Source of the DNA: Chloroflexota bacterium
GTDB lineage: Bacteria; Chloroflexota; Anaerolineae; Anaerolineales; Villigracilaceae
Direction: 5' to 3'
Length of the DNA: 64,000 bases
Assembly: GCA_016191845.1 (NCBI GenBank)
Contig: JACPVF010000015.1
Coordinates: 343,258-407,257, forward strand
Shown here: positions 1 through 64,000 of the stretch, piece after piece
Position numbering within the stretch: position 1 is the first letter of the stretch
How the letters are laid out: every line of letters starts with the position of its first letter
Made by a program: the position numbers and the translations under genes
Notes under the pieces: generated by a model
Seen by the model: the letters and a program-made list of their open reading frames with translations, nothing else
Databases searched by the model: none
Told to the model about the DNA's origin: nothing

Positions 1-232
1 TGGCCGAGGGGATGTCATTGTGCGGGGGGCAGGCGACCATGCACGGGGCGGGGTCAGGGCAGTGGATGCAGCGCGCAGCCTCGACCATGGCCCGCTCTGC
101 GTCAAAAGAGATGACCACGTCATCGAAATCACACGTGCGCTCCTCGGCGGGGCGCAAATCCAGGTCAAAGAAGGGGCGGTTGACCCTTTCCTTGCGGTCG
201 ATGGCTAGAAATTCACTGGGGACTGCCTGCAT
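1..232 (-). CDS. 5' part of a GltD-type (glutamate synthase small subunit-like) Fe-S/FAD oxidoreductase; the gene runs off the left edge
   Basis: My own minus-strand translation from the ATG at 232-230 gives MQAVPSEFLAIDRKERVNRPFFDLDLRPAEERTCDFDDVVISFDAERAMVEAARCIHCPDPAPCMVACPPHNDIPS. The C-x2-C-x5-C-x3-CP cluster after a DF..V segment is typical of the N-terminal Fe-S region of GltD/DPD-like proteins. It is absent from the ORF track because it has no stop in the window. Confidence 0.6.
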   Translation of the reverse strand, partial: MQAVPSEFLAIDRKERVNRPFFDLDLRPAEERTCDFDDVVISFDAERAMVEAARCIHCPDPAPCMVACPPHNDIPSA

Positions 233-624
233 GACGACGCCTCCGAACAATAAATTGCGCTTACAAAAGCTCCTGCCAGATTCGTGCTAATCCTTGGGCG
301 GCGGACTTAAGTCCATCCTGAGGTTGGCTCTACTAGTAACCTTGATTGTGATGATACCCAAGACCAAATAAATGCTCTATAGCTTTAATGTCACCAATGT
401 TGACGACAATCGTCACAATTTTAAGGTGCACAAAAATTCCCCTCCCGGTTTGCCCCCCGTTTACGCATATCTTATTTCTTTCTTACACACTTGCGTTAAA
501 ATCCACAAATGTTTTCATGCTTTCGATTGCCAGCCGCTGGTTCGATGTCTGCTGTAAGAAAGGTGCGGGTGGAGTTGACAGTATCCCTGGCGTGGAATTT
601 CACACTTTGTTCAAGGATGGCACC

Positions 625-1920
625 ATGAAGGAAAGACTTTCGAAAATCAGCCGCAGGACGTGGATCATTCTCGGCGTGGTTGCGGCGGTGGTCGCAGTTG
701 TGGCATATATGATCTTCGGGCGTGGCCGCGGTAACACCGACACGCAGTACACGACCGAAAAACTGAAGCGCGGTACATTGACCGCCACTGTGGGTGCGAC
801 GGGTACCGTCCGCGCCCAGCAGAGCGCAGTGCTCACTTGGGAGACCAATGGCACCGTGGAAAAGGTCGACGTAAAGGTGGGTGACCAGGTCCAGCAGGAC
901 CAGGTGCTGGCCACCCTGCAGAAGATCTCCCTGCCGCAAAATATCATCGCGGCTGAGGCGGACCTGATCAACGCCCAGCAGACACTTGATGACCTGCTGG
1001 CCTCGGATACAGCCCGCGCCCAGGCAGCCATCACCCTGCGTAAGGCCCAGGATAATTACGACACGGCCAAGTCCTACCGCGAGTCGCTTAATGAAAAGAT
1101 CGACCTGAAAAAGGTGACCTACATCTTCATCGCAGGCCGCAGGATTCCCCAGGTCAAATACTACAAGGGTTATGCTGATCCTGAGACCATCGCCAAGGCC
1201 GATGAGGATCTGGCGCTCAAGAAAGCCCAACTCGACGATGCCCAGCGCGAATATGACCGTCTGAAGGATGGTCCCAATTCAGCGGATGTGGCCGCAGCCC
1301 AGGCGCGTGTGGACGCCGCCCAGGCCACCCTCAACATGGCCCGCATCGCTGCTCCCTTTGCTGGCACCGTCACCCAGGCTGAGCCCCTGCCCGGGGATCA
1401 GGTCAGTGCGGGCACGACTGCCTTCCGCGTGGATGATCTCTCGCACTTCCTGGTGGACGTTCAGATCTCCGAGGTGGATATCAACTCCGTCTCAGTGGGG
1501 CAGCAGGTGACGCTCACCTTCGACGCCATCTTGAACAAAACCTATAACGGCAAGGTGGTGGAGGTCGGCCAGGCGGGCAACTCCGTGCAGGGCGTGGTCA
1601 GCTTCGACGTCACGATCGAATTGACCGATCCCGATCCCGCCGTCAAGCCTGGCATGACGGCAGGTATCAACATCGTCGTTACCGAATTGAAGGATGTGTT
1701 GATGATCCCCAACCGCGCGGTCCGCGTGGTGGATAACAAGCGTGTGGTGTACGTTTTGCGCAACGGACAGCCTGTAATGGTGGGAATCCGCCTCGGGCAA
1801 TCCTCCGATAATTACAGTGCGTTGGCCGACGGCGATCTGAAGGAAGGTGACCTAATCATCCTGAATCCGCCGACCACCTTCGGCCCGGGAGGTCCGGGCG
1901 GCGGTGGAGGCCCGTTCTAA
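625..1920 (+). CDS. HlyD/MacA-type periplasmic adaptor (membrane fusion protein) of an ABC efflux system
   Basis: In ORF 388..1920, the internal ATG at 625 follows AAGGATGG and gives [31 protein letters not shown] (an N-terminal TM anchor). A beta-barrel/coiled-coil adaptor-like sequence follows (TGTVRA...VGDQV..DQVLATL). The stop overlaps the start of the next gene. Confidence 0.85.
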
Positions 1921-2600
1921 TGGCTGCCGATAATGTTATCGAAGTCCGTGAACTGACCAAGACCTATAAGATGGGTGAAGTGGAGGTGCAGGCTCTGCGG
2001 GGCGTGTCCTTCGCCATCCAACGTGGGGAGGTGGTCTCCATTATGGGGCCTTCAGGCTCGGGCAAGTCCACGATCATGAACACACTGGGTTGTCTCGATC
2101 GCCCTACCTCGGGAGAGTACTTCCTCGACGGGGAGTCGGTGGCGCAGATGACTGATGATCAGCTGGCCAGCGTACGCAATCGCAAGGTTGGCTTCGTGTT
2201 CCAAAGCTTCAACCTGCTCTCGCGTCAGACTGCCACATTCAACGTGGAACTGCCCCTGCGTTATGCGGGCCTCGTGGAAGAACGCCGCGCCAAGGCGGAG
2301 GCCGCCCTGCGCGCCGTGGGTCTCGAACAGCGCATGAACCATCGTCCCACTGAACTTTCGGGCGGACAGCAGCAGCGCGTGGCCATTGCCCGCGCCATCG
2401 TCAACGACCCTGCCATCATCATGGCCGATGAGCCGACCGGCAACCTCGACAGTCGCGTGGGCAAGGAGATCATGTCCCTGCTGTTGAACCTGAACAAGGA
2501 ACGCGGTACGACCCTGATCATTGTCACGCATGATCCGAACATTGCCGACCAGACCCAACGCGTCATCCGTTTGCGGGACGGTCTTTTGGAGGCGGCATGA
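1920..2600 (+). CDS. MacB/LolD-type ABC transporter ATP-binding protein
   Basis: Walker [10 protein letters not shown], signature LSGGQQQR, Walker [14 protein letters not shown]-loop VTHD. There is a 4-nt overlap with the downstream permease gene. Confidence 0.93.
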
Positions 2601-3826
2601 ATTTTACTCAAACCATCATCGAAGCCTTGGAAAGCATCATGTCCAACAAGCTTCGCTCAGGCCTGACGGTGCTGGGCATCGTCATCGGCGTGGCGGCAGT
2701 GATCGCCATGCTGGCCGTCGGCAACGGCGCACAGGACAGCATTACAGGCTCGATCAGCGGCATCGGCACCAACCTGCTGTTCGTCTTTCGCGGCGGTACG
2801 GACAATTCCATCCGCAACGTCAAGCCATTGACCCTGCAGGACGCTGACGCGCTGGCCGACCCCTTTGCGGCGCCTTCGGTGGCGGCGGTCTCGCCCGTGT
2901 TACAAACCGATGCCGAAGTTTCCTACGGCGGCGAGGTGACCACCACCACCATCACGGGTGCACTGCCTTCCTATTTCCCCGTTCGAAACTTGAACGTGAC
3001 TGAGGGCGAGCTTCTGACCGAGGAAAACATCCTGGGACGGGCCTCGGTGGCGTTGATCGGCCCCGATACGGCGGACAAGCTCTTTGGTCGGCACGAAGGC
3101 CTGACGGGCGAGACCATCCGCATCGCGGGACAGCCTTTCCGTATCATCGGTGTGTTGGAATCCAAGGGCGGCGGCTCCTTCGGCAGCCAGGACGACGTGG
3201 TCATCATCCCATTGACCAGTGCGCAGACCCGCCTGGTCCACCGCGCCAATGCGGACCAAGTGGACGTGATCTTCGTGCAAGCCGTCAGCGCTGAGGCGGT
3301 GCCCCAGGCCACGCAGGAGATTTCTGACATCCTGCGCCAGCGCCATCGCACCGAGATCGGCGCGGACGATTTCACCGTCTTCAGCCAGCAGGATTTCCTC
3401 TCGACGGCGGCTTCCATCACGGGAGTGTTGACCATCTTCTTGGGCGGCATCGCGGCCATCTCGCTCTTGGTGGGTGGCATCGGCATCATGAACATCATGC
3501 TGGTCTCGGTCACCGAACGCACGCGCGAGATCGGCCTGCGCAAGGCGCTCGGCGCGCGCAAACGCGACATCCTGATCCAGTTTCTGACCGAGTCCTCGCT
3601 GTTGAGTTTGATCGGCGGCCTGATCGGGATCGGTCTGGGGTGGCTGATTGCCTTCATCGTTGGAAGGGTGGCAGCCGCCACGGGAACGGTCTTCAATCCC
3701 CGCGTTGGGCTGGATGCCGTTCTCCTGGCCACGCTCTTCTCGGCGGCGGTCGGCCTGTTCTTTGGCATCTACCCTGCCAACCGTGCGGCGGGCCTTGAAC
3801 CTGTCGAGGCGCTGCGATACGAGTAA
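2597..3826 (+). CDS. MacB-type ABC transporter permease (FtsX family with a large periplasmic domain)
   Basis: 409 aa. An N-terminal TM ([21 protein letters not shown]) is followed by a periplasmic domain of about 220 aa and a C-terminal FtsX-like 3-TM bundle ([14 protein letters not shown]...YPANRAA). Confidence 0.9.
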
Positions 3827-3828
3827 CG

Positions 3829-3863
3829 AAAAGCAGGTCACGCTTAGCGTGACCTGCTTTTTT
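3829..3863 (+). terminator. Rho-independent terminator after the efflux operon
   Basis: AAAAGCAGGTCACGC-TTA-GCGTGACCTGCTTTTTT lies 3 nt after the stop. It is a GC-rich stem followed by a T-run. Confidence 0.8.
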
Positions 3864-3949
3864 ATACCCTTCTAAAGTAGGATGTAAACTGTCCTTGAGT
3901 ACGATAAAATCGAAACATTGTTCGTGATCCTTCCATTTCTAGGAGACCC

Positions 3950-5452
3950 ATGAGCGAAAAACTGAATCAACTCAAAGAGATCCTGGGCGAAGTGGCCGAC
4001 CTGCGCAACGCGGGCGCGGTCCTCGGCTGGGACCAGCAGACCTACATGCCGCAGGGTGGCTCGGATGCCCGCGGACACCAGCTTGGCACGCTGGGCAAGC
4101 TGGCGCAGATCAAGTTCACCTCCGACGAGGTCGGCCAATTGCTCGAGGACCTCAAGACTGAGTTCGCAGGTGTGGATCTGGCCGACGACGATGCGGCCCT
4201 GATCCGCGTCACGGCTCGCGATTATGAGAAGGCCAAACGCGTCCCGCCCGAGTTCGTGGTCGAGTCGGCGATTGTCACCACCAAGGCCTTCGACGCCTGG
4301 ATGGAAGCCCGCCAGAAATCGGACTTCTCCATCTTCCGCCCGCATCTCGAAAAGGTGGTGGAGCTCACCAAACGGTACGTCTCCTTCTTCCCGCCTGCCG
4401 AGCATCCCTACGATACCCTGTTGGATGACTTCGAGCCTGGCATGAAGACCGCCGACGTCAAAGTCATCTTTGAGAACCTGCGCCCGAAGCAGGTCAAACT
4501 GCTCCAGCAGATTGCCGCCGCCAAACAGGTGAAGGATGACTTCCTGTACGGCAAGTACAACGAAAAGAAGATGGACGCCTTCAGTGTCGGCATTGCCACT
4601 CAGTTTGGCTATGACTGGACCAAGGGCCGCCAGGACCGCGCGCCGCATCCGTTCTGCACCACCTTCAGCGTCAACGATGTGCGCATCACGACCCGCTTCG
4701 AGAAGGACAACCCGACTGCCATGTTGTTCAGCACCATGCACGAGACGGGTCACGCGCTCTACGAAATGGGCTCCAAGCAGGAGTTCGACCGCACCCCGCT
4801 GATGGGTGGCGCATCGCTGGCCGTCCACGAGTCGCAGTCGCGCATGTGGGAGAACCTGGTCGGGCGATCCTTCGCCTTCTGGGAGCACTTCTACCCGCAG
4901 TTCAAGAAACTCTTCCCCGCCCAACTCGACGGCGTGGGCCTCAAGGCTTTCTACAAAGCCATCAACAAGGTGGAACCGTCCTTCATCCGCGTCAATGCCG
5001 ACGAGGCCACCTACAACATGCACATCATGCTGCGCCTCGAACTGGAGATCGGCATGGTTGAAGGCAGCATCGAGGTCAAGGACCTGCCTGAGATCTGGAA
5101 TGCCAAGATGAATGATTACCTCGGCATCACACCTGCCAATGATGCGCAGGGTGTCCTCCAGGATATGCACTGGTCGGGCGGCGCCATCGGCTACTTCTCG
5201 ACCTACGCGCTCGGCAACATCGTCTCGGCCCAGTTGTGGGAGAAGATCAACAAGGATCTGCCCCATCTGGATGACGAGATCCGCAAGGGCAAGTTCGACT
5301 CGCTGCTCGGCTGGCTGCGCACCAACCTGCACGTCCACGGCCGCAAGTTCGACCCGCAGGACCTGGTCCAGAAGATCACGGGCTCGAAGATCGACTCCGC
5401 CGCGTATGTCCGCTACCTGACGAAGAAGTATAGCGAAGTGTACGGGCTGTAG
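3950..5452 (+). CDS. M32 family metallocarboxypeptidase (Taq-type carboxypeptidase)
   Basis: 500 aa with the HETGHALYE zinc motif (HExxH) and the downstream HESQSRMWEN and IRVNADEATYNMH segments characteristic of M32. RBS TAGGAGA lies upstream. Confidence 0.92.
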   Translation: MSEKLNQLKEILGEVADLRNAGAVLGWDQQTYMPQGGSDARGHQLGTLGKLAQIKFTSDEVGQLLEDLKTEFAGVDLADDDAALIRVTARDYEKAKRVPPEFVVESAIVTTKAFDAWMEARQKSDFSIFRPHLEKVVELTKRYVSFFPPAEHPYDTLLDDFEPGMKTADVKVIFENLRPKQVKLLQQIAAAKQVKDDFLYGKYNEKKMDAFSVGIATQFGYDWTKGRQDRAPHPFCTTFSVNDVRITTRFEKDNPTAMLFSTMHETGHALYEMGSKQEFDRTPLMGGASLAVHESQSRMWENLVGRSFAFWEHFYPQFKKLFPAQLDGVGLKAFYKAINKVEPSFIRVNADEATYNMHIMLRLELEIGMVEGSIEVKDLPEIWNAKMNDYLGITPANDAQGVLQDMHWSGGAIGYFSTYALGNIVSAQLWEKINKDLPHLDDEIRKGKFDSLLGWLRTNLHVHGRKFDPQDLVQKITGSKIDSAAYVRYLTKKYSEVYGL

Positions 5453-5495
5453 GAGATTGCCTGGGGCTAACGCCCTCACAATGACATGTTCTTCA

Positions 5496-5540
5496 ACAAG
5501 TCCAACAAGTCGACCTGACTTGTTGGACTTGTGTGATATT
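5496..5540 (+). terminator. Long perfect hairpin, probable terminator of the carboxypeptidase gene
   Basis: ACAAGTCCAACAAGTC (5496-5511), loop GACCT, then GACTTGTTGGACTTGT (5517-5532): a 16-bp perfect stem. It is followed by GTGATATTT, a weak U-run. Confidence 0.6.
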
Positions 5541-5618
5541 TAATACCCACGGGTGAGATTGCGCTTTCCACCCTCTAAAAAAGTGCAATTTTCACCCGAG
5601 TGCGGTATAAACGGCCCC

Positions 5619-6518
5619 ATGCTCCGAAAGATATTCACCCTGCTCACCCTCGCTGGACTTCTGGCTGGTTGTGCGCCAACGGCCGCTCCCACGCTGTTGC
5701 CCGAGGAACTCGTCCCGACCATCATTGCGCTGACGGCAAACGCCGCCTCCACGGCCACCGCAGAAGGGTTCACGCCCACGCCAATCCCTGAAACCGCCGT
5801 CCCCACGCTGACGCCTGTCCCGCCCACCCCGCTTCCCACGTTGACCTTCACCCCGCGGCCCGACATCCCGCTGGCGCAGATTCAATTCCTTTCGCCTGGA
5901 CCGATGTCGCACTACGTCTCGCCGTTGCAAACACAATTATTAATCGTGGCGGGCGAGAGCGAAGTGGTCCAGGTCGATCTGCTTGGCGAGGATGGCCGCC
6001 TGCTTGGCCGCGTTGTGGACCGCATGAGCCGCCTGCTTTCGGGTGTGTACAAGGTCTACAAGATCCCCTTCGAGATCCGCGCCGCTGCCGAGACGGGCCT
6101 GTTGCAGATCAGCACTCGTGACAAGCAGGGACGTATGCGCGCACTCAATTCCCTGCCTCTGGTGTTGATGTCCTCGGGCACCACCGAGCCAACCCCTGCA
6201 GGCAATATGATCTACGAACGCGCGGTCTTCCTCACGCCTGTGAATGGGGCCGAGGCCATCGATGGGGAACTGGCCGTCACAGGGACCTACTGGCCGTTCA
6301 ACACCGAACCTGTCTTCCTTGAGTTGATCCTGCCTGACGGAAAAGTCACTGGGCTGCGTGTGTTGAACTTCAACGGGATCGACCCGCAGGAATTTTCGAC
6401 GACCGTGCCCTTCAAGGTCACCGAGCGGACTCTGGCCCTGCTCTCCATCCGCCAGATGGACCCCGTGTTGAATGCACCGATCTACGTGTACACCCGCGAG
6501 GTCTGGTTGAATCCATAG
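5619..6518 (+). CDS. Putative lipoprotein with a Pro/Thr-rich linker and beta-rich (possibly Ig-like) domains
   Basis: The internal ATG at 5619 gives MLRKIFTLLTLAGLLAGC, a lipobox (L-A-G-C). A P/T-rich tether follows. I recognise no catalytic motif. Confidence 0.7.
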   Translation: MLRKIFTLLTLAGLLAGCAPTAAPTLLPEELVPTIIALTANAASTATAEGFTPTPIPETAVPTLTPVPPTPLPTLTFTPRPDIPLAQIQFLSPGPMSHYVSPLQTQLLIVAGESEVVQVDLLGEDGRLLGRVVDRMSRLLSGVYKVYKIPFEIRAAAETGLLQISTRDKQGRMRALNSLPLVLMSSGTTEPTPAGNMIYERAVFLTPVNGAEAIDGELAVTGTYWPFNTEPVFLELILPDGKVTGLRVLNFNGIDPQEFSTTVPFKVTERTLALLSIRQMDPVLNAPIYVYTREVWLNP

Positions 6519-6532
6519 GTCAAAATCTGGGC

Positions 6533-6560
6533 TTGTCAAAGCTTGTTTCGATGGTATAAT
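6533..6560 (+). promoter_or_regulatory. Sigma-70-type promoter of tRNA-Pro with an extended -10
   Basis: TTGTCA (6533-6538), a 16-nt spacer ending in TGG, then TATAAT (6555-6560). The tRNA begins 13 nt downstream. Confidence 0.65.
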
Positions 6561-6572
6561 CGCGTCCGCTAT

Positions 6573-6647
6573 CGGGGCGTGGCTCAGCCCGGCTAGAGCG
6601 CACGGTTCGGGTCCGTGAGGTCCCCAGTTCAAATCTGGGCGCCCCGA
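6573..6647 (+). tRNA. tRNA-Pro: tRNA-Pro (anticodon CGG)
   Basis: Cloverleaf folded by hand. Acceptor CGGGGCG/CGCCCCG; D-stem GCTC/GAGC; anticodon stem CACGG/CCGTG with loop TTCGGGT (CGG at 6608-6610); T-stem CCCAG/CTGGG with loop TTCAAAT; discriminator A. CCA is not encoded. Confidence 0.93.
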
Positions 6648-6660
6648 CAGAAAGTAAGAA

Positions 6661-6692
6661 AAGACTCCCAACCCGAGGGAGTCTTTTGTTTT
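6661..6692 (+). terminator. Rho-independent terminator after tRNA-Pro
   Basis: AAGACTCCC-AACCCGA-GGGAGTCTT followed by TTGTTTT. Confidence 0.8.
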
Positions 6693-6824
6693 AGCAGGTC
6701 ATTGCGGGCAAAGCGAAGCGATCTCCATATATCGACGCATTGATCCATCCGCAACCTTTAGGGGCATTGATTCGTAATTAGAGCGTAAGGTTCCAGATTT
6801 CACAATCCTTTATACTTGACTTGC

Positions 6825-8801
6825 ATGATTACCTCGAAGCCCGTCACGCCTTCCACCTCCACCCACACCTCGCTCAAGGATCGCCCTACGTTGCGATTCG
6901 CGCTGCAGGCGGCCTGGGTGTCGGTGGTCGTGTACATTTTGTACACGTTTGCTGTCGGGCTTTCGCTTACGGATGTGATGCACACCAACCTCCTGCGCCA
7001 GATCGCGCGGGTGGGGCTGAACCTGCTCACCTTCTCCGCCATTGACATCATCAGCGATATTTACATTTTGCTCGGTTATTTCGGGTTGGCGGTCATGCTC
7101 TTCATCCGCCGCTCTGACGACTGGTTTGCCATCTTCCTCTCGGTCATGATCATGACCTTCGGCGTCAGTGTGACCAGCATCGGGAATAACCTGGCCGCCA
7201 GCGAAAAGTTTGGCACGTTGGCCAGCCCAATCCTGATGGCGGGACAAGCCAGCATTGTTCTGTTGGGATGGCTGTACCCCGATGGACGCTTCAATCCGCG
7301 TTGGCTGAGATATCTGACCCCGTTCCTGTTCCTGACCATGATTGTTTTCTACTGGCCGGGCTCGCCCATTAGCCGTGCGTTTGCGAATCTGCCCCTCTTC
7401 CTGCTGGTGTCATTGTTCTGGTATTTGGGGACGGTCGTGGTGATGGTCTCGCGCTATCACACTGCGGCCACGTCGAGCCAGCGTCAGCACATCCGCATGG
7501 TATTCATTGGGATGATGGGGCCGCTGGCCTGGTTCATCCTGTTCAACGGGGGATACCTGCTCTTCCCGTCCTTGCAAAACCAGACTGCGTTTGCAGGGGT
7601 CACCTTCCTGGTGGTGATGCGTTTCCTCAGCATCGGGTTGTTCCTGATCTTCCCGCTGGCGCTGACCATCGCCATTGCCCGCTACCGCCTCTTCGACGTG
7701 GACCTGGTCATCAACCGCGCCCTGGTCTACGGCGCGCTGACGACGGCGCTGGTGACCATCTTTGGGTTTGTGCTGTTGCTGGTCAACGCGCTGTGGTCGG
7801 CGGTGATGGGCGGACGGGCGTCCGCGCTGGCTTTGACGGTATCCGCCGTCGCCGCGGGGGCGTTATTCCAGCCAACCCGAAAATTCCTCCAGCGTTTCGT
7901 GGATCGCTTCATCTATCACATTCACATCGACTATCTCAAGACGCCCGTCGGGCCGCGCAAGAAGGGCGGCAGCGATACCGATGCCACTCTGTCGGCGCCG
8001 GCACTCTTTTCCAATTACAGCAACCTGTCGCTGATCGGCAAGGGCGGTATGGCGGAAGTCTATCGCGCGGAGGACACCACCCATGGTCGGGAGGTGGCGA
8101 TCAAGGTGCTGCTCTCGAACCTGGCCGAGGACGAGCAGTTCCGCAAGCGTTTCCAGCGGGAGGCGCAGGCGTTGGCGGGCCTGGAACATCCCAACATCGT
8201 GCGCCTGTACGATTACGGCATCGAGAACAACCTGTATTTCATGGTGATGGAATATCTGAACGGTTTGAGCCTGTCGAGTGCACTGCGTCAGGGTGGCAAG
8301 ATGGACATGGACATGGCCCGACCCATCCTGTCGAACATCGCTGACGCGTTGGATTATGCCCACGCGGCGGGGCTGGTGCATCGCGATATCAAGCCATCCA
8401 ACGTGATGCTGGATTCCAGTCGCGGGTCATTGCGTGCGGTGCTGACCGATTTCGGCATCGTCAAGATGCCGACCACGATGACGAACATCACCGAGTCGGC
8501 AGTGATCGGCACCTTCGATTACATCGCACCCGAGCAGATCCAGGCGACGGGCCAACTCGACGGCCGCGCGGATATCTACGCCCTAGGCGTGATGGCTTAC
8601 CAAATGTTGACGGGCGCACTGCCTTTTAAACGCAATTCGCCTGGTGCTCTGTTGCTGGCGCACATGACCGCGCCTGCACCCGACATCCGCGAGGTTGAGC
8701 CCACGACTTCTCAAAACACAGCACGCGCCATTCAAAAGGCGATGGCCAAGGAACCTGTCAATCGCTTTGCCACGGCTAGAGAGTTCGTAGCGGCCTTATA
8801 A
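6825..8801 (+). CDS. Hanks-type Ser/Thr protein kinase with an N-terminal polytopic membrane sensor-like module
   Basis: The C-terminal ~270 aa carry GKGGMAEVY (G-loop), VAIKVL, HRDIKPSNVML, DFGIVK and APEQ. The N-terminal ~380 aa are about 10 hydrophobic helices ending in ARYRLFDVDLVINRALVYG...FQPTRKFLQRFVDRFIY. The first ATG is at 6825; the ORF track begins at a TTG at 6816. Confidence 0.9.
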   Translation: MITSKPVTPSTSTHTSLKDRPTLRFALQAAWVSVVVYILYTFAVGLSLTDVMHTNLLRQIARVGLNLLTFSAIDIISDIYILLGYFGLAVMLFIRRSDDWFAIFLSVMIMTFGVSVTSIGNNLAASEKFGTLASPILMAGQASIVLLGWLYPDGRFNPRWLRYLTPFLFLTMIVFYWPGSPISRAFANLPLFLLVSLFWYLGTVVVMVSRYHTAATSSQRQHIRMVFIGMMGPLAWFILFNGGYLLFPSLQNQTAFAGVTFLVVMRFLSIGLFLIFPLALTIAIARYRLFDVDLVINRALVYGALTTALVTIFGFVLLLVNALWSAVMGGRASALALTVSAVAAGALFQPTRKFLQRFVDRFIYHIHIDYLKTPVGPRKKGGSDTDATLSAPALFSNYSNLSLIGKGGMAEVYRAEDTTHGREVAIKVLLSNLAEDEQFRKRFQREAQALAGLEHPNIVRLYDYGIENNLYFMVMEYLNGLSLSSALRQGGKMDMDMARPILSNIADALDYAHAAGLVHRDIKPSNVMLDSSRGSLRAVLTDFGIVKMPTTMTNITESAVIGTFDYIAPEQIQATGQLDGRADIYALGVMAYQMLTGALPFKRNSPGALLLAHMTAPAPDIREVEPTTSQNTARAIQKAMAKEPVNRFATAREFVAAL

Positions 8802-8837
8802 AAAAGGCAGTCGTCTTGATCAAGACGACTGCCTTTT
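8802..8837. terminator. Bidirectional terminator between the convergent kinase and aminotransferase genes
   Basis: AAAAGGCAGTCGTCTTG-AT-CAAGACGACTGCCTTTT, a near-perfect 17-bp palindrome flanked by an A-run and a T-run. Confidence 0.8.
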
Positions 8838-8889
8838 CATTTACGGGGGTGACCGAATGAAGCAAATCTGCGGATTTCGGGCCAGGGAC

Positions 8890-10137
8890 CTATTTCTTCA
8901 ACTCTGCTGCATTGCGCTGGATCTTCTTGATGGCCGCCACGGCATCATCCACGCCTTGGGGGCCCGCACGGAAGATGGCCTCGTCCAGCCAGACGGCTTC
9001 GTGTTCACAGGCACGGGTGGCTTCGGGCAGGTGCATGTCCTTGAAGTTGAAATATTCGGGAAAGGCATTTGGCACGGCCAGCTTCGAGCGCTGCGGTTGG
9101 AACAGTTCATAGTTGTGCATGGCCTCGTAGCCGACCCAGCAATCCACGCCCTCGGCCTCGAGGGCATCACATAGCGCGTCATGTTCCAGACCGAATTCCT
9201 GCGGGTCGATGGCAAAGATGTAGCGGTAGAACGAGCGCGTGGTATGACGTTCATCGCGTTTCAGGACGCGCACGCCCTTGACCTCGCTCAGCGACTCATC
9301 CATGTAGGCGGCCATTTCTTCGCGTTGCCTGGCCTGTTCGGGAAAGCGCTCGACACCAATCAGCGCCAACGCAGCCTGCAACTCGCTCAAGCGGAAGTTT
9401 CCGCCTTGCATCGACAGACCGTTCGGGTCTTCGGGGCCGCCGCCCAGGGCGTGCGGACGTCCGCAGTCGATGATGGAGGCGGCCAGGGCGGCGTGTTCCG
9501 CCGAACGGCAGAGCAGGATCCCGCCCTCGCCCGAGGTCAACGTCTTGGAGGATTGCAGGCTGAACGATCCGAAGTGGCCGAGGGTGCCTGCACCGCGTCC
9601 ACGCCATTTGGCGCCGTGGGCATGGGCGCAGTCTTCGATCACGATCAGGTTGTACTTTTCGGCCAGTGCGAGGATGGCATCCATATCGGCCATTTGGTGC
9701 CCGAGATGCACGGGAATGATGGCTTTCGTCTTGGCGGTGATGGCTTTTTCGGCGGCCTTTGGGTCGAGACAATAGGTATTTGGGTCCACATCCACGATGA
9801 TGGGGATGGCGCCTGCACCCATCGGCGCGGAGGCGGTGGCCTGGAAGGTGTAGGCAGGTACGATGACCTCGTCACCCCAGCCGATGCCTGCGGCGCGCAG
9901 GGCCACTTCCATGGTGATGGTACCGTTGGTCATCGGCACGGCGTAACCGCCACCTTGCATCTCGGCGAACTTCTTCGCCAACTCGGCGGTCTTCGGCCCA
10001 GGATAGGGGAAGCCGCCCCAGCGCCCCGAGCGGACCACGTCCATCACGGCTTGCAGATCGCGCTCGTCCCACACGGGCCAGTGCGGATACGGTTCGGTGC
10101 GGGCTTTCGGTCCGCCTAAGATCGCGAGTTCGGACAT
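8890..10137 (-). CDS. DegT/DnrJ/EryC1/StrS-family PLP-dependent aminotransferase
   Basis: 415 aa: ...VPAYTFQATASAP..., IIPVHLGHQMADMD, EDCAHAHGA, SFSLQSSKTLTSGEGG (the PLP-lysine motif of the family). RBS AAGGAGAA lies before the ATG. Confidence 0.88.
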   Translation of the reverse strand: MSELAILGGPKARTEPYPHWPVWDERDLQAVMDVVRSGRWGGFPYPGPKTAELAKKFAEMQGGGYAVPMTNGTITMEVALRAAGIGWGDEVIVPAYTFQATASAPMGAGAIPIIVDVDPNTYCLDPKAAEKAITAKTKAIIPVHLGHQMADMDAILALAEKYNLIVIEDCAHAHGAKWRGRGAGTLGHFGSFSLQSSKTLTSGEGGILLCRSAEHAALAASIIDCGRPHALGGGPEDPNGLSMQGGNFRLSELQAALALIGVERFPEQARQREEMAAYMDESLSEVKGVRVLKRDERHTTRSFYRYIFAIDPQEFGLEHDALCDALEAEGVDCWVGYEAMHNYELFQPQRSKLAVPNAFPEYFNFKDMHLPEATRACEHEAVWLDEAIFRAGPQGVDDAVAAIKKIQRNAAELKK

Positions 10138-10225
10138 GGTTGGTTCTCCTTGTGGGTTGGTTTACTACAGAGGGACGAAAGACGCTTTGTAAACTTTGTG
10201 TCCTCTGCGTCTCTGCGGTAAATGA

Positions 10226-11416
10226 TCATTTCAATAATGCGGACAGTCCATCCATTACGGCGGGTGCGATGCCTTTTCCGATGGAGTTGGTCTCTTCATA
10301 ATGTTTGCCAGGCTTGAATGGGTTGAGCGGATACTCGAAATCTTCGACAGGCAGGATGTAGCCCAGCTCATCGTTAGCCAGCCCGATCACACCTGCGACC
10401 TGCGCGCCTGCGGCCTTCATCTGCGCCTTAAGCTGCATTCCCAGCTTGGGCAGCAGCTCACCAGGGACAGCCGCCAGCCACAACCCGCCGATCTTGACCA
10501 GGTTGACTTCGCTCTCGATCTCGCCCCGCTGATTCCGCGCATCGGGCAGGGTCTTGAAGAGGAAGGCCAGCTTGTACAGTGGATTGGTCATCCTGGCCTG
10601 GATGTCTTTCTTCTGAAGGCTGATTTCTTTCACCTGTGTGGATTGCACCTGGCCCAATGCCTTCACCCCTTCCTTAGCTAGTTTCTTTCCCATGAGCTCG
10701 GCCTCCGCGAAGGAGTGGTCCTTTACGTGGGGGGTCATCATGCCGCCCAGGTCACCCGCAAAGAAGATGCACGGTGCGCCCGTCTGATGCTGGACCTCGT
10801 CGCGCAGATAGCCGACATAGTCGGCGGTGATGTGCGGGTTGTGCTCCCACAGCACTTCGGGATGACAGGGGAAGTTGAACAGGCTGACGAAGGGCGAATC
10901 ATCCCGACCGATGAATTGTGCCAGGGTCAATTCATCGTCCAGAATTTCGGGATTGCGATTGTTCTTCGCCAGGCCAGGGACGTGGACGGAGGTCATTTTG
11001 ACGGTGGCCGGCTGGAGGTCCGCGAGGGAGGCGAGGATGGCGGCGACGATCTTATCTTTGAGGCCGCGCATGTAGTCCTCATCCACGCCACGGGTACGCA
11101 TATCAGGACCCCAGATGCCCATGGTATCGGGGCCGTGGTGCGGATGGACCGAGGCGATCAGCACTTCGGGCTTCAAGACCCTAAAGGTCTCCGAGGCTTT
11201 TAGGATCTCGATCACTTCATACACATCGTGACGGAAGAAGCCGATCAGGTCGAGCGCGGTGAGGACGAGAGTAGTGCCTTCGGTCTGGAGCGCGAGCGCG
11301 CGCACGTATAAATCGTCATGAATCGTTTCGGCGCGGCGGTTCTGGCCGAAGCCTGCCAGAAAGACAGTTTTATCCAAACTGGGTGTGATGACCGCTTGCG
11401 CATATCCAACTTTCAT
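10226..11416 (-). CDS. Neutral/alkaline ceramidase N-terminal-domain-like hydrolase (function unknown), copy 1
   Basis: MKVGYAQAVITPSLDKTVFLAGFGQNRRAETIHDDLYVRALAL..ASVHPHHGPD matches the start pattern of the ceramidase-fold family (G..ITP...GYG.R....IHD.L..RAL, then an H.H.GP metal motif). It is paralogous to 13752-15059. Confidence 0.65.
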   Translation of the reverse strand: MKVGYAQAVITPSLDKTVFLAGFGQNRRAETIHDDLYVRALALQTEGTTLVLTALDLIGFFRHDVYEVIEILKASETFRVLKPEVLIASVHPHHGPDTMGIWGPDMRTRGVDEDYMRGLKDKIVAAILASLADLQPATVKMTSVHVPGLAKNNRNPEILDDELTLAQFIGRDDSPFVSLFNFPCHPEVLWEHNPHITADYVGYLRDEVQHQTGAPCIFFAGDLGGMMTPHVKDHSFAEAELMGKKLAKEGVKALGQVQSTQVKEISLQKKDIQARMTNPLYKLAFLFKTLPDARNQRGEIESEVNLVKIGGLWLAAVPGELLPKLGMQLKAQMKAAGAQVAGVIGLANDELGYILPVEDFEYPLNPFKPGKHYEETNSIGKGIAPAVMDGLSALLK

Positions 11417-12384
11417 TTGACCAACTCCTTTGCAGTGCGGACCATCTCGTCGCGGACGGCGTAGCCGTCGAAGCCAGCCTGTTCCATGCCGAGGAGGACT
11501 GCGCCAACCACGGGCGGGCCGTCGAGGCGGATGAGCTTTGCTTTCGGCAGGTGTTGCATGACGATGGCGCGCATCGGCTCGGTGATGGCTTCGCCCGCCT
11601 CGAAGACACTGCCCGATTGGATGACCTCCAGCTCGTCATTTTCCATGCCGATCTGGCGCGCCACCGAGACGGCCAGCCAGCCGAGTTCCTCGCCTGCCCA
11701 GTGGATGATTTCCTGTGCGGCGGCGTCGCCCTGTTGCGCAGCTTCGATGATCTTCACCGCGATGAACGGGAAGAGATGATACTGCGAGTTCGAGAGACCT
11801 TCCATCAGGTCGGCTTCGTCTTTCGCGCCCGTGGCTTCGAGCAGGACCGCCGTTAGCGCGGTGGGGGGGATACGGCGGATCCATGCGTAATTGACCATCT
11901 GTAGTGCGCGCAGCGTGATCTCCATCGCGCCGCCGTATTCGCCGAACATCGGCCCGTTGCCGACGATGCGGCCTTCCACGCCCTGCGCGTTGCGCCCACG
12001 GCAATTGTTGGATGAACCCGCCGTGACGTTGACCCCCACCCCACGCGTGGCGCCCGCCAGCAGGCCGTTCATGCCATCGTTGACGATCTCCAGCGGACAG
12101 GTCAGCCCGAGCGCGGCGATGGCTTGCATGTGTTGTTCACGGTCGGACGGGAAGTCATACCCCGCTACGCCGAAGCCTGCTCCCACGATATCGGCCGCAT
12201 CCACGCCTGACATTTCGCAGGCCCCGCCGAACGACTCGCGCAACACATTCTCCAGCCCGTCATAGCCCACGCCCTGATGATTCCCACCCCAGGCCTTGCC
12301 AAAGCCGACACAGCATCCGCTTTCATCGGCGATGATGGCATGTGTCTTGGAAGAACCAACGTCGATTCCCAAAAAATATTTCAT
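11413..12384 (-). CDS. BadF/BadG/BcrA/BcrD-type ATPase (N-acetylglucosamine-kinase-like sugar kinase)
   Basis: It has MKYFLGIDVGSSKTHAIIADESG (the ASKHA phosphate-1 motif) and GVAGYD and TAGSSNN segments. There is a 4-nt overlap with the downstream gene. Confidence 0.8.
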   Translation of the reverse strand: MKYFLGIDVGSSKTHAIIADESGCCVGFGKAWGGNHQGVGYDGLENVLRESFGGACEMSGVDAADIVGAGFGVAGYDFPSDREQHMQAIAALGLTCPLEIVNDGMNGLLAGATRGVGVNVTAGSSNNCRGRNAQGVEGRIVGNGPMFGEYGGAMEITLRALQMVNYAWIRRIPPTALTAVLLEATGAKDEADLMEGLSNSQYHLFPFIAVKIIEAAQQGDAAAQEIIHWAGEELGWLAVSVARQIGMENDELEVIQSGSVFEAGEAITEPMRAIVMQHLPKAKLIRLDGPPVVGAVLLGMEQAGFDGYAVRDEMVRTAKELVK

Positions 12385-12403
12385 GAGTTATGCCTGAAAA
12401 GAT

Positions 12404-13750
12404 TTATTCACCTGCAGTGGCGTGTTTCCTGACCAGCGCATCCTTGATGCTTTGCAGGTATGGACCGTGAATCGGGTATAGCCACAGCAGGAAGATGGCC
12501 AGCAAAAAGCCGATTGACGTGGGCGCCGTCAGGAAGATGCGGAAGCCCATGTCCACCGAGGCAGGCTGGACATCGAGCAGGGTATCGTAGCCGAAGGCGG
12601 GCATGATCAGCCCGAAGACCGAAGAGACCAGCAATCCGCTCAGGGTGATGACGAAGCCGCTCATCCCGAAGAACATGCCCGCGCGTTGATGCCCTGTCTT
12701 GACCTCATCCTCGTCGATGACTTCGGCTATGATCACGTCGCCGATCAGGATCAGTCCGCCCAGGCCGATGCCGATGATGACAGCCGTCACCAGCGTGAAG
12801 GGCAGCGACGGGCTGAATCCCAGTGGGACGACGCCGAAGATCATGATCAGGTTGGCCAGCATGAGCGTGCGGCGCGAGTCGAGTTTGTTGGCCACCCAGT
12901 TGCGCCACGGATACAGAGATAGCATGGCTACCGCGAAGGCGATGCCGAAGATCACGCTGAACATGCTGTCGCTGACCTTGAGGCTGTACTTCAAATAGAA
13001 GGGCATGCCCATTTGCAGCGTGCCTGTGGCCACGAAGCGCATGGCCTGCGCGCCTGTGGCAGTCAGATAACTGCGGTTGACGAATGTGGATTTGAGTGCC
13101 TGCCAGAACGGGAAACTGGTATCGGTTTTTAGGTCCGCGCGCTCGAACAATGACGAGTAGCCGATGTACAGCGGCACCACCGAGATGACCGCCAGCGAAA
13201 TGGCCATACCCGCCCATCCGATGGAGTTCCACAACAGCGGCGGCACCACCGAGGCCAGGATCAGCGCGATGACCTGAAAGATGTTCATGCGCGCCGCCAC
13301 ATCGGTACGTTCTTCGTAGGTGCCGAACATCTCGGGCAGCAGTCCGTAATAGCCCGTGGCCAATGCCGTGTACAGACCTTCCCAAATGACGATGAAGATG
13401 CCGAAGTAGATCAGCAGCCCGATGGGATTGGTCTTCCCGTCGAAGGGCGTGGTGAAGATCAGGGCGAAGGTCAATGCATAGGGCAGGCCGCCGAACAGGA
13501 TGTACGGTCGGCGACGGCCCCAGCGGGAGCGCGTTCGGTCGGAGGCATATCCCAGCGCGGGGTTGTTTAGCGCGTTGTAAACGGTGTAGAAGAACCAGAA
13601 GCTCGCGAACCAGGTGGCAGGCAGGTTCTTCACATCCACGATGTAATACAGGGCAAAGGCCGAGATGGTCTCGACGGGTGTAGCCACTCCCAGACTCATC
13701 AGGGAGTACATCATGCGGGTCTTGGTGTTGGTGGCGCCTTCGGGGGTCAT
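12404..13750 (-). CDS. MFS/GPH-family glycoside:cation symporter (MelB-like), copy 1
   Basis: 448 aa, about 12 TM, with the SDRTRSRWGRRRPYILFG loop motif (D-R-x-x-x-x-G-R-R-R-P) typical of GPH transporters. Confidence 0.85.
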   Translation of the reverse strand: MTPEGATNTKTRMMYSLMSLGVATPVETISAFALYYIVDVKNLPATWFASFWFFYTVYNALNNPALGYASDRTRSRWGRRRPYILFGGLPYALTFALIFTTPFDGKTNPIGLLIYFGIFIVIWEGLYTALATGYYGLLPEMFGTYEERTDVAARMNIFQVIALILASVVPPLLWNSIGWAGMAISLAVISVVPLYIGYSSLFERADLKTDTSFPFWQALKSTFVNRSYLTATGAQAMRFVATGTLQMGMPFYLKYSLKVSDSMFSVIFGIAFAVAMLSLYPWRNWVANKLDSRRTLMLANLIMIFGVVPLGFSPSLPFTLVTAVIIGIGLGGLILIGDVIIAEVIDEDEVKTGHQRAGMFFGMSGFVITLSGLLVSSVFGLIMPAFGYDTLLDVQPASVDMGFRIFLTAPTSIGFLLAIFLLWLYPIHGPYLQSIKDALVRKHATAGE

Positions 13751-13751
13751 C

Positions 13752-15059
13752 TCAACTCCACAGCTTCTTTAACATGTCCTGAGTGGTATCCAGCGCGATC
13801 TGTTCGCACTGGGCCTGAAAGCGACCAGGATAGCGATAGGCCAGCGGAGCCACGTCCACTTCGTAGCCGCCCTCAGCGTGTGACTCGGCGGTATGCAGAT
13901 AGCTGATGCTGCCGTCGCTGATGCTGGCGAACAGCGTGTGTTTGGCAGGCGAGGCCGCCTTGAGCTTCATGCCGATCTCGGTGAAGGTCTCGGCGCCAAA
14001 AGTGACCAACGCCAGGTCGCCGATCTTCACAGCGCTGACCCGCATCGGCACGGACCAATATCCATTCCTGGCCTCGATGACGGGCTTCCACGGATAGCGT
14101 TGATCGAGCAGCATGTCGGCGAAGACTGCCATGAAGCCAGGCAGATGCGCCATGGCCAACAACGGCGCGGTGTAATTCTTGGGTGGACGAGGCGTGCTGG
14201 CCTGCGTCTCGGTCGGCATCCAAGCTTGCGTGCGCTCCACATGGATGGGAGTGCTGTTCATCGCCTCGGACCCGCTGCGGACCGCCGTCAAAACGGAGTC
14301 GGCCACACTCAGGCCCTGTTCCGTCACCTTCTCGAAGACCTGCGAGTCGCCCCAGTACATGTCGGGGTTGATGTTGGCGGTGGCTCCCTGCAGGAAGAGT
14401 GCCAGCCCGCCCAGTTCGGATTCCACCTTCTGGCGCATCACACCGATCCAGTCGGCGGAGACCAGCAGATTATCGGGTCCGAGCACGGTGCCATGGCAGG
14501 CATAGTTAACCACTGTCGCCAATCGACCTGTTTCAGCCATCACACTCAATACCTGCACCGACTTGTCGCGCGGACCATCGGGGTTGCGTCCGATCTCCAT
14601 GCGGCCATCGGGCAGGCGTTCGCGGCGGTTGATGCCCACTGAGCCCTCGCCCAGGGAATATTCCAGGCGAGCGGGCTGGAGATGGGATTGCGCGCGCTGC
14701 ACGGCATCCACGATGCGTTCGACCAGCAGGTCGATGTAGGTGCGGTTCAGCCGCGAGGATTTTTCGTCCGCGTAGGCGATGGGGCCCGAGTGCGTGTGCG
14801 AGCAGCACAGCAGCACCTCGGTCCCTGCCAGGCGCGCGCGGACGCGGTCCACGATGAACTCGTTGATGGTCAGCATGTCCAGCGCCACCACGGCCAGACG
14901 GGTCGAGCCGTCATCGAGAACCAGGGCGGTGGCGGTCAGCTCATCGTGCACGCCGACGTTGCCCTTGGTGCGGTCGCCATAACCGATGAGGTAAATGCCC
15001 TTTGGCGGGGTGATGAGGTTGCGCACCACGCCAGCGCGCAGACTGGTATCAGTCATCAT
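13752..15059 (-). CDS. Neutral/alkaline ceramidase N-terminal-domain-like hydrolase (function unknown), copy 2
   Basis: It has LRAGVVRNLITPPKGIYLIGYGDRTKGNVGVHDELTATALVLDD and CCSHTHSGP (the H-x-H-x-GP metal motif). Confidence 0.7.
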   Translation of the reverse strand: MMTDTSLRAGVVRNLITPPKGIYLIGYGDRTKGNVGVHDELTATALVLDDGSTRLAVVALDMLTINEFIVDRVRARLAGTEVLLCCSHTHSGPIAYADEKSSRLNRTYIDLLVERIVDAVQRAQSHLQPARLEYSLGEGSVGINRRERLPDGRMEIGRNPDGPRDKSVQVLSVMAETGRLATVVNYACHGTVLGPDNLLVSADWIGVMRQKVESELGGLALFLQGATANINPDMYWGDSQVFEKVTEQGLSVADSVLTAVRSGSEAMNSTPIHVERTQAWMPTETQASTPRPPKNYTAPLLAMAHLPGFMAVFADMLLDQRYPWKPVIEARNGYWSVPMRVSAVKIGDLALVTFGAETFTEIGMKLKAASPAKHTLFASISDGSISYLHTAESHAEGGYEVDVAPLAYRYPGRFQAQCEQIALDTTQDMLKKLWS

Positions 15060-16392
15060 CGACGACCTCGAGCGGCAGGTTCAGGTTCTGGCGCGTCTCT
15101 TCAGGCGTGTCTCCCACGCGATACTTCTGGAAGAGGAAATATCCCGCAAAGGTGAACAGGGCCATCACAGGGAAGGCCAGTTGCACGCCGAGCGGATTGG
15201 CCTGGGTGAAGCCGAAATTCTCCAGAAGCAGGGGCAGGATCAGGGTCCCGACCGCGGTACCCAGTCCAATGGCGAAGGAAAACGTCCCGTAGTAAATGGC
15301 CTCGCGGCGGCGTTTGGTCAGCATCTCGTCATAGTCGACCATGTTGCCCATCATGGCATAGATCAGGATCAGGTAGCCGCCCAGCGATGCGCCGATCAGG
15401 GCAATCAACGTGTAGACCTGTACCAGCAGCGGGATGCCAGGCAGCCTGCCGACGAAGAAGCCGAATGCAAAGGCCACGCCCAGCAGGATCAGGCTGATGT
15501 TGAGCAGGGTCTTCTGGCTGTGCTTGCGGCTGAACTGTGTCCAGGCGATGCCCGTCAGCGCCATGAAGATGATCAGCACACCCTGATAGATACCCACTTC
15601 CCCTTCGGTCCCATGAACAACCAAAGTGATGAAATAGGGGAAGTTGGCCAACACCATCTGATAAGCGATGTGCACGCACAGGGTGGAAAAGAACAGGATC
15701 AGGAACTGTTGGTTCTGGAAGGTGGCTTTCAATCCCTCCATGGCTTTCATCGGCTCGCCCACGGGACGGTTGGTTTCTTCCAACCCGAACAGGGTGCCGT
15801 AAATGGTCATCACGCCCACCCAGCCGACGATGCCGCCCATGGCCACAGCGCCCACGCTCTCGAAGAGCGGAGCCGCCACCAGGGAGCCGATCAACACCCC
15901 CAGAATGCCGAAGACATTCTTCCAGAAGCTCAAGCCCACGCGGGCATGAGTCTCGGGGGCCATCTCGGGCAGGGTGGCGTCGTACGGAATCCCGACCAGG
16001 CTGAAGCTGGTGTGGTAGATCAGGATGATGACCATGAAGTACAGGCCATTCAGTCCGATGTTGTCCTTGGTGGGCGGCAGCCACAGCAGCACGGCGCCCA
16101 ACAGCACGAACGGTGCCGCGATCGCCATGAACGGTTTGCGGCGTCCCCAGCGTGAGCGCAGGGTGTCGCTCCAATGACCGATGAACGGGTCGATGGCTGC
16201 GTCCCAGATGCTGGCGATGAGCAACAGCACGCCCATCATGGCGGCGGGGATGTAGGTGGGGCGGCCCGAGTCGGGCGGGGGCGCGTAGAAATATAGAAGC
16301 CAGGTGCTGATGGTGATGCCGAGGATGTTCAGTCCCGCTGATGCGCTGGAGTACAGGGCAATGCGCGAAAACGGTAGTTTGTTCTTTTCCAT
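15049..16392 (-). CDS. MFS/GPH-family glycoside:cation symporter, copy 2
   Basis: The ATG at 16392 gives MEKNKLPFSRIALYSSASAGLNILG. The loop SDTLRSRWGRRKPFMAIA is the GPH signature. The longer ORF-track start at 16470 adds an unlikely non-membrane leader. Confidence 0.85.
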   Translation of the reverse strand: MEKNKLPFSRIALYSSASAGLNILGITISTWLLYFYAPPPDSGRPTYIPAAMMGVLLLIASIWDAAIDPFIGHWSDTLRSRWGRRKPFMAIAAPFVLLGAVLLWLPPTKDNIGLNGLYFMVIILIYHTSFSLVGIPYDATLPEMAPETHARVGLSFWKNVFGILGVLIGSLVAAPLFESVGAVAMGGIVGWVGVMTIYGTLFGLEETNRPVGEPMKAMEGLKATFQNQQFLILFFSTLCVHIAYQMVLANFPYFITLVVHGTEGEVGIYQGVLIIFMALTGIAWTQFSRKHSQKTLLNISLILLGVAFAFGFFVGRLPGIPLLVQVYTLIALIGASLGGYLILIYAMMGNMVDYDEMLTKRRREAIYYGTFSFAIGLGTAVGTLILPLLLENFGFTQANPLGVQLAFPVMALFTFAGYFLFQKYRVGDTPEETRQNLNLPLEVVDDD

Positions 16393-16450
16393 GTTCAGCT
16401 CCGTTCGAGGGTGATTCCCCCATGTGCGGGGTGTGTTGTGTCTGGGTGAA

Positions 16451-17344
16451 TTATACGTTGCGCATGGCATCGCGGATAGCGCGATAGCCCACCAGTTTGA
16501 TATCTTCCTTTTCGAGATGCTTCTTGAACTCGTCGCTCAGGAAGACCTTGTAATTCTCCACGCGGCATGGCCAGTCGGGTGTGATGGCGCGCAGCTCGGG
16601 CGTATCCACTGAGGGGTGCAGCAGGAAGTGCGTGATGCCAGGCTTCAACTCGCTGACCATGCGTTTGGCCACGTTCAACTGGTCGCGCGGGTCATCGAGG
16701 GGCAGGCCCGTGGCAAAGTCCTGCATGGGCACGCCTTGCGATTCGAGGTAATCGGTCATGGCCTTGACCATTTCGAAGGTGTCCTCGTCCACGCCAAAGG
16801 TGGCGTACGTCTCACGGTCGCCGTGTGGGATGAGCGGCGGCAGCTTGTACTTGCTGATCAACTGGATGTAGCCCGCGATGAACTTGGGATGCGCCACCGC
16901 GCCCATGTGCATGTCGGCATGCGTGAGGTCGAGGCCGAAGGCCAGCGCGCGCTGGATCTGCGCTTCGAGCTCGACCAGCGCCTCGTCGGGATCGCCCTTC
17001 TCCTGGACCTCAGCATCGGTGCGGGGAAAATAGCCTTCACTGTCCACCAGAGTGGATTCCGTTAACCGCCCCGTGATCGGACGCCAGCGATAGAACTGCC
17101 ACTCGCTGGTGAGGACGAGGTGCACGCCCAGGTCCGCGCTGGGGATGTGGCGCTGAAGGTCCGCTGCGGCAGGGAACCACGGACACGGCACCATCACCGC
17201 GCCCGAGGTCAGCGTGCCGAAATTGAACAGGTTTTCATAAGCCTGGATGGTGGCGTGACACATGCCCACGTCATCGGCGTGGGTGACCACGACGCGGTCA
17301 TTGGCGGAGAAGCCGAGTTTGGCGAGGAAGGGATTGGGAGTCAT
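16451..17344 (-). CDS. YdjC/ChbG-family carbohydrate deacetylase
   Basis: It has VVVTHADDVGMCHATIQA, GVHLVLTSEW and THADMHMG, the metal/acid-base motifs of YdjC-like proteins. The start is taken at MTPNPFLAKLG (17344). The ORF-track extension to 17416 reads into the intergenic repeat. Confidence 0.82.
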   Translation of the reverse strand: MTPNPFLAKLGFSANDRVVVTHADDVGMCHATIQAYENLFNFGTLTSGAVMVPCPWFPAAADLQRHIPSADLGVHLVLTSEWQFYRWRPITGRLTESTLVDSEGYFPRTDAEVQEKGDPDEALVELEAQIQRALAFGLDLTHADMHMGAVAHPKFIAGYIQLISKYKLPPLIPHGDRETYATFGVDEDTFEMVKAMTDYLESQGVPMQDFATGLPLDDPRDQLNVAKRMVSELKPGITHFLLHPSVDTPELRAITPDWPCRVENYKVFLSDEFKKHLEKEDIKLVGYRAIRDAMRNV

Positions 17345-17373
17345 GGCGAGTCCTTTGTAATGATATCTTCGTG

Positions 17374-17480
17374 TTGAGCGGAGGCCTGAGCGTTCGTCGA
17401 AGGCCGTAGTCGACATTGTGCCCGAAGGGTAGACGCAGTGTTTGCTGAAAACGTGCGCTTCGACTACCGCTCAGCGCGAA
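17374..17480. repeat. Dispersed palindromic intergenic repeat, copy A (intra-operon gap)
   Basis: The left arm is GAGCGG[AGGCCTGAGCGTTCGTCGAAGGCC]GTAGTCGA. The right arm is GCGCTTCGACTACCGCTCAGCGCGAA, the reverse complement of the core GCGCTGAGCGGTAGTCGAAGCGC. Confidence 0.75.
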
Positions 17481-17488
17481 ATGTTGTG

Positions 17489-18778
17489 TTAATTGAATTG
17501 CGGCAGCCACTGCCTGTTCGTTTCCAGCATGTCATCCATCACGGCCTGGACCTTATCCGCGCTGGGACCGAGCGGATTCGTCAGCAGCGCCTGGTACATG
17601 GCGTTGCGGTCGCCATGTACGGCCGCCTTGACGGTCAGGATCTCGTACATCTTGACCTGCGAGATCAGCCCGAAGCAGGCGGGCGGCAGCGGTTCGGAGG
17701 GCAGCGGGTGGACGCCCTGCCTGTCCACTTTGGCAGGCAGCTCCAGCACCCAGTCGGCGGGCCAGTCTTTGACCGCGCCGTTGTTGCGGACATTGACCAC
17801 GTGTACCTGTCCGAGGTCGTTGTAATGCGAGTTGATCAACTGCGTGGCCAGCGTGGAGTAGTAGGCGCCGCCGCGCTTCATCAGGTCGGCGGGCGGTTCG
17901 GTCAGGGCGGGGTCGGCGTATTCGCGCAGCAGGTCCTTCTCGATGGCCATGACCTCTTCGGCGCGCGAGGGCGGCCACTTCTTTTGAGCCTCGAACTTTT
18001 TGTCGGTGTAGTAGAAATATTGCAGGTAGTAGTTGGGGATCATACCCAGCGATTCGATGGTCCGCAGGTCCCACTCGGGATGTTCCTCTTCCTTGAGCGA
18101 CTCGACGAAGGCGGGGAAGATCAACGGCCACATTTCCTCGCCGTCGATGGTGAAGCCGCGGTGCCAGGTCAGGTGGTTGAGGCCGAGCGTGTTGAGGATG
18201 GCGCGGCTCTCGTCCACGTGCGAACCTGTGGCGGCTTCCAGCTTTTCGAGGATGCCCATCTTGGTGGTGATGCCCACGTTGCACACGCCCACCGCAGGGA
18301 CGTCCGCCGCGTAGCGAGTCAGTGCTTCGGTGACCAGTCCCGCGGGGTTGGTGAAGTTGGCCAGCAGCGCCCCAGGTGCCACTTCGCGGATGTCCTTTGC
18401 GATGCCGAGGATGACGGGGATGGTGCGCAGGGCCTTGGCCATGCCTCCCACGCCCGTGGTCTCCTGGCCGATCAGCCCGTGGCGCAGACCGAGGTACTCG
18501 TCCCCGCGCCGCGCGGGCATCATGCCGACCCGCAACTGCGTGGTGACATACGACGCGCCTGCGATGGCCTCGCGCTGATTCGTGGATAGCACCACTTTGA
18601 ACGGCTCACCTTTGGCCTTGACCATGCGCTGCGCGAACCCGCCGACGACTTCCAGCCGCTCGGGGTCGATGTCCATCAACCAGAGTTCCTTGAGCGGGAG
18701 GCTTTCCACACGGGCTAAAAATCCGTTGACCAATTCGGGCGTATACGTCGAACCGCCGCCAATGACTGTGATCTTCAT
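17489..18778 (-). CDS. Glycoside hydrolase family 4 (NAD+/Mn2+-dependent 6-phospho-glycosidase, ChbF/CelF-like)
   Basis: It has MKITVIGGGSTYTPELV (Rossmann N-terminus), GQETTGVGG, NFTNPAG and VGVCNVGI, which are GH4 hallmarks. Confidence 0.9.
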   Translation of the reverse strand: MKITVIGGGSTYTPELVNGFLARVESLPLKELWLMDIDPERLEVVGGFAQRMVKAKGEPFKVVLSTNQREAIAGASYVTTQLRVGMMPARRGDEYLGLRHGLIGQETTGVGGMAKALRTIPVILGIAKDIREVAPGALLANFTNPAGLVTEALTRYAADVPAVGVCNVGITTKMGILEKLEAATGSHVDESRAILNTLGLNHLTWHRGFTIDGEEMWPLIFPAFVESLKEEEHPEWDLRTIESLGMIPNYYLQYFYYTDKKFEAQKKWPPSRAEEVMAIEKDLLREYADPALTEPPADLMKRGGAYYSTLATQLINSHYNDLGQVHVVNVRNNGAVKDWPADWVLELPAKVDRQGVHPLPSEPLPPACFGLISQVKMYEILTVKAAVHGDRNAMYQALLTNPLGPSADKVQAVMDDMLETNRQWLPQFN

Positions 18779-19647
18779 GAGATGATATTTCCTTTCGATA
18801 ACTCGATTTTGAATAATTCGTATGACGCATCCCAGATTTCGTCGGGGACATAGGGCAGGTCGGCGTGGCCCGCCTGGGCGGACTGTTCATAGGCAAAGTC
18901 GACGAAGCGCGGCAGGGTGTTGACGCCGTGTTCGAGGTCGTGCAGCCAGCATTCGCCGATGGGTCCGCTGGCCGCCAGCAGACCTGTCTGCTCGAAGGCC
19001 TGGCGGATCAGGGATAAATCATAGTGCAGCTCGCGCAGTTCGGCGTCCCAGCGCACGCCGTCCCAGGTGAGGATGGCGTAGCTGCCGCCTGTCTGGCCGT
19101 TGAACGTGCCGCACACCGAGCCTGGGTTGAGAGCCAGCCGTCCGTCTAGGCGCAATTGCCAGGAGACGTGAGTATGGCCGAAGATCAGGACGGGTTCGGA
19201 GACCATCTCCAGCGCGACCTCCAGGCGGGACATATCCTGGTCGGGGTAGACCAGCTCCGAGACGTTGCGCGGCGAACCGTGTACCATGCGGATCGGGTCC
19301 GCGCCGTCGAAGGTGAGGGTCCGCTGTTCGGGCAGGTCGCGGATAAAGGTCAGGGAGTCCGAATCCATTTGCTGGTAGTTCCAGCGCATGAAGGCCCATT
19401 GACGGGCGTGATGCTGCCAGTCGGGCGCGTCCCCGTTGGCAAAGCGCAGCAGATAGTTCTCGTTGTTGCCGCGGATCATCGACGCGCCCAACGCGCGCAG
19501 ACATCGCAGCACCTCGACGGAGTTGGGCCCCGCCACCATGTCGCCCGCGACGAGGATGCCATCGACGGCATCCCGCTCGATCTCCGCGAGGGCCGCTTCG
19601 AGGGCAGGGAGGTTTCCGTGAACGTCGGCGAGGACAGCCAGGCGCAT
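18775..19647 (-). CDS. Calcineurin-like metallophosphoesterase
   Basis: It has MRLAVLADVHGN, VAGDMV, RGNNE and FGHTH, the classical metallophosphoesterase motifs. There is a 4-nt overlap with the GH4 gene. Confidence 0.85.
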   Translation of the reverse strand: MRLAVLADVHGNLPALEAALAEIERDAVDGILVAGDMVAGPNSVEVLRCLRALGASMIRGNNENYLLRFANGDAPDWQHHARQWAFMRWNYQQMDSDSLTFIRDLPEQRTLTFDGADPIRMVHGSPRNVSELVYPDQDMSRLEVALEMVSEPVLIFGHTHVSWQLRLDGRLALNPGSVCGTFNGQTGGSYAILTWDGVRWDAELRELHYDLSLIRQAFEQTGLLAASGPIGECWLHDLEHGVNTLPRFVDFAYEQSAQAGHADLPYVPDEIWDASYELFKIELSKGNIIS

Positions 19648-19650
19648 GAG

Positions 19651-20646
19651 CTATTGAATCTCCACGACCCTGCCCGTGCGGCTGGACTCGTAAGCCGCAT
19701 CCACCACCTTCATGTTGGTCCAGCCTTCCAGCCCGCCAGGGACGGGCGTTTGATTCCGCTCGACGCATTCGACAAAGTATTTCAGCTGGTCAGTGTACAT
19801 GCGCTGCGAGTAGTGGGCTTCCTTGACCGCCGCATCGGGTTCGATCAGATCGATCTTGTTCTCCTCGGCGTTCGGGATTTCGAGGCGGGTGGGGAAGACC
19901 TCGCCGAATCCGTTCAGACCGTACAATTGCGCGCCCGCCTCGGGGCTGTCCGAATGTGGCTGCCACCAGCCCGTCTCGATGTAGGATGTCACGCCGTTAT
20001 CCCAGTTGACGAGGATCACGCCCGTGTCGTCCACATCGGAGTCTTTGTAGTAGATGCCGATCTTCGCGTATACGGAGACAGGTTGCGGGTCGCCGAGCAG
20101 GTAGCGTGTGGTATCCAGCGCGTGGACGCCCATGTCGGCCATTGCGCCGCCGCCCGCGTATTGCTTCTGCGCGAACCAGCCCGAAGGTCCCCAGTTGACG
20201 TGCACGCTGTAGGCCTTGGTACGAATGATCTGCCCCAGTTGAGCGGCCTGTCCGCGCAGCCATTGCACCTCGGGATGGAAGCGCCAGCAGTGCGCCACCA
20301 TCAACAACTTGCCCGATTTATCCGCTGCGGCGCACATCTGCTCGGCTTCGTGCGCGTCCATCGCCATCGGCTTCTCGACCATCACATGCACGCCCGCTTC
20401 GAGCGCGGCGATGGTCTGTGACGCGTGCAGATAGTTTGGCGTGCTGACCACCAGCGCATCCACGCCGCCGTCCTTGAGCATGGCCTCGACCGTCTCGTAC
20501 TGCCGTGTGATTCCAAACTCTTTGCCAAACTCAGCCATCGACTCGGGTTGATGGTTGACCGCCGCGACCAGGTCCAGCCCCAGGCTTTGGGCGGCGCGGG
20601 CATGGACCTTGTTGATTCCACCAGTTCCTGCAAAAGCAATTTTCAT
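19651..20646 (-). CDS. Gfo/Idh/MocA-family NAD(P)-dependent oxidoreductase
   Basis: It has MKIAFAGTGGINKVHA (Rossmann fold), VSTPNYLHA and VMVEKPMA (the EKP motif). Confidence 0.88.
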   Translation of the reverse strand: MKIAFAGTGGINKVHARAAQSLGLDLVAAVNHQPESMAEFGKEFGITRQYETVEAMLKDGGVDALVVSTPNYLHASQTIAALEAGVHVMVEKPMAMDAHEAEQMCAAADKSGKLLMVAHCWRFHPEVQWLRGQAAQLGQIIRTKAYSVHVNWGPSGWFAQKQYAGGGAMADMGVHALDTTRYLLGDPQPVSVYAKIGIYYKDSDVDDTGVILVNWDNGVTSYIETGWWQPHSDSPEAGAQLYGLNGFGEVFPTRLEIPNAEENKIDLIEPDAAVKEAHYSQRMYTDQLKYFVECVERNQTPVPGGLEGWTNMKVVDAAYESSRTGRVVEIQ

Positions 20647-21145
20647 GCCTGATCTCCTTTGTTGTTGAAGAAGTGAGGAGCGTGCCCCGTAACCTCAAAG
20701 AAGCGTTCCAACTCGGCTTTGCTCAATACCAGTGTGGCCGTGTTGACCAGCGGATGACTCAAAAAATGTTCACCCTGCCAGATCTCGGCGTCGATCCACA
20801 ACTCGACCTGATGTGCCGTGTCATTGGCCAGCCCCATCATGGTCACCGAGCCGCGCGTCACACCCAGCAGGCGCAGCAGGGTTTCCTCTGAGCCGAAGCG
20901 CAGATGCGAGACGCCCAACTGCACTGCGAGATCATCCAGCTTCACCGTCTTCTCACAGGCCGTCACGGCCAGGAAGAAGCGCCGCGCCTTTTTGTCGCAC
21001 AGGAACAGGTTCTTGGTGCTGACCGCCTCGACGCCCGCATGATGCAAATCCGCTTCGGCGCAGGTGAACACGGCAGGATGCTCCAGCCGCTGACAGGCGA
21101 AGCCGTGGCCTTCCATGAAAGCCAGGAATTCCTGCTCGCTGGTCA

Positions 21146-21149
<4 letters not shown>
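20643..21149 (-). CDS. YbaK/ProX-type prolyl-tRNA-synthetase-associated (aminoacyl-tRNA trans-editing) domain protein
   Basis: 168 aa. LAFMEGHGFACQRLEHPAVFTCAEA...STKNLFLCDKKARRFFLAVT...LRFGSEETLLRLLGVTRGSVTMMGLAND..HPL.NTAT matches the ProX/PrdX pattern as I remember it. Both ends overlap their neighbours by 4 nt. Confidence 0.72.
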
Positions 21150-24319
<3,170 letters not shown>

Positions 24320-24871
24320 CTAATTGACTCTCTTCGACATGTAGATATCGGGTTTTCCCCTGCCATTCGCATCGGGCACGACGCCCGTGATGACGAAGCC
24401 CATCTTCTGATAGAACTCGAAGGGATGGCCTTTCAGGTTGCGGATGTTTCGAATCTGTTCCCAAAGATTCTCGTACAAATCCACATTCGCCAGCGAGGTC
24501 ATGCCGTCTTCGTCATCCGAGCCGAGGGTGATGGTCAGGCCGCCGCGCTGGCGGACCTGTTCTTCAAAGTCCTCGACCAGCGCGCGGCCGATGCCCTGTT
24601 TCTGGAGGGTCGGTTGTACCGCCAGTGGATGTAATTCCCAGACGTGACCGTCATACTCGGGGATCCCGCCGATCACGCCCAGCAGAGTCCCATCCTCGCC
24701 CACGGCGGCGCGGCAGATGCGGTCGGCCGAGAGCATCTCGCGGACCTCGGTCAGGCCGTCCTCAAAGGTGGGCCAGGCGTCGGGCCAGTGCTCGCGGAAG
24801 GCGTCCACGATCAGTTGTGCGGCCTGTTGAATGAGGTGTTCGTCAGCGGGCGTGAGGGGGATGATCTTCAT
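24320..24871 (-). CDS. GNAT N-acetyltransferase closely resembling AAC(6')-Ii-type aminoglycoside 6'-N-acetyltransferases
   Basis: WELHPLAV...QKQGIGRALV...GGLTITLGSDDEDGMTSLANVDLYENLWEQIRNIRNLKGHPFEFYQKMGFVITGVVPDANGRGKPDIYMSKRV parallels, from my memory of AAC(6')-Ii, WELHPLVV...GGITIYLGTDD...[32 protein letters not shown]. Confidence 0.75.
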   Translation of the reverse strand: MKIIPLTPADEHLIQQAAQLIVDAFREHWPDAWPTFEDGLTEVREMLSADRICRAAVGEDGTLLGVIGGIPEYDGHVWELHPLAVQPTLQKQGIGRALVEDFEEQVRQRGGLTITLGSDDEDGMTSLANVDLYENLWEQIRNIRNLKGHPFEFYQKMGFVITGVVPDANGRGKPDIYMSKRVN

Positions 24872-25764
24872 TTGGTTTTGTCTGCGTTCATGATGAGCGC
24901 GATGGAGCCCAGGACGCCTGCGCGGTTGCCCAGCGCGGGCGGGACGATGTACGAGTCGATGTCCTTCAGGATGGCAGGATGGTTGACGTAGCCCTTCAGC
25001 AGATCCTGAACTTTGGCCCTGATCTTGGGGAACATGAATTCGTTCTGCATCACGCCGCCGCCGATGATGATCTTCCTCGGTGTCAGCGTCAAAATGTAGT
25101 TGACCAGCGCGTAGGCGATATAGCCAGCTTCCACGTCCCAGAAGGGATGGTCGGCAGCCAGCGTCTCCGCGCGCTGACCGAAGCGTACCAGGATGGACGG
25201 CCCCGCCGCCAGGCCTTCGAAGCAGTCGCCGTGATAGGGACAGGCCCCATCGAAGGGATCGAGATCGCGGTCATGGGGTGGATAGATGTGTCCCATCTCG
25301 GGGCTGACCAGTCCGTGCATGGGTCTGCCGCCGATGATGAATCCCGCGCCGATGCCTGTCCCGACCGTGATGTAGAGTGATGGATCCAGACCTTTGCTGG
25401 CGCCCCAGCGGGCCTCGCCCAGCCCAGCCACAGCTACGTCCAGGTCAACGGCAAAGGGCAGGTTCAGACTCTTGCGCAGGGTGCCGAGCACGTCGGTGTT
25501 GCCCCAGTGCGGCTTGGGCGTGGTGGTGATGAATCCAAACGTGGGCGACTCAGGGTCGACGTCAAACGGGCCGAAGGAGCCGAGGCCGATTCCGTGCAAG
25601 CGGTCGACGTGCGGGGCGAAGAAATCCACCACCTGCTGGAGTGTTTCCTCGGGTGTGGTGGTGGGGAAGCGGACCTCGTCCACGACCTGCTCGGGGCTGC
25701 TGGCGATCATGCAGACGAACTTGGTGCCGCCTGCTTCGATGCCGCCGTACAGTTTCTCTGTCAT
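24868..25764 (-). CDS. ROK-family fructokinase/mannokinase (Mak/GmuE-like)
   Basis: It has YGGIEAGGTKFVC, ITVGTGIGAGFI and the zinc motif GHIYPPH...CPYHGDCFEGL. Confidence 0.85.
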   Translation of the reverse strand: MTEKLYGGIEAGGTKFVCMIASSPEQVVDEVRFPTTTPEETLQQVVDFFAPHVDRLHGIGLGSFGPFDVDPESPTFGFITTTPKPHWGNTDVLGTLRKSLNLPFAVDLDVAVAGLGEARWGASKGLDPSLYITVGTGIGAGFIIGGRPMHGLVSPEMGHIYPPHDRDLDPFDGACPYHGDCFEGLAAGPSILVRFGQRAETLAADHPFWDVEAGYIAYALVNYILTLTPRKIIIGGGVMQNEFMFPKIRAKVQDLLKGYVNHPAILKDIDSYIVPPALGNRAGVLGSIALIMNADKTK

Positions 25765-25776
25765 GGCTGTCTCCTC

Positions 25777-27099
25777 TTATTCCTCAACTTGATTCTTGCG
25801 GATGACCTCGGCATACCACTTGCCCGAATCCTTGACCGTGCGCTGGAGGGTGTCGTAATCCACGCGGATCAGGCCAAAGCGTTTGGTGAAGCCGTGACTC
25901 CACTCGAAGTTGTCGAGCAGTGACCAGACGAAGTATCCGCGCAGGTCCACACCGTCCTGCATGGCGAGGCGCGCCTGGATGAAATGCTGTTTGAGATAGT
26001 CGAGGCGGCGCGGGTCGTGGACCTGTCCGTCGGCGCTGACCTCATCTGCAAAGGCGGCGCCGTTCTCGGTGATATAGAGCGGCGGCAGGTCGTATTCACG
26101 GCTGATCTGTACCAGCAGGCGGCGCATGGCAGGCGCATGGACCTCCCAGCCCATTTCGGTGTATTCCGCGCCCGGAACGCGTTCGACACGTCCACCGGCG
26201 TTGACCAGGTGACGCGAATAATAATTAATGCCGAGAAAATCCAGCTTTTGCGAGATCAACGCCAGATCGCCATCGTGGATGGCAGGCATGTCATCGCCCA
26301 CTGTGTTGTAGACAGAGAGGGGATAGTGACCCTTGAAGATCGGGTCGAGGAAGAGGGTTTCCTGCTGATCCCAGGTGGACTGAGCGGCGACGGCGTCTTC
26401 GGGCGAGTGGGTCTCAGGCTCGGCAGGCCACAGGTTCAGCACGATGCCGACCTTGGCGCTCGGATCTGCCCCGCGGATGGCCTGTGTCGCCAGTCCATGC
26501 GCCAGCATAAGATGATGCGCCACCTGGTAGGCAGCCTTCTGATTCTGGATGCCGGGCGCATGTCCGCCCCAGTGATTGCCTGCGAACGCCACCACGCCGG
26601 GTTCGTTGAAGGTGGTCCAGTTCTTCACGCGGTCGCCGAAGCGCTTGACCATCAGTGCGGCGTAATCGGCAAATGCGTAGCTCAGATTGCGGTTGGTCCA
26701 GCCACCCTCGTCCTGGAATGTCTGCGGCAGGTCCCAATGATAGAGCGTCAGGAACGGCTCGATGTTGGCGGCGCACAGCGAATCGACCAGGCGGTCGTAG
26801 AAGTCGAGTCCCTGCGGGTTGATGCGGCCCCGTCCATGCGGGAGCACGCGCGGCCACGAGACCGAGAAGCGATAAGCCTTGAGGCCAAGCTGGCGCATGA
26901 GCGCGATATCCTCCTCGTAGCGGTGGTAATGATCGCAGGCCACGTCGCCCGTATCGCCGTTGGTGATCTTGCCTGGCGTGTGGCTGAAACGGTCCCAGAT
27001 CGACTCGCCCTTGCCGTCCGCATCCCATCCGCCTTCCACCTGATAGGCGGCTGTCGCCGCACCCCACAAGAATTTGGGGGGAAAAGAGTACGTGTTCAT
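25777..27099 (-). CDS. Glycoside hydrolase family 1 beta-glucosidase/beta-mannosidase-like
   Basis: It has FLWGAATAAYQVEGG, TFNEP (acid/base Glu) and YITENGAAF (nucleophile Glu). Confidence 0.93.
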   Translation of the reverse strand: MNTYSFPPKFLWGAATAAYQVEGGWDADGKGESIWDRFSHTPGKITNGDTGDVACDHYHRYEEDIALMRQLGLKAYRFSVSWPRVLPHGRGRINPQGLDFYDRLVDSLCAANIEPFLTLYHWDLPQTFQDEGGWTNRNLSYAFADYAALMVKRFGDRVKNWTTFNEPGVVAFAGNHWGGHAPGIQNQKAAYQVAHHLMLAHGLATQAIRGADPSAKVGIVLNLWPAEPETHSPEDAVAAQSTWDQQETLFLDPIFKGHYPLSVYNTVGDDMPAIHDGDLALISQKLDFLGINYYSRHLVNAGGRVERVPGAEYTEMGWEVHAPAMRRLLVQISREYDLPPLYITENGAAFADEVSADGQVHDPRRLDYLKQHFIQARLAMQDGVDLRGYFVWSLLDNFEWSHGFTKRFGLIRVDYDTLQRTVKDSGKWYAEVIRKNQVEE

Positions 27100-27132
27100 C
27101 CTATGTGAAACCTCAATGATTGGATTGATCGC

Positions 27133-28260
27133 TCATTCCTTCGAGCCCGTCAACTTGATGCCCTGGATGAAGGTCTTCTGCGCAAAGAAGAAGGCTACCA
27201 CGATCGGGATCGTGAAGACGGTGGCCGCGGCCATGAGCTGATTCCACACAAGGGTACGCTGACTCTGGAAATCCTGCAAGCCAAGTGCCATGGTGAAATT
27301 CTTCGGGCTGGTGAGGAAGAGCAGTGGACCCGTGAAGTCGTTCCACGCCCACAGGAAAGTGAAGACCGTGACGGTGGCCAGTACAGGCACCGAAAGGGGA
27401 ATCACCAACTGGGTAAAGATCTGCCATTCCGAAGCGCCGTCCACGCGGGCGGCATCGCACATCTCTTCGGGGATGGTTCGGAAGAACTGTCGCAGCAGGA
27501 ATACATCGTAGGCGTTGGCGAAGAAGGCGGGTACGATAATGGGCAGGAAGGTGTCGCCCCAGTGCAGGAAGTTGTTGAAGAACAGGTACAGCGGGATCAT
27601 CGTGACCTGATACGGTAGCATCATGGTGGCCAGCACGATCACGAACAGAATGTCGCGGCCAGGGAATTTCAAGCGCGCAAAGGCGTAGGCCACCGGCGCG
27701 TTCGAAAGCAACGTACCGACGATGGTGAAGAAGGCGATGATCAGGCTGTTCTTGAAATACACCCAGAAGCTGGCGTCCACGCTTGGGCGGCTGGCACGGT
27801 TCATCGCATCAGGGAAGTTCTGCCAGCGGAAGCTGACGTGCATTACAGGCGTGGCGATCTTGGTCTCGCCCTGCTGGATCTCATATTCCACGACCCGATC
27901 AGGATGCTGCGGGTCGACGAAGGTCCCCACCCCCTCGACGATCTTGACCGCCGCCAGTTGTTTTTCGCCCTGAGGGGTGATCACGTTATATAAAGGCAAT
28001 TCCTGCCCGTTGACCTCCACGCGGACGTTGTCGTACGGCAGCCAGCGCGGCGGCGTGTGGAACACGTCCTCGTTGGATTTGAAGGCCGTGATGAGCATCC
28101 ACAGGAACGGCACCAGGAAGAAAAGTCCAAAGAAGCTGATGAGCGCATGACTGAATAACGATTTGAAGAAATTACGCACGTTTTTCCTGCGCGCGCGCTG
28201 ACGGGACTCTTCGGTCTGCGTGAGGCGCGGGTCGGGGTATTGAGCGGGGATCGTGGTCAT
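27133..28260 (-). CDS. Carbohydrate ABC transporter permease (MalG-like, with an extended periplasmic loop)
   Basis: 375 aa. The EAA-like loop is DAARVDGASEWQIFTQLVIPL. An insertion of about 100 aa lies between TM1 and TM2. Confidence 0.88.
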   Translation of the reverse strand: MTTIPAQYPDPRLTQTEESRQRARRKNVRNFFKSLFSHALISFFGLFFLVPFLWMLITAFKSNEDVFHTPPRWLPYDNVRVEVNGQELPLYNVITPQGEKQLAAVKIVEGVGTFVDPQHPDRVVEYEIQQGETKIATPVMHVSFRWQNFPDAMNRASRPSVDASFWVYFKNSLIIAFFTIVGTLLSNAPVAYAFARLKFPGRDILFVIVLATMMLPYQVTMIPLYLFFNNFLHWGDTFLPIIVPAFFANAYDVFLLRQFFRTIPEEMCDAARVDGASEWQIFTQLVIPLSVPVLATVTVFTFLWAWNDFTGPLLFLTSPKNFTMALGLQDFQSQRTLVWNQLMAAATVFTIPIVVAFFFAQKTFIQGIKLTGSKE

Positions 28261-28263
28261 GGT

Positions 28264-29250
28264 TTACCCCGCGTAGTAGGTGAACTTGTCGCTGATTTTC
28301 AGCAGCAACAAGGTGCAGACCAGGATGATGATGAACAACACCCAGGCCATGGCCGAGGCATATCCCATCTTGAGCCATTGGAAGGCGTTCTGGTAGAGCA
28401 GCACGCTGTAGAACAAGGTCGAGTTCAGCGGATAGCCCAGGTTCTGGAATCCGCGGAAGACGTAAGCCTGCGCAAAATATTGGAACATGGCGATCACACC
28501 CGTGATGAGGTTGAAGAGCGTGATGGGTGAGACCATCGGCACGGTGACATGCCACAGGCGCTGCCACCAGTTGGCCCCGTCCAGTTCGGCGGCTTCCAGC
28601 AGACTGACCGACACATCCTGCAACCCCGAGAGATAGATGATGATGGTGTTTCCCATACCCCATAATCCCAGCATGATCAGCCCAGGCTTGGACCAGGCGG
28701 GGTTGCTCATCCAGTTCGGGCCGTGGATGCCGATGTAACCCAGCACGGTGTTGAGGATGCCCGCCTGCGGGTTGAGGATCCACAGCCACAGGATGGTGCT
28801 GGCCACGGTCGGTACGATGGACGGCAGGAAGTACACAACACGGTAGAAGGCTTGTCCACGCACCTTGAGGTTGAGCAGGATGGCGCAAAAAAAGGAGGCT
28901 AATAAAGTCAGCGGGACGCCGATCACCACCATGTAGAGCGTGTTGTAAAGGGCGGTCCAGAATAAATCATCTTGGAAAAGATCGATGTAGTTCTTCAATC
29001 CCACCCATTCGAGCGGCTGACGCGCATGATAGACGGCAAAGCTGTACACCAGCGAGGCCAGCATCGGGTACAGGGTAAAAACCAGGAAGCCGATCGTCCA
29101 CGGCAGCAGGAACAACATGCCGATCTTGAAGTTGTCGCGTTCGCGTCGGCTCCATTTCCTGAATCTGGGCGGCCAAATTTTTTGATCCGTCATGCGCAGT
29201 TCATCCATCGCTTCCTCTTTTCGTCTTACGGTAGGGGCACGGCGGGTCAT
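28264..29250 (-). CDS. Carbohydrate ABC transporter permease (MalF-like)
   Basis: It has LEAAELDGANWWQRLWHVTVP (EAA loop) and 6 TM. The alternative start MDELRM at 29208 has a better SD (GAGGAAG). Confidence 0.88.
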   Translation of the reverse strand: MTRRAPTVRRKEEAMDELRMTDQKIWPPRFRKWSRRERDNFKIGMLFLLPWTIGFLVFTLYPMLASLVYSFAVYHARQPLEWVGLKNYIDLFQDDLFWTALYNTLYMVVIGVPLTLLASFFCAILLNLKVRGQAFYRVVYFLPSIVPTVASTILWLWILNPQAGILNTVLGYIGIHGPNWMSNPAWSKPGLIMLGLWGMGNTIIIYLSGLQDVSVSLLEAAELDGANWWQRLWHVTVPMVSPITLFNLITGVIAMFQYFAQAYVFRGFQNLGYPLNSTLFYSVLLYQNAFQWLKMGYASAMAWVLFIIILVCTLLLLKISDKFTYYAG

Positions 29251-29294
29251 TCCAGTTCTATTGAATGACCGTTCTGCCGTGCCCCAACAAAATA

Positions 29295-30593
29295 TTACTT
29301 GAGCGACTCAGCCAGCTTCGGCTCGAAATCAGCTTGCAGTTTTTCGAGCAGCGGCTGCGGGTCGGCGCCCGTGTGCAACACCTGCTCTTCGAGCAAAGTC
29401 CAGGCGTCGTTGAACTCCAGCGAGATGGGCGTGGTGACCACGACCTTGGCATTCGGGTTGGCCATCAGGTCCATGAAGACCTTGAACTTGGGATTGCTGG
29501 TGAAGCATGGATCTTCAGCGGCCTTCTTGCTGGTGGGCAGGTTGGCGTTGAAGCAGAACTCCTCGGCCACGATGGCAGGCGACATCATCCACGCCAGCAG
29601 CTTGGCGGACGCTTCCTTGTCTGCTGCGCCGCTGGGAATGACCGCCACCGTGCCAGAGGCAACGCCCGTGTTGGCGCGCTCGGGATGGTCCGCGGGCGGC
29701 GGGAAGGCGGCCACGCCGTAGCTGGCCTCGGGCTTGAACTTGCTGATGAAGTTCGGGCCCGTCATCCATTCGCCGTCCACATACATGGCCAGCTTGCCCG
29801 TGTAGAACGGATAATCGCCAGACATGTAGGCGTCGGCCCAGCCCGACGAGAAGGCCATCACATTGTCCACGCCGTATTTGGTGTAGAACTGCTGCTCCCA
29901 TTTCAGCGCGTCGATGACGGGCTGCGTGTTGGCGGTGATCTTCGTGCCGTCCTCGTTGTACCAGAAGCCGCCGAACATGTTGGTGTACAGCTCGCTGTGA
30001 CCCCAGCCCTGATCGGGCAGGAAGCCGATCTGTTCGAGCGTGCCGTCAGGGTTGACCTTGGTCAGCTTGTCGGAGAATTCGGCCAGTTGCTCCATCGTGG
30101 CGGGCGGGGTGTTGGGGTCGAGACCAGCCGCTTCGAAGAGGTCCTTGTTCCAGAACAGGGCGTACATGTCCGAACCCCAGGGCAGGCATAGGATCTTGTC
30201 GCCCATCTTGCACTGCTGCAGGGGCGCATCGAAGAAATCGGTCAGGTCAATGCTGCCGCTTTTGATCGCAGGACTCAGCTCATCGACCAGGCCTTCCTTG
30301 TAGTACGATTTGACCAGGTCGCCGCCGCTCAGCACGAGGATGTCGGGCGGCTCGGAACCTGTCAGCGCGGGCAGGATCTTGTCCACTTCGAGCGGGGCGG
30401 TCACTTCGACCTTGATGCCCGTTTCAGCGGTGTACTTGTCGAACAGGGTCTGGATCTGCTGGGGGTTGTCGCCCCACTGGATCCACACCCGCAGGACCTT
30501 CGGTTCTGAGCTGGCAGGCGCCTGCGTGCCACAGGCCGAGAGCAGCAAGCTTGCGATCATCAGGATGCTCAACAGCGAGAAAAGTTTTTTCAT
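29295..30593 (-). CDS. Extracellular solute-binding lipoprotein of the sugar ABC transporter (family 1)
   Basis: It has MKKLFSLLSILMIASLLLSACG (lipobox) and the length and composition of a family-1 SBP. Confidence 0.88.
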   Translation of the reverse strand: MKKLFSLLSILMIASLLLSACGTQAPASSEPKVLRVWIQWGDNPQQIQTLFDKYTAETGIKVEVTAPLEVDKILPALTGSEPPDILVLSGGDLVKSYYKEGLVDELSPAIKSGSIDLTDFFDAPLQQCKMGDKILCLPWGSDMYALFWNKDLFEAAGLDPNTPPATMEQLAEFSDKLTKVNPDGTLEQIGFLPDQGWGHSELYTNMFGGFWYNEDGTKITANTQPVIDALKWEQQFYTKYGVDNVMAFSSGWADAYMSGDYPFYTGKLAMYVDGEWMTGPNFISKFKPEASYGVAAFPPPADHPERANTGVASGTVAVIPSGAADKEASAKLLAWMMSPAIVAEEFCFNANLPTSKKAAEDPCFTSNPKFKVFMDLMANPNAKVVVTTPISLEFNDAWTLLEEQVLHTGADPQPLLEKLQADFEPKLAESLK

Positions 30594-30667
30594 CTTCCGT
30601 CACTCCTTTTGATATGGTTGGGAAACATCAGCCTTGAGGCAGGGACAATGAGGCGGCGAACCTCCTT

Positions 30668-31681
30668 TCACTTGCAACCGCAGGAATTGCGGACGATCAC
30701 CTCGGTGGGGAGCAGGGTCAACGCTTCAGCCTGCTCGCCGCGAATCAGACGAACCAGTTGCCTGACCGCTTCGCGCCCGACCTGTTCGATGGGCGCGCGG
30801 ACGGTCGTCAGCGCGGGGGCGAGGAACGGGGCGAAGGGCACGTCGTCGAAACCGACCACAGCCACATCGTCGGGGATGCGGCGGCCCGCTGCCTGGAGCG
30901 CAGTAAACACCCCCAGCGCGGATTCATCATCCCCGCTGAAGACGGCATCGAAATCCACGCCGCGAGCTATCATCTCCCCGACGGCTGCCTCGGCGGTCTG
31001 ACGGTCGAACGCGCCCACGCGGATCAGCTCTTCGTCAACGGGCAGACCGTTGGCTTCGAGCGCCTCGCAATAGCCGCGCTCGCGCCAGAGTGAGTCCTCG
31101 TGGCGCTCGGGTCCGCGCAGATAAACGATGCGGCGCCGTCCATGCACTTTGATCAGATGATCGACAATGCGGAAGGCGCCGTCCTTGTTTTCGATGGTGA
31201 TGGTGGGAATCTCGTAGCCCGCGACCGATTGATGCATCAGCACCAACGGCAGGCCGAGCATGTGCAGCCGTTCGATCTCGTCCGCTTCGAGGCTGTCAGT
31301 GAAGATGAGCAGGCCGTCGGTGTTGTGTTCGCCGAGCGGCGGATGCGCGCGTGACGCGCTGGAAGGCTCGCCCGTGACGTGAATGAGCAGGTCGAAACCT
31401 GCCTCGCGGGCGGCGGCTTCGATGCCGCGCAGCATGGGCGAAAAGAACGCGTCGCTGATCTCGGGCAGCAGTAGGCCGATGGTGTTGGTCCGTCGGCTGG
31501 CCAGGACGCGCGCCGCCGTGCGGGGCACATACTTCAGCGCGCGGATGGCTTCCTGCACGCGTTCGGCGGTCTCGCCCACGACGGGCGTGCTGCCATTCAG
31601 CACGCGGCTGACCGTGGCGATCGAAACACCCGCCTGGCGGGCGACATCGGCAATCGTAGGGGGACGGTTAGGGGTATTCAT
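30668..31681 (-). CDS. LacI-family transcriptional regulator
   Basis: It has PTIADVARQAGVSIATVSRVLNG (HTH) followed by a periplasmic-binding-fold sugar sensor domain. Confidence 0.93.
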   Translation of the reverse strand: MNTPNRPPTIADVARQAGVSIATVSRVLNGSTPVVGETAERVQEAIRALKYVPRTAARVLASRRTNTIGLLLPEISDAFFSPMLRGIEAAAREAGFDLLIHVTGEPSSASRAHPPLGEHNTDGLLIFTDSLEADEIERLHMLGLPLVLMHQSVAGYEIPTITIENKDGAFRIVDHLIKVHGRRRIVYLRGPERHEDSLWRERGYCEALEANGLPVDEELIRVGAFDRQTAEAAVGEMIARGVDFDAVFSGDDESALGVFTALQAAGRRIPDDVAVVGFDDVPFAPFLAPALTTVRAPIEQVGREAVRQLVRLIRGEQAEALTLLPTEVIVRNSCGCK

Positions 31682-31714
31682 GATGTAAGCGCTTTCTGAA
31701 AGCGCTTACATCAT
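31680..31714. promoter_or_regulatory. 35-bp perfect palindrome containing two LacI/CcpA-type operator-like half-palindromes, abutting the LacI start codon
   Basis: ATGATGTAAGCGCTTTC-T-GAAAGCGCTTACATCAT has 17-bp perfect arms. Each arm is one mismatch from the self-complementary GTAAGCGCTTAC core known from LacI-family/cre operators. Confidence 0.6.
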
Positions 31715-31720
31715 TATAGG

Positions 31721-31759
31721 AAAGAAAAATTCCCGAGTCAATCAGCTCGGGAATTTTTT
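31721..31759 (-). terminator. Rho-independent terminator of the low-GC orphan gene
   Basis: AAAAATTCCCGAG-TCAATCAG-CTCGGGAATTTTT. On the minus strand the hairpin is followed by TTTTTCTTT. Confidence 0.75.
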
Positions 31760-31779
31760 AAGGGAAACGTAGGGTTGTT

Positions 31780-32325
31780 TTACTCTGGCGACCTTTTCGC
31801 GAACAGAGCTAATGCATCGTGCTGGGCTTGGGATAACTGAAATAAAATATTGTGGCTTGTGGGATAGATTTCTGATTTTTCCCACAAATTCCGCCGTACG
31901 CTAGTGGCGATTCCCATTTTCACACCTGTCTGTATTAGTTCATTGGCAAGTGTTTGTGCCTCAAAGAGAAAAACCTTTTCAATCGTCCAGGGACGCACAC
32001 GCTCGCGGGATGTCATTGCACCTGATTTCTGCCCAGTTAATACAAGGTAATAATCTGGGAGAGAATCAGGCGTGATATCCAATATTCCTTCCTGAAAGGC
32101 AAACCACTTGATATTGACAGTATGTCCCTTCAATGGTTCGTCACGGAAATATCCATCACTACTTTTGTGAGAGGCAGATTCCTCAAGCGCAATGTTAAAG
32201 ATTCGGGATGCGATGTGTTCACCAATGTGCCCAATTGCAGCAGGGCGACCAATCAATGCTGTAATCTCGCGCTCGATTTGATTTCGTGTGTCAATCAACC
32301 TGGCAAGTTGTTTCAGATCGTCCAT
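31780..32325 (-). CDS. Hypothetical protein in a low-GC islet (possible PD-(D/E)xK-like fold)
   Basis: The 181-aa ORF has clean boundaries and its own terminator. I could assign no family with confidence. The segment GHIGEHIASRIFNIALEESASHKSSDGYF...GHTVNIKW resembles a D...(N/E)xK nuclease-like core. Confidence 0.6.
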   Translation of the reverse strand: MDDLKQLARLIDTRNQIEREITALIGRPAAIGHIGEHIASRIFNIALEESASHKSSDGYFRDEPLKGHTVNIKWFAFQEGILDITPDSLPDYYLVLTGQKSGAMTSRERVRPWTIEKVFLFEAQTLANELIQTGVKMGIATSVRRNLWEKSEIYPTSHNILFQLSQAQHDALALFAKRSPE

Positions 32326-32357
32326 ATAAAATAACCATTCTTTATTGTTTGGGCTAA

Positions 32358-33287
32358 CTACGGCTTCAACACCTCATCGCTCATCTCGTCCAGTTGAGCC
32401 ACTTCCTCGTCGGTGAGACGCCAGCCGAGGGCGCCCGCGTTTTGCAGGGCCTGGGATTCGTTCTTCGCGCCGGGGATGGGCAGCGTGCCCTTGCAGAGGG
32501 TCCAGTTCAGCGCCACCTGCGCGTTGGACTTGCCGCCGTGGTCCTGACCGATGGTGGTCATCAACTTAAGCAGCGGCGGGATCTTCTTGAGCATCGACGC
32601 ATACTGCGCACCGCGCGCGCCCGCGGGCGGGTTCTCAGCGGAGTATTTTCCCGAGAGCAGACCCATCTCCAGCGGCGAGTAGGCGATCAGGCGTACGCCC
32701 AGTTCCTTGCAGCGCGCCAACAGGCCTTCTTTTTCCACGTTGCGGTGCAGCAGGCTGTAGTGGACCTGGTTGGAGGCCAGCGGAATGTTATGGCGGGCCA
32801 GCGCCGAGTAGGCGGTCATCATCTGGGTCGAGTTGAAGTTCGAGACGCCCACAGTGCGCGTCCAGCCTTTTTCCACGCACACAACCATGCCTTCCATCAT
32901 GTTATCCACGCTCATCAGCGGCGAGGGCCAGTGGATCTGGTACAGGTCCACCGATTCGAGGTTCAAACGTTCGAGGCTGTGTTTGAGAGCATTGGGGATG
33001 GCGCTCTTGAAGAGTCGCCAGGGAAAGTACTTGGTCGCCACCAGCACAGGCTGGTCGGTCTGTTTCAGAAATTCGCCGAGCATGCGCTCGGAACGTCCCG
33101 AGCCGTACACCTCGGCGGTGTCGATGAAGCGGATGCCTTCCTGAAGGGAGACTTCAAAGGCTTTGCGGATGTCGTCGTCGGTGTGGGTACTTCCGTACTG
33201 CCACATCATTCGGTCGCCCCATTGCCAGGCCCCCAGTCCCATTTCGATGGCGTGCAAAAAGCGGGTCTCGTTGCTGATTTCGGTCAT
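32358..33287 (-). CDS. Aldo/keto reductase
   Basis: It has GLGAWQWGD, FIDTAEVYGSGRSE, LDLYQIHWP and NQVHYSLL, typical AKR motifs. Confidence 0.9.
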   Translation of the reverse strand: MTEISNETRFLHAIEMGLGAWQWGDRMMWQYGSTHTDDDIRKAFEVSLQEGIRFIDTAEVYGSGRSERMLGEFLKQTDQPVLVATKYFPWRLFKSAIPNALKHSLERLNLESVDLYQIHWPSPLMSVDNMMEGMVVCVEKGWTRTVGVSNFNSTQMMTAYSALARHNIPLASNQVHYSLLHRNVEKEGLLARCKELGVRLIAYSPLEMGLLSGKYSAENPPAGARGAQYASMLKKIPPLLKLMTTIGQDHGGKSNAQVALNWTLCKGTLPIPGAKNESQALQNAGALGWRLTDEEVAQLDEMSDEVLKP

Positions 33288-33463
33288 GTCGCTCTCCTTG
33301 CGTCGGCTGATTGTATCTTAAAAAATCCCCGCCCTGTGTCCGCCCTTCATAATTCGAGTTACAATCGGGAACGCAAAATCCATTATTGGAACTGATGGAA
33401 CGCAAGCACCCGCTCAACGTAGGGGAGGGGTGCTGGCGCTCCCTGAGTTCCTGGGAGGTTCCC

Positions 33464-34174
33464 GTGAATTCCAATCTTGAGCCGCGGGATATTGAATCCG
33501 CGAAGGACCTGGCCCAACGGCTGGGTTTGCCTGTTTCCAAGGTGGCGTTGTTGACGCGCGCCCTGACGCATCGTTCGTACGTCAACGAGCATGTCGATGC
33601 TCAGGAGGATAACGAACGCCTGGAGTTTCTTGGTGACGCCGTACTCGATTTTGTGGTCGGCGCCTGGGTGTATCATCGCTTTCCCGAGATGCCCGAAGGC
33701 GACCTGACCAAGGTCCGCTCGGCGTATGTCTGCAACGAGCAATTGGCGGTCTTCGCCCGCAAGTTCGACCTGGGGCGCGCCATGCGTCTGGGACGCGGGG
33801 AACTCAACTCGGGCGGCCGCGATCGGGACGGGTTGCTGGGCTCCACCTTCGAGGCAGTCATCGGTGCCTTGTACCTGGAGGCAGGCCTCGGGGCGGCGGA
33901 GAAATTTGTCCATCCGCTGCTGGCCGAGGCGCGCGAGAAGATCCTCGAAGGCCTGGAGGATCCGAAGAGCGAATTCCAGGAATGGACCCAGGCCGAGAAG
34001 ATGGGCACGCCACGCTACAAGGTGGTCGGCTCCAGCGGGCCCGACCATGCCAAGGTCTACGAAGTGGATGTGTCCATCGGTGACAAGGTCCTCGGCAGGG
34101 GTAGCGGATCGAGCAAACAGGCTGCCGAACGTGCTGCCGCTGCAGACGCGCTTAAGAAGTTGAATCTGTTGTAA
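33464..34174 (+). CDS. rnc: Ribonuclease III
   Basis: It has the ERLEFLGDAVL signature, ALTHRSY, and a C-terminal dsRBD (GPDHAKVYEVDV...GSGSSKQAAERAAA). I prefer the GTG at 33464 (GGGAGG lies 5 nt upstream; 236 aa). The longest ORF starts at 33386. Confidence 0.9.
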   Translation: MNSNLEPRDIESAKDLAQRLGLPVSKVALLTRALTHRSYVNEHVDAQEDNERLEFLGDAVLDFVVGAWVYHRFPEMPEGDLTKVRSAYVCNEQLAVFARKFDLGRAMRLGRGELNSGGRDRDGLLGSTFEAVIGALYLEAGLGAAEKFVHPLLAEAREKILEGLEDPKSEFQEWTQAEKMGTPRYKVVGSSGPDHAKVYEVDVSIGDKVLGRGSGSSKQAAERAAAADALKKLNLL

Positions 34175-34224
34175 TTCATTTCTTGGTCGAAGTCCACAGG
34201 CTTTGACTCCATCTGGATTAGTGA

Positions 34225-37200
34225 ATGCCTCTACGTCTAAAATCACTTGAACTGCAAGGCTATAAAACCTTCGCCTCCCGCACTGTATTCGAATTTGCGG
34301 GCGGTATCACGGCTATCGTGGGGCCAAACGGCTCGGGCAAGTCGAACATCGCCGACTCGCTGCGTTGGGTGCTGGGTGAGCAGTCCTATGGCCTGCTGCG
34401 CGGCAAGAAGACCGAGGACATGATCTTCGCGGGCTCCGAACATCGCCCGCGTGCGGGCATGGCCCAGGCCATCATCACCTTCGACAACACCGACCACTGG
34501 CTGCCCGTCGATTTCTCCGAGGTGGCCCTGGCCCGTCATGCCTACCGCGACGGCCGCAACGAATACATGCTCAACGGACAGCACGTCCGCCTGCGTGACA
34601 TCAACGAGTTGCTGGCTCAGGCAGGCCTGAGCGAACGCACCTACACCATCCTCGGCCAGGGCATGGTCGACGCATCGCTGGCCCTCAAAGCCGACGAGCG
34701 CCGCCGTCTGTTCGAGGAAGCCGCGGGCGTGGGACTGTACCGCACCCGCCGCGAGGAGGCGCTCAAACGCCTCGAAAATACCGAACGCAACCTCGAGCGC
34801 GTGCTCGACATCATGGCCGAGCTCGAACCGCGTCTGCGCTCGCTCGAACGTCAGGCGCGCCGCGCCATCGAGTACACCCAGGCGCAGGCCACGTTGAAGG
34901 TCATCCTGCGCGAGTGGTATGGTTATCACTGGCACCGTGCCCAGCGCGACCTCTCCGACATCCGCGAGACCGTGCGTCAGCAGGAAGCCCGTCTGCGCGA
35001 GACGCGCACGGCGCATCAGCAGGCGCAATCCGAGTACATGACCTTCCGCGAGCGGCTGACGGGGCTGCGGGCACAACTCAACGCGTGGCACCGCCAGTCG
35101 GCCGAACTGCACAATCAGCGTGAGACCATCAACCGCGAACTGGCCGTGCTCGAAGAACGCCGCCGCGCGTTGACCGCCTCGCAGGGCTCGTCCCAGGCTG
35201 ACGGGGAACGTTTGGCCGACGAACTGCGCGTCGCGCAGGAACGCCTGGCCGAAGTCGAAGGGGAGACGGGCCGCGTGCAGGCCGAGTACGACGAGGCTAA
35301 AAGCCAGTTAGCCGCCGCGCAATCCGCGCTGCAAACCCGCCAGACCGACCGTCAGGCGCTGGAAGGACAACTGCAAGCCTCCCGCCGCGAGATCGACAAG
35401 CTCAACTCGCAGCGCACCAGCGCCCAGGCCCGCCAGGATGAACTCAAGGCGCGCATCGAGGCGCTCGGGCAGAAGATCGATTCGACCAAGCAAGCCATTG
35501 CCACGGCGGAAACTGCCGCGCGCAAGGCCGAAGACCAACTCAAGTCGGCGCGTGCCAAACGTGAACGCGCGGATGCCGAGCTGAAGCTGGCCGAATCCAC
35601 GCTGGAAGAAAAGAAACGTATCGTCGAGGAGATGGACCTCGAGCGCCGCGACGCGCTGGATACCCGCGCGCGCATCGAGTCCGATCACTCGCGTCTGCAC
35701 GCTCAACTCGACGTGCTCGAACAGGCTGAACAATCGCTGGCAGGGTATGCCGAAGGCGCGCGCTTCCTGCTGGACGCCGCCCGCCAGTCCAAATTGACGG
35801 GAGCACGGGGCGCTCTGAGCGCCGCGCTGGATGTCCCCGCCGAGCTGGAAACCGCCATCGCCGCCGCCCTCGGCGACGCCGTGGATGCCGTGCTGCTCGA
35901 CGCGGGTCAGAGCGAGAACGCGCTCAGCCTGCTCGAATCGGATGAGTCGGGGCGCGCGGCCTTGCTGCCGATGGAAGCGCTCGTGGCGGGGCAATCCCTG
36001 CCGCGCCCGAACGACCCCGATTGCCTCGGTATCGCCGCGGAGCTGGTCAACGCGCCCGAGGAATTGCGCGCGGCGGTCAGCGTGCTGCTCGGCCAGGCGC
36101 TGATCGTCCGCGACCGTGCGGCGGCGCGTCGTCTCATTGCGGGGCTGCCGACCCAGGCGCGCGTCGTGACCCTGCGCGGGGAAGTTTTCCACGGCGACGG
36201 TCGCATCGTGGCGGGCAAGACCGCCCGCGCCTCGACCTTGAGCCGTCCCCGCCAAAAACGCGAATTAGACTCCGCCCTGAGCGGACTCCGCGCCCGCCTC
36301 GACGAGGCCAACAAGAACGTGGAGATGCTGTCGAATCAACTGGCCGCGTCGCGCCATGACCTGTCGAAGGCTGAGAACGAAGTGCGCGAGACGCGCGTCC
36401 GTTTGGGTGGCGCCCGCGAAACGGAACAGCAGGCGGGGCTGGAAGCCGAGTCCACGCGCAGACAGCTTGAGTGGCAGAACAATCAACTCGAGCAGGTCCA
36501 GGCCGAGGTCCAGGAAGCGGTCAGCTTCCGCCAGACGTTGATCGATTCGCAGGTCGAACTGGAACGCAAATCCGCTGACATGGTCGAGGCGTCCCGTGCG
36601 TTGTCGGGCCAGTTGGCCGAAGTCGCGCTTGACGAACTCCAGCAGCAAGTCGCTTATTGGACGACGCGCGTGGCCGTGGCCGAGCAATCCAGGAGCGGGG
36701 TGGGGTCGCGCATCGAGGAAAGAAGAAAAGAAGCTGAACGGCTGACTTCCCGTCAGGCCGAGTTGGGCACGCGTCAGGGCGAGATCGAGTCGTCTCTGAC
36801 GGAGCTTGAAGCCGAAGAGAAGAGTCTGCACGAGCGCCAGGCTGGCCTGCACGGGCAGATCGAAGAGATGATGGTTCACATCGAGCCTGCCGAGAAGGAT
36901 CTCGAAACCGCCGAACAACAGGAGGCGCAGTTGCAGGAGGCTGAGGCCACTGCGCAGCGTGCGCTGGCCAACACCGAGCGCCTGTTCGGACAGTTGCAGC
37001 TTGACCAGACCCGCCGTCAGGAAGCGCTGGATAACCTGCGCCAGAAGATCATGGACGACTTCGGGCTGGTGATGTTCGAGTATGCTGCCGATGTCTCTGG
37101 CCCCGTGCCGCTGCCGCTGGATGGCATGGTCGAGCAACTGCCGATCGTGACCGAACTCCCGCTTGAATTGGAAGATCAGCTTACCCAGCAGCGTGCGCAA

Positions 37201-37833
37201 CTGCGCCGCATGGGCGCCATTAACCCTGACGCGAAAAAGGAATTTGATTCTGAGACGGAACGTTACACGTTCATGAAGACCCAGGTCGAGGACTTGCGCA
37301 AGGCGCAGGCCGACCTCAAGGTGGTGGTGGCCGAGTTGGACGAGCTGACCAAGCAGGCCTTCTCGAAGACCTTCGACGCCGTGGACAAGCAGTTCCGTGA
37401 GACCTTCGTGCGCCTGTTTGGCGGCGGCTCCGCGCGTCTGGCGCTGACCGACCCTGAGAATCTGGTCGACACGGGCATCGAGATCGAGGCGCGCCTGCCA
37501 GGCCGCCGCGAACAGGGACTGGCGCTGCTCTCGGGCGGCGAACGCAGCCTGACCGCCATCGCGCTGGTCTTCGCGCTGCTCAAGGTTTCGCCCACGCCTG
37601 TCTGCGTGATGGACGAAGTCGACGCGATGCTCGACGAGGCCAACGTGGGCCGCTTCCGCGATTTGCTGATCGACCTGAGCAAGGACACGCAATTCATCAT
37701 CATTACTCACAACCGCAACACCGTGCAGGCCGCGGACGTCATCTACGGCATCACCATGGGCCGCGACTCGGCCAGCCAGATGATCAGCCTCAGGCTCGAT
37801 CAGGTGACGGATGAGATGTTGAGCAGGGGATAG
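34225..37833 (+). CDS. smc: Chromosome partition protein SMC
   Basis: 1202 aa. N-terminal Walker [10 protein letters not shown], long coiled coils, a hinge, and a C-terminal [17 protein letters not shown]...MDEVDAMLD. Confidence 0.95.
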
Positions 37834-37846
37834 GTTTACGATTTGT

Positions 37847-37925
37847 CAGACTGAGTCGCGATAGCGGCGCAGTCGAAGGACGCGTTTACAAATTATGGGC
37901 GTTTCGACTGCGCTCAACGCGAAAG
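37847..37925. repeat. Dispersed palindromic intergenic repeat, copy B (3' of smc)
   Basis: The left arm is CTGAG[TCGCGATAGCGG]CGCAGTCGAAGGACGC. The right arm is GCGTTTCGACTGCGCTCAACGCGAAAG. Confidence 0.7.
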
Positions 37926-37928
37926 AAT

Positions 37929-37960
37929 GGATCCCGCTTCGAGAGAGGCGGGATTTTTTA
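37929..37960 (+). terminator. Rho-independent terminator of smc
   Basis: GGATCCCGC-TTCGAGAGAG-GCGGGAT followed by TTTTTT. Confidence 0.8.
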
Positions 37961-38016
37961 TGTTCTTCTCCAAGGAGGATGCTGTGCAAGGCTGCCTTGC
38001 GACGGCGTGCTGATTC

Positions 38017-38045
38017 TTGCCTTCCCTCCATTTTCGGTCTATACT
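38017..38045 (+). promoter_or_regulatory. Near-consensus sigma-70 promoter of the formate dehydrogenase genes
   Basis: TTGCCT (38017-38022), a 17-nt spacer, then TATACT (38040-38045). GGAG is at 38055-38058 and the ATG at 38064. Confidence 0.6.
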
Positions 38046-38063
38046 CTCCTTATTGGAGTACAC

Positions 38064-39731
38064 ATGTCAGATATCGATCTCACCCGTCTCCACCCTGCCA
38101 TTGAAGCATACATCCCTCTGGGCCGCTCGGGACTGCTGCCAGCCCTGCATGCGGCCCAGCGCATTTATGGCTGGCTGCCGCAGGAGGTTGCCGCCGAAGT
38201 GGCGCGCAGCCTCGAAGTCCCGCTGGCGGATGTCCACGGGGTGATCGAGTTTTATTCGCTTTTCTATAACGAGCCTGTCGGCAGGCGGATCATCCGCGTG
38301 TGTACAGACCCTGCCTGCGGACTCAAAGGTGCGGATGATATCCTGCGTCACCTGTGCGAGCATCACGGGATCGAGGCAGGCCAGTCGACCCCCGACCTGT
38401 CCCTGACCATCGAGCGGAGTCCCTGCCTGGGATTGTGTGAACAGGCCCCTGCTGCGTTGGTGGACGACAAAGCCGAGACCAACATCGATCTGGATGCAGG
38501 TTCCTACGAATTGGGCCGCCCCAGGTCGATTGTAGGTGGAAGCCTGCGCCTATTGACCGAACATTGTGGAAACGGCACCACCTCGCTGGCAAAGTATGGC
38601 GAGTACATCGCGCTGAAAAAAGCGCTGACCATGAAGCCCGAAGATGTGATTGCCGAGGTCAAGTCTGCGGGATTGGTGGGACGCGGTGGCGCAGCCTTTC
38701 CGACGGGTGTCAAGTGGGAGGGGGCAGCCAAGGCGGACGGCGACCAAAAATATATCGTCTGCAATGCGGATGAGTCCGAGCCGGGTACGTTCAAGGATCG
38801 CATCCTGTTACTGGACGATCCGCACCGCACCATCGAAGGCATGTGCATTGCCGCCCACGCCATCGGCGCGACGAAGGGCTACATTTACCTGCGTGGCGAG
38901 TATCCGTACATTCTGCCTGTGTTGGAGAATGCGTTGACCGAAGCCCGTGCGGCGGGTTACCTCGGCGAACACTTCGACATCGAAGTCCGCCTGGGCGCAG
39001 GCGCGTACATCTGCGGCGAGGAGACGGCCTTGTTCGAGTCCATCGAAGGCAAGCGCGGATTCCCACGCGTCAAGCCGCCCTTCCCGACCACCCACGGGCT
39101 GTTCGGCCAGCCGACCATCATCAACAACGTGGAGACCTTGTGCAACGTGCCGCTCATCCTCCACGAAGGCGCGGCGGGGTACCGAAAGATCGGCACCGAG
39201 AAATCGCCCGGGCCGAAGTTGTTCTGCGTCTCAGGTGATGTGGCACAGCCTGGGTTGTACGAAGTCCCGTTCGGCGTGACGTTGCGTGACCTGCTCGATA
39301 TGGCGGGACTCCATTCCGCCCCGCAGGCTGTCCTGTTTGGCGGGGCGGCAGGTGCGTTTGCCACCTTCGAGCACCTGGATGTTCGATTGACCTTCGAAGA
39401 CCTGCGCGCGGCGGGACTTCCGCTTGGTTCGGGCGTGGTGATGGTCTTCGACGAGTCCCGCGACCTGCGCGACGTGTTGAAGCGGCTGGGCCACTTCTTC
39501 GCGCATGAGTCGTGCGGGAAATGCTATCCCTGCCAGATGGGCACCCAGCGCCAGATGGAAATCCTCGACCGCGTTGCGGTGGGGAAGACCCTCGCAGGCG
39601 ACCTGGAGCGGCTGCAAGATGTCGGCTGGACGATGACGGACGCATCTCTGTGCGGCCTCGGGCAGACGGCGGCGGGGGCGGTGCTCTCGGCGGTTAAGTT
39701 GTGGCCCGGCTTGTTTGACAGTGGACGGTAG
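38064..39731 (+). CDS. Fused NuoE-like [2Fe-2S] and NuoF-like NAD/FMN/[4Fe-4S] subunit (diaphorase of NAD-dependent formate dehydrogenase or hydrogenase type)
   Basis: The N-terminal part has VCTDPAC...CLGLC (NuoE thioredoxin-like cluster). It is followed by [14 protein letters not shown] (FMN site), [12 protein letters not shown] and [12 protein letters not shown] (N3 cluster). The start MSDIDL is at 38064. Confidence 0.9.
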
Positions 39732-39748
39732 ATCGTGATGGAGATTTC

Positions 39749-40441
39749 ATGACTTCCAAATTATTGATGGATGACAAAGAGATCAGCGTGGAACAGGGAC
39801 AGACCCTGTTGGAAGCCGCGCGCGAGAACGGGATGGACATCCCGACCATCTGCTTCCACGAAGCGACCACGTCCAACGCGTTGTGCCGCATCTGCGTGGT
39901 CGAGGTCGAAGGGATGCGCCTGCTTCAGCCCGCTTGCATTGTCCAGGCAGCGGACGGGATGAAGGTCCAGACAAAAAGCGAACGGGTTGTCCGCGCGCGC
40001 AGGACCATCCTCGAGATGCTGGCCGCCACCATGGACCTGTCCGACGCGCCCGAGATCCTGACCCTGATGGACGAGTATGGCGCGAGAGTCGACCGTTTCC
40101 CCGAAGCGGAGCGGCGCGAATCCGCGCTCAAAGACGACAACCCGATGTACGTCCGCGACTATTCGAAATGCCTGCTGTGCTGGCGCTGCGTGCAGGTCTG
40201 CGCGGACGATGCCCAATATACCTTTGCCATCAACTTCAGCGGGCGTGGCTATGAGACGCAGATCGGCACCTTCTTCGACCGCGCCATCCCCGAGACGACC
40301 TGTGTGCTGTGCGGTCAATGCGTGGGCGTTTGTCCCACGGGTGCGCTCAAGCCCAAGCGCGAGTATCTGCTGGAGCAGGGCATGAGTCCACAGGAGATCA
40401 GCGTGATGAATACGGGTAGAAAGCGAAGGAAGCAGAAATGA
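39749..40441 (+). CDS. NuoG N-terminal-like Fe-S protein ([2Fe-2S] plus two [4Fe-4S] ferredoxin motifs); a detached Fe-S domain of the formate dehydrogenase alpha subunit
   Basis: It has ICFHE...LCRICVVEV...[15 protein letters not shown] and [12 protein letters not shown]. Its stop overlaps the start of the next gene (ATGA). Confidence 0.88.
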
Positions 40442-42597
40442 TCCGACCCGATCGTATCGTCACCACCACCTGTCCCTACTGCGGCGTGGGCTGCACCCTG
40501 CAACTGCATGTCAAGGATGATTTCATCTTTAAGGTCACCTCGCCGTTCGATTCGCCCGTCAATCATGGCAACCTGTGTGTAAAGGGACGCTTCGGCTACG
40601 ACTACGTCTATCATCCCAAGCGGATCACCACGCCGCTGGTGCGCAAGATGCCGCAGAAGGCGGGGGAGCGCACCCAGGCCTTCGACCTGTCTGAGTGGCG
40701 CGAAGTCACTTGGGACGAGGCGCTCGATACTGTCGCCGACAACCTGGTCCGCATCTACCAGCAGGACGGTTCGGATGCGATGGCGGTCTACTGTTGCGCC
40801 AAAGCCACCAACGAGGATAACTACCTGCTCCAGAAGATGTACCGCGCCCTGTTCCGCACCAACAACGTGGACCATTGCACACGCCTGTGCCACGCAGGGT
40901 CGGTGGTGGCGCTGCAACAGGCGGTCGGCTCTTCGGCCATGAGCAACACCGCCTCCCAGGTCTTGTTGAATGACGTTTTCATCGTGACGGGCTCGAACAC
41001 CAGCGAGAACCATCCCATCATCGCCTTGCAGATGAAGGAGGCGGTCGAGAAGCATGGCGCAAAGATGATCGTGGTGGACCCGCGCCGCATCGACCTGGTG
41101 GACTTTGCCGAGCTGTGGCTTCCGCTCAAGCCTGGCACCAACGTGCCCGTCTTCTCGGCCATGGCGCAGGTTATCGTCAAGGAGAACCTGGTCAACTGGG
41201 GCTTCGTCAACGCGCGCACCGAGGGCTTCACCGAGTTCCTCGAGTCGCTGGAAAAGTTCACGCCCGAGTTCGCGGAACAGGTCAGCGGCGTACCTGCCGA
41301 AGATATCCGCCAGGCGGCGCGGATGTACGCCACGGCCGGGAATGCCGCCATCTACTGGGGCATGGGCATCTCGCAGCTCTCGCACGGCACCGCCTCCGCG
41401 CTGGCGCTGATCCATTTGGCCTTCCTCACAGGTCATGTGGGACGTGACGGCACGGGCCTGAATCCCCTGCGCGGACAGAACAACGTGCAGGGCGCCAGCG
41501 ACATGGGCGCCATGCCGTTCCATTACCCTGGCTATATGCGTGTTGACAACCCTGAGAACCGCGCCAAATGGGAGCGGGCCTGGAACATCGAGGAGGGTGG
41601 ACTGAGCCTCAAACTCGGCCTGACCACCACCGAGATCCTCAGCCATGCCCATGAGGGCGGCATCCGCGCGTTGTACATCATGGGCGAGAACCCGATGATG
41701 TCCGAGCCGAACCTGAACGTGACGCGCCATCACATGCAGCAATTGGAATTCCTCGTGGCGCAGGACATCTTCATCAATGAGTCTGGCGCGTTTGCGGATG
41801 TCTTCCTGCCCGCCACGCCCTTCGCCGAAAAAGATGGCACCTTCAGCAACACCGACCGCCGCGTCCAACGGGTCCGCGCTGCGCATCCTCCGCGAGGAGG
41901 GTCCCGCCCCGACTGGCAGATTCTGTGCGACCTGGCGCTGCGCATCGAAGCCCGCCTCGGCCATCCCACCGCCAAATGGGACTACACCCATCCCGAGCAG
42001 ATCCTGCGCGAGATGGCGGACGTCAACCCCGATTACGCGGGCATCACCTACGAGCGCATCGACCAGGTCGGGTTGATCTACCCCGTCCCCACACTGGACC
42101 ATCCTGGCACGCCGACTCTCTTCACCGAATCCTTCCCGCGCGGGCGTGGCAAGTTCGTCCCGCTGGACTATGTCCCCGTCAAAGAGGAGCCCGACGACGA
42201 GTATCCGTTCATCCTGACCACAGGCCGTCTGCTCGAGCACTGGCACGGCGGTACGATGACGCGCCACTCGGCCCTCAACGAAGCCTACCCCGAGGCCCGC
42301 GTGGAGATTCATCCCGCCGATGCGGAGATTCACGGCATTCGAAACGGCGACCCGGTCAAGGTCCAGAGCAGGCGCGGCGAGGTGGTCCTGCGGGCCACGG
42401 TCACCGAGAAAACCACCGTCGGTGTGGTCTTCATCCCCTGGCATTTTCAGGAGGCTGCGGCCAACCTGCTTACCAATGATGCGCTCGACCCACAGGCCAA
42501 GATCCCTGAGTTCAAGGCTTGTGCCGTACAGGTCTTCCCCGCGCGATTGGAGGACCTGCCCAATCCTGACGTACAGGTCTCGCGAGGCCGTTATTGA
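40438..42597 (+). CDS. Molybdopterin (bis-MGD) catalytic subunit of formate dehydrogenase, cysteine type
   Basis: It has [17 protein letters not shown] and CVKGRFG (the N-terminal 4Fe-4S of the Mo-bisPGD family). The active-site region [15 protein letters not shown] has Cys where Sec-type enzymes have U. A C-terminal beta-barrel domain is present. Confidence 0.9.
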
Positions 42598-42608
42598 GAG
42601 GAGAGAGC

Positions 42609-44492
42609 ATGAAACATTTATTGGTGACTTTACTGGTCGTGGGATTGTTGTTGAGCCGATCGAATGCGTACGCCCAAACTGCGGGCGTGCGCATTTTTCT
42701 TTTGGACAGGAACGGCCGCCCTGTCACTGCGCTGGTGGATGGGAATCAGGTCAGTTTGAAGGTCGAGTTGGAGGCGGTCGCCAGTGCAGACACGCGGGTG
42801 GATTTCCTGCTGGCGGGGCTGGATTCGCCTGTGACGACCTGTACCGTTTCATCGGGCAAGTCGGCCTGTCAGAGCGACGCTTTCCCCGCCCTGGGCTGGT
42901 ATTGGAATCCGGACGGCACTCCTCAGCCCCAGCGGACTCTCGTCGCGCGTGCCGATGGTCAGATGCTAGGAGACAGCCTCTCGCTGACCGTCGCGCCGCG
43001 TCCCGTCGTGATGGTGCATGGTTTCAACGCCGATTACACCACCTGGCTAAACTATCTTGGTGATGATGGCTACCTCGCTTCAATCGGTCTGCATGGCTAT
43101 GCCGTCGGCGATGGACAGGTGCCTGGCATGTTGAATACGGGCACGTTGAAGGACCCCACCATGCGCACCAATACCATCGCGCAGAACGCCGTCATCCTGG
43201 GCGAATACATCGACAACGTGCAGCATGCCACGGGCGCCGAAAAAGTGGACTTGGTGGTACACAGCATGGGCGGCATGATCTCACGCTATTACCTTGACCG
43301 TGTCATGACCGATGTGGACGTGGCGCAGTTGGTCATCCTCGGCACGCCCATGGCAGGGTCAAGCTGCGCCAGCCTGCCTGCTGCGCTCGGACTGTTACTG
43401 CCTGCCACGCTGGAGATCGAGCCAAGTTACATGGTGGGGGTGTTCAACCAGCAGATCTATCGTCGGCATGGCGTGCCGTTCCATGCGCTGGCAGGGAAGA
43501 AGTTGATCGACGCGGTGCAGTCGCCATGCACACCCGTCCCGTCTGATCTGGTCGTGACCGTCGACAGCGTCAAGGCCATCCCCATGCCCGTGCAGGAGAT
43601 CACGCTGCTGCATACCGAGTTGAACACCTCGCCCGAGGTCTTCGCGGACTTTGTCAAACCGCTGCTGCAGACCCCGCCTGGGAAATTCGAGTCACCCGCC
43701 GACCCGCCGCCAGGCTCGAACGCACCCCTCTCGCAGCAGTTCAGCAAGGTCTACACGGGTCACCTCGCTCCAGGCGAGACACGCGATGTGGTCATCCACA
43801 TCGATGCGAATGTGAGCGTGGCGAACTTCGCATTGTACGATACCTCGCGCTCGCTGGATATCACGGTGACGGGTGCGAGCGGCAATCAAATTCAACTCGA
43901 CGCGCAGAAGAACGGCGAGATCCGCGTGGAGGACCCGTCCACGCTGGTGTATCTTGGCTATGGTTTCAACAATCCCAAGCCAGGCAAATGGATCGTCACA
44001 CTGCACACCACCGCATCGACTCCGCCCGAGGGTGCCGACTTTGCCATCAACGCCCAGTTCAACGGCGGCGCGACCTTGTCCAGTACGCTGGATGTGACCA
44101 CGCCCAAATTGGATCAGCCTGTGACCCTGTCCGCCAGCTTGAGCGATAATGGCGCGCCCGTCACTTTGGATAGCGCCGAGGCCATCCTGCACCTGCCCGA
44201 CGGCCTGACCACCCTGCCGATGCAGATCTCAGGCAACACAGCCACGCTGAGTTTCACGCCGAAGGCCACAGGCATCCACGGCGTGGAGATTAACGTCACG
44301 GCTCACGCGCAGGATGGGACCGCCATCGACCGCGCCGCCTTCCTGACCTTCGAGACCGAGCCTGCCGAATCGCTCATCACCGCCAATCGTCTGATCGCGG
44401 TGGGTGGGGTGGTTGCATTATGTGGGTTGGGGGTTGTGTTCCTGATGGTTATGATCGTATGGCGCAGGAAAGCAAAACCCGTCCGTGGCTGA
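42609..44492 (+). CDS. Secreted, C-terminally membrane-anchored alpha/beta-hydrolase (lipase/esterase-like) with beta-rich accessory domains
   Basis: Signal peptide [22 protein letters not shown] follows RBS GAGAGGAGAGAG. It has [14 protein letters not shown], the nucleophile elbow VVHSMGG and a C-terminal [29 protein letters not shown]. Confidence 0.8.
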
Positions 44493-44683
44493 ACTAAACC
44501 CATCCAGAGATGGACAAAACCAGTCCAGGAGTAAATAAAACCGATCCACGGTTGGACTAAATCCATCCATGGATGGATAAAAACAATCCAGGGACGGATT
44601 AAACCCATCCGTGGATGGATTAAAACCGTCCAAGGATGGACAAAACCCATCTACAGATGGACTTAATCCAGCTACAGATGATT
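44474..44683. repeat. Tandem array of ten ~21-bp units (A-tract plus CCATCC-Nx-GGATGG-like mini-palindrome)
   Basis: The units were read directly from the sequence (see finding). The average period is exactly 21.0 bp. The first unit overlaps the last codons of the upstream CDS. Confidence 0.9.
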
Positions 44684-44691
44684 AAATACAG

Positions 44692-44726
44692 AGTCCGCAA
44701 GTAAAACTTGCGGACTTCTCTTTTTT
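44692..44726. terminator. Terminator between the convergent lipase-like and arcA genes
   Basis: AGTCCGCAAG-TAAAA-CTTGCGGACT followed by TCTCTTTTTT. Confidence 0.85.
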
Positions 44727-44733
44727 CTCCTAT

Positions 44734-45987
44734 TTACTCATCCCTTGCAATAGGGCAGGTCATGCAGTGACCGCCGCCGCGGCCTTTGCCCAGCTCGAAG
44801 CCTGGGATGGCGATGACTTCCACGCCCACTGAGCGCATTTTGGCAATGGTGTGCGTGTTACGCTCGTAGACGACCACCACGCCTGGTTCGAGCGCTACCG
44901 TGTTGTTGGCATCGTCCCATTGCTCACGCTCGCGCTGATACTGGTCGCCGCCCGTCTCGACCACTGTCAGCTTGACCTTGAGCGCATCCTCCACAGCGGA
45001 GAGAATGTTTTTTTCGTGGGTCACATGAAAGTCGCCGTGCTTTTTGCCCGGGCGCAGGCTGATCGCCCGGATCTGGTCCACCACCTTCGGGAACAGGGTC
45101 ACCTTGTCGCGGTCGAGCATGGTGAAGACCGTGTCGAGGTGCATGTGGGCGCGGTCCTTGGTCATCACACAGGCGATGACGCGTTCAGCACTGCCGTTGC
45201 TAAAAAGCGCATCCGCCACCTGTTCGATCATGCTGCCCTGCGTGCGTTCGGACATACCGATCAGCACGGTCTTGTTGCCGATGGGCAGCACATCGCCGCC
45301 TTCGAGCGAAGAACGGCTGAAATTCTGCATGTTGAACTCGCCATCAGTCTGATTCGGGTACCAGAACGGGAAGCCCGCATCCTTGAACATCGGATGATAT
45401 TTGTAAATGGCGTACATGTTGAGCGACTCACGCCGCCGCGCGGGCCAGTACATCGGGTTGGTTGAGACGCCGTCGAAGATCCAGCAGGAGGAGTCGCGGG
45501 TGAAGAGGCTGTTGGGCAGGGGCGGCAGCAGAAAGGAGTTCATGTCGGTCAGGGCTGCGGCATGCAGGGAGATATGTTGATAGGCTGCCCAATCGATGCC
45601 CGACTCACCTGCGGTCATACCGCCGATCAAATGCCTGGCGAGGATCTCGGGCTGGAGCGCTATTAAATGCTGGCGGACCTCGTCCACCAATGCCCAGCCG
45701 ACGGTGTATTCCGTGGCGATCTGCTCGACGATCAGCCGCCGCGCTTCCTCGCTGGCCTGCAGGGTCTCGGTCAGCAGGTCCAGCACGTAATAGACTTCCA
45801 CACCGCGCTCGCGCATGACCTGCGTAAAGTGGTCATGTTCCAGTTGCGCGCGTTCCACCCACAACACGTCATCGAATAAAAGTTCGTCGTGGTTGGACGG
45901 GGTCAGGCGCTGCAGGCTCAACTCGGGGCGATGCACGATGACCTTGCGCAGCTTGCCTACTTCTGAATGGACGCCAAAAGGTTGCAT
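44734..45987 (-). CDS. arcA: Arginine deiminase
   Basis: It has [25 protein letters not shown] (the canonical ADI N-terminus) and a C-terminal [10 protein letters not shown] catalytic Cys motif. The ATG at 45987 has the SD CAGGAGACAG. The ORF-track start at 46056 reads through a repeat element. Confidence 0.93.
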
Positions 45988-46007
45988 GATCTGTCTCCTG
46001 ATAATTA

Positions 46008-46096
46008 CGCCCTGAGCGGAGCCGCGATAGCGGCAAAGTCGAAGGGCATGTGTCAATAAGATTGAGATTGCTTCGCGCTACCGCGCTCGCAATGAC
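46008..46096. repeat. Dispersed palindromic intergenic repeat, copy C (arcA 5' leader / divergent promoter region)
   Basis: It has CTGAGCGGAG[CCGCGATAGCGGC]AAAGTCGAAGGGC plus a degenerate partner arm GATTGCTTCGCGCTACCGCGCTCGCAATGAC. Confidence 0.7.
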
Positions 46097-46180
46097 ATGA
46101 AATAATATAGCATGTCCAACTCCTGTTGCGCACAGGTCATTTGTCCCAGCGGCGGAATGAATTCACGTTAAAATCATCCC

Positions 46181-46816
46181 ATGTCCAAACCGTATCAAAT
46201 CCCGCTCAACGAAATCCGCCGCGAGCATGTGGTGGTCAACTCGCGCTTCATCGCCACGCTGGCACCCGCGCTCAACATCGACGAGGCGCGGTCTTTCATT
46301 GCCCGCATCAAAAAGGAATTTGCCGACGCTTCGCACAACGTGCCCGCCTACATCATCGGCGGCGGCAACACGGTGACCGAGTACTTCTCCGACGACGGCG
46401 AGCCCGCGGGCACTTCGGGCCGCCCCGCGTTGACGGTGTTGCGCGGCAGCGGGCTTGGCGACGTGGCACTAGTAGTGACGCGCTACTTTGGCGGGACCCT
46501 GCTCGGGACGGGTGGGCTGGTCAAAGCCTACACCGAGTCGGCGCAGATGGTGGTCAACACCGTCGGGCGCGGACAGTTGGTCCTGACCCACCTGGCGATG
46601 CTGGCGATTCCCTACAACCTGCTGGAGCGTGTCCGCCTGCTGGTCAGCCGTCAGCGAGGACAGGTCCTCAGCGAAGACTTCGCCGCCGATATCACCCTGA
46701 CGCTGCAATTTCCCGTCGAGTCGTTCGAGGCCTTTCAAACTAACCTGCGCGAGCTTTCCGCGGGCAAGCTGCAAGCCGAGGTCATCGAGACGAAAGAGAT
46801 GATCGTTCCACTATAA
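46181..46816 (+). CDS. yigZ: YigZ/IMPACT-family (UPF0029) protein
   Basis: SRFIATLAP...ARIKKEFADASHNVPAYIIG...SDDGEPAGTSGRPAL..L......DVALVVTRYFGGTLLGTGGLVKAY is the IMPACT N-terminal domain signature. Confidence 0.85.
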   Translation: MSKPYQIPLNEIRREHVVVNSRFIATLAPALNIDEARSFIARIKKEFADASHNVPAYIIGGGNTVTEYFSDDGEPAGTSGRPALTVLRGSGLGDVALVVTRYFGGTLLGTGGLVKAYTESAQMVVNTVGRGQLVLTHLAMLAIPYNLLERVRLLVSRQRGQVLSEDFAADITLTLQFPVESFEAFQTNLRELSAGKLQAEVIETKEMIVPL

Positions 46817-46851
46817 AAATGAGGCGGACTTCTAAAGTCCGCCTCATTTGT

Positions 46852-47676
46852 TTAATGGATGGTTCTCTGCACCCAGATGCCGTTCCAGTTGTCCACGCCG
46901 CCGCAGGAGAGGGTGAACTCGTCGTAGGTGTATTCCTCGCGCCGATTGGGGAAGGGATTGTACAACTCAACCCAGCCGCCATTGCCGCCGTTTCGCCCGG
47001 CGGGCATGACCTTGTCGAGCACAACCCAGTGGCCCACGCCTGCCCCGCGCAGCCGTCCCGTGCCGGCGTCGATGTTGACGCCCGCGATCAGGCGATGGGT
47101 CTGGAGCATTTTGTTGAAGCGACCGGGCGAGGGGCGGTAGCCGATGACCGGGTCGGTCAGGCCTACCTTGAAATCGAGGATATAGCCCAGCTCACGGCTC
47201 AGGCCGTACAGGTTCAGGATTCCCTCCAGAGTGCCGATCCCGGTGGTGTTGTCTCGTTTCCCACCGATGATCTTATTGTAGGCCTCGGGTAACTCCTGTT
47301 TCCACGTCTTCAGGACCTGGTCGATCTCCACGCTGACCAGGAAGGCCACACACAGTTCACCGCACAGGTTATGTTTGACATCGCCTTCGACGGACATATA
47401 TTGAGCGGCGTCGTTCGGGTCGGGGGTGGGGTTGGCGATCAATACTTCATTTGGATATTTTTCAAGGTAGTCTTCCAGGTAGGCGTCGTTGATCCAGCCG
47501 AGCTGTCCCTTGGCGATGACCTCCGACCACACGACCTGGTGGCCGAGCATGGTCAGGGTCTGCTGGTTGCCGGTGGGCGTAATAACGGTGCCGGTTGGGA
47601 GGTCGATCAGATTGGCGCCGTTAGGGGCCCGCCGAAGCGCGCCGTGGTCGATGATCCATTTTTGGTTCATGGTCAT
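46852..47676 (-). CDS. SH3-like domain plus papain-like (C39-like) cysteine peptidase domain protein, paralogue 2
   Basis: The N-terminal domain ends in GQLGWINDAYLEDY. A PTPDP linker follows, then QYMSVEGDVKHNLCGELCVAFL (Gln/Cys) and GVGHWVVLDKV...VELYNPF (His, Asn/Asp). The start is taken at MTMNQKW (47676) after AAAGGATGG. Confidence 0.7.
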   Translation of the reverse strand: MTMNQKWIIDHGALRRAPNGANLIDLPTGTVITPTGNQQTLTMLGHQVVWSEVIAKGQLGWINDAYLEDYLEKYPNEVLIANPTPDPNDAAQYMSVEGDVKHNLCGELCVAFLVSVEIDQVLKTWKQELPEAYNKIIGGKRDNTTGIGTLEGILNLYGLSRELGYILDFKVGLTDPVIGYRPSPGRFNKMLQTHRLIAGVNIDAGTGRLRGAGVGHWVVLDKVMPAGRNGGNGGWVELYNPFPNRREEYTYDEFTLSCGGVDNWNGIWVQRTIH

Positions 47677-47687
47677 TCCATCCTTTC

Positions 47688-48569
47688 TTAGCCGCCGAGG
47701 TTCCGCTTGACCCACCAACCGGGCCAGGACGGGCTGTTGCAGGATTTGATGAACTCGTTGAACGAGTATTCCTGACGGCGGTTGTGGTAGGGGTTGTAGA
47801 GTTCGACGCGGCCCGCATTCATACCGTTGGGCATGACCTTGTCCACGACGACCCAGTGCAGGATTCCCTTTTCGGCCACGGATTTGTTCTTACCTTTTTT
47901 GGTGGAGGTGTCGTCGTTCTTGTTGATCAGTTTTCCGCGGCCGTTGATGGTCACCATCGCAATGAGGAAATGCGTCTGGAGCATCGCACCGATGCGTCCC
48001 TGCGATGGCTGGAACCCGATCAGCGGGTCGGTCAGCCCGGCGCGGAAACTGACCAGGTTGCCGTTATCGGTGGTATAGCTATAGGCGGTCAGGATGCTGC
48101 GTAGGTCTTCAGCACCTGTTGGTTTGTCGCGATCCCCAGCCAGGATGCTGTTGTAGAAACTGGGGGCGGCAGTACGCCATTTAGCGAGCACCGACTCGAT
48201 ATCCTCCCGGACGACGAAAGCGATGCACAGCTCACCGCACATGTTGAACTTGGTCTTGCCTTCGACGAGCATGTATTGAGGGGCATCCGTCGGTTCGGGG
48301 GTGGGGTTGGGGATCTGCACCTCCGGGTTCGGGAATTGCTCGATGTATTCATCCAGCCAGGCATCGTTGATCCAGCCGGTCTTGACGACGCCATCCGATC
48401 CCGTGTATTGGACCTCGGTCCACAGGGAGTCTTTGGCGTTAACGGACAGGTGCTGCTGCTGGCCGGTCGGCTCAACAACAGCACCCAGGGGGAGGTCGAA
48501 GCGTTTGGCTCCGTTGGGGGCAGCGGTAAACGGGGTCAGGGAGGCATAACACCATTTCTTTGCAACCAT
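47688..48569 (-). CDS. SH3-like domain plus papain-like (C39-like) cysteine peptidase domain protein, paralogue 1
   Basis: Same architecture: GWINDAWLDEY, a PTPEP linker, QYMLVEGKTKFNMCGELCIAFVV and GILHWVVVDKV...VELYNPY. No signal peptide is visible. Confidence 0.7.
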   Translation of the reverse strand: MVAKKWCYASLTPFTAAPNGAKRFDLPLGAVVEPTGQQQHLSVNAKDSLWTEVQYTGSDGVVKTGWINDAWLDEYIEQFPNPEVQIPNPTPEPTDAPQYMLVEGKTKFNMCGELCIAFVVREDIESVLAKWRTAAPSFYNSILAGDRDKPTGAEDLRSILTAYSYTTDNGNLVSFRAGLTDPLIGFQPSQGRIGAMLQTHFLIAMVTINGRGKLINKNDDTSTKKGKNKSVAEKGILHWVVVDKVMPNGMNAGRVELYNPYHNRRQEYSFNEFIKSCNSPSWPGWWVKRNLGG

Positions 48570-48646
48570 GGGTTCTCCTTTCTACATCGCCAGGCTTGCA
48601 TAAAAAACTATTAAGAGTATAGCATGCCTGTCAATACGCGGAATCA

Positions 48647-48676
48647 ACAAGTGCCCGCCGAAAGGCGGGCACTTGT
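48647..48676 (-). terminator. GC-rich GAAA-tetraloop hairpin downstream of the TPR-like gene
   Basis: ACAAGTGCCCGCC-GAAA-GGCGGGCACTTGT has a 13-bp perfect stem. The U-run is weak on both strands. Confidence 0.5.
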
Positions 48677-48687
48677 CATCAGTGTGT

Positions 48688-50091
48688 TCAGCGAATGTAC
48701 TTTGATAACCAGGACTCGAGGGAACCCAGTGAAGGCGGGGCGCCGGTGTGTTCGTGGGTAAAGATTCCTCTGGTGAAGGTATGGACGTATGGACAGCTTT
48801 CCGGCGAGCCGCCTGCAAGGGAGGTGCTGCGATACACATCGCCCGTCAATAGATTCCGCACCTCGACCAGCCAGTTGGTGGCGATGCGCTTGATGTAATA
48901 CCCGCCATTGTATGGGCAGGTTTGGACGGTCTGCTGCTGTGGGGTGATACAGGCAACATAATACGAGGTGGCCGGAGTGCGGGCCCATACCGAACTCGAT
49001 GGCGATAGGCTGACCCCGTACAAGAGGGCGCGCTTCGTCCCAGAGTCGAGTCCCAGGATGGGCACGGAAGGCTTGGCGGCGGACCTGTTCTGACAGACTG
49101 ACCGCGCCGCAGAGTCCATCAGTGTCTTGGCCTGTGCGCCGCTGGATTTAGAGTACAGGTTCAGGGTACTGTCGTTGGCGGTCCTGATCTGATCCCGCAC
49201 GGCATTGGTGGAGGCCGCCTTTCCGGCCAGGGACAGCTTATCAAGCGCACCTTCGAAGTCGCTGTCACTGCTGAGGGAATTGGCCCACTGGATGTAGGCC
49301 TGTGCCAACTCGTTGGAAAACTTGGAGGAGTTGACCGGGCCGAGGAATTTAATGACCAGGTTCAAGTGGTCGACGGCTTCATCGTACCGTTTCGATCCCA
49401 GCAATTGTCTGGCCCAATTGAGGTGCAAATCCACATAGGCCTGCTTCGCCTGTTCCGTGGGACTGCCCGCCGCGCTGGGATTTGGGTCTGTGCTGATCGC
49501 CAGGTTATATTTAGCCTCTGCCAAGGAGTAGTTGTTGCTGGCTTCCAGGGATTTGGCCCAGGCGATGTACAACTCTGCCAGCGTTTGGTTGACTTTTTGA
49601 CTTGCTGTCGTGTTGGCATAAGAGGACTTGATCTTCAACAGGCTCTTCTCCGCCCCTGCGAAGTCTTTCTTTGACTGTTGTTCTTTTGACCATTGCAAAA
49701 GTGAATCTGCTGCGGATTGTCGCGCTCCCTCTCTTTGAACGCCTTTCGGGTAAGCCTTTAAATAGGTTTCGAAGTCCGTCACTGCCTGCGACCACTGTTT
49801 TTTCTTGTAGCTATCGCTGGCCTGGACGTACAGCCTGCACTCCTTTGCCTGGGCTGGAACACTCTGCGTAAAGGGAGCGATCTGTTGTGGGAAGAAACGG
49901 GTGATCTGGTCGGCTATGGGGAGCAGGGTGGCGCAATCCCCTTGCGCGTAGAGGCTGCCCACTGAGCGAGTCATCACATACCCGCCAACGTAATATGCGC
50001 CGACACACAAGAAGAGACAGGCGAAAATTACCACGGGCGCCAATACACAACCCCAAACCTTGTTCCCCTTCGGTTTCGTCGTTGTCGTCAT
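48688..50091 (-). CDS. N-terminally anchored membrane protein with TPR-like helical repeats and a Cys-containing C-terminal domain
   Basis: It has the TM VWGCVLAPVVIFACLFLCVGAYYVGGYV. Repeated A-x-x-Y/W-x-x-A/L helical pairs follow (AELYIAWAKSLEASNNYSLAEAKYNLAI..., AQAYIQWANSL...). RBS GGGAGGG lies upstream. GC was about 50% in one 100-nt hand count. Confidence 0.7.
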   Translation of the reverse strand: MTTTTKPKGNKVWGCVLAPVVIFACLFLCVGAYYVGGYVMTRSVGSLYAQGDCATLLPIADQITRFFPQQIAPFTQSVPAQAKECRLYVQASDSYKKKQWSQAVTDFETYLKAYPKGVQREGARQSAADSLLQWSKEQQSKKDFAGAEKSLLKIKSSYANTTASQKVNQTLAELYIAWAKSLEASNNYSLAEAKYNLAISTDPNPSAAGSPTEQAKQAYVDLHLNWARQLLGSKRYDEAVDHLNLVIKFLGPVNSSKFSNELAQAYIQWANSLSSDSDFEGALDKLSLAGKAASTNAVRDQIRTANDSTLNLYSKSSGAQAKTLMDSAARSVCQNRSAAKPSVPILGLDSGTKRALLYGVSLSPSSSVWARTPATSYYVACITPQQQTVQTCPYNGGYYIKRIATNWLVEVRNLLTGDVYRSTSLAGGSPESCPYVHTFTRGIFTHEHTGAPPSLGSLESWLSKYIR

Positions 50092-50173
50092 GTCATCCCT
50101 CCCAGGATTCTTAAAAAATGAAATGCCGTGTTTATCGTAGCACGAAATAAAGCCTATGACCTTAGAAATCCGC

Positions 50174-50206
50174 TCAAAAGAACGGGACGGCTCATCGCCG
50201 TCCCGT
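50174..50206 (-). terminator. Rho-independent terminator of the second MacAB-like operon
   Basis: ACGGGACGGC-TCATC-GCCGTCCCGT. On the minus strand it is followed by TTCTTTTG. Confidence 0.65.
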
Positions 50207-50216
50207 CAAATTCAGA

Positions 50217-52604
50217 TTATTCATACGCGAGGGTGTCGCGCACGGTCAGCCGCGAGGCCCTTCGGGCGGGCCAGGCGCTGGCGATGGCGGCCAGGGCTAG
50301 GGTGAAGGTAAGCCAGGCAAAGATGCCGCTCAGGCCGTATACAGCCTGCATAGGCGAGGTCAGCAGGGCCATCCCCACTCCATAGCACAGGATGTTCGTG
50401 ATCGGCAGGGATAACACGATGCTAACGGCCCAACTGATCAGGCCGACCACCATGCCTTCCACGATGACGATGCTTTGGATGTCACCGTTCGAGGCGCCGA
50501 TGGCACGCATCACACCGATCTCGCGCGTGCGCTCGAGCACGTTGATGCTCATGGTGCCCATCAGGCCGAGTCCGCCCACGACGGCGATCATGGTGGCCAT
50601 GGCCAGCATGAAATAGACCAGGATGTCGGTCTGTGCCTTCTGGTCGCGGATGAAGTCCGCGCCGAGTTGGGCCGACCCAAATTGGATGCCGTTGGCCTCA
50701 TATAACTTCTGGATCTGGTCACGGACGTTCTTCTGCGTGACAGCGTCGTGGCCGGTGGTCAACACGCGCAGCGAGTAGACCTGGCCCGGGCGGCCGACCA
50801 GCTTGCTCAGATACTCGTAGTTGACGTAGAGTAGCGGCGGGCTGACGTTCCCTGTGATGGTGTACGTGCCCACGATTTGCCATTGGGTCTTCCTGCCGTC
50901 GATATCAATGGTCAGCCAGTCGCCAACCTTCAGGTCGGGGAAGACGTTGAGCAGGTGGTTGCCGATGACGATGGCATTCTCGTCGCCTGTTTCCAGCCAG
51001 CGGCCCGAGGTGATGACGGGGTCGATCAGGGTCGAGGTCGAGGGCGGGGCCATGAACATGATCTGCGTGCCCGCCGTCTCCTCGTCGCGGATCAACGTGC
51101 CCGGGTATTCGGTCCAGCCTTCTACGCTTTGGACCCCTGGGACCTTCTCTGCGATGGAGGCCACTTCCTCGTAGCGGTAGTAGCGCCCGAACGAGATGTT
51201 GACGTCAGCCAGGAAGTAACCCTGGATATCCTTGATAGTCTGGTCGAAGGAGGCCCACAGGTTGTACACGCCGATGAAGATCGCGCCAGCCAGCACCAGC
51301 GTGACGAGGGTCAGGCTGAGGCGCAGTTTGCGGCGGAAGGCATTTCGCAGCGAGAGGCGCATCGGGCGAGAGATCCACAGGGCGGCGCGGCTGACGGCCT
51401 TATCCTTGGGCTTGGCATTCCCGCCGATGCCATAGTCGCTGACGGCTTCGCGCACGGTCACGCGCACGCTGTTATAGATCGGCCAGATCGCTGCCAGGAG
51501 CGGCACCAGCATCGACACGATGGCCTGCTGGATGATGGCCGACGGGTAGCCCGGGTAGGGCATGGGCGCGAAGTTCAAGTAGGTGGCCATGCCGCCGCCA
51601 AAGGATTCCGCCGCCGAGTTGGCCAGCGGGATGGCGATCAGGAAAGCAGCCAGGCCGAAGCCCAGGATCAGCACCACATACATGCCGAAGATCTGACCCG
51701 TCCCGCCGCCGACGGCTTTCATGATTCCGATCTGGCGGGTCTGTTGAGTCATGAGGGCGGTGACGGTGTTGATGATCAGGAAGCCGCTCAGGAATACGAT
51801 CATGTAACCCAGCACGTTGAGCACGAAGAAGATGCCTTGCGTGATGTTCCAGGCAAAGTGATGACCAGGCTGATAAACAGACACGTAATACACTTCCGCG
51901 CCCGCGCGTTTGAGACGGTCGGACACGGCCTGCGCCACTTCGGTAACGTGCTTGGCATCGGTCTGATTCTCAGCCACGCTGATGGACAGCCCGCTATAGT
52001 CGGACGAGCCGCCCAGCCATTCCATGGTCTTGGGCGTGACGAAGGCATACATGGTCTGCGTGAAGCTGAACGGGAAGCCCGTCACCGCGTGCATGTAGCC
52101 CGCCAGCTTCAACTGGCGCTGTTTGCCGTTGCTCAGTTCAACGGTGATGATGTCGCCGACTTTGTAACCCGCAGGAATGGCCGAGGCGTCCACGAGGATC
52201 TCATGCTCACCCAATGGCGGCAGGGAGGTCTCGCCGGTGACAGGCTTGACTCGGTTCAATGTCAACTGACTGGGGTTATCCGTGGCGATGAATTGGATCT
52301 GGATGGGTTGCTCGTCGCTGCGCACCAGCTTGGCGCCGCTCATCGACAGGCCTTCCACGGCGTCCACGCCCGGGACTTCGCGCGCCAGCTTGACCATGTC
52401 GTCGTTCAACGGGTACGCGTAGACCTCCGCTTCCGACGGGCTGGCCGACTGGTAGTCGCTGTCCATGCTTTCGAGCATGTAAGCACTCAGGTTGTTGTTG
52501 AACCCGATCGCAAAGGTACCGACCATGATGGTCAGGACGGTGAGGATGGTGCGCGACTTGTTGCCCCAAAAGTCAGCCCACACCTTCTTCCAGCGGCTGC
52601 TCAT
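50217..52604 (-). CDS. Double-FtsX ABC transporter permease (two MacB-like halves fused)
   Basis: 795 aa. It has two copies of the TM + periplasmic domain + 3-TM FtsX pattern (QTRQIGIMKAVGG... and ERTREIGVMRAIGA...). Confidence 0.88.
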   Translation of the reverse strand: MSSRWKKVWADFWGNKSRTILTVLTIMVGTFAIGFNNNLSAYMLESMDSDYQSASPSEAEVYAYPLNDDMVKLAREVPGVDAVEGLSMSGAKLVRSDEQPIQIQFIATDNPSQLTLNRVKPVTGETSLPPLGEHEILVDASAIPAGYKVGDIITVELSNGKQRQLKLAGYMHAVTGFPFSFTQTMYAFVTPKTMEWLGGSSDYSGLSISVAENQTDAKHVTEVAQAVSDRLKRAGAEVYYVSVYQPGHHFAWNITQGIFFVLNVLGYMIVFLSGFLIINTVTALMTQQTRQIGIMKAVGGGTGQIFGMYVVLILGFGLAAFLIAIPLANSAAESFGGGMATYLNFAPMPYPGYPSAIIQQAIVSMLVPLLAAIWPIYNSVRVTVREAVSDYGIGGNAKPKDKAVSRAALWISRPMRLSLRNAFRRKLRLSLTLVTLVLAGAIFIGVYNLWASFDQTIKDIQGYFLADVNISFGRYYRYEEVASIAEKVPGVQSVEGWTEYPGTLIRDEETAGTQIMFMAPPSTSTLIDPVITSGRWLETGDENAIVIGNHLLNVFPDLKVGDWLTIDIDGRKTQWQIVGTYTITGNVSPPLLYVNYEYLSKLVGRPGQVYSLRVLTTGHDAVTQKNVRDQIQKLYEANGIQFGSAQLGADFIRDQKAQTDILVYFMLAMATMIAVVGGLGLMGTMSINVLERTREIGVMRAIGASNGDIQSIVIVEGMVVGLISWAVSIVLSLPITNILCYGVGMALLTSPMQAVYGLSGIFAWLTFTLALAAIASAWPARRASRLTVRDTLAYE

Positions 52605-53728
52605 GACGTGCCTCGCTTTTGGGCGTTGACCAGTTCATTCTTCGCGGCGATCTGTTGAAGTGCTTCGCGCGTGACTTCGGACTGGTCCAGCAATTCTGTG
52701 AGCTGATCGTAGCTGAGGGCCAGCACTTCGACGGTGCTGTGTTCCGAGGCGCGGATCGAGGCCCGACGGCGGCGGTCATGGAAGTAGGCCATCTCGCCGA
52801 AGAACTTGCCCGGACCCAACTGCAGGGCGATGACGTCCGACTGACCCGGGCGCGGCAGGACCACATCCACGGTGCCCCTGGAGACGATGTAGAACGTGTC
52901 GGCGCTGGAGCCTTCAGTGAAGATCATGGTGCCCGCTTCGAAGGTCTGTTCCTTCGCATTGCGCGTGGCCCATAGCATCTGGTCCTGGGTAAGGGTGGGC
53001 ATGGCCCTGGCCACATACTCGTTGACGATCTCGCCGTCGGCGATGAGTGCGGTGCGATGGGTGCGCTTGGCCAGTCCGCTGTCGTGCGTGACGATGATGA
53101 TGGTCTTGCCCTTGGCAACCAGGTCGTTGAACAGGGCAAAGACCGACTCAGCGGTCTTCGAGTCGAGGTTGCCCGTCGGCTCGTCTGCGATGATGACGGG
53201 CGGATCGTTGGCCAGCGCGCGCGCAATGGCGATACGTTGCTGCTGTCCGCCGGAGAGGGCGGTGGGCAACTTGTAGGCATGATCGGCAAGCTCCACCATT
53301 TCGAGCAATTCCAGGGCGCGTTTCTCGCGCTGACGCATGGGATAGGTGCGGCAGAAGTCCATCGGCAGCATGATGTTTTCAATGACCGAAATGGTCGGCA
53401 GCAGTTGGAAGAACTGGAACACGATCCCCAGGTTCTTGCCGCGCCAGCGCGCCATTTTATTCTCGCCCATGGTGTGGACGCCTGTTCCGTTGACGAAGAC
53501 CTCGCCCGAGGTCGGGCGGTCGATGCCCGTGATCATGTTGAGCAGGGTCGATTTGCCGCTGCCCGACTTGCCGATGATGCTGACGAACTCGCCTGCCTCG
53601 ATCTCTAGGTCGATGCTGTTCAAGGCATGGTAATCGCCGATGGCAGTTTTGTAATATTTGTGCACATCGCGCAGGTGGATCATGGCGTGGTCGCCGTTAT
53701 CGTTCTTGGGTTTGCTAAAAAGGGACAT
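52601..53728 (-). CDS. MacB/LolD-type ABC ATPase fused to a C-terminal cyclic-nucleotide-binding-like domain
   Basis: It has [28 protein letters not shown] and VTHD. About 130 aa follow: FEAGTMIFTEGSSADTFYIVSRGTVDV...LGPGKFFGEMAYFHDRRRRASIRAS (the cNMP beta-barrel/PBC pattern). The start MSLFSKPK is at 53728. The ORF-track extension to 54076 reads through the repeat and into the upstream gene. Confidence 0.85.
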   Translation of the reverse strand: MSLFSKPKNDNGDHAMIHLRDVHKYYKTAIGDYHALNSIDLEIEAGEFVSIIGKSGSGKSTLLNMITGIDRPTSGEVFVNGTGVHTMGENKMARWRGKNLGIVFQFFQLLPTISVIENIMLPMDFCRTYPMRQREKRALELLEMVELADHAYKLPTALSGGQQQRIAIARALANDPPVIIADEPTGNLDSKTAESVFALFNDLVAKGKTIIIVTHDSGLAKRTHRTALIADGEIVNEYVARAMPTLTQDQMLWATRNAKEQTFEAGTMIFTEGSSADTFYIVSRGTVDVVLPRPGQSDVIALQLGPGKFFGEMAYFHDRRRRASIRASEHSTVEVLALSYDQLTELLDQSEVTREALQQIAAKNELVNAQKRGTS

Positions 53729-53740
53729 AAGGACCTCGAT

Positions 53741-53830
53741 TCGCGCTGAGCGGAGGCTGAACGGAGTGAAGCTGTAGTCGAAGCGTGTTCTAGTAAACTC
53801 TCGCTTCGACTGCGCTCTCCGCTCAGCGCG
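53741..53830. repeat. Dispersed palindromic intergenic repeat, copy D (complete hairpin element, intra-operon gap)
   Basis: TCGCGCTGAGCGGAG[GCTGAACGGAGTGAAGCT]GTAGTCGAAGCG, then loop TGTTCTAGTAAACTCT, then CGCTTCGACTGCGCTCTCCGCTCAGCGCG. Confidence 0.85.
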
Positions 53831-53835
53831 TATAC

Positions 53836-54852
53836 TTACTTCTCGAACTTGACGGTGGCGGTCATGCCCCAGCGCATGGCGGGATTCTTGTCCGTGAGCA
53901 ACACAGTGACTTCGTACACGATGTCGCCCTGATTCTGGCCATAGTTCTGGCTGATGGACAGGATATTGCCCTTCAGTTCCTGCCCGGGCAGCGCGTCCAG
54001 CGTGACGGTGACGGGCTGGCCTTCCTTGAGGGAGACCACATCGATCTCGGTCAGGTCGGTGGTCTTGACCACCCAACCCGTCAGGTCGGCGATGGTGACC
54101 ACGGGCTGTCCCGCCGAGGCGAACTCGCCCACTTTTAACTTCAGGCTGGTGATCACGCCCGGGAACGGGGCGCGGACCTCAGCGTTGGCCAGGGCAGCGC
54201 GCACCCCCGCAGTGTCTTCGGTGAAGCTCGGGTTGTTGAGGATGTCGTAATCCTTCTGGGCCTGGGTGAGCTGCGACTGGGCATTGTCCACAGAAGTCTG
54301 GAGTTCCATCCACTGGATGGCCTTGCGATACTTCGACCAGGCATCGTCGAGCTTGCGGCGTTGTTCGCGGCCGTTGTTGGGAGCCAGGTACTTGTACGGC
54401 TCGTAGTCAGCACGGGCCTCGTTGAGTTTCTTCAGCGTGGATTCCACCGCCTGCGACGGGGTCATGCCCTTGAAGTCGTTTGGAACGTCGAAGTTGTCCA
54501 GCTTGTACTGCGCATCGCGGACGGCCTGGTAGGCGGCCGTTAAATTGGTGGATGCATCCGCCTGGGCCGATTCGAGGGTCTTGGCCTCGGGGCTTTCCAG
54601 CCGCGCGATGACCTGTCCCGCCTCGACAGCCTCGCCTTCGGCAACCAACACTTCGCTGACCAGACCGCTGGCATTCAGCGCCAGTTCGGTGTAGCGGATG
54701 GGTTCCAGCCGCCCCTCGCTGATGATGGTCGGATCGGCCAGCACGGTGGGGATGGGCGTTTCGGTGGGGGCAGCAGTGGGAGCAAGCTGGCCGCAGGCGG
54801 TCAGCACGACGCTCAAGATGACAAATGCGATCAGGAACTTGGTGGTTTTCAT
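53836..54852 (-). CDS. HlyD/MacA-type periplasmic adaptor lipoprotein
   Basis: The ATG at 54852 follows AAGGAAG and gives MKTTKFLIAFVILSVVLTACG (lipobox). It has adaptor-type coiled-coil and beta-barrel segments (RAPFPGVITSLKLKVGEF). Confidence 0.85.
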   Translation of the reverse strand: MKTTKFLIAFVILSVVLTACGQLAPTAAPTETPIPTVLADPTIISEGRLEPIRYTELALNASGLVSEVLVAEGEAVEAGQVIARLESPEAKTLESAQADASTNLTAAYQAVRDAQYKLDNFDVPNDFKGMTPSQAVESTLKKLNEARADYEPYKYLAPNNGREQRRKLDDAWSKYRKAIQWMELQTSVDNAQSQLTQAQKDYDILNNPSFTEDTAGVRAALANAEVRAPFPGVITSLKLKVGEFASAGQPVVTIADLTGWVVKTTDLTEIDVVSLKEGQPVTVTLDALPGQELKGNILSISQNYGQNQGDIVYEVTVLLTDKNPAMRWGMTATVKFEK

Positions 54853-55043
54853 GGGAAAGGCTTCCTTTTTTGATTTCATGATAATGATAGGCCAAATGAC
54901 GATGAAAGCAAATACCCGTCCGACGGGTTTCGTCCTGGCCGAGTGGACAGGTGAACACACCATGAAAACTTACGTTTTTGTTGGGCTTTGGTTGCAGAAA
55001 AAAACCGACCCATACAGGTCGGCTTGGTTGTGTCGTGGATAAG

Positions 55044-55703
55044 CTAGTGCCCGTCCCGATTCCCGAAAGACCAGCTCAGGTCGGTGTACATCGTCTCACT
55101 GGCGTAGGCGCGGTCGGTGACGGGGTTGAGGCGCGCGGCCATCTGCGGAGTAATCAGGGGGATGGGCTTCCAACTGTAAAACTTCTTATACAACTTTACG
55201 CTGCTTTCCTCATTCCAGGCCCAGTCGGCGGGCTGAAATTTCGACACGTCGAACGGACGCGTGTATCCGCGCAAGGTCTTGCTCTGGTGGATGGAGCAAT
55301 AATGCTCGAAGTAAGTCATCACCAGTTCGCGGAAGTTTTTGTGGACCGCTTCGCGGAAACCGAGGTTGACGTAGTTCGACTTGGCGATGGCACCCCAGCG
55401 GCCGTCGAGTTGATACAGCGCGAGGACGTGGTCGTCGTCCTCACCGGGATCAGCCCGAATGTCGAGGATTAGCGGACGGAATCCGATCCGCCACAGGGCT
55501 AGCGCGGCAAACAATCCGCCATCCAGACAGTGACTCTGGAAGTCGTGCATTACGTTGAGCGGAGATCGGTCCCGCTCCTCGGCGCGGTAGGGCATCGAGT
55601 CGAGATATTGCTGGATGAGGAAGGGGGAGGTCAGGGAGCGGAAAGTGGAAAGCAGGTCAGGAGAAAGATGAGATTCGAATTCGGTCAGAATGGACATAGA
55701 CAC
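55044..55703 (-). CDS. Transglutaminase-like cysteine-protease-fold protein
   Basis: SHCLDGGLFAALALWRIGF (Cys motif) and DDHVLALY..DGRWGAI (His, Asp) are ordered as in the transglutaminase core. Confidence 0.6.
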   Translation of the reverse strand: MSMSILTEFESHLSPDLLSTFRSLTSPFLIQQYLDSMPYRAEERDRSPLNVMHDFQSHCLDGGLFAALALWRIGFRPLILDIRADPGEDDDHVLALYQLDGRWGAIAKSNYVNLGFREAVHKNFRELVMTYFEHYCSIHQSKTLRGYTRPFDVSKFQPADWAWNEESSVKLYKKFYSWKPIPLITPQMAARLNPVTDRAYASETMYTDLSWSFGNRDGH

Positions 55704-55824
55704 CTCGCACCGATTAAATCATAATTTTGCAGGAATGGGCGGTGCTATACTAGCGCCAGTTCCATACAGCTTGATTGCCTGCTGTGCGTATAAAAATGAG
55801 ATCATCCTGAATATGGGAGAAACC

Positions 55825-56280
55825 ATGGCGTTTCATAGATGGCTGTATCACGATGGACATCCCAACCTGTTGGCGAAAATCCTGAATAGCGGTTGGGCCT
55901 TTTTGCACTCATTGGGCATTGCGCCCAACTACATGGTCACGCTCGAGGTCGTGGGCAGGCAGTCTGGAAAGGTGATCAGCTTCCCACTGGCAATGGCGGT
56001 CGTGAGCGGAGAACGCTACCTGGTGTCGATGCTGGGCGAGGATGCCAATTGGGTTCGGAACGTCCATGCGGCGGGGGGCAAGGCGCAACTGCGGCACGGA
56101 CGGACCGAGCGGGTGATTCTGCGCGAGGTGGAGGTCGATCAGCGCGCGCCGATCCTGAAGGAATATTTGCGCCGCGCACCCGGGGCACGTCCGCATATTT
56201 CCATTGCGTTGGATGCTCCGCTTTCGGAATATGAAAAGATCTCTGCGCAATTCCCTGTCTTTCGCGTGGAGAACGCCTAG
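55825..56280 (+). CDS. Deazaflavin (F420)-dependent nitroreductase-family protein (DUF385)
   Basis: It has VTLEVVGRQSGKVISFPL...YLVSMLGEDANWVRNVHAAGGKAQL...REV. The ATG at 55825 follows GGGAGA. Confidence 0.75.
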   Translation: MAFHRWLYHDGHPNLLAKILNSGWAFLHSLGIAPNYMVTLEVVGRQSGKVISFPLAMAVVSGERYLVSMLGEDANWVRNVHAAGGKAQLRHGRTERVILREVEVDQRAPILKEYLRRAPGARPHISIALDAPLSEYEKISAQFPVFRVENA

Positions 56281-56823
56281 ATGAACATCAAACTTCTCAT
56301 CGCCCTGTTGCCCGTCGTCTTCATGCTGCACGACTTCGAAGAGATCCTCATGTTCGAGTCCTGGCTGAAGAAGAATCGAGAGGAGATCAGACGCAGGTTT
56401 CCCTCCCTAGATAAAATCCTGGGCCGCAGCCATGACCGTTTGTCCACGCCTGGGTTTGCAGTGGCGGTGCTGCACGAGTTTTTGATCATTGCAGTGATCA
56501 CCTATCTCTCGCTGTATTTCGACTCATATGCCTGGTGGTTTGGAGCATTTGCCGCCTTTTCCCTGCATTTGTTCGTCCACATCGGTCAGTGGATCATCTT
56601 TCGCAAATACGTGCCGTTCATCGTGACCTCGATCCTGGCGCTGCCATATTGCGGCTATACCTTCGTCGAATTCCTGGAGGTGACCGACCTGTCCGCTGCC
56701 CAGATGGCTTTCTGGGCAGGCCTCGGGGTGGCGCTGACCGTGGTCAGCTTTTTCCCTGCGTTCTATCTGGCGGGTTGCTTCGAGGATTGGAAGAATCAAA
56801 AATACTTGCAGATCGAAAAATAG
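56281..56823 (+). CDS. HXXEE-domain membrane protein
   Basis: It has an N-terminal VVFMLHDFEEILMFESW (HxxEE motif) and several TM helices. Confidence 0.8.
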   Translation: MNIKLLIALLPVVFMLHDFEEILMFESWLKKNREEIRRRFPSLDKILGRSHDRLSTPGFAVAVLHEFLIIAVITYLSLYFDSYAWWFGAFAAFSLHLFVHIGQWIIFRKYVPFIVTSILALPYCGYTFVEFLEVTDLSAAQMAFWAGLGVALTVVSFFPAFYLAGCFEDWKNQKYLQIEK

Positions 56824-56838
56824 ATCTCCATTCCAAAA

Positions 56839-56867
56839 AACAGGTCACGCCTCAAGCGTGACCTGTT
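56839..56867. terminator. Bidirectional terminator between the HXXEE gene and zwf
   Basis: AACAGGTCACGC-CTCAA-GCGTGACCTGTT is flanked by AAAAAA (5') and CGTTTTA (3'). Confidence 0.75.
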
Positions 56868-56871
56868 CGTT

Positions 56872-58338
56872 TTACTTCTCCAACATCATGCTGGCTTCCG
56901 CGTTCAGCCAGCGGCGACCGTCGCGGGCCAGCAGGTCGTAGCCTTCGAGCGGACCCCAACTGCTGGGCTTGTAAATCCCCAGGGACGGGGTCTGGTGCTG
57001 CTCCCAGGTCTGCAGGATCGGGTCGATCAGCGACCAGGCCGTCTCCACCTCGTCGGCGCGGGTGAAGAGCGAGGCGTCCCCTTGCAGGGCGTCCAGCAGC
57101 AGACGTTCGTAGGCTTCGGGGATGGCGGTCTTGCCGAAAGCTTCGGCGTAATGGAACTCCATATCCACTGAGCGGGCCTCGGAGACGGTGTCGGGCGCCT
57201 TGGCCTCGAAGCGCAGATGCACGCCTTCGTCAGGCTGCAGGTAGAGCACCAACAGGTTCGGCTTCATCGTCTGCATCGGGAACATGCTCAAGGGCGGTTC
57301 CTTGAACTGGATAATGATCTGCGATTGCTTCTCGGCCAGGTGCTTGCCCGAACGCAGATAGAACGGCACGCCCTTCCAGCGCCAGTTGTTGATGAACAGC
57401 CGCAGGGCGGCATAGGTCGGCGTGGTGGAATTGGGCTTGACCTCGGGCTCCTCGCGGTAACCCTTGTATTGTGCGCGGACCGTGTTGACGGCCACCTCTT
57501 CGGGAGTCATCGGTTTGATGGCGCTCAGTACCTTGACCTTTTCGTTGCGCAGATGCGCTGCGCTGAACGAGGCGGGCGGTTCCATCGCCACCAACGTCAA
57601 CAATTGCATCAGGTGATTCTGGAACATGTCGCGCAACACGCCCACGCCGTCGTAGAAGCCTGCGCGGTGTTCGAGGCCGACCTTCTCGGCCACGGTGATC
57701 TGCACGTGGTCGATGTAATTACGGTTCCAGATCGGTTCGAAGATGGTGTTGGCGAAGCGCGTGAACAGGATGTTCTGAACGGTCTCCTTGCCGAGATAAT
57801 GGTCGATGCGGTAGATCTGATTCTCGTTCAGCGCCTTGTGGACCTGCTGGTTGAGCTTGACCGCCGAGGCCAGGTCGGTGCCGAAGGGCTTTTCGAGCAC
57901 CACCCGCCGCCAGCCGCCGTTTTCGTGGAGCTGGCCCGTGGCGTCGAGGTTGTCGATGATGACCGGAAAGAGCGAAGGCGGCAAGGCCATGTAATAAAGA
58001 CGGTTGGCGTCGCCAGCTTCGAGTCCCTTCAAATTTTCATTCAACCGCTGGAAGTCCGCCGCCTCGGCATACTTGCCCTGGACGTAATGCAGATTGGGCG
58101 CGAAGGCGGACCATTCCGCGTCGGTGAATTTGAACTCTGCGAATTCCTTCGCGCCGTTGAGCAGATGCGCGCGGAATTCGTCATCGCTGAAGGCCGTACC
58201 GCCGAAGCCGACGATGCTGAATTTTTTCGGCATGCGCCCTTTGATCGACAGGTTGAGCAGCGAGGGGATCAGCTTGCGCTGGGTCAGGTCCCCCGAGGCG
58301 CCAAAGATGATAATGGAAGTGGAAAGATCGTTGGTCAT
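56872..58338 (-). CDS. zwf: Glucose-6-phosphate 1-dehydrogenase
   Basis: It has IIIFGASGDLTQRKLIPSL, EKPFG and RIDHYLGKE. Confidence 0.95.
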   Translation of the reverse strand: MTNDLSTSIIIFGASGDLTQRKLIPSLLNLSIKGRMPKKFSIVGFGGTAFSDDEFRAHLLNGAKEFAEFKFTDAEWSAFAPNLHYVQGKYAEAADFQRLNENLKGLEAGDANRLYYMALPPSLFPVIIDNLDATGQLHENGGWRRVVLEKPFGTDLASAVKLNQQVHKALNENQIYRIDHYLGKETVQNILFTRFANTIFEPIWNRNYIDHVQITVAEKVGLEHRAGFYDGVGVLRDMFQNHLMQLLTLVAMEPPASFSAAHLRNEKVKVLSAIKPMTPEEVAVNTVRAQYKGYREEPEVKPNSTTPTYAALRLFINNWRWKGVPFYLRSGKHLAEKQSQIIIQFKEPPLSMFPMQTMKPNLLVLYLQPDEGVHLRFEAKAPDTVSEARSVDMEFHYAEAFGKTAIPEAYERLLLDALQGDASLFTRADEVETAWSLIDPILQTWEQHQTPSLGIYKPSSWGPLEGYDLLARDGRRWLNAEASMMLEK

Positions 58339-58365
58339 AGGTTTTATCCAGACCTCGGAGGTCTC

Positions 58366-59277
58366 TTATTCAGTCTTCTTCACCGCATGTCCGCCGAACT
58401 GATTGCGCAGCGCGGCCAGCATGCGGGCGGGGAAGTTCTCTTCGTCGCGGCTGGCGAAGCGCATTTGCAGCGCCAGCGTGATGATGGGAGCGGGCACATC
58501 CAGGTCAATGGATTCGAACACGGTCCAGCGGCCTTCGCCTGAATCCGCCACCCAGGGCTTGATCTCGGCCAGGGCCTGGTCTTCGTCGAGGGCATTCGCC
58601 GCCAGGTCGAGCAGCCACGAGCGGACGACGCTGCCGTGCTGCCAGATGTGCGAGACCTGCGCCAGGTCGAGGCCGAATTCTTCCTTTGCTTTGAGGATGC
58701 CGAAGCCTTCGGCATAGGCCTGCATCATGCCGTACTCGATGCCGTTGTGCACCATCTTGACGTAATGTCCCGCGCCGTGAGGACCGACTCGTCCCCAGCC
58801 TTTATCGGCCGCAGGAGCCAGCGTCTCGAAGATCGGGCGTAGCGACTCGACTACCTCCGTCTTGCCGCCGATCATCATGCTGTAGCCTTCAGCCAGACCC
58901 CAGATGCCGCCGCTGGTGCCGCAGTCCACGAACTCGATTCCTTTGGATTCGAGAAACTCCGCATGGCGGATAGTGTCCTTGTAATTCGAGTTGCCGCCGT
59001 CGATGATGATGTCGCCCTTGCTCAACAGGCTCGACAACTTCTCGATGGTCTCCGTGGTGGGCTTCCCCGCTGGGACCATGATCCAGAAGACGCGTGGCGT
59101 TTGCTTGAACTTGCCAACCGCTTCTTCGAGCGTGCGCGCACCATCCACGCCGTTCTGGATCGCGGCGTCCACGGCGGCCGCGCCCAGGTCAAAACCGATC
59201 ACATGATGCCCGCCGCGCGTCAGCCGCGTGGACATGTTCAGGCCCATCTTGCCTAATCCGATGAATGCAATTTCCAT
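58366..59277 (-). CDS. gnd: 6-phosphogluconate dehydrogenase, decarboxylating (short ~300-aa form)
   Basis: It has MEIAFIGLGKMGLNM (Rossmann fold), DGGNSNY and GAGHYVKMVHNGIEYG. The ATG at 59277 follows GGAGAAAC. Confidence 0.92.
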   Translation of the reverse strand: MEIAFIGLGKMGLNMSTRLTRGGHHVIGFDLGAAAVDAAIQNGVDGARTLEEAVGKFKQTPRVFWIMVPAGKPTTETIEKLSSLLSKGDIIIDGGNSNYKDTIRHAEFLESKGIEFVDCGTSGGIWGLAEGYSMMIGGKTEVVESLRPIFETLAPAADKGWGRVGPHGAGHYVKMVHNGIEYGMMQAYAEGFGILKAKEEFGLDLAQVSHIWQHGSVVRSWLLDLAANALDEDQALAEIKPWVADSGEGRWTVFESIDLDVPAPIITLALQMRFASRDEENFPARMLAALRNQFGGHAVKKTE

Positions 59278-59331
59278 GTTTCTCCACAAATTTCTCCCCT
59301 CTTCCTCAGGAAGAGGGGTTGGGGGTAAAGG

Positions 59332-60048
59332 TTATGAGTTTAGTTTGCTGCCTGCCGCGGCATCCACCAGCCAGGTCAGGATACCGTCACTGGGGCGGAT
59401 GCGCTGGGCGGGCAAAACGTCTGGATGATAGTCCCCGTTCAAGACGCTGGCAAGGGTTTCAGACTTACTTTGTCCACTTACCAGGAAGACCACCTGACGC
59501 GCGTCGTTGATCACGCGCGGCGTGAGACTCACGCGGTTGGCCGGGCGGTCCTGATAATGGGCCGTCACTGCGATGACAGGTTCGGCTTCGTCTACGGGCG
59601 AGCCAGGAAAGAGTGATGCGGTATGGCCGTCGTCGCCCATGCCGAGCAGGATCAGGTCGAAGCGCGGCCACGGGGAGCCGAATCCGCGCAGGGTGGCGGC
59701 GTAGGCTCGGGCAGCGGCAGCAGGTTCCAGCTCCGATTCGACGCGGTGGATGTTTTCCGCGGGAATGGGCACGTGTGCCAGCAGCACATCGCGCGCCTGA
59801 GCGTAACTGTTGCCAGGGTCGCTGACGGGTACGCAGCGTTCGTCGCCCCAGAAAACGTGAACGCGCAGCCAGTCGATGGGCGCATCCACCAGCAGACGAT
59901 AGGTGGCGGTCGGCGTGCCCCCGCCGCTCAACGCCACGAGGAATTGTCCGCGTTCGGCAAGGGCCTGATTCGCGCAATCGATAAACAGTTGTGATGCTGC
60001 CTGACTTAAGGCAGGCAGGTCTTTGAAGATTTGGATATCGGGGTTCAT
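59332..60048 (-). CDS. pgl: 6-phosphogluconolactonase
   Basis: It has ALSGGGTP, FWGDERCVP, LLGMGDDGHTASLFP. Confidence 0.92.
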   Translation of the reverse strand: MNPDIQIFKDLPALSQAASQLFIDCANQALAERGQFLVALSGGGTPTATYRLLVDAPIDWLRVHVFWGDERCVPVSDPGNSYAQARDVLLAHVPIPAENIHRVESELEPAAAARAYAATLRGFGSPWPRFDLILLGMGDDGHTASLFPGSPVDEAEPVIAVTAHYQDRPANRVSLTPRVINDARQVVFLVSGQSKSETLASVLNGDYHPDVLPAQRIRPSDGILTWLVDAAAGSKLNS

Positions 60049-60092
60049 GGGAAAAGTGTAGCATAAATTATTAAATGGACTAGAATCACTGC

Positions 60093-60950
60093 ATGCCCAC
60101 TTTGGATCTCAAACAACTCAAGACCCACCGCGCGCGGACCTTTGGCCTGCCTCTGTCAAAGCGGCTGGCCTCCGCCTCGAATGCGCTCCGTTTCGTGAAC
60201 GAACGCGGTTTCGTCTACTTCTGGCCGATCAAAGGCATCGACCTGCCTTCGCTGTGGGTTGCCGCCGCAGGCGACCGTCCCGTAGCTGACAAGCACGATG
60301 ACCCAGGCCACGTCACATGGGGCTGGAAGGACGGTGCGCTCGATCAAAAGATCTGGTACTACGGCAAGATCCTGCGCCGCAAGGGAACCATCATCTCGCT
60401 GGAGGTTGCGCCCTATTTTTATGCGCTCTCCGAAAACTATGGTTCGCCCGAGGAAGATTACCTGATTGCCTATCACGAGGGGCGTCTGTCACAGGCGGCC
60501 AAGCAGGTGTACGAGACTCTGCTTGATGACGGTGCGATGCACACGTTGGACCTGCGCAAGAAAGCCAAATTATCCAACGCGAAAGAGACCGAGTTCAACA
60601 AAGCGCTCGACCAATTGCAGGCTGATTTCAAGATTCTGCCTGTTGGTGTGGCTCAAGCGGGGGCGTGGAGATATGCCCACATCTATGAACTGACCTCGCG
60701 TCATTTCCCCGACCTGCCCGAACAGGCACGGACCATCGGTGAGGCCGAGGCACGTCAAAAGTTGACGGAACTTTACGTTCGCATGGTGGGCGCTGTCCAA
60801 ACGCGGGATGTGACCAGGCTCTTCGGCTGGTCGAACGAGATTGCAGGCCGCACGTTATCCAAACTGGTGACGGCTGGCACGCTGGTCAACTCTGTCACGC
60901 GCAAAGACCTGCCTGGCGAGTGGTTCGTACTGCCCGACCTGCTGACCTGA
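60093..60950 (+). CDS. Hypothetical protein, possibly a winged-helix (AlkZ/YcaQ-related) fold
   Basis: The 285-aa ORF has coding-like composition and no antisense competitor with motifs. The family assignment is only an impression. Confidence 0.55.
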   Translation: MPTLDLKQLKTHRARTFGLPLSKRLASASNALRFVNERGFVYFWPIKGIDLPSLWVAAAGDRPVADKHDDPGHVTWGWKDGALDQKIWYYGKILRRKGTIISLEVAPYFYALSENYGSPEEDYLIAYHEGRLSQAAKQVYETLLDDGAMHTLDLRKKAKLSNAKETEFNKALDQLQADFKILPVGVAQAGAWRYAHIYELTSRHFPDLPEQARTIGEAEARQKLTELYVRMVGAVQTRDVTRLFGWSNEIAGRTLSKLVTAGTLVNSVTRKDLPGEWFVLPDLLT

Positions 60951-61101
60951 TCTGACTTCAGAAAATCTGTTTCTGGAGGGCTTTCCCGCAACGGACCTGG
61001 CCACTTTGCGTATATCCTACTGGTCAAGTGGCCGTTGCAAATCATCCGCTTTCGGCTATCATGGAAGTACGAACTCATTGTCTTAAAAAGGAGAATGCAC
61101 T

Positions 61102-61641
61102 ATGACTCGACAAGGTCGCACCCAGCTGGTGCTGGGCATCCTGCTTGTCCTGGCAGGGATTTGGTTCTTCGCGGACCGCAGCCTGCCCGCCTTCCACGAT
61201 CTGGTGGCGCGTTATTCGGAATGGCCCTTCAACCTGGTGTTGATCGGTGCAGGGCTGCTCGTGCTGGGGTTGATCCTCGGTGCACCGGGCATGGCGGTTC
61301 CTGCCGCCATCGTGGCGGGCATCGGCGGACTCTTCTATTATTTCGAGAAGATCGGCAGTTACTCGGATTGGTTCATGTGGCTGCTGATCCCTGGCTTCGT
61401 GGGGGTGGGCTCCATCGTGGCGGGCTTGTTGGGCGAGAATACACGCCGCAACCTGCGCAGCGGACTCAACCTGATGGTGGTCAGTGTGGTGCTGGTGCTG
61501 GTCTTCTCGTCCCTGTTTGGCAAGTGGGCTTTGCTTGGCCAGTATGGTCCCGCCATCCTGTTGATCCTGCTCGGCCTGTGGGTGTTGGGCAATGGCCTGT
61601 TCCGCTCCATGCGACGCAACAATGGAGGCTTCAATGAATAG
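61102..61641 (+). CDS. Small polytopic membrane protein (LiaI/LiaF-TM-like)
   Basis: It has 5 hydrophobic helices (LVLGILLVLAGIWFF...). RBS AAAGGAGAA lies upstream. Confidence 0.7.
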   Translation: MTRQGRTQLVLGILLVLAGIWFFADRSLPAFHDLVARYSEWPFNLVLIGAGLLVLGLILGAPGMAVPAAIVAGIGGLFYYFEKIGSYSDWFMWLLIPGFVGVGSIVAGLLGENTRRNLRSGLNLMVVSVVLVLVFSSLFGKWALLGQYGPAILLILLGLWVLGNGLFRSMRRNNGGFNE

Positions 61642-62425
61642 GTCGGCGTTGGGCTGGGGAGTGGTGTTACTCCTGTTGGGTGGCCTGATGCTGGCGGGCG
61701 AGATGGGTGTGCGCATCAATGGCGTCTCCCCCATGTCGTTCTTCTGGCCGCTGGTGCTGGTTCTCTTCGGCGGTTGGTTGATCCTGAGCGTGTTCCTGCG
61801 TCCGCGCATGGAGAATCAGCAGGGTTCCGTCAGCCTGCAGGGCGCGAGCGAAGCGACGGTGCGTGTCAACCACGGCGCGGGCGAACTGCGTATCGGCGGC
61901 GGCGCGTTGGCGGGGGACTTGGCCGACGGTGTCTTCACGGGCGGTCTGGAGCAGAACTCCCGCTTAAACGGGAGCAGGCTCGAGGTCCGTATGAGCCCGC
62001 CGCAGGTGAGTTTCCCCTTTTTCTTCGGCAACTGGGATCGCTTCGATTGGGACATGCGCCTGAACACCGAAATCCCGATGGACCTGATCCTGCAGATGGG
62101 CGCGAACAAGACAGAAGCTGACCTGAAGGATCTGCGCCTGACCTCGCTCAAGGTGGAGACGGGCGCCAGTGATACGCGCGTCCGCCTGCCTGCCCAGGGC
62201 CGCCTGCGCGCGGACTTCAGCCTGGGCGCCGCTTCGTTGAAGTTGACCGTGCCCGAGGGCGTGGCCGCCCGCATCCGCGCATCGACGGGAGCCGCTTCTT
62301 TGAGCGTGGATACGTCCCGCTTCCCGCGCATGGGCGACGGGTATCAGTCGCCCGATTTCGAGACCGCTCCGAACGCGGTCGACATCAAGATCGAAGCGGG
62401 TGCGGCGGATATCAAGGTTTCATAA
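61634..62425 (+). CDS. LiaF-like protein: 2 TM plus a C-terminal toastrack (DUF2154/DUF4097-like) beta-domain
   Basis: MNRSALGWGVVLLLLGGLMLAG is followed by repetitive beta-strand motifs (GAGELRIGGG..., ETGASDTRVRLP, SLGAASLKLTVPEG, STGAASLSVD, EAGAADIKV). There is an 8-nt overlap with the upstream gene. Confidence 0.7.
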   Translation: MNRSALGWGVVLLLLGGLMLAGEMGVRINGVSPMSFFWPLVLVLFGGWLILSVFLRPRMENQQGSVSLQGASEATVRVNHGAGELRIGGGALAGDLADGVFTGGLEQNSRLNGSRLEVRMSPPQVSFPFFFGNWDRFDWDMRLNTEIPMDLILQMGANKTEADLKDLRLTSLKVETGASDTRVRLPAQGRLRADFSLGAASLKLTVPEGVAARIRASTGAASLSVDTSRFPRMGDGYQSPDFETAPNAVDIKIEAGAADIKVS

Positions 62426-62477
62426 TCAGGCGTAGTGCGGACTCGTGTCCGCACACGTGACTCGAAAGGATTTCGTC

Positions 62478-63089
62478 ATGATGAAACGGCTCGATCCTCG
62501 TGTTGTTTTGGGCGCCGTCCTGTTGTTGGGCGGCGGCCTGCTGCTGGCCCAAACCATGGGTTACCTCAAGAATGCCTCTGACGTGTTCTGGGGCTCGATC
62601 TTCCTGCTCGCAGGCGTGGCTTTTCTCTCGTTGCTCTTCGGCGGAAACTGGTGGGCGGTTTTTCCTGGTTTCACGCTGGTGGCGTTGGGTGTGATCATCC
62701 TCTTCAGCAGGCAACTGGGTGATTTCAGTGGGATGGTCATTTTGGGCGGCATCGCCCTTTCGTTCTGGGTGGTATACATTATGGACCGCTCGCGCTGGTG
62801 GGCGATCATCCCCGCGGGCGTGCTGAGCACGCTGGCCGTCATCACCATCGCGCCTGAGAGGTTCGGCGCTTTCGAGACGGGCGGACTGCTCTTCCTCGGT
62901 CTGGCGCTGACCTTCGTGTTGGTGGCGTTGCTGGCGGGCCATCGCTGGGCGTATTATCCCGCCGCGGTGTTGGGCGTGCTGGGTGTGCTGACCACGGCCT
63001 CGCTCATGAACTGGGTCAATTACATCTGGGCCGCCGCCCTGATCCTGGTTGGCGGATTCCTGGTGTTTAGGGCCGTGGCAAGAAAGTAA
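62478..63089 (+). CDS. Polytopic membrane protein of the same LiaI/LiaF-TM-like type
   Basis: MMKRLDPRVVLGAVLLLGGGLLLAQ with 6 predicted helices. The ORF-track start is 62445. Confidence 0.65.
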   Translation: MMKRLDPRVVLGAVLLLGGGLLLAQTMGYLKNASDVFWGSIFLLAGVAFLSLLFGGNWWAVFPGFTLVALGVIILFSRQLGDFSGMVILGGIALSFWVVYIMDRSRWWAIIPAGVLSTLAVITIAPERFGAFETGGLLFLGLALTFVLVALLAGHRWAYYPAAVLGVLGVLTTASLMNWVNYIWAAALILVGGFLVFRAVARK

Positions 63090-63133
63090 GCGCTTCGACT
63101 TCGCCGCTATCGCGACTCCGCTCAGCGTAAATC
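63090..63133. repeat. Dispersed intergenic repeat, copy E (single long-form arm)
   Basis: The reverse complement reads CGCTGAGCGGAG[TCGCGATAGCGGC]GAAGTCGAAGCGC. Confidence 0.75.
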
Positions 63134-63155
63134 ATTGAAAGACATGAACGAGACA

Positions 63156-63186
63156 AAACTCCCTGTCACCAGGGAGTTTTGTTTTT
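63156..63186. terminator. Bidirectional terminator between the membrane protein and nifU-like genes
   Basis: AAACTCCCTG-TCAC-CAGGGAGTTT followed by TGTTTTT. An A-run lies on the other side. Confidence 0.8.
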
Positions 63187-63427
63187 ATTTTGCTTCAATC
63201 ACTTCCACGTCAGGAAAGAACTGATGGACGGTGCCCGCCACCCATCCGTGCAGGGTGGTGGGGGAGAGCGGACATCCCAGGCAGGCGCCGCCTAATTTCA
63301 CGGACAAGGTTCTGCCATCCAAGGACACGAATTCCACCGAGCCGCCGTGGAATTGTTCCACGTAGGCGTCCAACTTCTCGATCAGGCCGCGCAATTGTAC
63401 TTCGAGATCTTGCGTGGGCGTCACCAT
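63185..63427 (-). CDS. NifU-like (Nfu C-terminal domain) Fe-S cluster carrier
   Basis: 80 aa with GGSVEFVSLDGRTLSVKLGGACLGCPLSPTTL (CxxC). Confidence 0.88.
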   Translation of the reverse strand: MVTPTQDLEVQLRGLIEKLDAYVEQFHGGSVEFVSLDGRTLSVKLGGACLGCPLSPTTLHGWVAGTVHQFFPDVEVIEAK

Positions 63428-63444
63428 GTCAACTCCTTTCGGGA

Positions 63445-63921
63445 TTACAGTCCAGAAACCTTATAGCTCCCAACCCCTTCGCGCAGCATGGACTTGACCT
63501 GCGCGCGGGCATTCTTCCAGCGGGAGGAGACCACCTGGGCCAGACGGTCGAGGATGACCGAGCCCGTGTTGGGATGCTCCCTGCATAGCCATTCCAGGTC
63601 GCGCCCGCGGATGCGGATGGCTTCCACAGCGGTGGTGCTGCGCGCCCCCGAGGTATAGGTGGGGCTGCCGATCACCGCCGACCAGCCGACCACGTCGCCT
63701 GCCTTGAGGCGGGTCAGCACGATGGGCGGACCGTCGTAGGGCTTGTAGCGGACTTCCACGGCGCCGTGCATGAGCAGGTAGAGATAATCGGCCCTGCTGC
63801 CCTGCTCGAAGAGCATCGTGTCTTCGGGGCAGGCGTACGACTGGAAGAGAGGCAGGAGCAGATCCATTTGCCGCTCGCTGAATCCCTGAAAGAGAGGAAT
63901 GTCCGTGAAAGTGTCCAACAT
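63445..63921 (-). CDS. Stand-alone cyclic-nucleotide-binding domain protein
   Basis: It has IPLFQGFSERQMDLLL, LFEQGSRADYLYLLMHGAVEV and GDVVGWSAV...ARSTTAVEA. The start is taken at MLDTF (63921). Confidence 0.8.
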   Translation of the reverse strand: MLDTFTDIPLFQGFSERQMDLLLPLFQSYACPEDTMLFEQGSRADYLYLLMHGAVEVRYKPYDGPPIVLTRLKAGDVVGWSAVIGSPTYTSGARSTTAVEAIRIRGRDLEWLCREHPNTGSVILDRLAQVVSSRWKNARAQVKSMLREGVGSYKVSGL

Positions 63922-64000
63922 TTTTTCCCATCTTATCCCCATATCAAAAATGCAAGTAGTATCAAAAATCATAAAAGTATAGACATTAATCCCGCCGTTT

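Follow-up and report, generated by a model that had tools for sequence, protein, structure and literature searches.

A single-repressor sugar operon of 19 genes in an uncultured-type member of the Anaerolineales (Chloroflexota)

Layout and regulatory sites of the array

The window, a stretch of 64,000 nucleotides from a Villigracilaceae genome, holds an array of 19 minus-strand open reading frames, all present at the positions originally predicted and each with a clear family assignment in Pfam and NCBIfam. The array is a real sugar operon under a single repressor; the gene coordinates given below all refer to the minus strand. Comparison of the open reading frame coordinates bears out both the co-directional arrangement and the six predicted overlaps, which are of 4 nt at 11413, 18775, 20643, 21146 and 24868 and of 11 nt at 15049–15059. 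Two of the genes abut without a gap (24319/24320, GH38 and GNAT), the first gap, between the genes for LacI and the solute-binding protein, is 74 nt, and the others are mostly 1–44 nt. When runs are defined as genes on the same strand with gaps of ≤150 nt, using a simple codon-usage gene caller, the array is the second-longest among ~1,300 in the 4.63-Mb genome. The original prediction was right in its gene count but its prose inventory missed three genes, those for two ceramidase-fold amidases and a ProX/YbaK-like protein.

Both of the larger spacers that had been reported are real. The spacer at 17345–17488 (minus strand) carries a REP-like dispersed repeat with the motif CTGAGCGG..GTCGAAG, of which the genome holds 11 copies against 0.24 expected; one 39-nt copy of the repeat lies on contig C15. 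The spacer at 10138–10225 (minus strand) contains a stable hairpin (fold z = -3.3) which is not followed by a T-run.

The array has a single strong promoter, a single operator region and a single strong terminator. A sigma70-like promoter, TTGACT-17-TATAAT (31713–31741, minus strand), scores best among the promoter-like sites of the operon strand, with 11 of 12 positions matching. Just one further site turned up on that strand (25092–25064, 9/12), and a scan of the distal 12 kb of the array for sites matching at least 9 of 12 positions found none. Weak internal hairpins occur on the operon strand at 28922, 28357, 26245, 24037 and 15160; the number of internal promoter- and terminator-like matches is not above that in shuffled sequence. 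Two overlapping predicted LacI-type operators (31684–31710) lie within a 35-bp palindrome (31680–31714), between the -10 box and the LacI start codon. A TGTAAGCGCTTACA-like site is found 12–42 nt upstream of LacI in ~20 related loci, and in LacI-bearing operons it is confined to that position. There are exceptions: one locus (L004) has the site upstream of GH1 and no detected LacI, while two others (L072 and L074) have a variant site with no linkage to any operon gene. The operon ends at a bidirectional intrinsic terminator (8800–8837) with a 16-bp stem and a T6 run.

Families of the encoded proteins

The first gene encodes the LacI-family repressor (30668–31681; Pfam LacI and Peripla_BP_3). 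It is followed by the genes of a CUT1 ABC importer: a solute-binding protein (29295–30593; Pfam SBP_bac_1), whose best match among solved structures is 4R9F ‘MBP1’ (156 bits), followed by Lin1841 and CbpB, and two permeases (28264–29250 and 27133–28260; both Pfam BPD_transp_1). Two GPH/MFS_2 symporters, A (15049–16470; Pfam MFS_2, 210 bits) and B (12404–13750; 204 bits), are encoded further downstream. A symporter had been proposed to import the substrate of the GH4 enzyme; related loci instead tie the ABC system to the GH4 core.

The GH4 enzyme (17489–18778), encoded by the gene on which the locus family is anchored, is a member of the 6-phospho-beta-glucosidase clade. Its assignment as ChbF-type is upheld by 38% identity to E. 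coli ChbF over the full length. Against solved 6-phospho-beta-glucosidases it scores 336 bits (1S6Y) and 270 bits (BglT), compared with 156 bits for 6-phospho-alpha enzymes and 82 bits for AglA; its top NCBIfam match is an alpha-galactosidase subfamily model, with a score under the cut-off. Characterised members of the clade require 6-phospho substrates (PMC10628242). As had been noted for the locus, there is no PTS to supply them: the genome is without PTS EIIC. Across the order the presence of GH4 and of EIIC is unrelated, EIIC occurring in 7 of 30 GH4-positive and 20 of 91 GH4-negative genomes in a sample of 121. The conserved partner of GH4 is a BadF/NagK-type sugar kinase (11413–12384; Pfam BcrAD_BadFG), nearest among solved structures to MurK and S. 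tokodaii hexokinase. The proposal that phosphorylation inside the cell precedes cleavage is supported for GH4 by its clade, the missing EIIC and the pairing with BadF, and is not supported for GH38, which is not MngB-type.

The GH38 alpha-mannosidase (21146–24319; four GH38 Pfam domains) had been taken to be MngB-type. It scores 113 bits against MngB, where the cut-off is 1138, and is a cytoplasmic enzyme of the Ams1/Man2C1 type instead, with 507 bits to Ams1 (6LZ1) and 60 bits to SpGH38. The substrates of the Ams1/Man2C1 group are unphosphorylated oligomannosides, so no phosphate is needed for this enzyme. Its alignment with these cytosolic class II alpha-mannosidases is full-length (450–507 bits), although it is bacterial and shares an operon with a GNAT acetyltransferase. 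The latter (24320–24871) is AAC(6')-Ii-like (149 bits to 1N71) but falls under the cut-offs of the NCBIfam AAC(6') models; in relatives it occurs alongside GH38 in five of five cases and never otherwise. The GH1 enzyme (25777–27099) is a beta-glucosidase of the non-phospho type, with 616 bits to TIGR03356 BGL (cut-off 478) and every score against 6-phospho models under cut-off. The ROK sugar kinase (24868–25764; Pfam ROK) has no HTH domain and is fructo/mannokinase-like, scoring 296 bits against the ScrK model, under its cut-off of 400.

Several of the remaining genes may take part in handling amines or amides. The deacetylase (16451–17344; Pfam YdjC, 166 bits) has its likely start at 17344, the longest open reading frame beginning at 17416. 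It had been called YdjC/ChbG; the YdjC family membership holds, but similarity to ChbG is weak and the relationship distant. CerA (13752–15059) and CerB (10226–11416), which share 26% identity, are putative amidases of the neutral-ceramidase fold. The fold of CerA matches neutral ceramidases only, and its residues H88, H90, H189, E357 and Y399 are invariant; both proteins keep the Zn-site residues and lack a signal peptide. They are part of a large family of short, uncharacterised proteins (7,214 representatives at E <= 1e-10), and in 6 of 29 loci, from five genera, distant ceramidase-fold genes directly adjoin DegT homologues. The DegT-family PLP aminotransferase (8890–10137; 259 bits to 5W71 and 2C7T) is nearest to L-glutamine:2-deoxy-scyllo-inosose aminotransferases, enzymes whose substrates are free and not linked to a nucleotide, then to AHBA synthase; its match to NtdA is weak (94 bits). 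The Gfo/Idh/MocA NAD(P) oxidoreductase (19651–20646; Pfam) has DgpA, AFR and IolG-like enzymes among its relatives. Also encoded are a ProX/YbaK-like deacylase domain protein (20643–21149; Pfam tRNA_edit), nearest to ProXp-ala 5VXB and to 1VKI (88–92 bits), and a YfcE-like metallophosphoesterase (18775–19647; Pfam Metallophos_2, TIGR00040 above cut-off). Searches of the genome for NagA and NagB gave nothing above model cut-offs, and three SIS-only NagB-II/GlmD-like genes are present elsewhere; these could process GlcN-6-P, which would make DegT and Gfo unnecessary for GlcN.

Related loci and characterised systems

Orthologues of the GH4 gene with 74–95% identity define 80 loci in the Anaerolineales, of which the 44 that are fully covered were used for counts of gene pairing. 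The core order is conserved as LacI, ABC importer, (ProX-like), Gfo oxidoreductase, GH4, BadF kinase and DegT, and it stays put while other modules come and go. These optional insertions are GH1–ROK, GNAT–GH38, the phosphoesterase, YdjC, and the GPH symporters paired with ceramidase-fold amidases. They vary independently among relatives and thus may serve different substrates. The BadF-type kinase follows GH4 in 38 of the 44 loci, of 22 loci with Gfo or DegT 20 have the two together, symporter A is always accompanied by CerA (7/7), and CerB by symporter B (10/10). Relatives also carry PIG-L and Fe-ADH_2-like genes.

No characterised equivalent was found; chbBCARFG and a predicted cluster of Streptomyces, csnR-K, come closest. 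Like the operon described here, the E. coli chitobiose operon chbBCARFG combines a GH4 phospho-beta-glycosidase with a YdjC-family deacetylase. Here, however, an ABC importer, GPH symporters and a BadF kinase are found and PTS EIIABC is not, the regulator is LacI rather than the AraC-type ChbR, the YdjC protein is distant from ChbG, and eleven more enzyme genes lack a chb counterpart. The view that the locus matches no canonical operon was overstated for the core, since an ABC importer, GH4 and kinase were earlier proposed to act together in csnR-K (PMC5635096). In Streptomyces and Kitasatospora this cluster for chitosan-oligomer uptake comprises the CsnEFG ABC importer, the GH4 protein CsnH and the kinase CsnK (PMC5635096; bioRxiv 10.1101/2023.09.20.558697), one of these papers describing CsnK as ROK-family. 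A repressor, a CUT1 ABC importer, a GH4 enzyme and a putative oligosaccharide kinase are common to the two systems. Independence from a PTS is predicted for each, the csn enzymology being itself only presumed. They differ in their regulator (ROK-type in csn, LacI here), in their kinase (ROK-family according to that one paper, BadF-type here) and in the absence from csn of the DegT/Gfo pair, amidases, GH38, GH1, GPH, ProX-like gene and GNAT. BglK, a ROK beta-glucoside kinase (NCBIfam NF042998), offers a parallel for the chemistry, an ATP-dependent kinase making 6-phospho-glycosides for a phospho-glycosidase, and has been used for that purpose (PMC10628242); the kinase here is nevertheless BadF-type, and the ROK protein of the locus scores only 33 bits against the BglK model.

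CerA and CerB share the catalytic-core fold of neutral ceramidases (P. aeruginosa 2ZWS/2ZXC; human 4WGK), and the Zn site is matched in the alignment by their HxH, His, Glu and Tyr. At 396–435 aa against ~650 aa they lack the C-terminal domain and signal peptide, and their partners are sugar symporters and, at other loci, the products of DegT genes. Biosynthetic pairs of Gfo/Idh/MocA and DegT enzymes include NtdC/NtdA, RifL/RifK and the BtrS-type 2-deoxy-scyllo-inosose step. In such amino-sugar and aminocyclitol pathways the same two-enzyme chemistry leads from alcohol to ketone to amine, and the DegT protein here is likewise nearest to the free-substrate BtrR/KanB type. As the pair lies in a glycosidase operon controlled by a repressor and equipped with importers, the deaminating direction is probable.

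A proposed kinase-fed GH4 pathway and competing explanations

The explanation we favour, and consider somewhat probable, is that of one LacI-repressed unit in which accessory modules have been inserted into a core, a kinase and GH4 replace the PTS, and an amine branch is attached. The ABC system would import a beta-linked, amine-bearing glycoside, and the two GPH symporters may also bring substrate in. The BadF-type kinase would phosphorylate O6 of the glycoside, a task that falls to the PTS in the chb system of E. coli, and the NAD/Mn-dependent GH4 enzyme would then split the 6-phospho-glycoside. The YdjC deacetylase, together with CerA and CerB as cytoplasmic amidases, would strip N-acyl groups, after which DegT may transaminate the freed amine to a ketone and Gfo reduce this to a hydroxyl; together the amidase, DegT and Gfo genes suggest a branch from amide via amine and ketone to alcohol. 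Neutral mannose and glucose decorations would be removed and phosphorylated by GH38, GH1 and the ROK kinase, without a phospho-intermediate. We infer the disaccharide specificity of the BadF kinase, the order of the steps and the substrate. The lack of NagA and NagB matches above cut-offs, the lack of nucleotidyl- and glycosyltransferases at the locus and the csnR-K prediction favour this explanation. Several points count against it: the nearest solved relatives of the kinase bear the names of monosaccharide kinases (GlcNAc/MurNAc kinase, hexokinase), the kinship of the YdjC protein with ChbG is distant, the modules vary independently, the SIS-only genes could deal with GlcN-6-P, the GH4–kinase pair has envelope-type neighbours in a few relatives, and the scheme assigns no role to the ProX-like protein, the phosphoesterase or the AAC(6')-like GNAT.

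The array might alternatively be a mosaic of independent catabolic modules, for beta-glucosides and alpha-mannosides, chitobiose-like GH4 substrates, N-acyl-amines and amino sugars, which merely share a promoter and form no common pathway. Each module is gained and lost independently in the 44–80 related loci, minimal loci consist of GH4 and BadF alone, and three separate importers are encoded. We nonetheless consider this unlikely: the insertions sit inside a core of constant gene order and orientation, the sole operator stands where the array begins, module borders are spanned by six translational overlaps, and the co-occurrence of the amidase, DegT and Gfo genes extends over more than one module. 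It is improbable, too, that GH4 acts on unphosphorylated glycosides while BadF phosphorylates only released GlcNAc, GlcN or glucose, with no substitution of a kinase for the PTS. The monosaccharide-kinase names of BadF's relatives would fit such a scheme, as would the non-phospho GH4 enzymes AglA and MelA and the best, though sub-threshold, NCBIfam match to an alpha-galactosidase subfamily. Against it stand the 336 bits to a 6-phospho-beta-glucosidase compared with 82 to a non-phospho enzyme, the identity to ChbF, the 6-phosphate required by characterised members of the clade (PMC10628242) and a kinase–GH4 adjacency that is kept even in two-gene loci.

A biosynthetic role, in which the genes would serve to make or modify a metabolite of the aminocyclitol or amino-sugar type, much as aminoglycosides are made, appears very improbable. 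DegT would correspond to a 2-DOI aminotransferase, Gfo to a dehydrogenase, the AAC(6')-like GNAT to self-resistance and the PIG-L deacetylase of relatives to BtrD; the affinities of DegT to BtrR/KanB-type enzymes and of GNAT to AAC(6')-Ii, and the PIG-L and Fe-ADH_2-like genes of relatives, are in line with this. Yet no glycosyltransferase or nucleotidyltransferase was found at the locus with Pfam and NCBIfam, nor is there a sugar-phosphate cyclase, the Fe-ADH_2-like protein of relatives shows no match to cyclases of the DHQ-synthase type, and a LacI repressor, three importers and three glycosidases are present.

The substrate class may possibly be a Man/GlcNAc-containing glycoside, as had been suggested. 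In a few relatives the GH4–kinase pair adjoins envelope-type genes (GT4, GNAT, epimerase), a setting that fits salvage as much as catabolism. Most likely, the core of the operon allows these Anaerolineales to cleave imported amino-sugar glycosides with a sugar kinase and a phospho-glycosidase, and without a PTS.

The probable operon and its surroundings

All 19 open reading frames of the array lie on the minus strand between positions 8890 and 31681 of the window, and each was assigned to a family with confidence by Pfam and NCBIfam. The co-directional array put forward in the original prediction is therefore real. The overlaps described at its junctions, five of the ATGA kind and one of 11 nt, agree with the coordinates of the reading frames. 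Three genes, two ceramidase-like and one ProX-like, had been left out of the prose description. In order of transcription, the array encodes a LacI repressor (gene 1), a CUT1 binding protein followed by two permeases (genes 2-4), a GH1 beta-glucosidase matching the non-phospho BGL equivalog of NCBIfam above its cut-off (gene 5), a ROK kinase that is ScrK-like with a score under the cut-off (gene 6), a GNAT related to AAC(6')-Ii (gene 7), a GH38 enzyme of 1057 aa (gene 8), a ProX/YbaK-like domain protein (gene 9), a Gfo/Idh/MocA oxidoreductase (gene 10), a YfcE-like metallophosphoesterase (gene 11), a GH4 enzyme (gene 12), a YdjC deacetylase (gene 13), the GPH symporter GPH_A, the ceramidase-like protein CerA and a second symporter, GPH_B (genes 14-16), a BadF-type kinase (gene 17), a second ceramidase-like protein, CerB (gene 18), and a DegT aminotransferase (gene 19). 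By length, the array ranks second among the ~1,300 tight same-strand runs found in the 4.63-Mb genome with a codon-usage gene caller.

The operon strand has only one strong sigma70-like promoter, a TTGACT-17-TATAAT site at 31741-31713 matching the consensus at 11/12 positions. Immediately behind it comes a 35-bp palindrome whose end coincides with the LacI start codon and which harbours a pair of overlapping LacI/CcpA-type operators (31684-31710); a search of the locus found no further LacI-type operators. At the other end, a terminator hairpin with a 16-bp stem and a T6 run (8800-8837) lies 53 nt past the DegT stop codon. Within the array, the promoter- and terminator-like sites of the operon strand are all weak, and shuffled sequence contains at least as many; they include a promoter-like site matching 9/12 positions at 25092-25064 and, elsewhere, a few short hairpins. 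The spacer between GH4 and YdjC carries a REP-like motif with 11 copies in the genome against 0.24 expected, and that between CerB and DegT folds into a hairpin (z = -3.3) which has no T-run. No Rfam family was found in 8000-32500. With one promoter and operator, one terminator and internal signals at chance level, the predicted signals are those of a single transcription unit, and the array probably forms a single operon under LacI control.

Just upstream of the operon lies a small gene (31780-32325) of atypical codon usage, dropped by the codon-usage caller, whose terminator (31725-31758) overlaps the -35 box of the operon. On the downstream side, a convergent gene (6816-8801) shares its terminator with the operon; it encodes a 661-aa protein with a long N-terminal region and a Hanks-type Ser/Thr kinase domain at the C-terminus (residues 401-651). 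Elsewhere in the window, a series of nine 21-nt units in tandem, each consisting of a short, palindrome-like AAACC-ATCC-N-GGAT motif, occupies 44475-44689. The series overlaps the end of a plus-strand open reading frame (42594-44492) and lies just downstream of a minus-strand arginine deiminase gene (44734-46056), ~45 nt beyond its stop codon. A pair of neighbouring paralogs on the minus strand (46852-48569; 288 and 293 aa), visible as direct repeats ~875 nt apart, has no Pfam match. An ABC ATPase fused with a cyclic-nucleotide-binding domain (52601-54076) forms part of a MacB/HlyD-type exporter operon.

A conserved core with inserted modules

Orthologs of GH4 with 74-95% identity mark 80 loci, nearly all in metagenome-assembled genomes of Anaerolineales or Chloroflexota, Candidatus Villigracilis included. 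The 19 array proteins were mapped onto these loci, and co-occurrence was counted in the 44 loci flanked on each side by 8 kb or more. Since the codon-usage caller calls too few genes in the lower-GC relatives, the counts are based on tblastn. BadF follows GH4 in 38/44 loci, Gfo and DegT occur together in 20/22 loci having at least one of them, GPH_A and CerA co-occur in 7/7, CerB is accompanied by GPH_B in 10/10 and GNAT is seen only alongside GH38 (5/5 loci), all of these counts being drawn from related genomes and thus from non-independent samples.

A minimal operon recurs among these loci (for example L005, L008, L012 and L059) in the order LacI, binding protein, permease, permease, (ProX-like), Gfo, GH4, BadF, DegT. 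The array in the window preserves this order and carries additional modules between the core members: GH1-ROK-GNAT-GH38 follows the permeases, the phosphoesterase precedes GH4, YdjC-GPH_A-CerA-GPH_B comes behind GH4, and CerB precedes DegT. Alternative inserts in the relatives are a PIG-L deacetylase, an SDR epimerase, extra GH4 paralogs, an Fe-ADH_2-like protein, a CDF transporter and GH5. An operator resembling TGTAAGCGCTTACA is found 12-42 nt upstream of LacI in ~20 related loci, its sole position within LacI-bearing operons. The exceptions are L004, in which LacI was not detected and such a site lies upstream of GH1, and L072/L074, in which a variant site is unlinked to any operon gene.

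Glycosidases and a candidate source of phosphate

The assignment of GH4 to the ChbF type is borne out by 38% identity to E. coli ChbF over the full length (E = 2e-100), with the blocks GGGSxYTPEL, VCN, GLNH and RGGAYYS shared. GH4 scores 336 bits against the 6-phospho-beta-glucosidase 1S6Y and 270 bits against T. maritima BglT, compared with 156 bits against 6-phospho-alpha-glucosidases and 82 bits against AglA, and so lies closer to the 6-phospho-beta type than to either the 6-phospho-alpha or the non-phospho type. BglT and GlvA require 6-phospho substrates (PMC10628242). As originally noted, the locus contains no PTS gene detectable by Pfam or NCBIfam; nor does PTS EIIC (PF02378) have a match anywhere in the genome, which is 99% complete. 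HPr and EI are present, together on a contig other than that of the array, and may represent a regulatory or dihydroxyacetone-type PTS remnant. The HPr and EI N-terminal domains are adjacent (genome G000, contig C18, 93274-93923), with the HPr domain in a 270-aa open frame. Among 121 sampled genomes of the order, a GH4 ortholog is found in 30, EIIC in 27 and both in 7, so that the rate of EIIC in GH4-positive genomes (7/30) equals that in GH4-negative ones.

The position of GH4 in the 6-phospho-beta clade, the lack of EIIC and the conserved adjacent kinase together make BadF the obvious candidate source of phosphate. This is a role that we infer, since the closest solved relatives of the kinase (MurK, S. 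tokodaii hexokinase and NAGK) bear the names of monosaccharide kinases. The core appears to be a GH4 system that depends on a kinase and not on a PTS. Systems of this kind have been predicted before in Streptomyces: the csnR-K cluster for uptake of chitosan oligomers in Streptomyces and Kitasatospora, in which an ABC transporter is joined by GH4 (CsnH) and by CsnK, a putative oligosaccharide kinase, provides a precedent. It differs from the array in that the core of the latter is enlarged with unusual amine-handling modules. A literature search on the source of BglT's substrate in Thermotoga returned nothing relevant.

The GH38 enzyme had been likened to MngB, the hydrolase of mannosylglycerate-6-P. 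It is instead of the Ams1/Man2C1 type, reaching only 113 bits on NF007331 (cut-off 1138), in the N-terminal domain only, and the MngB type is ruled out. All four GH38 Pfam domains are found, and the enzyme resembles 6LZ1 (Ams1, 507 bits) and 7UFS (452 bits) over its full length, from the extended N-terminal region through to the C-terminal domains; scores against Ams1 and other alpha-mannosidases of ~1060 aa are 450-507 bits, compared with 60 bits against SpGH38. The binding protein has as its best solved relative 4R9F (156 bits), presumably a manno-oligosaccharide-binding protein from Caldanaerobius polysaccharolyticus, followed by Lin1841 and CbpB; these relatives suggest a beta-linked oligosaccharide as ligand. 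Pfam places YdjC in the ChbG family (166 bits). On the chitin disaccharide deacetylase model the protein scores 55 bits (cut-off 227); it shares 32% identity with ChbG across 68 aa only, and seems only distantly related to ChbG itself.

The putative amine-handling genes and their possible meaning

The closest relatives of DegT are L-glutamine:2-deoxy-scyllo-inosose aminotransferases (259 bits), followed by AHBA synthase; the substrates of these closest relatives are free rather than nucleotide-linked. Gfo resembles DgpA, AFR, IolG and UDP-GlcNAc 3-dehydrogenase. The GNAT is nearest to AAC(6')-Ii structures (149 bits), scoring 173 and 169 bits on the NCBIfam AAC(6')-I models, under their cut-offs of 300 and 265. 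The ProX-like protein has ProXp-ala as its nearest relative, and no specific relative of the phosphoesterase was found.

CerA and CerB have in common H38-D39, D61, H88, H90, H189, E357 and E396-G-Y399; in alignments these fall on the HTHSGP, His, Glu and Tyr positions of the neutral ceramidase from P. aeruginosa. From sequence and model, both are predicted to adopt the neutral ceramidase core fold with conserved Zn-site residues: a moderate AlphaFold model of a short ceramidase-fold protein (pLDDT 65.6, pTM 0.77) had neutral ceramidases as its sole Foldseek matches (E = 6.5e-21, TM = 0.64). Neutral ceramidase is a secreted protein of ~650 aa with a C-terminal domain, whereas CerA (435 aa) and CerB (396 aa) lack that domain and, by inspection, a signal peptide; at 44 and 30 bits on the neutral ceramidase equivalog NF041649 (cut-off 1200), they are not full-length ceramidases. 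The short ceramidase-fold family has 7,214 representatives at E <= 1e-10, mostly of 420-490 aa. In the phylum it is patchy (39/301 sampled genomes), and single genomes of some genera in the same sample give at least five matches; five or more query matches each occur in G194, G244, G252, G343 and G381, genomes of one genus of the phylum. At 6/29 distant loci, in 5 genera, a DegT homolog directly adjoins a ceramidase-like gene on the same strand, with the order GPH-Cer-DegT in two of the six. Together with the pairing of Gfo and DegT, this adjacency suggests a sequence of reactions from amide to amine to ketone to alcohol. Nothing relevant came up in literature searches on short ceramidase-like amidases of bacteria or on a characterised pathway combining GH4, DegT and Gfo.

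Other roles for these genes can be weighed. Neither NagA nor NagB is found above cut-offs in the genome. The idea that DegT and Gfo replace NagB in the handling of GlcN-6-P is weakened by three NagB-II/GlmD-like SIS proteins encoded outside the locus in the same genome. An aminocyclitol (inosamine) aglycone feeding the Iol pathway of inositol catabolism is disfavoured because IolD and IolE are missing from the genome. At L022, L044 and L049, GH4-BadF is flanked not by importers but by genes for an SDR epimerase, a GNAT, a WecA-like GT4 and a heparinase II/III-like protein, and because the GH4-kinase pair adjoins such genes in some relatives it may also serve the salvage of envelope amino sugars.

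The most far-reaching proposal is that the locus encodes an undescribed cytoplasmic pathway dismantling N-acylated, amine-bearing glycosides; that all of its parts hold jointly we regard as unlikely. Candidate substrates would be aminoglycoside-like pseudo-oligosaccharides, 3- or 4-amino-sugar glycans, lipo-chitooligosaccharides or glycolipid head groups. The short ceramidase-fold amidases would be the missing N-deacylases, the 2-deoxy-scyllo-inosose-aminotransferase-like DegT and the Gfo reductase would reverse the chemistry of amino-sugar biosynthesis, the BadF kinase would take the place of the PTS for GH4, and the AAC(6')-like GNAT would show a native metabolic role of a resistance-type enzyme. 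Literature searches found no characterised equivalent of the array.

If the kinase truly supplies GH4, this would explain the use of GH4 phospho-glycosidases by bacteria without a PTS. The branch of amidase, aminotransferase and reductase, if real, would remove nitrogen from amino sugars without NagA or NagB. The proposed pathway would also give a first functional context to the very large family of short ceramidase-fold proteins, and likewise to those AAC(6')-like and ProX-like proteins that occur inside sugar operons. Since Anaerolineales abound in activated sludge, sediments and groundwater, such a pathway would bear on the turnover of amino-sugar-rich necromass.

Follow-up and report, generated by a model that had tools for sequence, protein, structure and literature searches.

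REP/BIME elements of enterobacteria and pseudomonads are imperfect palindromes of about 35 bp, dispersed in hundreds of copies, with alternating orientation inside clusters and a link to RAYT transposases. They lie in transcribed extragenic 3' ends, often in convergent gaps, and can stabilise the upstream mRNA or bind gyrase or IHF. Plasmid iterons and the arrays bound by initiator or partition proteins consist of 17-22 bp direct repeats in helical phase, conserved in number and sequence and located by a rep gene or in an origin. The units of mycobacterial MIRUs measure 46-101 bp. Bacterial minisatellites (VNTRs), which serve in MLVA typing, are formed by imperfect head-to-tail units of 10-100 bp at one locus, with whole-unit differences in copy number between close strains. 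In Porphyromonas gingivalis, the BrickBuilt MITE consists of 23-nt units repeated in tandem without spacers; it is always intergenic, is framed by a leader and a tail with terminal inverted repeats and is present 19 times per genome (PMC4596501). MIRUs, in turn, are coupled to gene ends (PMC12548453).

Here we describe a tandem array in a 64-kb stretch of DNA (the window) from an uncultured member of the Anaerolineaceae known only from metagenome assemblies, a host that sets it apart from other minisatellites. The array shares the minisatellite features listed above, and slippage or unequal recombination, the mechanism of that class, would account for its changes as well. Compared to other minisatellites, its founding unit is traceable to the final 21 bp of the coding sequence (CDS) before it, and its units are quasi-palindromic and carry an A-tract. 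Like BrickBuilt, it is an intergenic, spacer-less tandem repeat of about 21-23 nt with imperfect units in variable number, but it has neither the leader and tail nor any other copies. It resembles REP/BIME elements in that its units are imperfect palindromes and that it occupies transcribed, extragenic DNA at the 3' end of a gene, yet it comprises 21-bp units at one locus and in one orientation, with no RAYT gene in the neighbourhood. Direct repeats in helical phase are shared with iterons, from which the array differs by its position in a chromosomal convergent gap, by a range of 0 to 9 units in near relatives and by the lack of an initiator gene. MIRUs likewise form tandem intergenic units, have a reading frame that overlaps the end of a flanking gene and are used as VNTRs, but they occupy many dispersed loci inside operons at start codons, whereas the array has a 21-bp unit and a single locus after a stop codon. 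Overall, we consider it probable that the array is a single-locus minisatellite in the 3' UTR of the FDH-lipase transcript, with its predicted curvature and hairpins as by-products.

Organization of the array and its flanking genes

Read directly on the + strand, the array comprises ten head-to-tail units at 44474-44683, all in the same orientation and in an exact 21-bp register (Table 1). Tandem Repeats Finder (TRF) places it at 44473-44662, with a period of 21, 9.0 copies, 69% matches and 0% indels, and adds a tail at 44635-44680. The pattern AAACCCATCCNNGGATGGA, with up to three mismatches, matches ten times in the 64-kb window, compared to 0.23 matches expected, and every match falls within the array. 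The + strand matches lie at 44475+21k, with k = 0, 1, 3, 4, 5, 6, 7 and 8; the degenerate units 2 and 9 escape this pattern. Each of units 1-8 is built of an A-tract and a quasi-palindrome, unit 2 in degenerate form. A preliminary description of the window had reported a ten-unit array at this position whose motif does not recur in the 64 kb, and the sequence, TRF and pattern matches confirm both points. Its register of exactly 21 bp also stands, with the refinement that the units as it had drawn them range from 19 to 23 bp in length.

Table 1 Features of the array and its flanks, in window coordinates.
Feature	Position	Strand	Description	Evidence
Lipase-like alpha/beta-hydrolase CDS	42609..44492	+	ORF opens at 42594; likely ATG at 42609	ORF list, homologs
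Unit 0	44474..44494	+	Last codons K-P-V-R-G and TGA stop of the lipase-like CDS	Sequence read, pattern match, translation
Units 1-8	44495..44662	+	Consensus W-AAA-CCCATCC-NN-GGATGGA-Y	TRF, pattern matches, per-unit folds, unit-by-unit orthology with L077, L078, L085 and L081
Unit 9	44663..44683	+	Degenerate terminal unit TTAATCCAGCTACAGATGATT	Sequence read, haplotype comparison
Intrinsic terminator hairpin	44691..44726	.	12-13 bp stem	Terminator scan, 7-haplotype comparison
Arginine deiminase (ADI) gene	44734..45987	-	Convergent with the lipase gene	ORF; homologs with PF02274, named arginine deiminase

The lipase-like protein features a signal peptide and a C-terminal membrane anchor followed by an RRK tail. 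Its 912 homologs, mostly of about 620-630 aa, belong to Anaerolineales/Chloroflexota and carry abhydrolase/lipase Pfam domains. All 120 homologs listed (of 912) end right after the TM segment and basic tail, so the array is not the diverged C-terminus of a longer CDS, a case that the preliminary description had raised against its own reading. The stop codon of the window's ORF, TGA at 44490-44492, lies within unit 0 and aligns with the TGG position of the later units.

Downstream of the array, a hairpin and T-run extend over 44691-44717 with the tail CTCTTTTTTC; the T-run is on the + strand, with a weaker one on the - strand. Across seven haplotypes, pairing in this hairpin extends to 95.6% of cells, and one base pair has changed in a compensatory manner, from U-A to G-C, in three haplotypes. 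With its GC-rich hairpin, its U-run and a stem kept by compensatory change, 44691-44726 is an intrinsic terminator, which serves the FDH-lipase transcript and probably also the convergent ADI transcript. A scan found no + strand terminator-like site between the stop codon and 44691, and the array should therefore be transcribed. The earlier placement of unit 0 at the CDS end, and of the array in a 3' UTR that a separate terminator follows, was thus correct. The neighbourhood contains genes for SMC, an NADH-dehydrogenase-like protein, FDH, lipase, ADI, Impact_N and an ABC transporter. It is syntenic chromosomal DNA, in which the FDH and ADI flanks are common to all haplotypes. An exact look-up of the window's ADI protein gave no record.

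Copy number and unit exchange among haplotypes

The comparison set consists of eight related haplotypes from public assemblies, with ADI identities of 93-99%. Unit 0 is followed in them by 9, 9, 9, 9, 8, 8 (of different make-up), 2 and 0 units. Nine units are present in the window, L077, L078/79 and L085. Eight remain in L016/L081/L083, where unit 3 is lost, and in L086/87, where units 1-2 are duplicated and units 4-6 lost. L080 retains only two units, and in L001-3, which have none, unrelated sequence takes the place of window positions 44441-44734. Genomes about 92-97% identical can have the array reduced to two units or missing; it is present in eight of nine haplotype groups, in a clade whose 4-fold divergence reaches about 0.2. 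Two independent deletions have destroyed the lipase gene and spared the array, which then directly follows the FDH gene.

Every length change within the array is a multiple of 21 bp, and the units are orthologous one to one across haplotypes. Small indels are absent from the array in all haplotypes; the sole one observed is a 1-bp indel at its right edge. Unit 8 of the window and L077 departs from that of L078 and L081 at three sites, and at all three it is identical to unit 9 (CTACAGATG), which probably donated the converted tract. Imperfect head-to-tail units, whole-unit copy-number steps among relatives and a fixed locus with conserved flanks together point to a VNTR. The preliminary description had listed this alternative last of its three readings and had proposed a comparison of unit number between strains. 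That comparison gives 0 to 9 units after unit 0 among close relatives, with copy number and make-up varying in whole 21-bp steps, in support of the VNTR reading.

Pooled over ten haplotype pairs, the array diverges at 221/1806 positions (12.2%), compared to 271/2030 (13.3%) at ADI 4-fold sites. Taken pair by pair, the same ratio varies between 0.2 and 11, which shows the array to be decoupled from its flank. This inconsistency points to recombination, and the constraint test accordingly uses the pooled value alone. For the two closest pairs, divergence in the array is 2-4 times lower than at the pooled 4-fold sites; in L077 it equals the adjacent lipase 3' end. Among orthologous units, we counted 17 changes over the 13 positions of the A-tract and stem and 30 over the 8 positions of the loop and linker, a post hoc grouping whose pattern also fits conversion between units. 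These slower positions and the low divergence of the closest pairs, like the persistence of the array and its freedom from small indels, speak against the minisatellite reading. The pooled value indicates that the array drifts at about the neutral rate. The haplotypes show three kinds of change, namely whole-unit gain and loss, short conversion tracts from one unit to another, and point substitutions close to that rate.

Origin and single-locus status

A relative without the array suggests where it came from. In L004, whose lipase is 75% identical, the CDS ends in KKSVPG* with a single unit-0-like 21-mer, aaatccgtccctggatgaacc, at the homologous position and no array after it. We postulate that the array goes back to the terminal 21 bp of the lipase-like CDS (six codons, the stop and three following bases), which would have been duplicated in tandem before one copy with a better palindrome was amplified. 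Slipped-strand mispairing or unequal recombination between units may then account for their gain and loss, and the quasi-palindromic unit could form hairpins in single-stranded DNA that favour slippage. Between the stop codon and the true terminator, the array would be transcribed passively. The exact 21-bp phase would be a consequence of changes in whole units and not of any selection for helical phasing. Phased A-tracts, small RNA hairpins and the in-frame K-P-I-x-G-W-T motif would in turn follow from the repetition of a 7-codon coding piece. We judge the array to have no sequence-specific function; it may at most have a loosely constrained structural role.

The array appears to be confined to this locus. 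When one genome for each of 185,579 species in the GTDB species set was scanned, the sole further array recovered was the ortholog in the Anaerolineaceae MAG L016; the other 25 matches were single matches, about the chance number by our own estimate. We also searched genome, metagenome and viral contigs for a dispersed family, using degenerate two-unit patterns followed by TRF and regex, and only the orthologous L016 array and an unrelated array in L038 emerged. These collection scans revealed no second locus in any scanned genome, including the related MAG. BLAST against plasmid and phage sequences and the scan of the viral collection gave no match to the array. Inverted repeats are found between units only, and none flank the array.

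Two other 21-bp arrays with a TCCA...TGGA-type core are located in convergent gaps of unrelated bacteria, which also speaks against the minisatellite reading. L038, on a Bacteroidota-like contig, shows the succession of gene end, array, bidirectional terminator and convergent gene. L088, from a high-GC bacterium, has 14 units in which TCCA (13-14 of 14) and TGGA (12-14 of 14) are separated by N4, with nearly random linkers.

Alternative readings

It is unlikely that the array is a functional element at the RNA level. On the + strand, about seven 3'-UTR hairpins would impede 3'-to-5' exonucleases and thereby prolong the life of the FDH-lipase mRNA, in the manner of REP elements. Alternatively, every unit would act on the - strand as a hairpin followed by UUUU, a weak back-up terminator against ADI antisense transcription into the upstream operon. 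Seven of the nine non-coding units are predicted to fold into hairpins of 5-7 bp (-3.6 to -8.3 kcal/mol), and two units were flagged as terminator-like on the minus strand. The expected transcription of the array, its retention after deletion of the lipase gene and the same layout in L038 also favour such a role. However, over 29 distinct units, stem pairing holds in 77.2% of cells, compared to 77.4% in column shuffles, with 0 compensatory pairs; the terminator 10 bp away has both high pairing (95.6%) and a compensatory pair. Transitions break pairs equally on both strands, favouring neither, and overall divergence is at the neutral rate. Moreover, the array has shrunk to two units in L080 and is lost in L001-3 with the flanking genes still in place, and a strong terminator already adjoins it. 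Rfam gave no credible match for the whole window at gathering scores or for 44300-44800 at E up to 10, the best E-values for the array region (0.01-0.03) being to unrelated miRNA or sRNA models; the L038 array likewise yielded nothing credible. Most GGA motifs lie in the 3' arm of the predicted stem and not in the loop, which does not correspond to a CsrB/Rsm-type sponge. The string of small RNA stem-loops proposed in the preliminary description is thus retained as a predicted fold of seven units, while covariation is absent and pairing equals that of shuffles.

We regard a role at the DNA level as quite doubtful. Here, the units would be sites for a dimeric protein every two helical turns (iteron-like, for a nucleoid protein or for gyrase), or the array would be a curved segment that handles supercoiling between the convergent genes. 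The exact 21-bp register and the dyad in each unit are consistent with such sites, and the half-site conservation in L088 is the pattern expected of binding sites. In a simple wedge model, the array is among the two most curved of 672 tiles of 190 bp, with a predicted end-to-end/contour ratio of 0.69 against a mean of 0.96. The intrinsic curvature anticipated earlier from the in-phase A-tracts therefore holds in this model; it is a physical property and no evidence of function. Against binding, TCCA/TGGA are not the conserved positions in the clade, unit positions 11 and 12 change four times each, and unit number and sequence are not conserved. The array is also located at gene 3' ends and not at a promoter, in syntenic chromosomal DNA. 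The conserved neighbourhood contains no Rep, initiator, partition or mobile gene, in line with the earlier remark that no Rep/initiator, transposase or integrase gene is adjacent. A test of origin proximity by GC skew showed no switch, and the array has no DnaA box (TTATCCACA-like, up to one mismatch). Together with the loss of units in relatives, these results do not bear out the iteron or initiator-binding reading of the preliminary description. We accordingly rejected the iteron class, given 0 to 9 repeats of unconserved sequence and neither a rep gene nor an origin context, as well as a replication origin or DnaA cluster, given the missing skew switch and DnaA box. A restriction-site decoy was rejected too, as GGATG is not avoided (282 in the window compared to 202 expected).

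A broader proposal is that phased 21-bp arrays of short dyads (TCCA-N4-TGGA or CCATCC-N2-GGATGG) form a recurrent functional class between gene end and terminator in convergent gaps, acting as binding, curved-DNA or hairpin 'buffers' for colliding transcription or supercoiling. We consider this distinctly unlikely. The Anaerolineaceae locus, L038 and L088 are candidate independent examples of such a class.

Present or recent coding is exceedingly improbable and largely refuted, be it a C-terminal extension of the lipase, made of heptad repeats and reached by stop read-through, or a small heptad-repeat protein of its own, encoded on one strand or the other. In the CDS frame, the array reads as K-P-I-x-G-W-T heptads with the TGA stop at the Trp position, and the lipase-deleted haplotypes keep this frame open through all units. 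Yet the window has two more in-frame stops and L077 an extra TAG, the deleted haplotypes have no start codon after the stop, and such a tail occurs in 0 of the 120 listed homologs. Third-position changes (12/32) are not in excess, and W repeatedly changes to C or R. On the minus strand, the window's array has two open frames, but as all minus frames of the consensus unit lack a stop, this openness is a by-product of repetition. We translated three arrays in six frames and used phmmer against 1.84 billion representatives, which returned heptad-repeat ORFs such as P0244 (IHRW heptads). These are mixed ORFs that resemble translated 21-bp repeats, one with an immunoglobulin C1-set domain, and not true homologs; there was no Pfam match, and the minus-frame peptide gave nothing in a word-based protein search.

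Equally remote is the reading of the array as one copy of a mobile repeat dispersed in the genome, whether REP/BIME-like, MIRU-like or a MITE that contains a minisatellite, as BrickBuilt does. The extragenic 3'-end position and palindromic units would suit it, as would the spacer-less intergenic repetition of 23-nt units in BrickBuilt (PMC4596501), but the array is a single locus of uniformly oriented units without flanking inverted repeats or viral, plasmid or phage matches, unit 0 is the ancestral CDS end, and no transposase domain occurs among the neighbouring genes of related loci.

Implications

As a minisatellite, the array provides a clean natural example of how the end of a coding sequence can give rise to a repeat, and of the evolution that follows. 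In eight haplotypes of an uncultured Chloroflexota lineage, gain and loss, conversion and neutral drift can be traced for each unit. The array also offers a caution for sequence scans: helical phasing, A-tract curvature, hairpins and in-frame heptads all come free from repeating seven codons. A greater importance would arise only if the convergent-gap arrays of the three unrelated bacteria turned out to form a class under selection. For the lineage itself, the array could serve as a strain marker in metagenomes.

Structure of the array and its surroundings

Direct reading of the + strand from position 44474 reproduces the earlier transcription. Tandem Repeats Finder reports the segment 44473-44662 with a period of 21, 9.0 copies, 69% matches and no indels, and lists the tail of the array separately at 44635-44680. 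The consensus AAACCCATCCNNGGATGGA, with up to three mismatches, has 10 matches in the 64-kb window against 0.23 expected. On the + strand these are spaced exactly at 44475+21k, and no match lies outside the array. The phased 21-bp arrangement and the absence of the motif from the rest of the 64 kb, both claimed in the preliminary description, are thus borne out, as are the coding end with its stop within unit 0 and the separate terminator after the array.

Features of the array locus and dispersed repeats (window coordinates)
Feature	Position	Strand	Remarks
Lipase-like ORF	42594/42609-44492	+	TGA stop 44490-44492, inside unit 0
Terminator	44691-44717		Strong hairpin plus T-run
Arginine deiminase (ADI) gene	44734-45987	-	Convergent
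31-bp repeat GAGCGGAGYCGCGATAGCGGCRAAGTCGAAG	46014-46044	+	~27-57 nt upstream of the ADI start codon
31-bp repeat GAGCGGAGYCGCGATAGCGGCRAAGTCGAAG	63093-63123	-	
Reverse-strand match	46807-46849		~43 bp

The window holds two further repeats. The 31-bp repeat (two copies against 0 expected in the window) contains an internal GCCGC-GATA-GCGGC hairpin and is also found by BLAST in the related loci L004 and L080. The reverse-strand match, seen beside the forward alignment when relatives are compared with the window by BLAST, is a sign of a local inverted repeat in the stretch that separates the Impact_N gene from the gene after it.

Unit number among relatives

Judged by the names of its homologs, the organism belongs to the Anaerolineales/Anaerolineaceae of the Chloroflexota. 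Relatives gathered through close lipase and ADI homologs form nine haplotype groups, among which the units can be aligned one to one.

State of the lipase-like gene and of the array in the window and related loci (L numbers)
Locus	Lipase-like gene	Units after unit 0
Window	Intact	9
L077, L078/79 (ADI 98-99%)	1330-bp internal deletion	9
L085	Deleted	9
L016/L081/L083	Deleted	8 (unit 3 missing)
L086/L087	Deleted	8 (1-2 duplicated, 4-6 missing)
L080	Deleted	2 (six units lost in phase)
L001-3	Split ORF	0
L004 (lipase 75% identical)	Intact	No array; single unit-0-like 21-mer at CDS end

Among the haplotypes compared, all length changes within the array are multiples of 21 bp, and the sole small indel is 1 bp at its right edge. 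The VNTR behaviour proposed earlier is therefore found among the relatives, with 9, 8, 2 or 0 units and whole 21-bp steps. At three sites of unit 8, the window and L077 carry the bases of unit 9 while L078 and L081 do not, which points to a short conversion tract. The coding sequence of the distant ortholog L004 ends in aaatccgtccctggatgaacc (K-S-V-P-G-stop) at the position homologous to unit 0, and nothing array-like follows.

In L001-3, an unrelated 263-bp segment replaces window 44441-44734 between flanks that are ~92% identical. In L002 this array-less allele (7176-7438) carries short repeats of its own (CACAGATTT x3 and CTCCGTGT x2.9) and a terminator stem, CCCATC/GATGGG, that equals the dyad core of the array unit, perhaps as the leftover of a unit and perhaps by chance.

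Only the window and the distant L004 and L005 retain an intact lipase-like gene. The internal deletion in L077/78/79 spans window 42736-44065, nearly the entire CDS is gone via one common junction in L016, L080, L081, L083 and L085-87, and the gene of L001-3 is broken into ORFs of 222 and 407 aa. As read from these alleles, the gene is undergoing decay across the clade.

Divergence, folding and curvature

Between the window and L016, an orthologous locus, the array has diverged by 19% (32/168) and the 4-fold sites in the FDH gene by 14.6%. Across ten pairs from five haplotypes, the ratio of array to ADI 4-fold divergence ranges from 0.2 to 11; in L085 and L081, the ADI genes are almost identical and the array divergence is 11%. 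This spread shows that the array and its flank have uncoupled histories, recombination being the presumed cause. Over the ten pairs taken together, divergence is 12.2% in the array (221/1806) and 13.3% at ADI 4-fold sites (271/2030), while the closest pairs differ by 2.6-3.7% in the array, 3.1-5.4% in the adjacent lipase 3' end and ~9% at pooled 4-fold sites. By these comparisons, the drift of the array is neutral-like overall.

The preliminary description considered a string of small RNA stem-loops, and folding does allow hairpins of 5-7 bp in 7/9 non-coding units. Across 29 distinct units from all haplotypes, however, stem cells are paired no more often than in column shuffles (77.2% versus 77.4%), and a search of the same units for two-sided pair changes found none. 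The terminator, 10 bp downstream of the array, has 95.6% of its stem cells paired across seven haplotypes and one compensatory pair (U-A to G-C), so the data set is able to reveal selection on a helix. Changes among orthologous units number 17 in the 13 A-tract/stem positions and 30 in the 8 loop/linker positions, a post hoc grouping whose pattern conversion between units would equally yield. A loose RNA-level role, as a 3' stabiliser or a minus-strand back-up terminator, is accordingly unlikely, even though every unit reads as a hairpin plus UUUU on the minus strand and two units are flagged in a terminator scan.

AAA in the terminator loop of the window (44703-44705) corresponds to TTT in L077 (AGTAAAACT -> AGTTTTACT); the loop and closing bases of L077 are the exact reverse complement of the window's, indicating a hairpin-loop inversion.

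In a simple wedge model, the array is among the two most curved 190-bp tiles of the window (0.69 versus a mean of 0.96), in keeping with the intrinsic curvature predicted earlier. The only other comparably curved tile in this model is window 96-285 (0.72). Such curvature follows physically from A-tracts set at 21-bp intervals, and a role at the DNA level, as a binding array or through curvature, appears less probable still.

Coding, RNA-family, mobile-element and origin readings

In the CDS frame, the array reads as K-P-I-x-G-W-T heptads because 21 bp of coding DNA are repeated. Stop codons interrupt this frame at 44490, 44532 and 44664, with an extra TAG in L077; third-position changes between orthologous units (12/32) are not in excess, and Trp repeatedly becomes Cys or Arg. 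None of 120 listed homologs has a C-terminal tail past the membrane anchor and basic stop-transfer residues, which speaks against the array as the diverged C-terminus of a longer CDS. Open frames on the minus strand arise solely from the absence, in those frames, of a stop triplet in the consensus unit. Neither Pfam nor a word-based protein search using the peptide of the minus frame gave a match; among 1.84 billion representatives, phmmer found mixed heptad-repeat ORFs resembling translated 21-bp repeats, one bearing an immunoglobulin C1-set domain. We reject a coding repeat on the stops, the third positions, Pfam and the tail-less homologs, and an RNA family because Rfam gave nothing at threshold in the window scan or a permissive scan of the array region.

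A degenerate two-unit pattern occurs at 26 loci in one genome per species across 185,579 species (chance estimate ~17), and only one, the orthologous locus in the Anaerolineaceae MAG L016, holds an array. Metagenome, viral, plasmid and phage searches revealed no additional copy of the window's unit, and no inverted repeats flank the array; a dispersed element is rejected on the 26 loci and the missing flanks. The suggested iteron or initiator array, and with it an origin, fails on the proposed GC-skew analysis (no switch near 44.5 kb), the lack of a DnaA box in the array and the lack of a Rep gene. As noted earlier for the window, Rep, transposase and integrase genes are absent from the neighbourhood, which in the relatives is ordinary syntenic chromosomal DNA. 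A restriction-site decoy is dismissed, as the window does not avoid GGATG; GGATG/CATCC is over-represented there (282 versus 202 +/- 11 in dinucleotide-preserving shuffles).

Similar arrays in unrelated bacteria

Two arrays in unrelated bacteria resemble that of the window. In L038 (metagenome contig Ga0123338_10000177, Bacteroidota-like), positions 205-460 hold the 21-bp unit GTCCAGAGCAGGATAAAAACT x 10 (76% matches, 3% indels), with the end of one gene on one side and, on the other, a bidirectional terminator and a convergent T9SS-tailed amylase gene. L088 (ENA ERZ22865502 NODE_1156, a high-GC bacterium) has fourteen 21-bp units at 2319-2612 in a 620-bp convergent gap, annotated as a 200-aa ORF (P0244) with antisense overlap with an EamA gene. 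Its TCCA (13-14/14) N4 TGGA (12-14/14) is nearly invariant and its linkers almost random, a pattern that suggests constraint, unlike the window's array; its I-H/Q-x-W heptads on both strands result from the dyad. The likeness in motif is partly by construction, since the searches selected for likeness to the window's unit. The location of both arrays in convergent intergenic gaps played no part in selection; it is a lead and not evidence, such gaps being the most permissive for neutral insertions.

Origin and classification of the array

The array is tandem, confined to a single locus, variable in whole-unit copy number and subject to conversion, with a neutral-like rate and no covariation, and in an outgroup the CDS ends in a unit-0-like sequence. 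It differs from iterons in context and conservation, from REP/BIME in dispersal and orientation, and from BrickBuilt-type MITEs, which have leader and tail inverted repeats and multiple copies (PMC4596501), in having neither these repeats nor the multiplicity; it also lacks the defining features tested for Rfam RNAs and coding repeats. We postulate that the terminal 21 bp of the CDS were duplicated and that a variant with an improved palindrome was then amplified, its G-to-A and its A-to-G substitution each adding pairs. Hairpin formation may have helped slippage, and the array would be passively transcribed as a 3' UTR. Counting against pure neutrality are its persistence in a clade with dS up to ~0.2, its survival of two independent lipase deletions and its freedom from small indels. 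The array fits all tested defining features of a bacterial VNTR, and we conclude that it is a single-locus minisatellite, ordinary though nicely traceable.

Follow-up and report, generated by a model that had tools for sequence, protein, structure and literature searches.

A type VII ABC transporter cassette of Anaerolineales whose MacB-type ATPase carries a C-terminal cyclic-nucleotide-binding domain

The locus and its surroundings

We analysed a window of 64,000 nucleotides from the genome of a member of the Anaerolineales (phylum Chloroflexota, family Villigracilaceae). It contains a cassette of three genes, which encode a lipoprotein adaptor of the HlyD type, an ABC ATPase with a cyclic-nucleotide-binding (CNB) domain, and a permease made of two FtsX halves (Table 1). 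The permease, P0003, matches the Pfam families FtsX (92.2 bits) and MacB_PCD (68.9 bits) in two stretches each, and its PDB matches include MacB, 5xu1_M (6.5e-9), YtrF, LolF, and LolE. The two features of a type VII permease, a large MacB_PCD domain outside the cytoplasm and the four-helix module of FtsX, are each present twice. Its start codon overlaps the stop codon of the ATPase gene (ATGA). Both observations bear out the original prediction, in which the ATPase gene was translationally coupled to that of a fused double-FtsX permease.

The adaptor, P0004, is recognised by the Pfam profiles HlyD_3 (70.7 bits), HlyD_D23 (66.8 bits), and Biotin_lipoyl_2, and its score with the NCBIfam model RND_mfp (101.3 bits) exceeds the cut-off of 94.9. 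The MacA-like adaptor that had been placed 5' of the ATPase is thus indeed of the HlyD type. The true start of the protein is likely M38, at 54852. Since P0004 has a signal peptide with a lipobox (L54-T55-A56-C57), it is probably a membrane-anchored lipoprotein. Further upstream, a hairpin followed by a T-run resembles an intrinsic terminator; it appears to close the preceding gene and would delimit the transcription unit of adaptor, ATPase, and permease on the 5' side. As there is a single ATPase gene for a permease with two halves, the ATPase is expected to form a homodimer with two sensor domains. A MacAB-TolC tripartite pump is ruled out, because no TolC-family duct gene (PF02321) was found in this 99%-complete genome by a search that gave matches in control genomes.

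Table 1. Features of the adaptor-ATPase-permease locus (positions in the window)
Feature	Position	Strand	Evidence
Single-chain permease (P0003, 795 aa), two MacB_PCD+FtsX halves	50217..52604	-	Pfam
ABC ATPase with CNB domain (P0002, 375 aa)	52601..53728	-	Pfam ABC_tran and cNMP_binding
cNMP-binding beta-barrel (Pfam match), residues 261-349	52682..52948	-	PF00027
Putative phosphate-binding cassette F309-A327, FGEMAYFHDRRRRASIRA	52748..52804	-	gap-free HMMER alignments to PKG cassettes
Nucleotide-binding domain (NBD), residues 16-236, MacB/LolD/MJ0796 type	53021..53683	-	PDB sequence matches, Foldseek
HlyD/MFP-type periplasmic adaptor (P0004)	53836..54963	-	Pfam, NCBIfam
Intrinsic-terminator-like hairpin and T-run	55002..55025	-	pattern scan, sequence reading

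Other genes of the window were considered. A stand-alone cNMP protein had been placed at 63445-63921; the domain is real (53.1 bits), and the gene spans 63445-63972. We rejected it as a partner of the system, as it lies 10 kb away with unrelated genes in between and has a degenerate cassette. The second MacAB-like set of the window does lack the extra domain, its ATPase being only 226 aa long, and it extends over 388-3826 rather than 625-3826 as first described; its proposed use as an internal comparison holds. Finally, a TPR gene and two unknown genes downstream (46852-50091) were discarded as cargo or partners because they recur in only the 2-3 closest loci.

An ATPase with two domains in one chain

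The frame of P0002 opens with an ATG at 53728. The Pfam family ABC_tran covers residues 36-185 with 127.6 bits, and all catalytic motifs, as read from the sequence, are intact: Walker A (GKSGSGKST), the Q-loop, the signature LSGGQQQR, Walker B with E183, and the H-loop histidine H215. The best PDB sequence matches of the NBD are MJ0796 (4.9e-59) and 5xu1_A of Streptococcus pneumoniae (7.6e-57), and LolD and MacB are also matched. The modelled NBD superposes on that of Escherichia coli MacB (5lj9) with a TM-score of 0.94 and an rmsd of 1.3 Å (Foldseek). The N-terminal ~240 residues are therefore, as had been claimed, a complete NBD of the LolD/MacB type, and they belong to the MacB/LolD/FtsE subfamily that defines the ATPases of type VII systems. 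P0002 is not an equivalog of a named member of this group in NCBIfam, since its scores remain below the cut-offs for LolD (230.9 bits, cut-off 307.75), FtsE (215.9, cut-off 264.85), DevA (170.2, cut-off 295.8), and MacB (206, cut-off 966).

The C-terminal cNMP-binding pattern noticed at the outset is also confirmed. PF00027 matches P0002 with 69.9 bits, against a gathering cut-off of 27.5, over positions 2-88 of the 89 of the profile, and the last 136 residues match the CNB domains of cGMP- and cAMP-dependent kinases in the PDB (E-values from 2e-17 to 1e-13). We modelled the protein with AlphaFold2 from an alignment combining orthologues with the NBDs and the CNB domains of the same genome, which gave a mean pLDDT of 88.3 and a pTM of 0.74; the 26 close orthologues alone gave a poor model (pLDDT 52.7). 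In the model, the C-terminal part consists of two helices (237-242 and 248-257), eight strands within residues 259-339, a short helix at 312-316, and two more helices (340-348 and 351-371). It is thus predicted to have the barrel, the cassette helix between strands 6 and 7, and the flanking helices of a CNB domain. Foldseek ranked NBD chains only, and the CNB fold is called from sequence and secondary structure. The fusion of an NBD and a CNB domain in one protein is confirmed.

Distribution of the fusion and relation to known systems

We fetched 79 related loci, nearly all of them labelled Anaerolineales or Chloroflexota, and every one contains the three-gene cassette. The ATPase (74-97% identity) is better conserved across these loci than the permease (57-96%) or the adaptor, and the adaptor lies 5' of the ATPase, in some cases with a second module between them. 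Among 200 genomes of the same family, 35 have a close orthologue, which makes for a patchy distribution. When the distant relative P0184 was used as a query, the only close relative obtained came from a Chloroflexia MAG (L080); 14 other loci had single-domain matches, and no locus was actinobacterial. None of the 1307 matching plasmid records covers at least 80% of P0002. These data leave practically no room for the fusion being an assembly or gene-calling artefact that joined two genes: one stop-free frame spans both domains, the same continuous frame is found in the 79 independent genome loci and in at least 120 protein clusters, and colinear homologues occur in isolates of Actinomycetota. 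We consider this explanation refuted by the recurrence across independent assemblies.

The original prediction had suggested a survey of the spread of the fusion, and beyond the counts given above we found colinear homologues in 18 of 301 sampled Actinomycetota. Five actinobacterial candidates were rejected: a plain NBD (L220), a CNB domain ahead of another C-terminal region (L227), an unrelated ABC protein (L228), a CNB-bearing membrane protein (L229), and a CRP-like protein (L230). A 329-aa protein of Mycobacteriaceae (L231) is colinear with residues 15-333 of P0002 at 32% identity (BLASTP, 2e-57). Like P0002, it combines a MacB-type ATPase and PF00027 in one chain, and its cassette, FGEMGPVFGLPRSATVRA, is canonical. 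However, its linker is about 19 residues shorter, it lacks the long C-terminal helix, and its partner is a single FtsX permease of 349 aa encoded upstream, with no adaptor gene. In Mycobacterium tuberculosis, Rv0072/73 has been reported as an ATPase-CNB protein beside a single FtsX permease. Rv2563/Rv2564 ('GlnQ'), an FtsX permease with an ATPase-CNB protein, is of the same type. P0002, from a different phylum, shares the colinear arrangement of ATPase and CNB domain in one chain, and it departs from the two-gene layout of the Rv0072/Rv0073 type, having instead a fused 795-aa double permease and an HlyD adaptor. Rv2564 has been listed with PF00027 (PMC4886424), and the membrane partner of the Rv2564-type ATPase has been described as MacB-like (PMC7761784). 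The fusion is thus less novel than the original prediction implied, as Actinomycetota have it and it has been reported for Rv2564, and P0002 adds to a fusion type known from annotation alone.

Two known systems resemble the rest of the cassette. Spr0693-0694-0695 of S. pneumoniae (5xu1), which is among the best PDB matches to both P0002 and P0003, has the same combination of adaptor, MacB-type ATPase, and FtsX/MacB permease in a cell without TolC, as do other MacAB-like systems of such bacteria. In contrast to P0002, its ATPase carries no sensor domain, and its permease is formed by two identical single FtsX chains whereas P0003 is one fused chain. The second is YbbAP(-TesA) of E. coli, which is likewise of type VII and whose permease has its two FtsX modules fused (PMC12646458). 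It shares with P0002 and P0003 the two FtsX halves in one chain and the MacB-type ATPase; the YbbA NBD superposes on our model with TM-scores of 0.90-0.93 (Foldseek). However, YbbA lacks a CNB domain, and YbbAP pairs with the periplasmic hydrolase TesA rather than with an HlyD adaptor. YbbP is absent from the PDB sequence matches of P0003 at E ≤ 0.001. Outside type VII, a C-terminal ligand-binding domain on the ABC ATPase controls NBD closure in MetN, MalK, ModC, and OpuCA (the latter with CBS domains). P0002 shares with them the principle of a C-terminal regulatory domain, but their folds and ligands are unrelated and they are importers; in the fold search, the MetN chains match the model through the NBD only.

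The cassette, its probable ligand, and the proposed control of the pump

We infer allosteric gating by a second messenger, and the pump is probably switched in this way. We picture the machine as a type VII ABC system (MacB-like, mechanotransmission) in a bacterium that has no outer-membrane duct; the lipoprotein adaptor and one permease chain, contributing both FtsX halves, would assemble with two copies of the ATPase, each carrying a CNB domain attached through the helical linker 237-257. The class III cyclases of the cell would supply a cyclic nucleotide, most likely cAMP, which would bind the cassette at G311, E312, R321, A323, and S324 and reposition the B and C helices (340-371). Relayed by the linker, the shift would reach the NBD dimer and alter its readiness to close and to hydrolyse ATP, and cargo extrusion would thereby be coupled to the level of the second messenger. 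Of these elements, we infer the identity of the ligand, the choice between activation and inhibition, the stoichiometry of the ATPase, and the cargo. We regard the whole explanation, a type VII machine whose ATPase is regulated by a cyclic nucleotide at its CNB domain, as evenly balanced between true and false. In its favour, both domains exceed the Pfam cut-offs, the arginine is in place, the model is confident, the motifs are intact, and cyclases are present; against it, the arginine varies, distant cassettes are degenerate, some orthologues lack the CNB domain, and the one CNB-ABC fusion for which we found bench data in the literature, HetC, bound ppGpp and not cAMP.

The cassette had been described as deviating from the canonical one, which does not hold. 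The alignment of FGEMAYFHDRRRRASIRA with the PKG cassette FGERALLYDEPRSATIIA has no gaps, so that length and register are normal, and the doubt stemmed from a mis-registration by one residue. Arg321 falls at the phosphate-binding position, and G311, E312, R321, A323, and S324 stand where PKG and PKA have their canonical ligand contacts; the pattern G-E-x(8)-R-x-A-[ST] is complete. A better ground for doubting ligand specificity is that about 40% of the orthologues have His, Ser, or Asn in place of the arginine: across 208 sequences, position 321 is R in 60%, H in 33%, and another residue, Ser and Asn among others, in 7%.

This variation is one of the reasons to ask if the domain binds a ligand other than cAMP or cGMP, such as ppGpp, another linear nucleotide, a cyclic dinucleotide, or a metabolite, in which case the pump would respond to the stringent or metabolic state and not to cyclase output. 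The cassette arginine is called 'quite variable' in a family of AAA-ATPase-linked CNB domains, some of which have ABC-like membrane regions (Kannan et al. 2007, PMC2246266). The cassette also contains a basic run that we judge unusual (RRRR here, KKH in relatives) and a histidine, His317, conserved at 97%. Furthermore, HetC of Nostoc PCC 7120, the only PF00027-bearing ABC transporter with bench data that we found in the literature, is a PCAT exporter whose N-terminal cNMP domain is required in vivo and bound ppGpp, GTP, and GDP, but not cAMP (PMC10986499). However, the analogy is loose, since the domain of HetC is N-terminal and sits on an unrelated ABC class, a six-helix PCAT exporter, whereas that of P0002 is C-terminal on a MacB-type ATPase. 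All canonical cNMP contact positions are filled in P0002, and the genome devotes several genes to class III cyclases: the search for cyclases suggested by the original prediction returned four. There are also 16 genes with cNMP domains; in several of these, a domain whose cassette is canonical is attached to a kinase, a phosphatase, or an HTH domain. The gene content thus supports a cell equipped to make cyclic nucleotides, and we hold a ligand of another kind to be rather improbable.

Alternatively, the domain might have ceased to sense anything and now have a role in structure, in dimerisation, or in docking another protein. For instance, pairing of the C helices could hold two ATPases under the single-chain permease, for which the long helix 351-371 after the barrel in the model would be suitable. 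Many relatives keep the domain though its cassette motifs are lost (P0138, P0140, P0141, P0144, P0148, P0149, P0158, and P0170 have degenerate cassettes), and the genome encodes a second paralogous system, a heterodimeric one, with a serine in place of the arginine. In the orthologous cassettes L095-L097, the ATPase lacks the CNB domain altogether, which indicates that the domain is dispensable for the pump. However, G311, E312, A323, S324, R326, and A327 are invariant in the 208 sequences and His317 is nearly so, and a mere scaffold is not expected to preserve a pocket so strictly. A structural role, C-helix pairing included, is in our view unlikely, more so than a different ligand.

Coming back to regulation by a cyclic nucleotide, the control of type VII ABC systems (MacB, LolCDE, FtsEX, YbbAP) is usually ascribed to the substrate or to partner proteins. 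A sensor of second messengers on the ATPase would link export or extraction at the envelope to cell signalling. If the gating is true, this would to our knowledge be the first bacterial ABC exporter with a demonstrated switch that responds to a cyclic mononucleotide. That cAMP or cGMP binds to the ATPase subunits of this type VII mechanotransmission machine and thereby gates its ATP cycle directly is a tentative proposal, which we place just short of an even balance. As a genome feature, the fusion will not surprise a specialist, since routine domain annotation reveals the architecture; it is known from no fewer than two phyla, and M. tuberculosis annotations have shown it for years. With its intact cassette, sensor-less orthologues, and Arg/His variants, a tractable, non-pathogenic version from Chloroflexota could become the model system for all such fusions. 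Related genomes provide natural sets for comparison, namely Arg- and His-type cassettes, tandem modules, and the orthologues without the sensor.

The ATPase–CNB fusion and its operon

The best supported reading of the system in the window, to which we give about an even chance, is that of a putative cyclic-nucleotide-gated type VII ABC machine. Pfam confirmed both halves of the fusion described in the original prediction, i.e., a complete MacB/LolD-type ATPase followed by a C-terminal cyclic-nucleotide-binding (CNB) domain: ABC_tran matches residues 36-185 (127.6 bits) and cNMP_binding (PF00027) residues 261-349 (69.9 bits for a cut-off of 27.5). The sequence preserves Walker A, the Q-loop, LSGGQQQR, Walker B with E183, and the H-loop. 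The best relatives among PDB sequences include MJ0796 (4.9e-59), the MacAB-like ATPase of S. pneumoniae (5xu1_A, 7.6e-57), LolD, and MacB. By sequence, the ABC part is assigned to the MacB/LolD/MJ0796 subfamily, and the protein lies under every NCBIfam equivalog cut-off tried (LolD, FtsE, MacB, DevA). A longer, TTG-started frame that extends across the intergenic region was rejected as the gene.

The expected translational coupling to a fused double-FtsX permease was borne out by an ATGA overlap between the ATPase stop and the permease start, and the predicted MacA-like adaptor does precede the ATPase, as a HlyD-type protein with a likely start at M38 and a lipobox (LTAC). Since there is one ATPase gene per two-halved permease, a homodimer of ATPases carrying two sensor domains is implied. 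We found no TolC/OEP-family gene in this genome (99% complete) and thus rejected the identification of the system as a MacAB-TolC pump. The system resembles 5xu1 and other adaptor-containing MacB-like systems from bacteria without an outer-membrane duct.

The gap between adaptor and ATPase genes is filled by a strongly structured palindrome (RNA fold -49.8 kcal/mol, z -4.5). One 14-nt arm, CGCGCTGAGCGGAG, has 31 copies genome-wide, so that the element is a dispersed REP/MITE-like repeat rather than a regulator specific to the operon.

Features of the transporter operon and its surroundings (window coordinates)
Feature	Position	Strand	Description
ATPase-CNB gene	52601-53728	minus	ORF from ATG at 53728, 375 aa
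Permease gene	downstream of ATPase gene		795 aa; two MacB_PCD+FtsX units in a single chain (Pfam)
Palindromic element	53729-53835		
HlyD-type adaptor gene	53836-54963		HlyD_3 and HlyD_D23 matches; RND_mfp over its cut-off
Terminator-like hairpin	55002-55025		closes the gene upstream of the three-gene operon
219-aa protein gene	55044-55703	minus	just upstream of the operon; without Pfam match
Glucose-6-phosphate dehydrogenase	56872-59289		region in which 6-phosphogluconate dehydrogenase lies beside it
Stand-alone cNMP-domain gene	63445-63972	minus	PF00027, 53.1 bits

The sensor domain and its possible ligand

An AlphaFold2 model built first from 26 close orthologues had a pLDDT of only 52.7; the second, whose alignment was widened by ABC and CNB domains of the same genome, reached a mean pLDDT of 88.3 and a pTM of 0.74. 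In this model, the MacB-like nucleotide-binding domain (NBD) is followed by two helices (237-257), eight strands with a short helix among them (312-316), and two more helices (340-348 and 351-371), a predicted order that matches the canonical CNB layout anticipated from the sequence. Foldseek ranked the E. coli MacB NBD first (TM 0.94, rmsd 1.3 Å), and none of the 50 best-ranked solved chains spans both NBD and CNB.

The last 136 residues match the CNB domains of cGMP-/cAMP-dependent kinases with E-values from 2e-17 to 1e-13. In HMMER, the phosphate-binding cassette, FGEMAYFHDRRRRASIRA, aligns without gaps to the kinase cassettes FGERALLYDEPRSATIIA and FGEAALIHNTQRSATIIA, which places G311, E312, R321, A323, and S324 at ribose-/phosphate-contacting positions. 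The residue following the cassette Arg is also Arg, in place of Ser or Ala. The original prediction had taken "RRAS" for an altered "R[ST]A" and considered the cassette deviant, which was a mis-registration by one residue. Among 208 orthologue sequences, the Gly and Glu, A323, S324, R326, and A327 are invariant, and His317 is conserved in 97%. At the phosphate-binding Arg position, R makes up 60%, H 33%, and S/N/T/A/Q the remaining 7%; the window's ATPase is of the Arg type.

Variation at this Arg was already described by Kannan et al. 2007 in a family of ATPase-linked CNB domains (PMC2246266). The only bench work on a CNB-ABC fusion in the literature found concerns HetC of Nostoc, whose cNMP domain bound ppGpp, not cAMP (PMC10986499), although HetC differs from the window's ATPase in ABC class and in the N-terminal position of the domain. 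That our CNB domain senses a ligand other than cAMP or cGMP is possible, but we find it rather unlikely. A genome search for adenylate/guanylate cyclases, as initially proposed, gave four class III cyclase genes. Together with 16 cNMP-domain genes, several of them with canonical cassettes and fused to histidine kinase, PP2C phosphatase, membrane protein, or HTH, they make cyclic mononucleotide signalling plausible in this organism. The gating interpretation of the fusion is reasonable but unproven.

The stand-alone cNMP-domain protein predicted in the same window is real. Its cassette reads GDVVGWSAVIGSPTYTSGARS and lacks the FGE...R.A motif, so that canonical cyclic-nucleotide binding seems unlikely.

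Recurrence and variation among relatives

The protein search listed at least 120 clusters; each of them has the two domains, and identity is never below 80%. A genome scan gave 245 places confirmed by tblastn, the best 79 of which form our set of related loci; nearly all of these carry the label Anaerolineales, Anaerolineae, or Chloroflexota. The order adaptor, ATPase, permease is kept in every one of these 79 that reaches far enough, and the ATPases are 74-97% identical, the permeases 57-96%, and the adaptors 37-96%. The distribution of the transporter cassette is patchy: orthologues at least 70% identical occur in 35 of 200 sampled genomes of the GTDB family and in 6 of 10 genomes of the genus, a match across the NBD-CNB junction was found in 28 of 401 sampled Chloroflexota genomes, and no plasmid record searched carries the cassette.

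Three genomes of the same GTDB family (loci L095, L096, L097) have the three-gene cassette with ATPases that are 75-84% identical, end near residue 240, and lack the CNB domain. The domain is therefore an optional addition that the structure does not require. More distant representatives have one, two, or three CNB domains; chains of the types NBD-NBD-CNB and zinc-ribbon-NBD-CNB2 also occur, and many representatives have degenerate phosphate-binding cassettes. A ligand-independent structural role of the window's CNB domain appears improbable to us.

Tandem modules, with adaptor, ATPase-CNB, and second permease followed by ATPase-CNB and permease, occur in 11 of the 79 loci (L010, L021, L024, L029, L031, L032, L048, L059, L063, L064, L079), and also in L098 and L099. 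A single adaptor gene heads the duplicated modules, the two permeases are about 30% identical to each other in the two loci examined (L098, L099), and the upstream ATPase-CNB often has S/T/N/A at the cassette Arg position. The CNB part of L098 is in a different frame, i.e., a frameshift or sequencing error. Outside the window, the same genome has a paralogous system (contig C15:197560-206384) composed of a plain MacB-type ATPase, an overlapping 375-aa ATPase-CNB, two REC-GAF sensor kinase genes, and an 811-aa double-FtsX permease. This ATPase-CNB, 46% identical to the window's, has a degenerate signature (VSTGQQQ) and a Ser at the cassette Arg position (...GGHSRACVRA), and the whole has the appearance of an asymmetric, heterodimeric variant in which one of the ATP sites is degenerate.

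Known ATPase–CNB transporters and neighbouring genes

The window's system joins a kind of ATPase-CNB transporter that genome annotation has long shown. Rv2564 of M. tuberculosis is listed with PF00027 (PMC4886424), and Rv2563/64 and Rv0072/73 are described as having MacB-like membrane domains, their "glutamine" label being in doubt (PMC7761784). Among Actinomycetota loci, reached via a 23S probe, one Mycobacteriaceae genome encodes an FtsX permease of 349 aa and, after it, an ATPase-CNB of 329 aa that is colinear with the window's ATPase (32% identity, E 2e-57), with the cassette FGEMGPVFGLPRSATVRA; of the 301 Actinomycetota genomes sampled, 18 have full-length homologues of this ATPase-CNB. 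Another Actinomycetota locus (L229) encodes a polytopic membrane protein ending in a canonical CNB domain, whose N-terminal linker, EYLAKALPTLTEEQMIQAT, closely resembles that of the window's ATPase, NEYVARAMPTLTQDQMLWAT. Linker and CNB barrel may thus form a single mobile module that is passed from one output domain to another.

As in the window, 34 of the 79 related loci have glucose-6-phosphate dehydrogenase close to the transporter cassette. The synteny is conserved, but no functional connection is evident. The neighbours yield no clue to the cargo, because only the 219-aa protein of unknown family recurs beside the transporter cassette. Its homologues (58-68% identity) lie immediately downstream of the permease in 7 other loci, so that it is a recurrent neighbour of variable position. 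Its Cys/His/Asp pattern recalls that of a thiol hydrolase.
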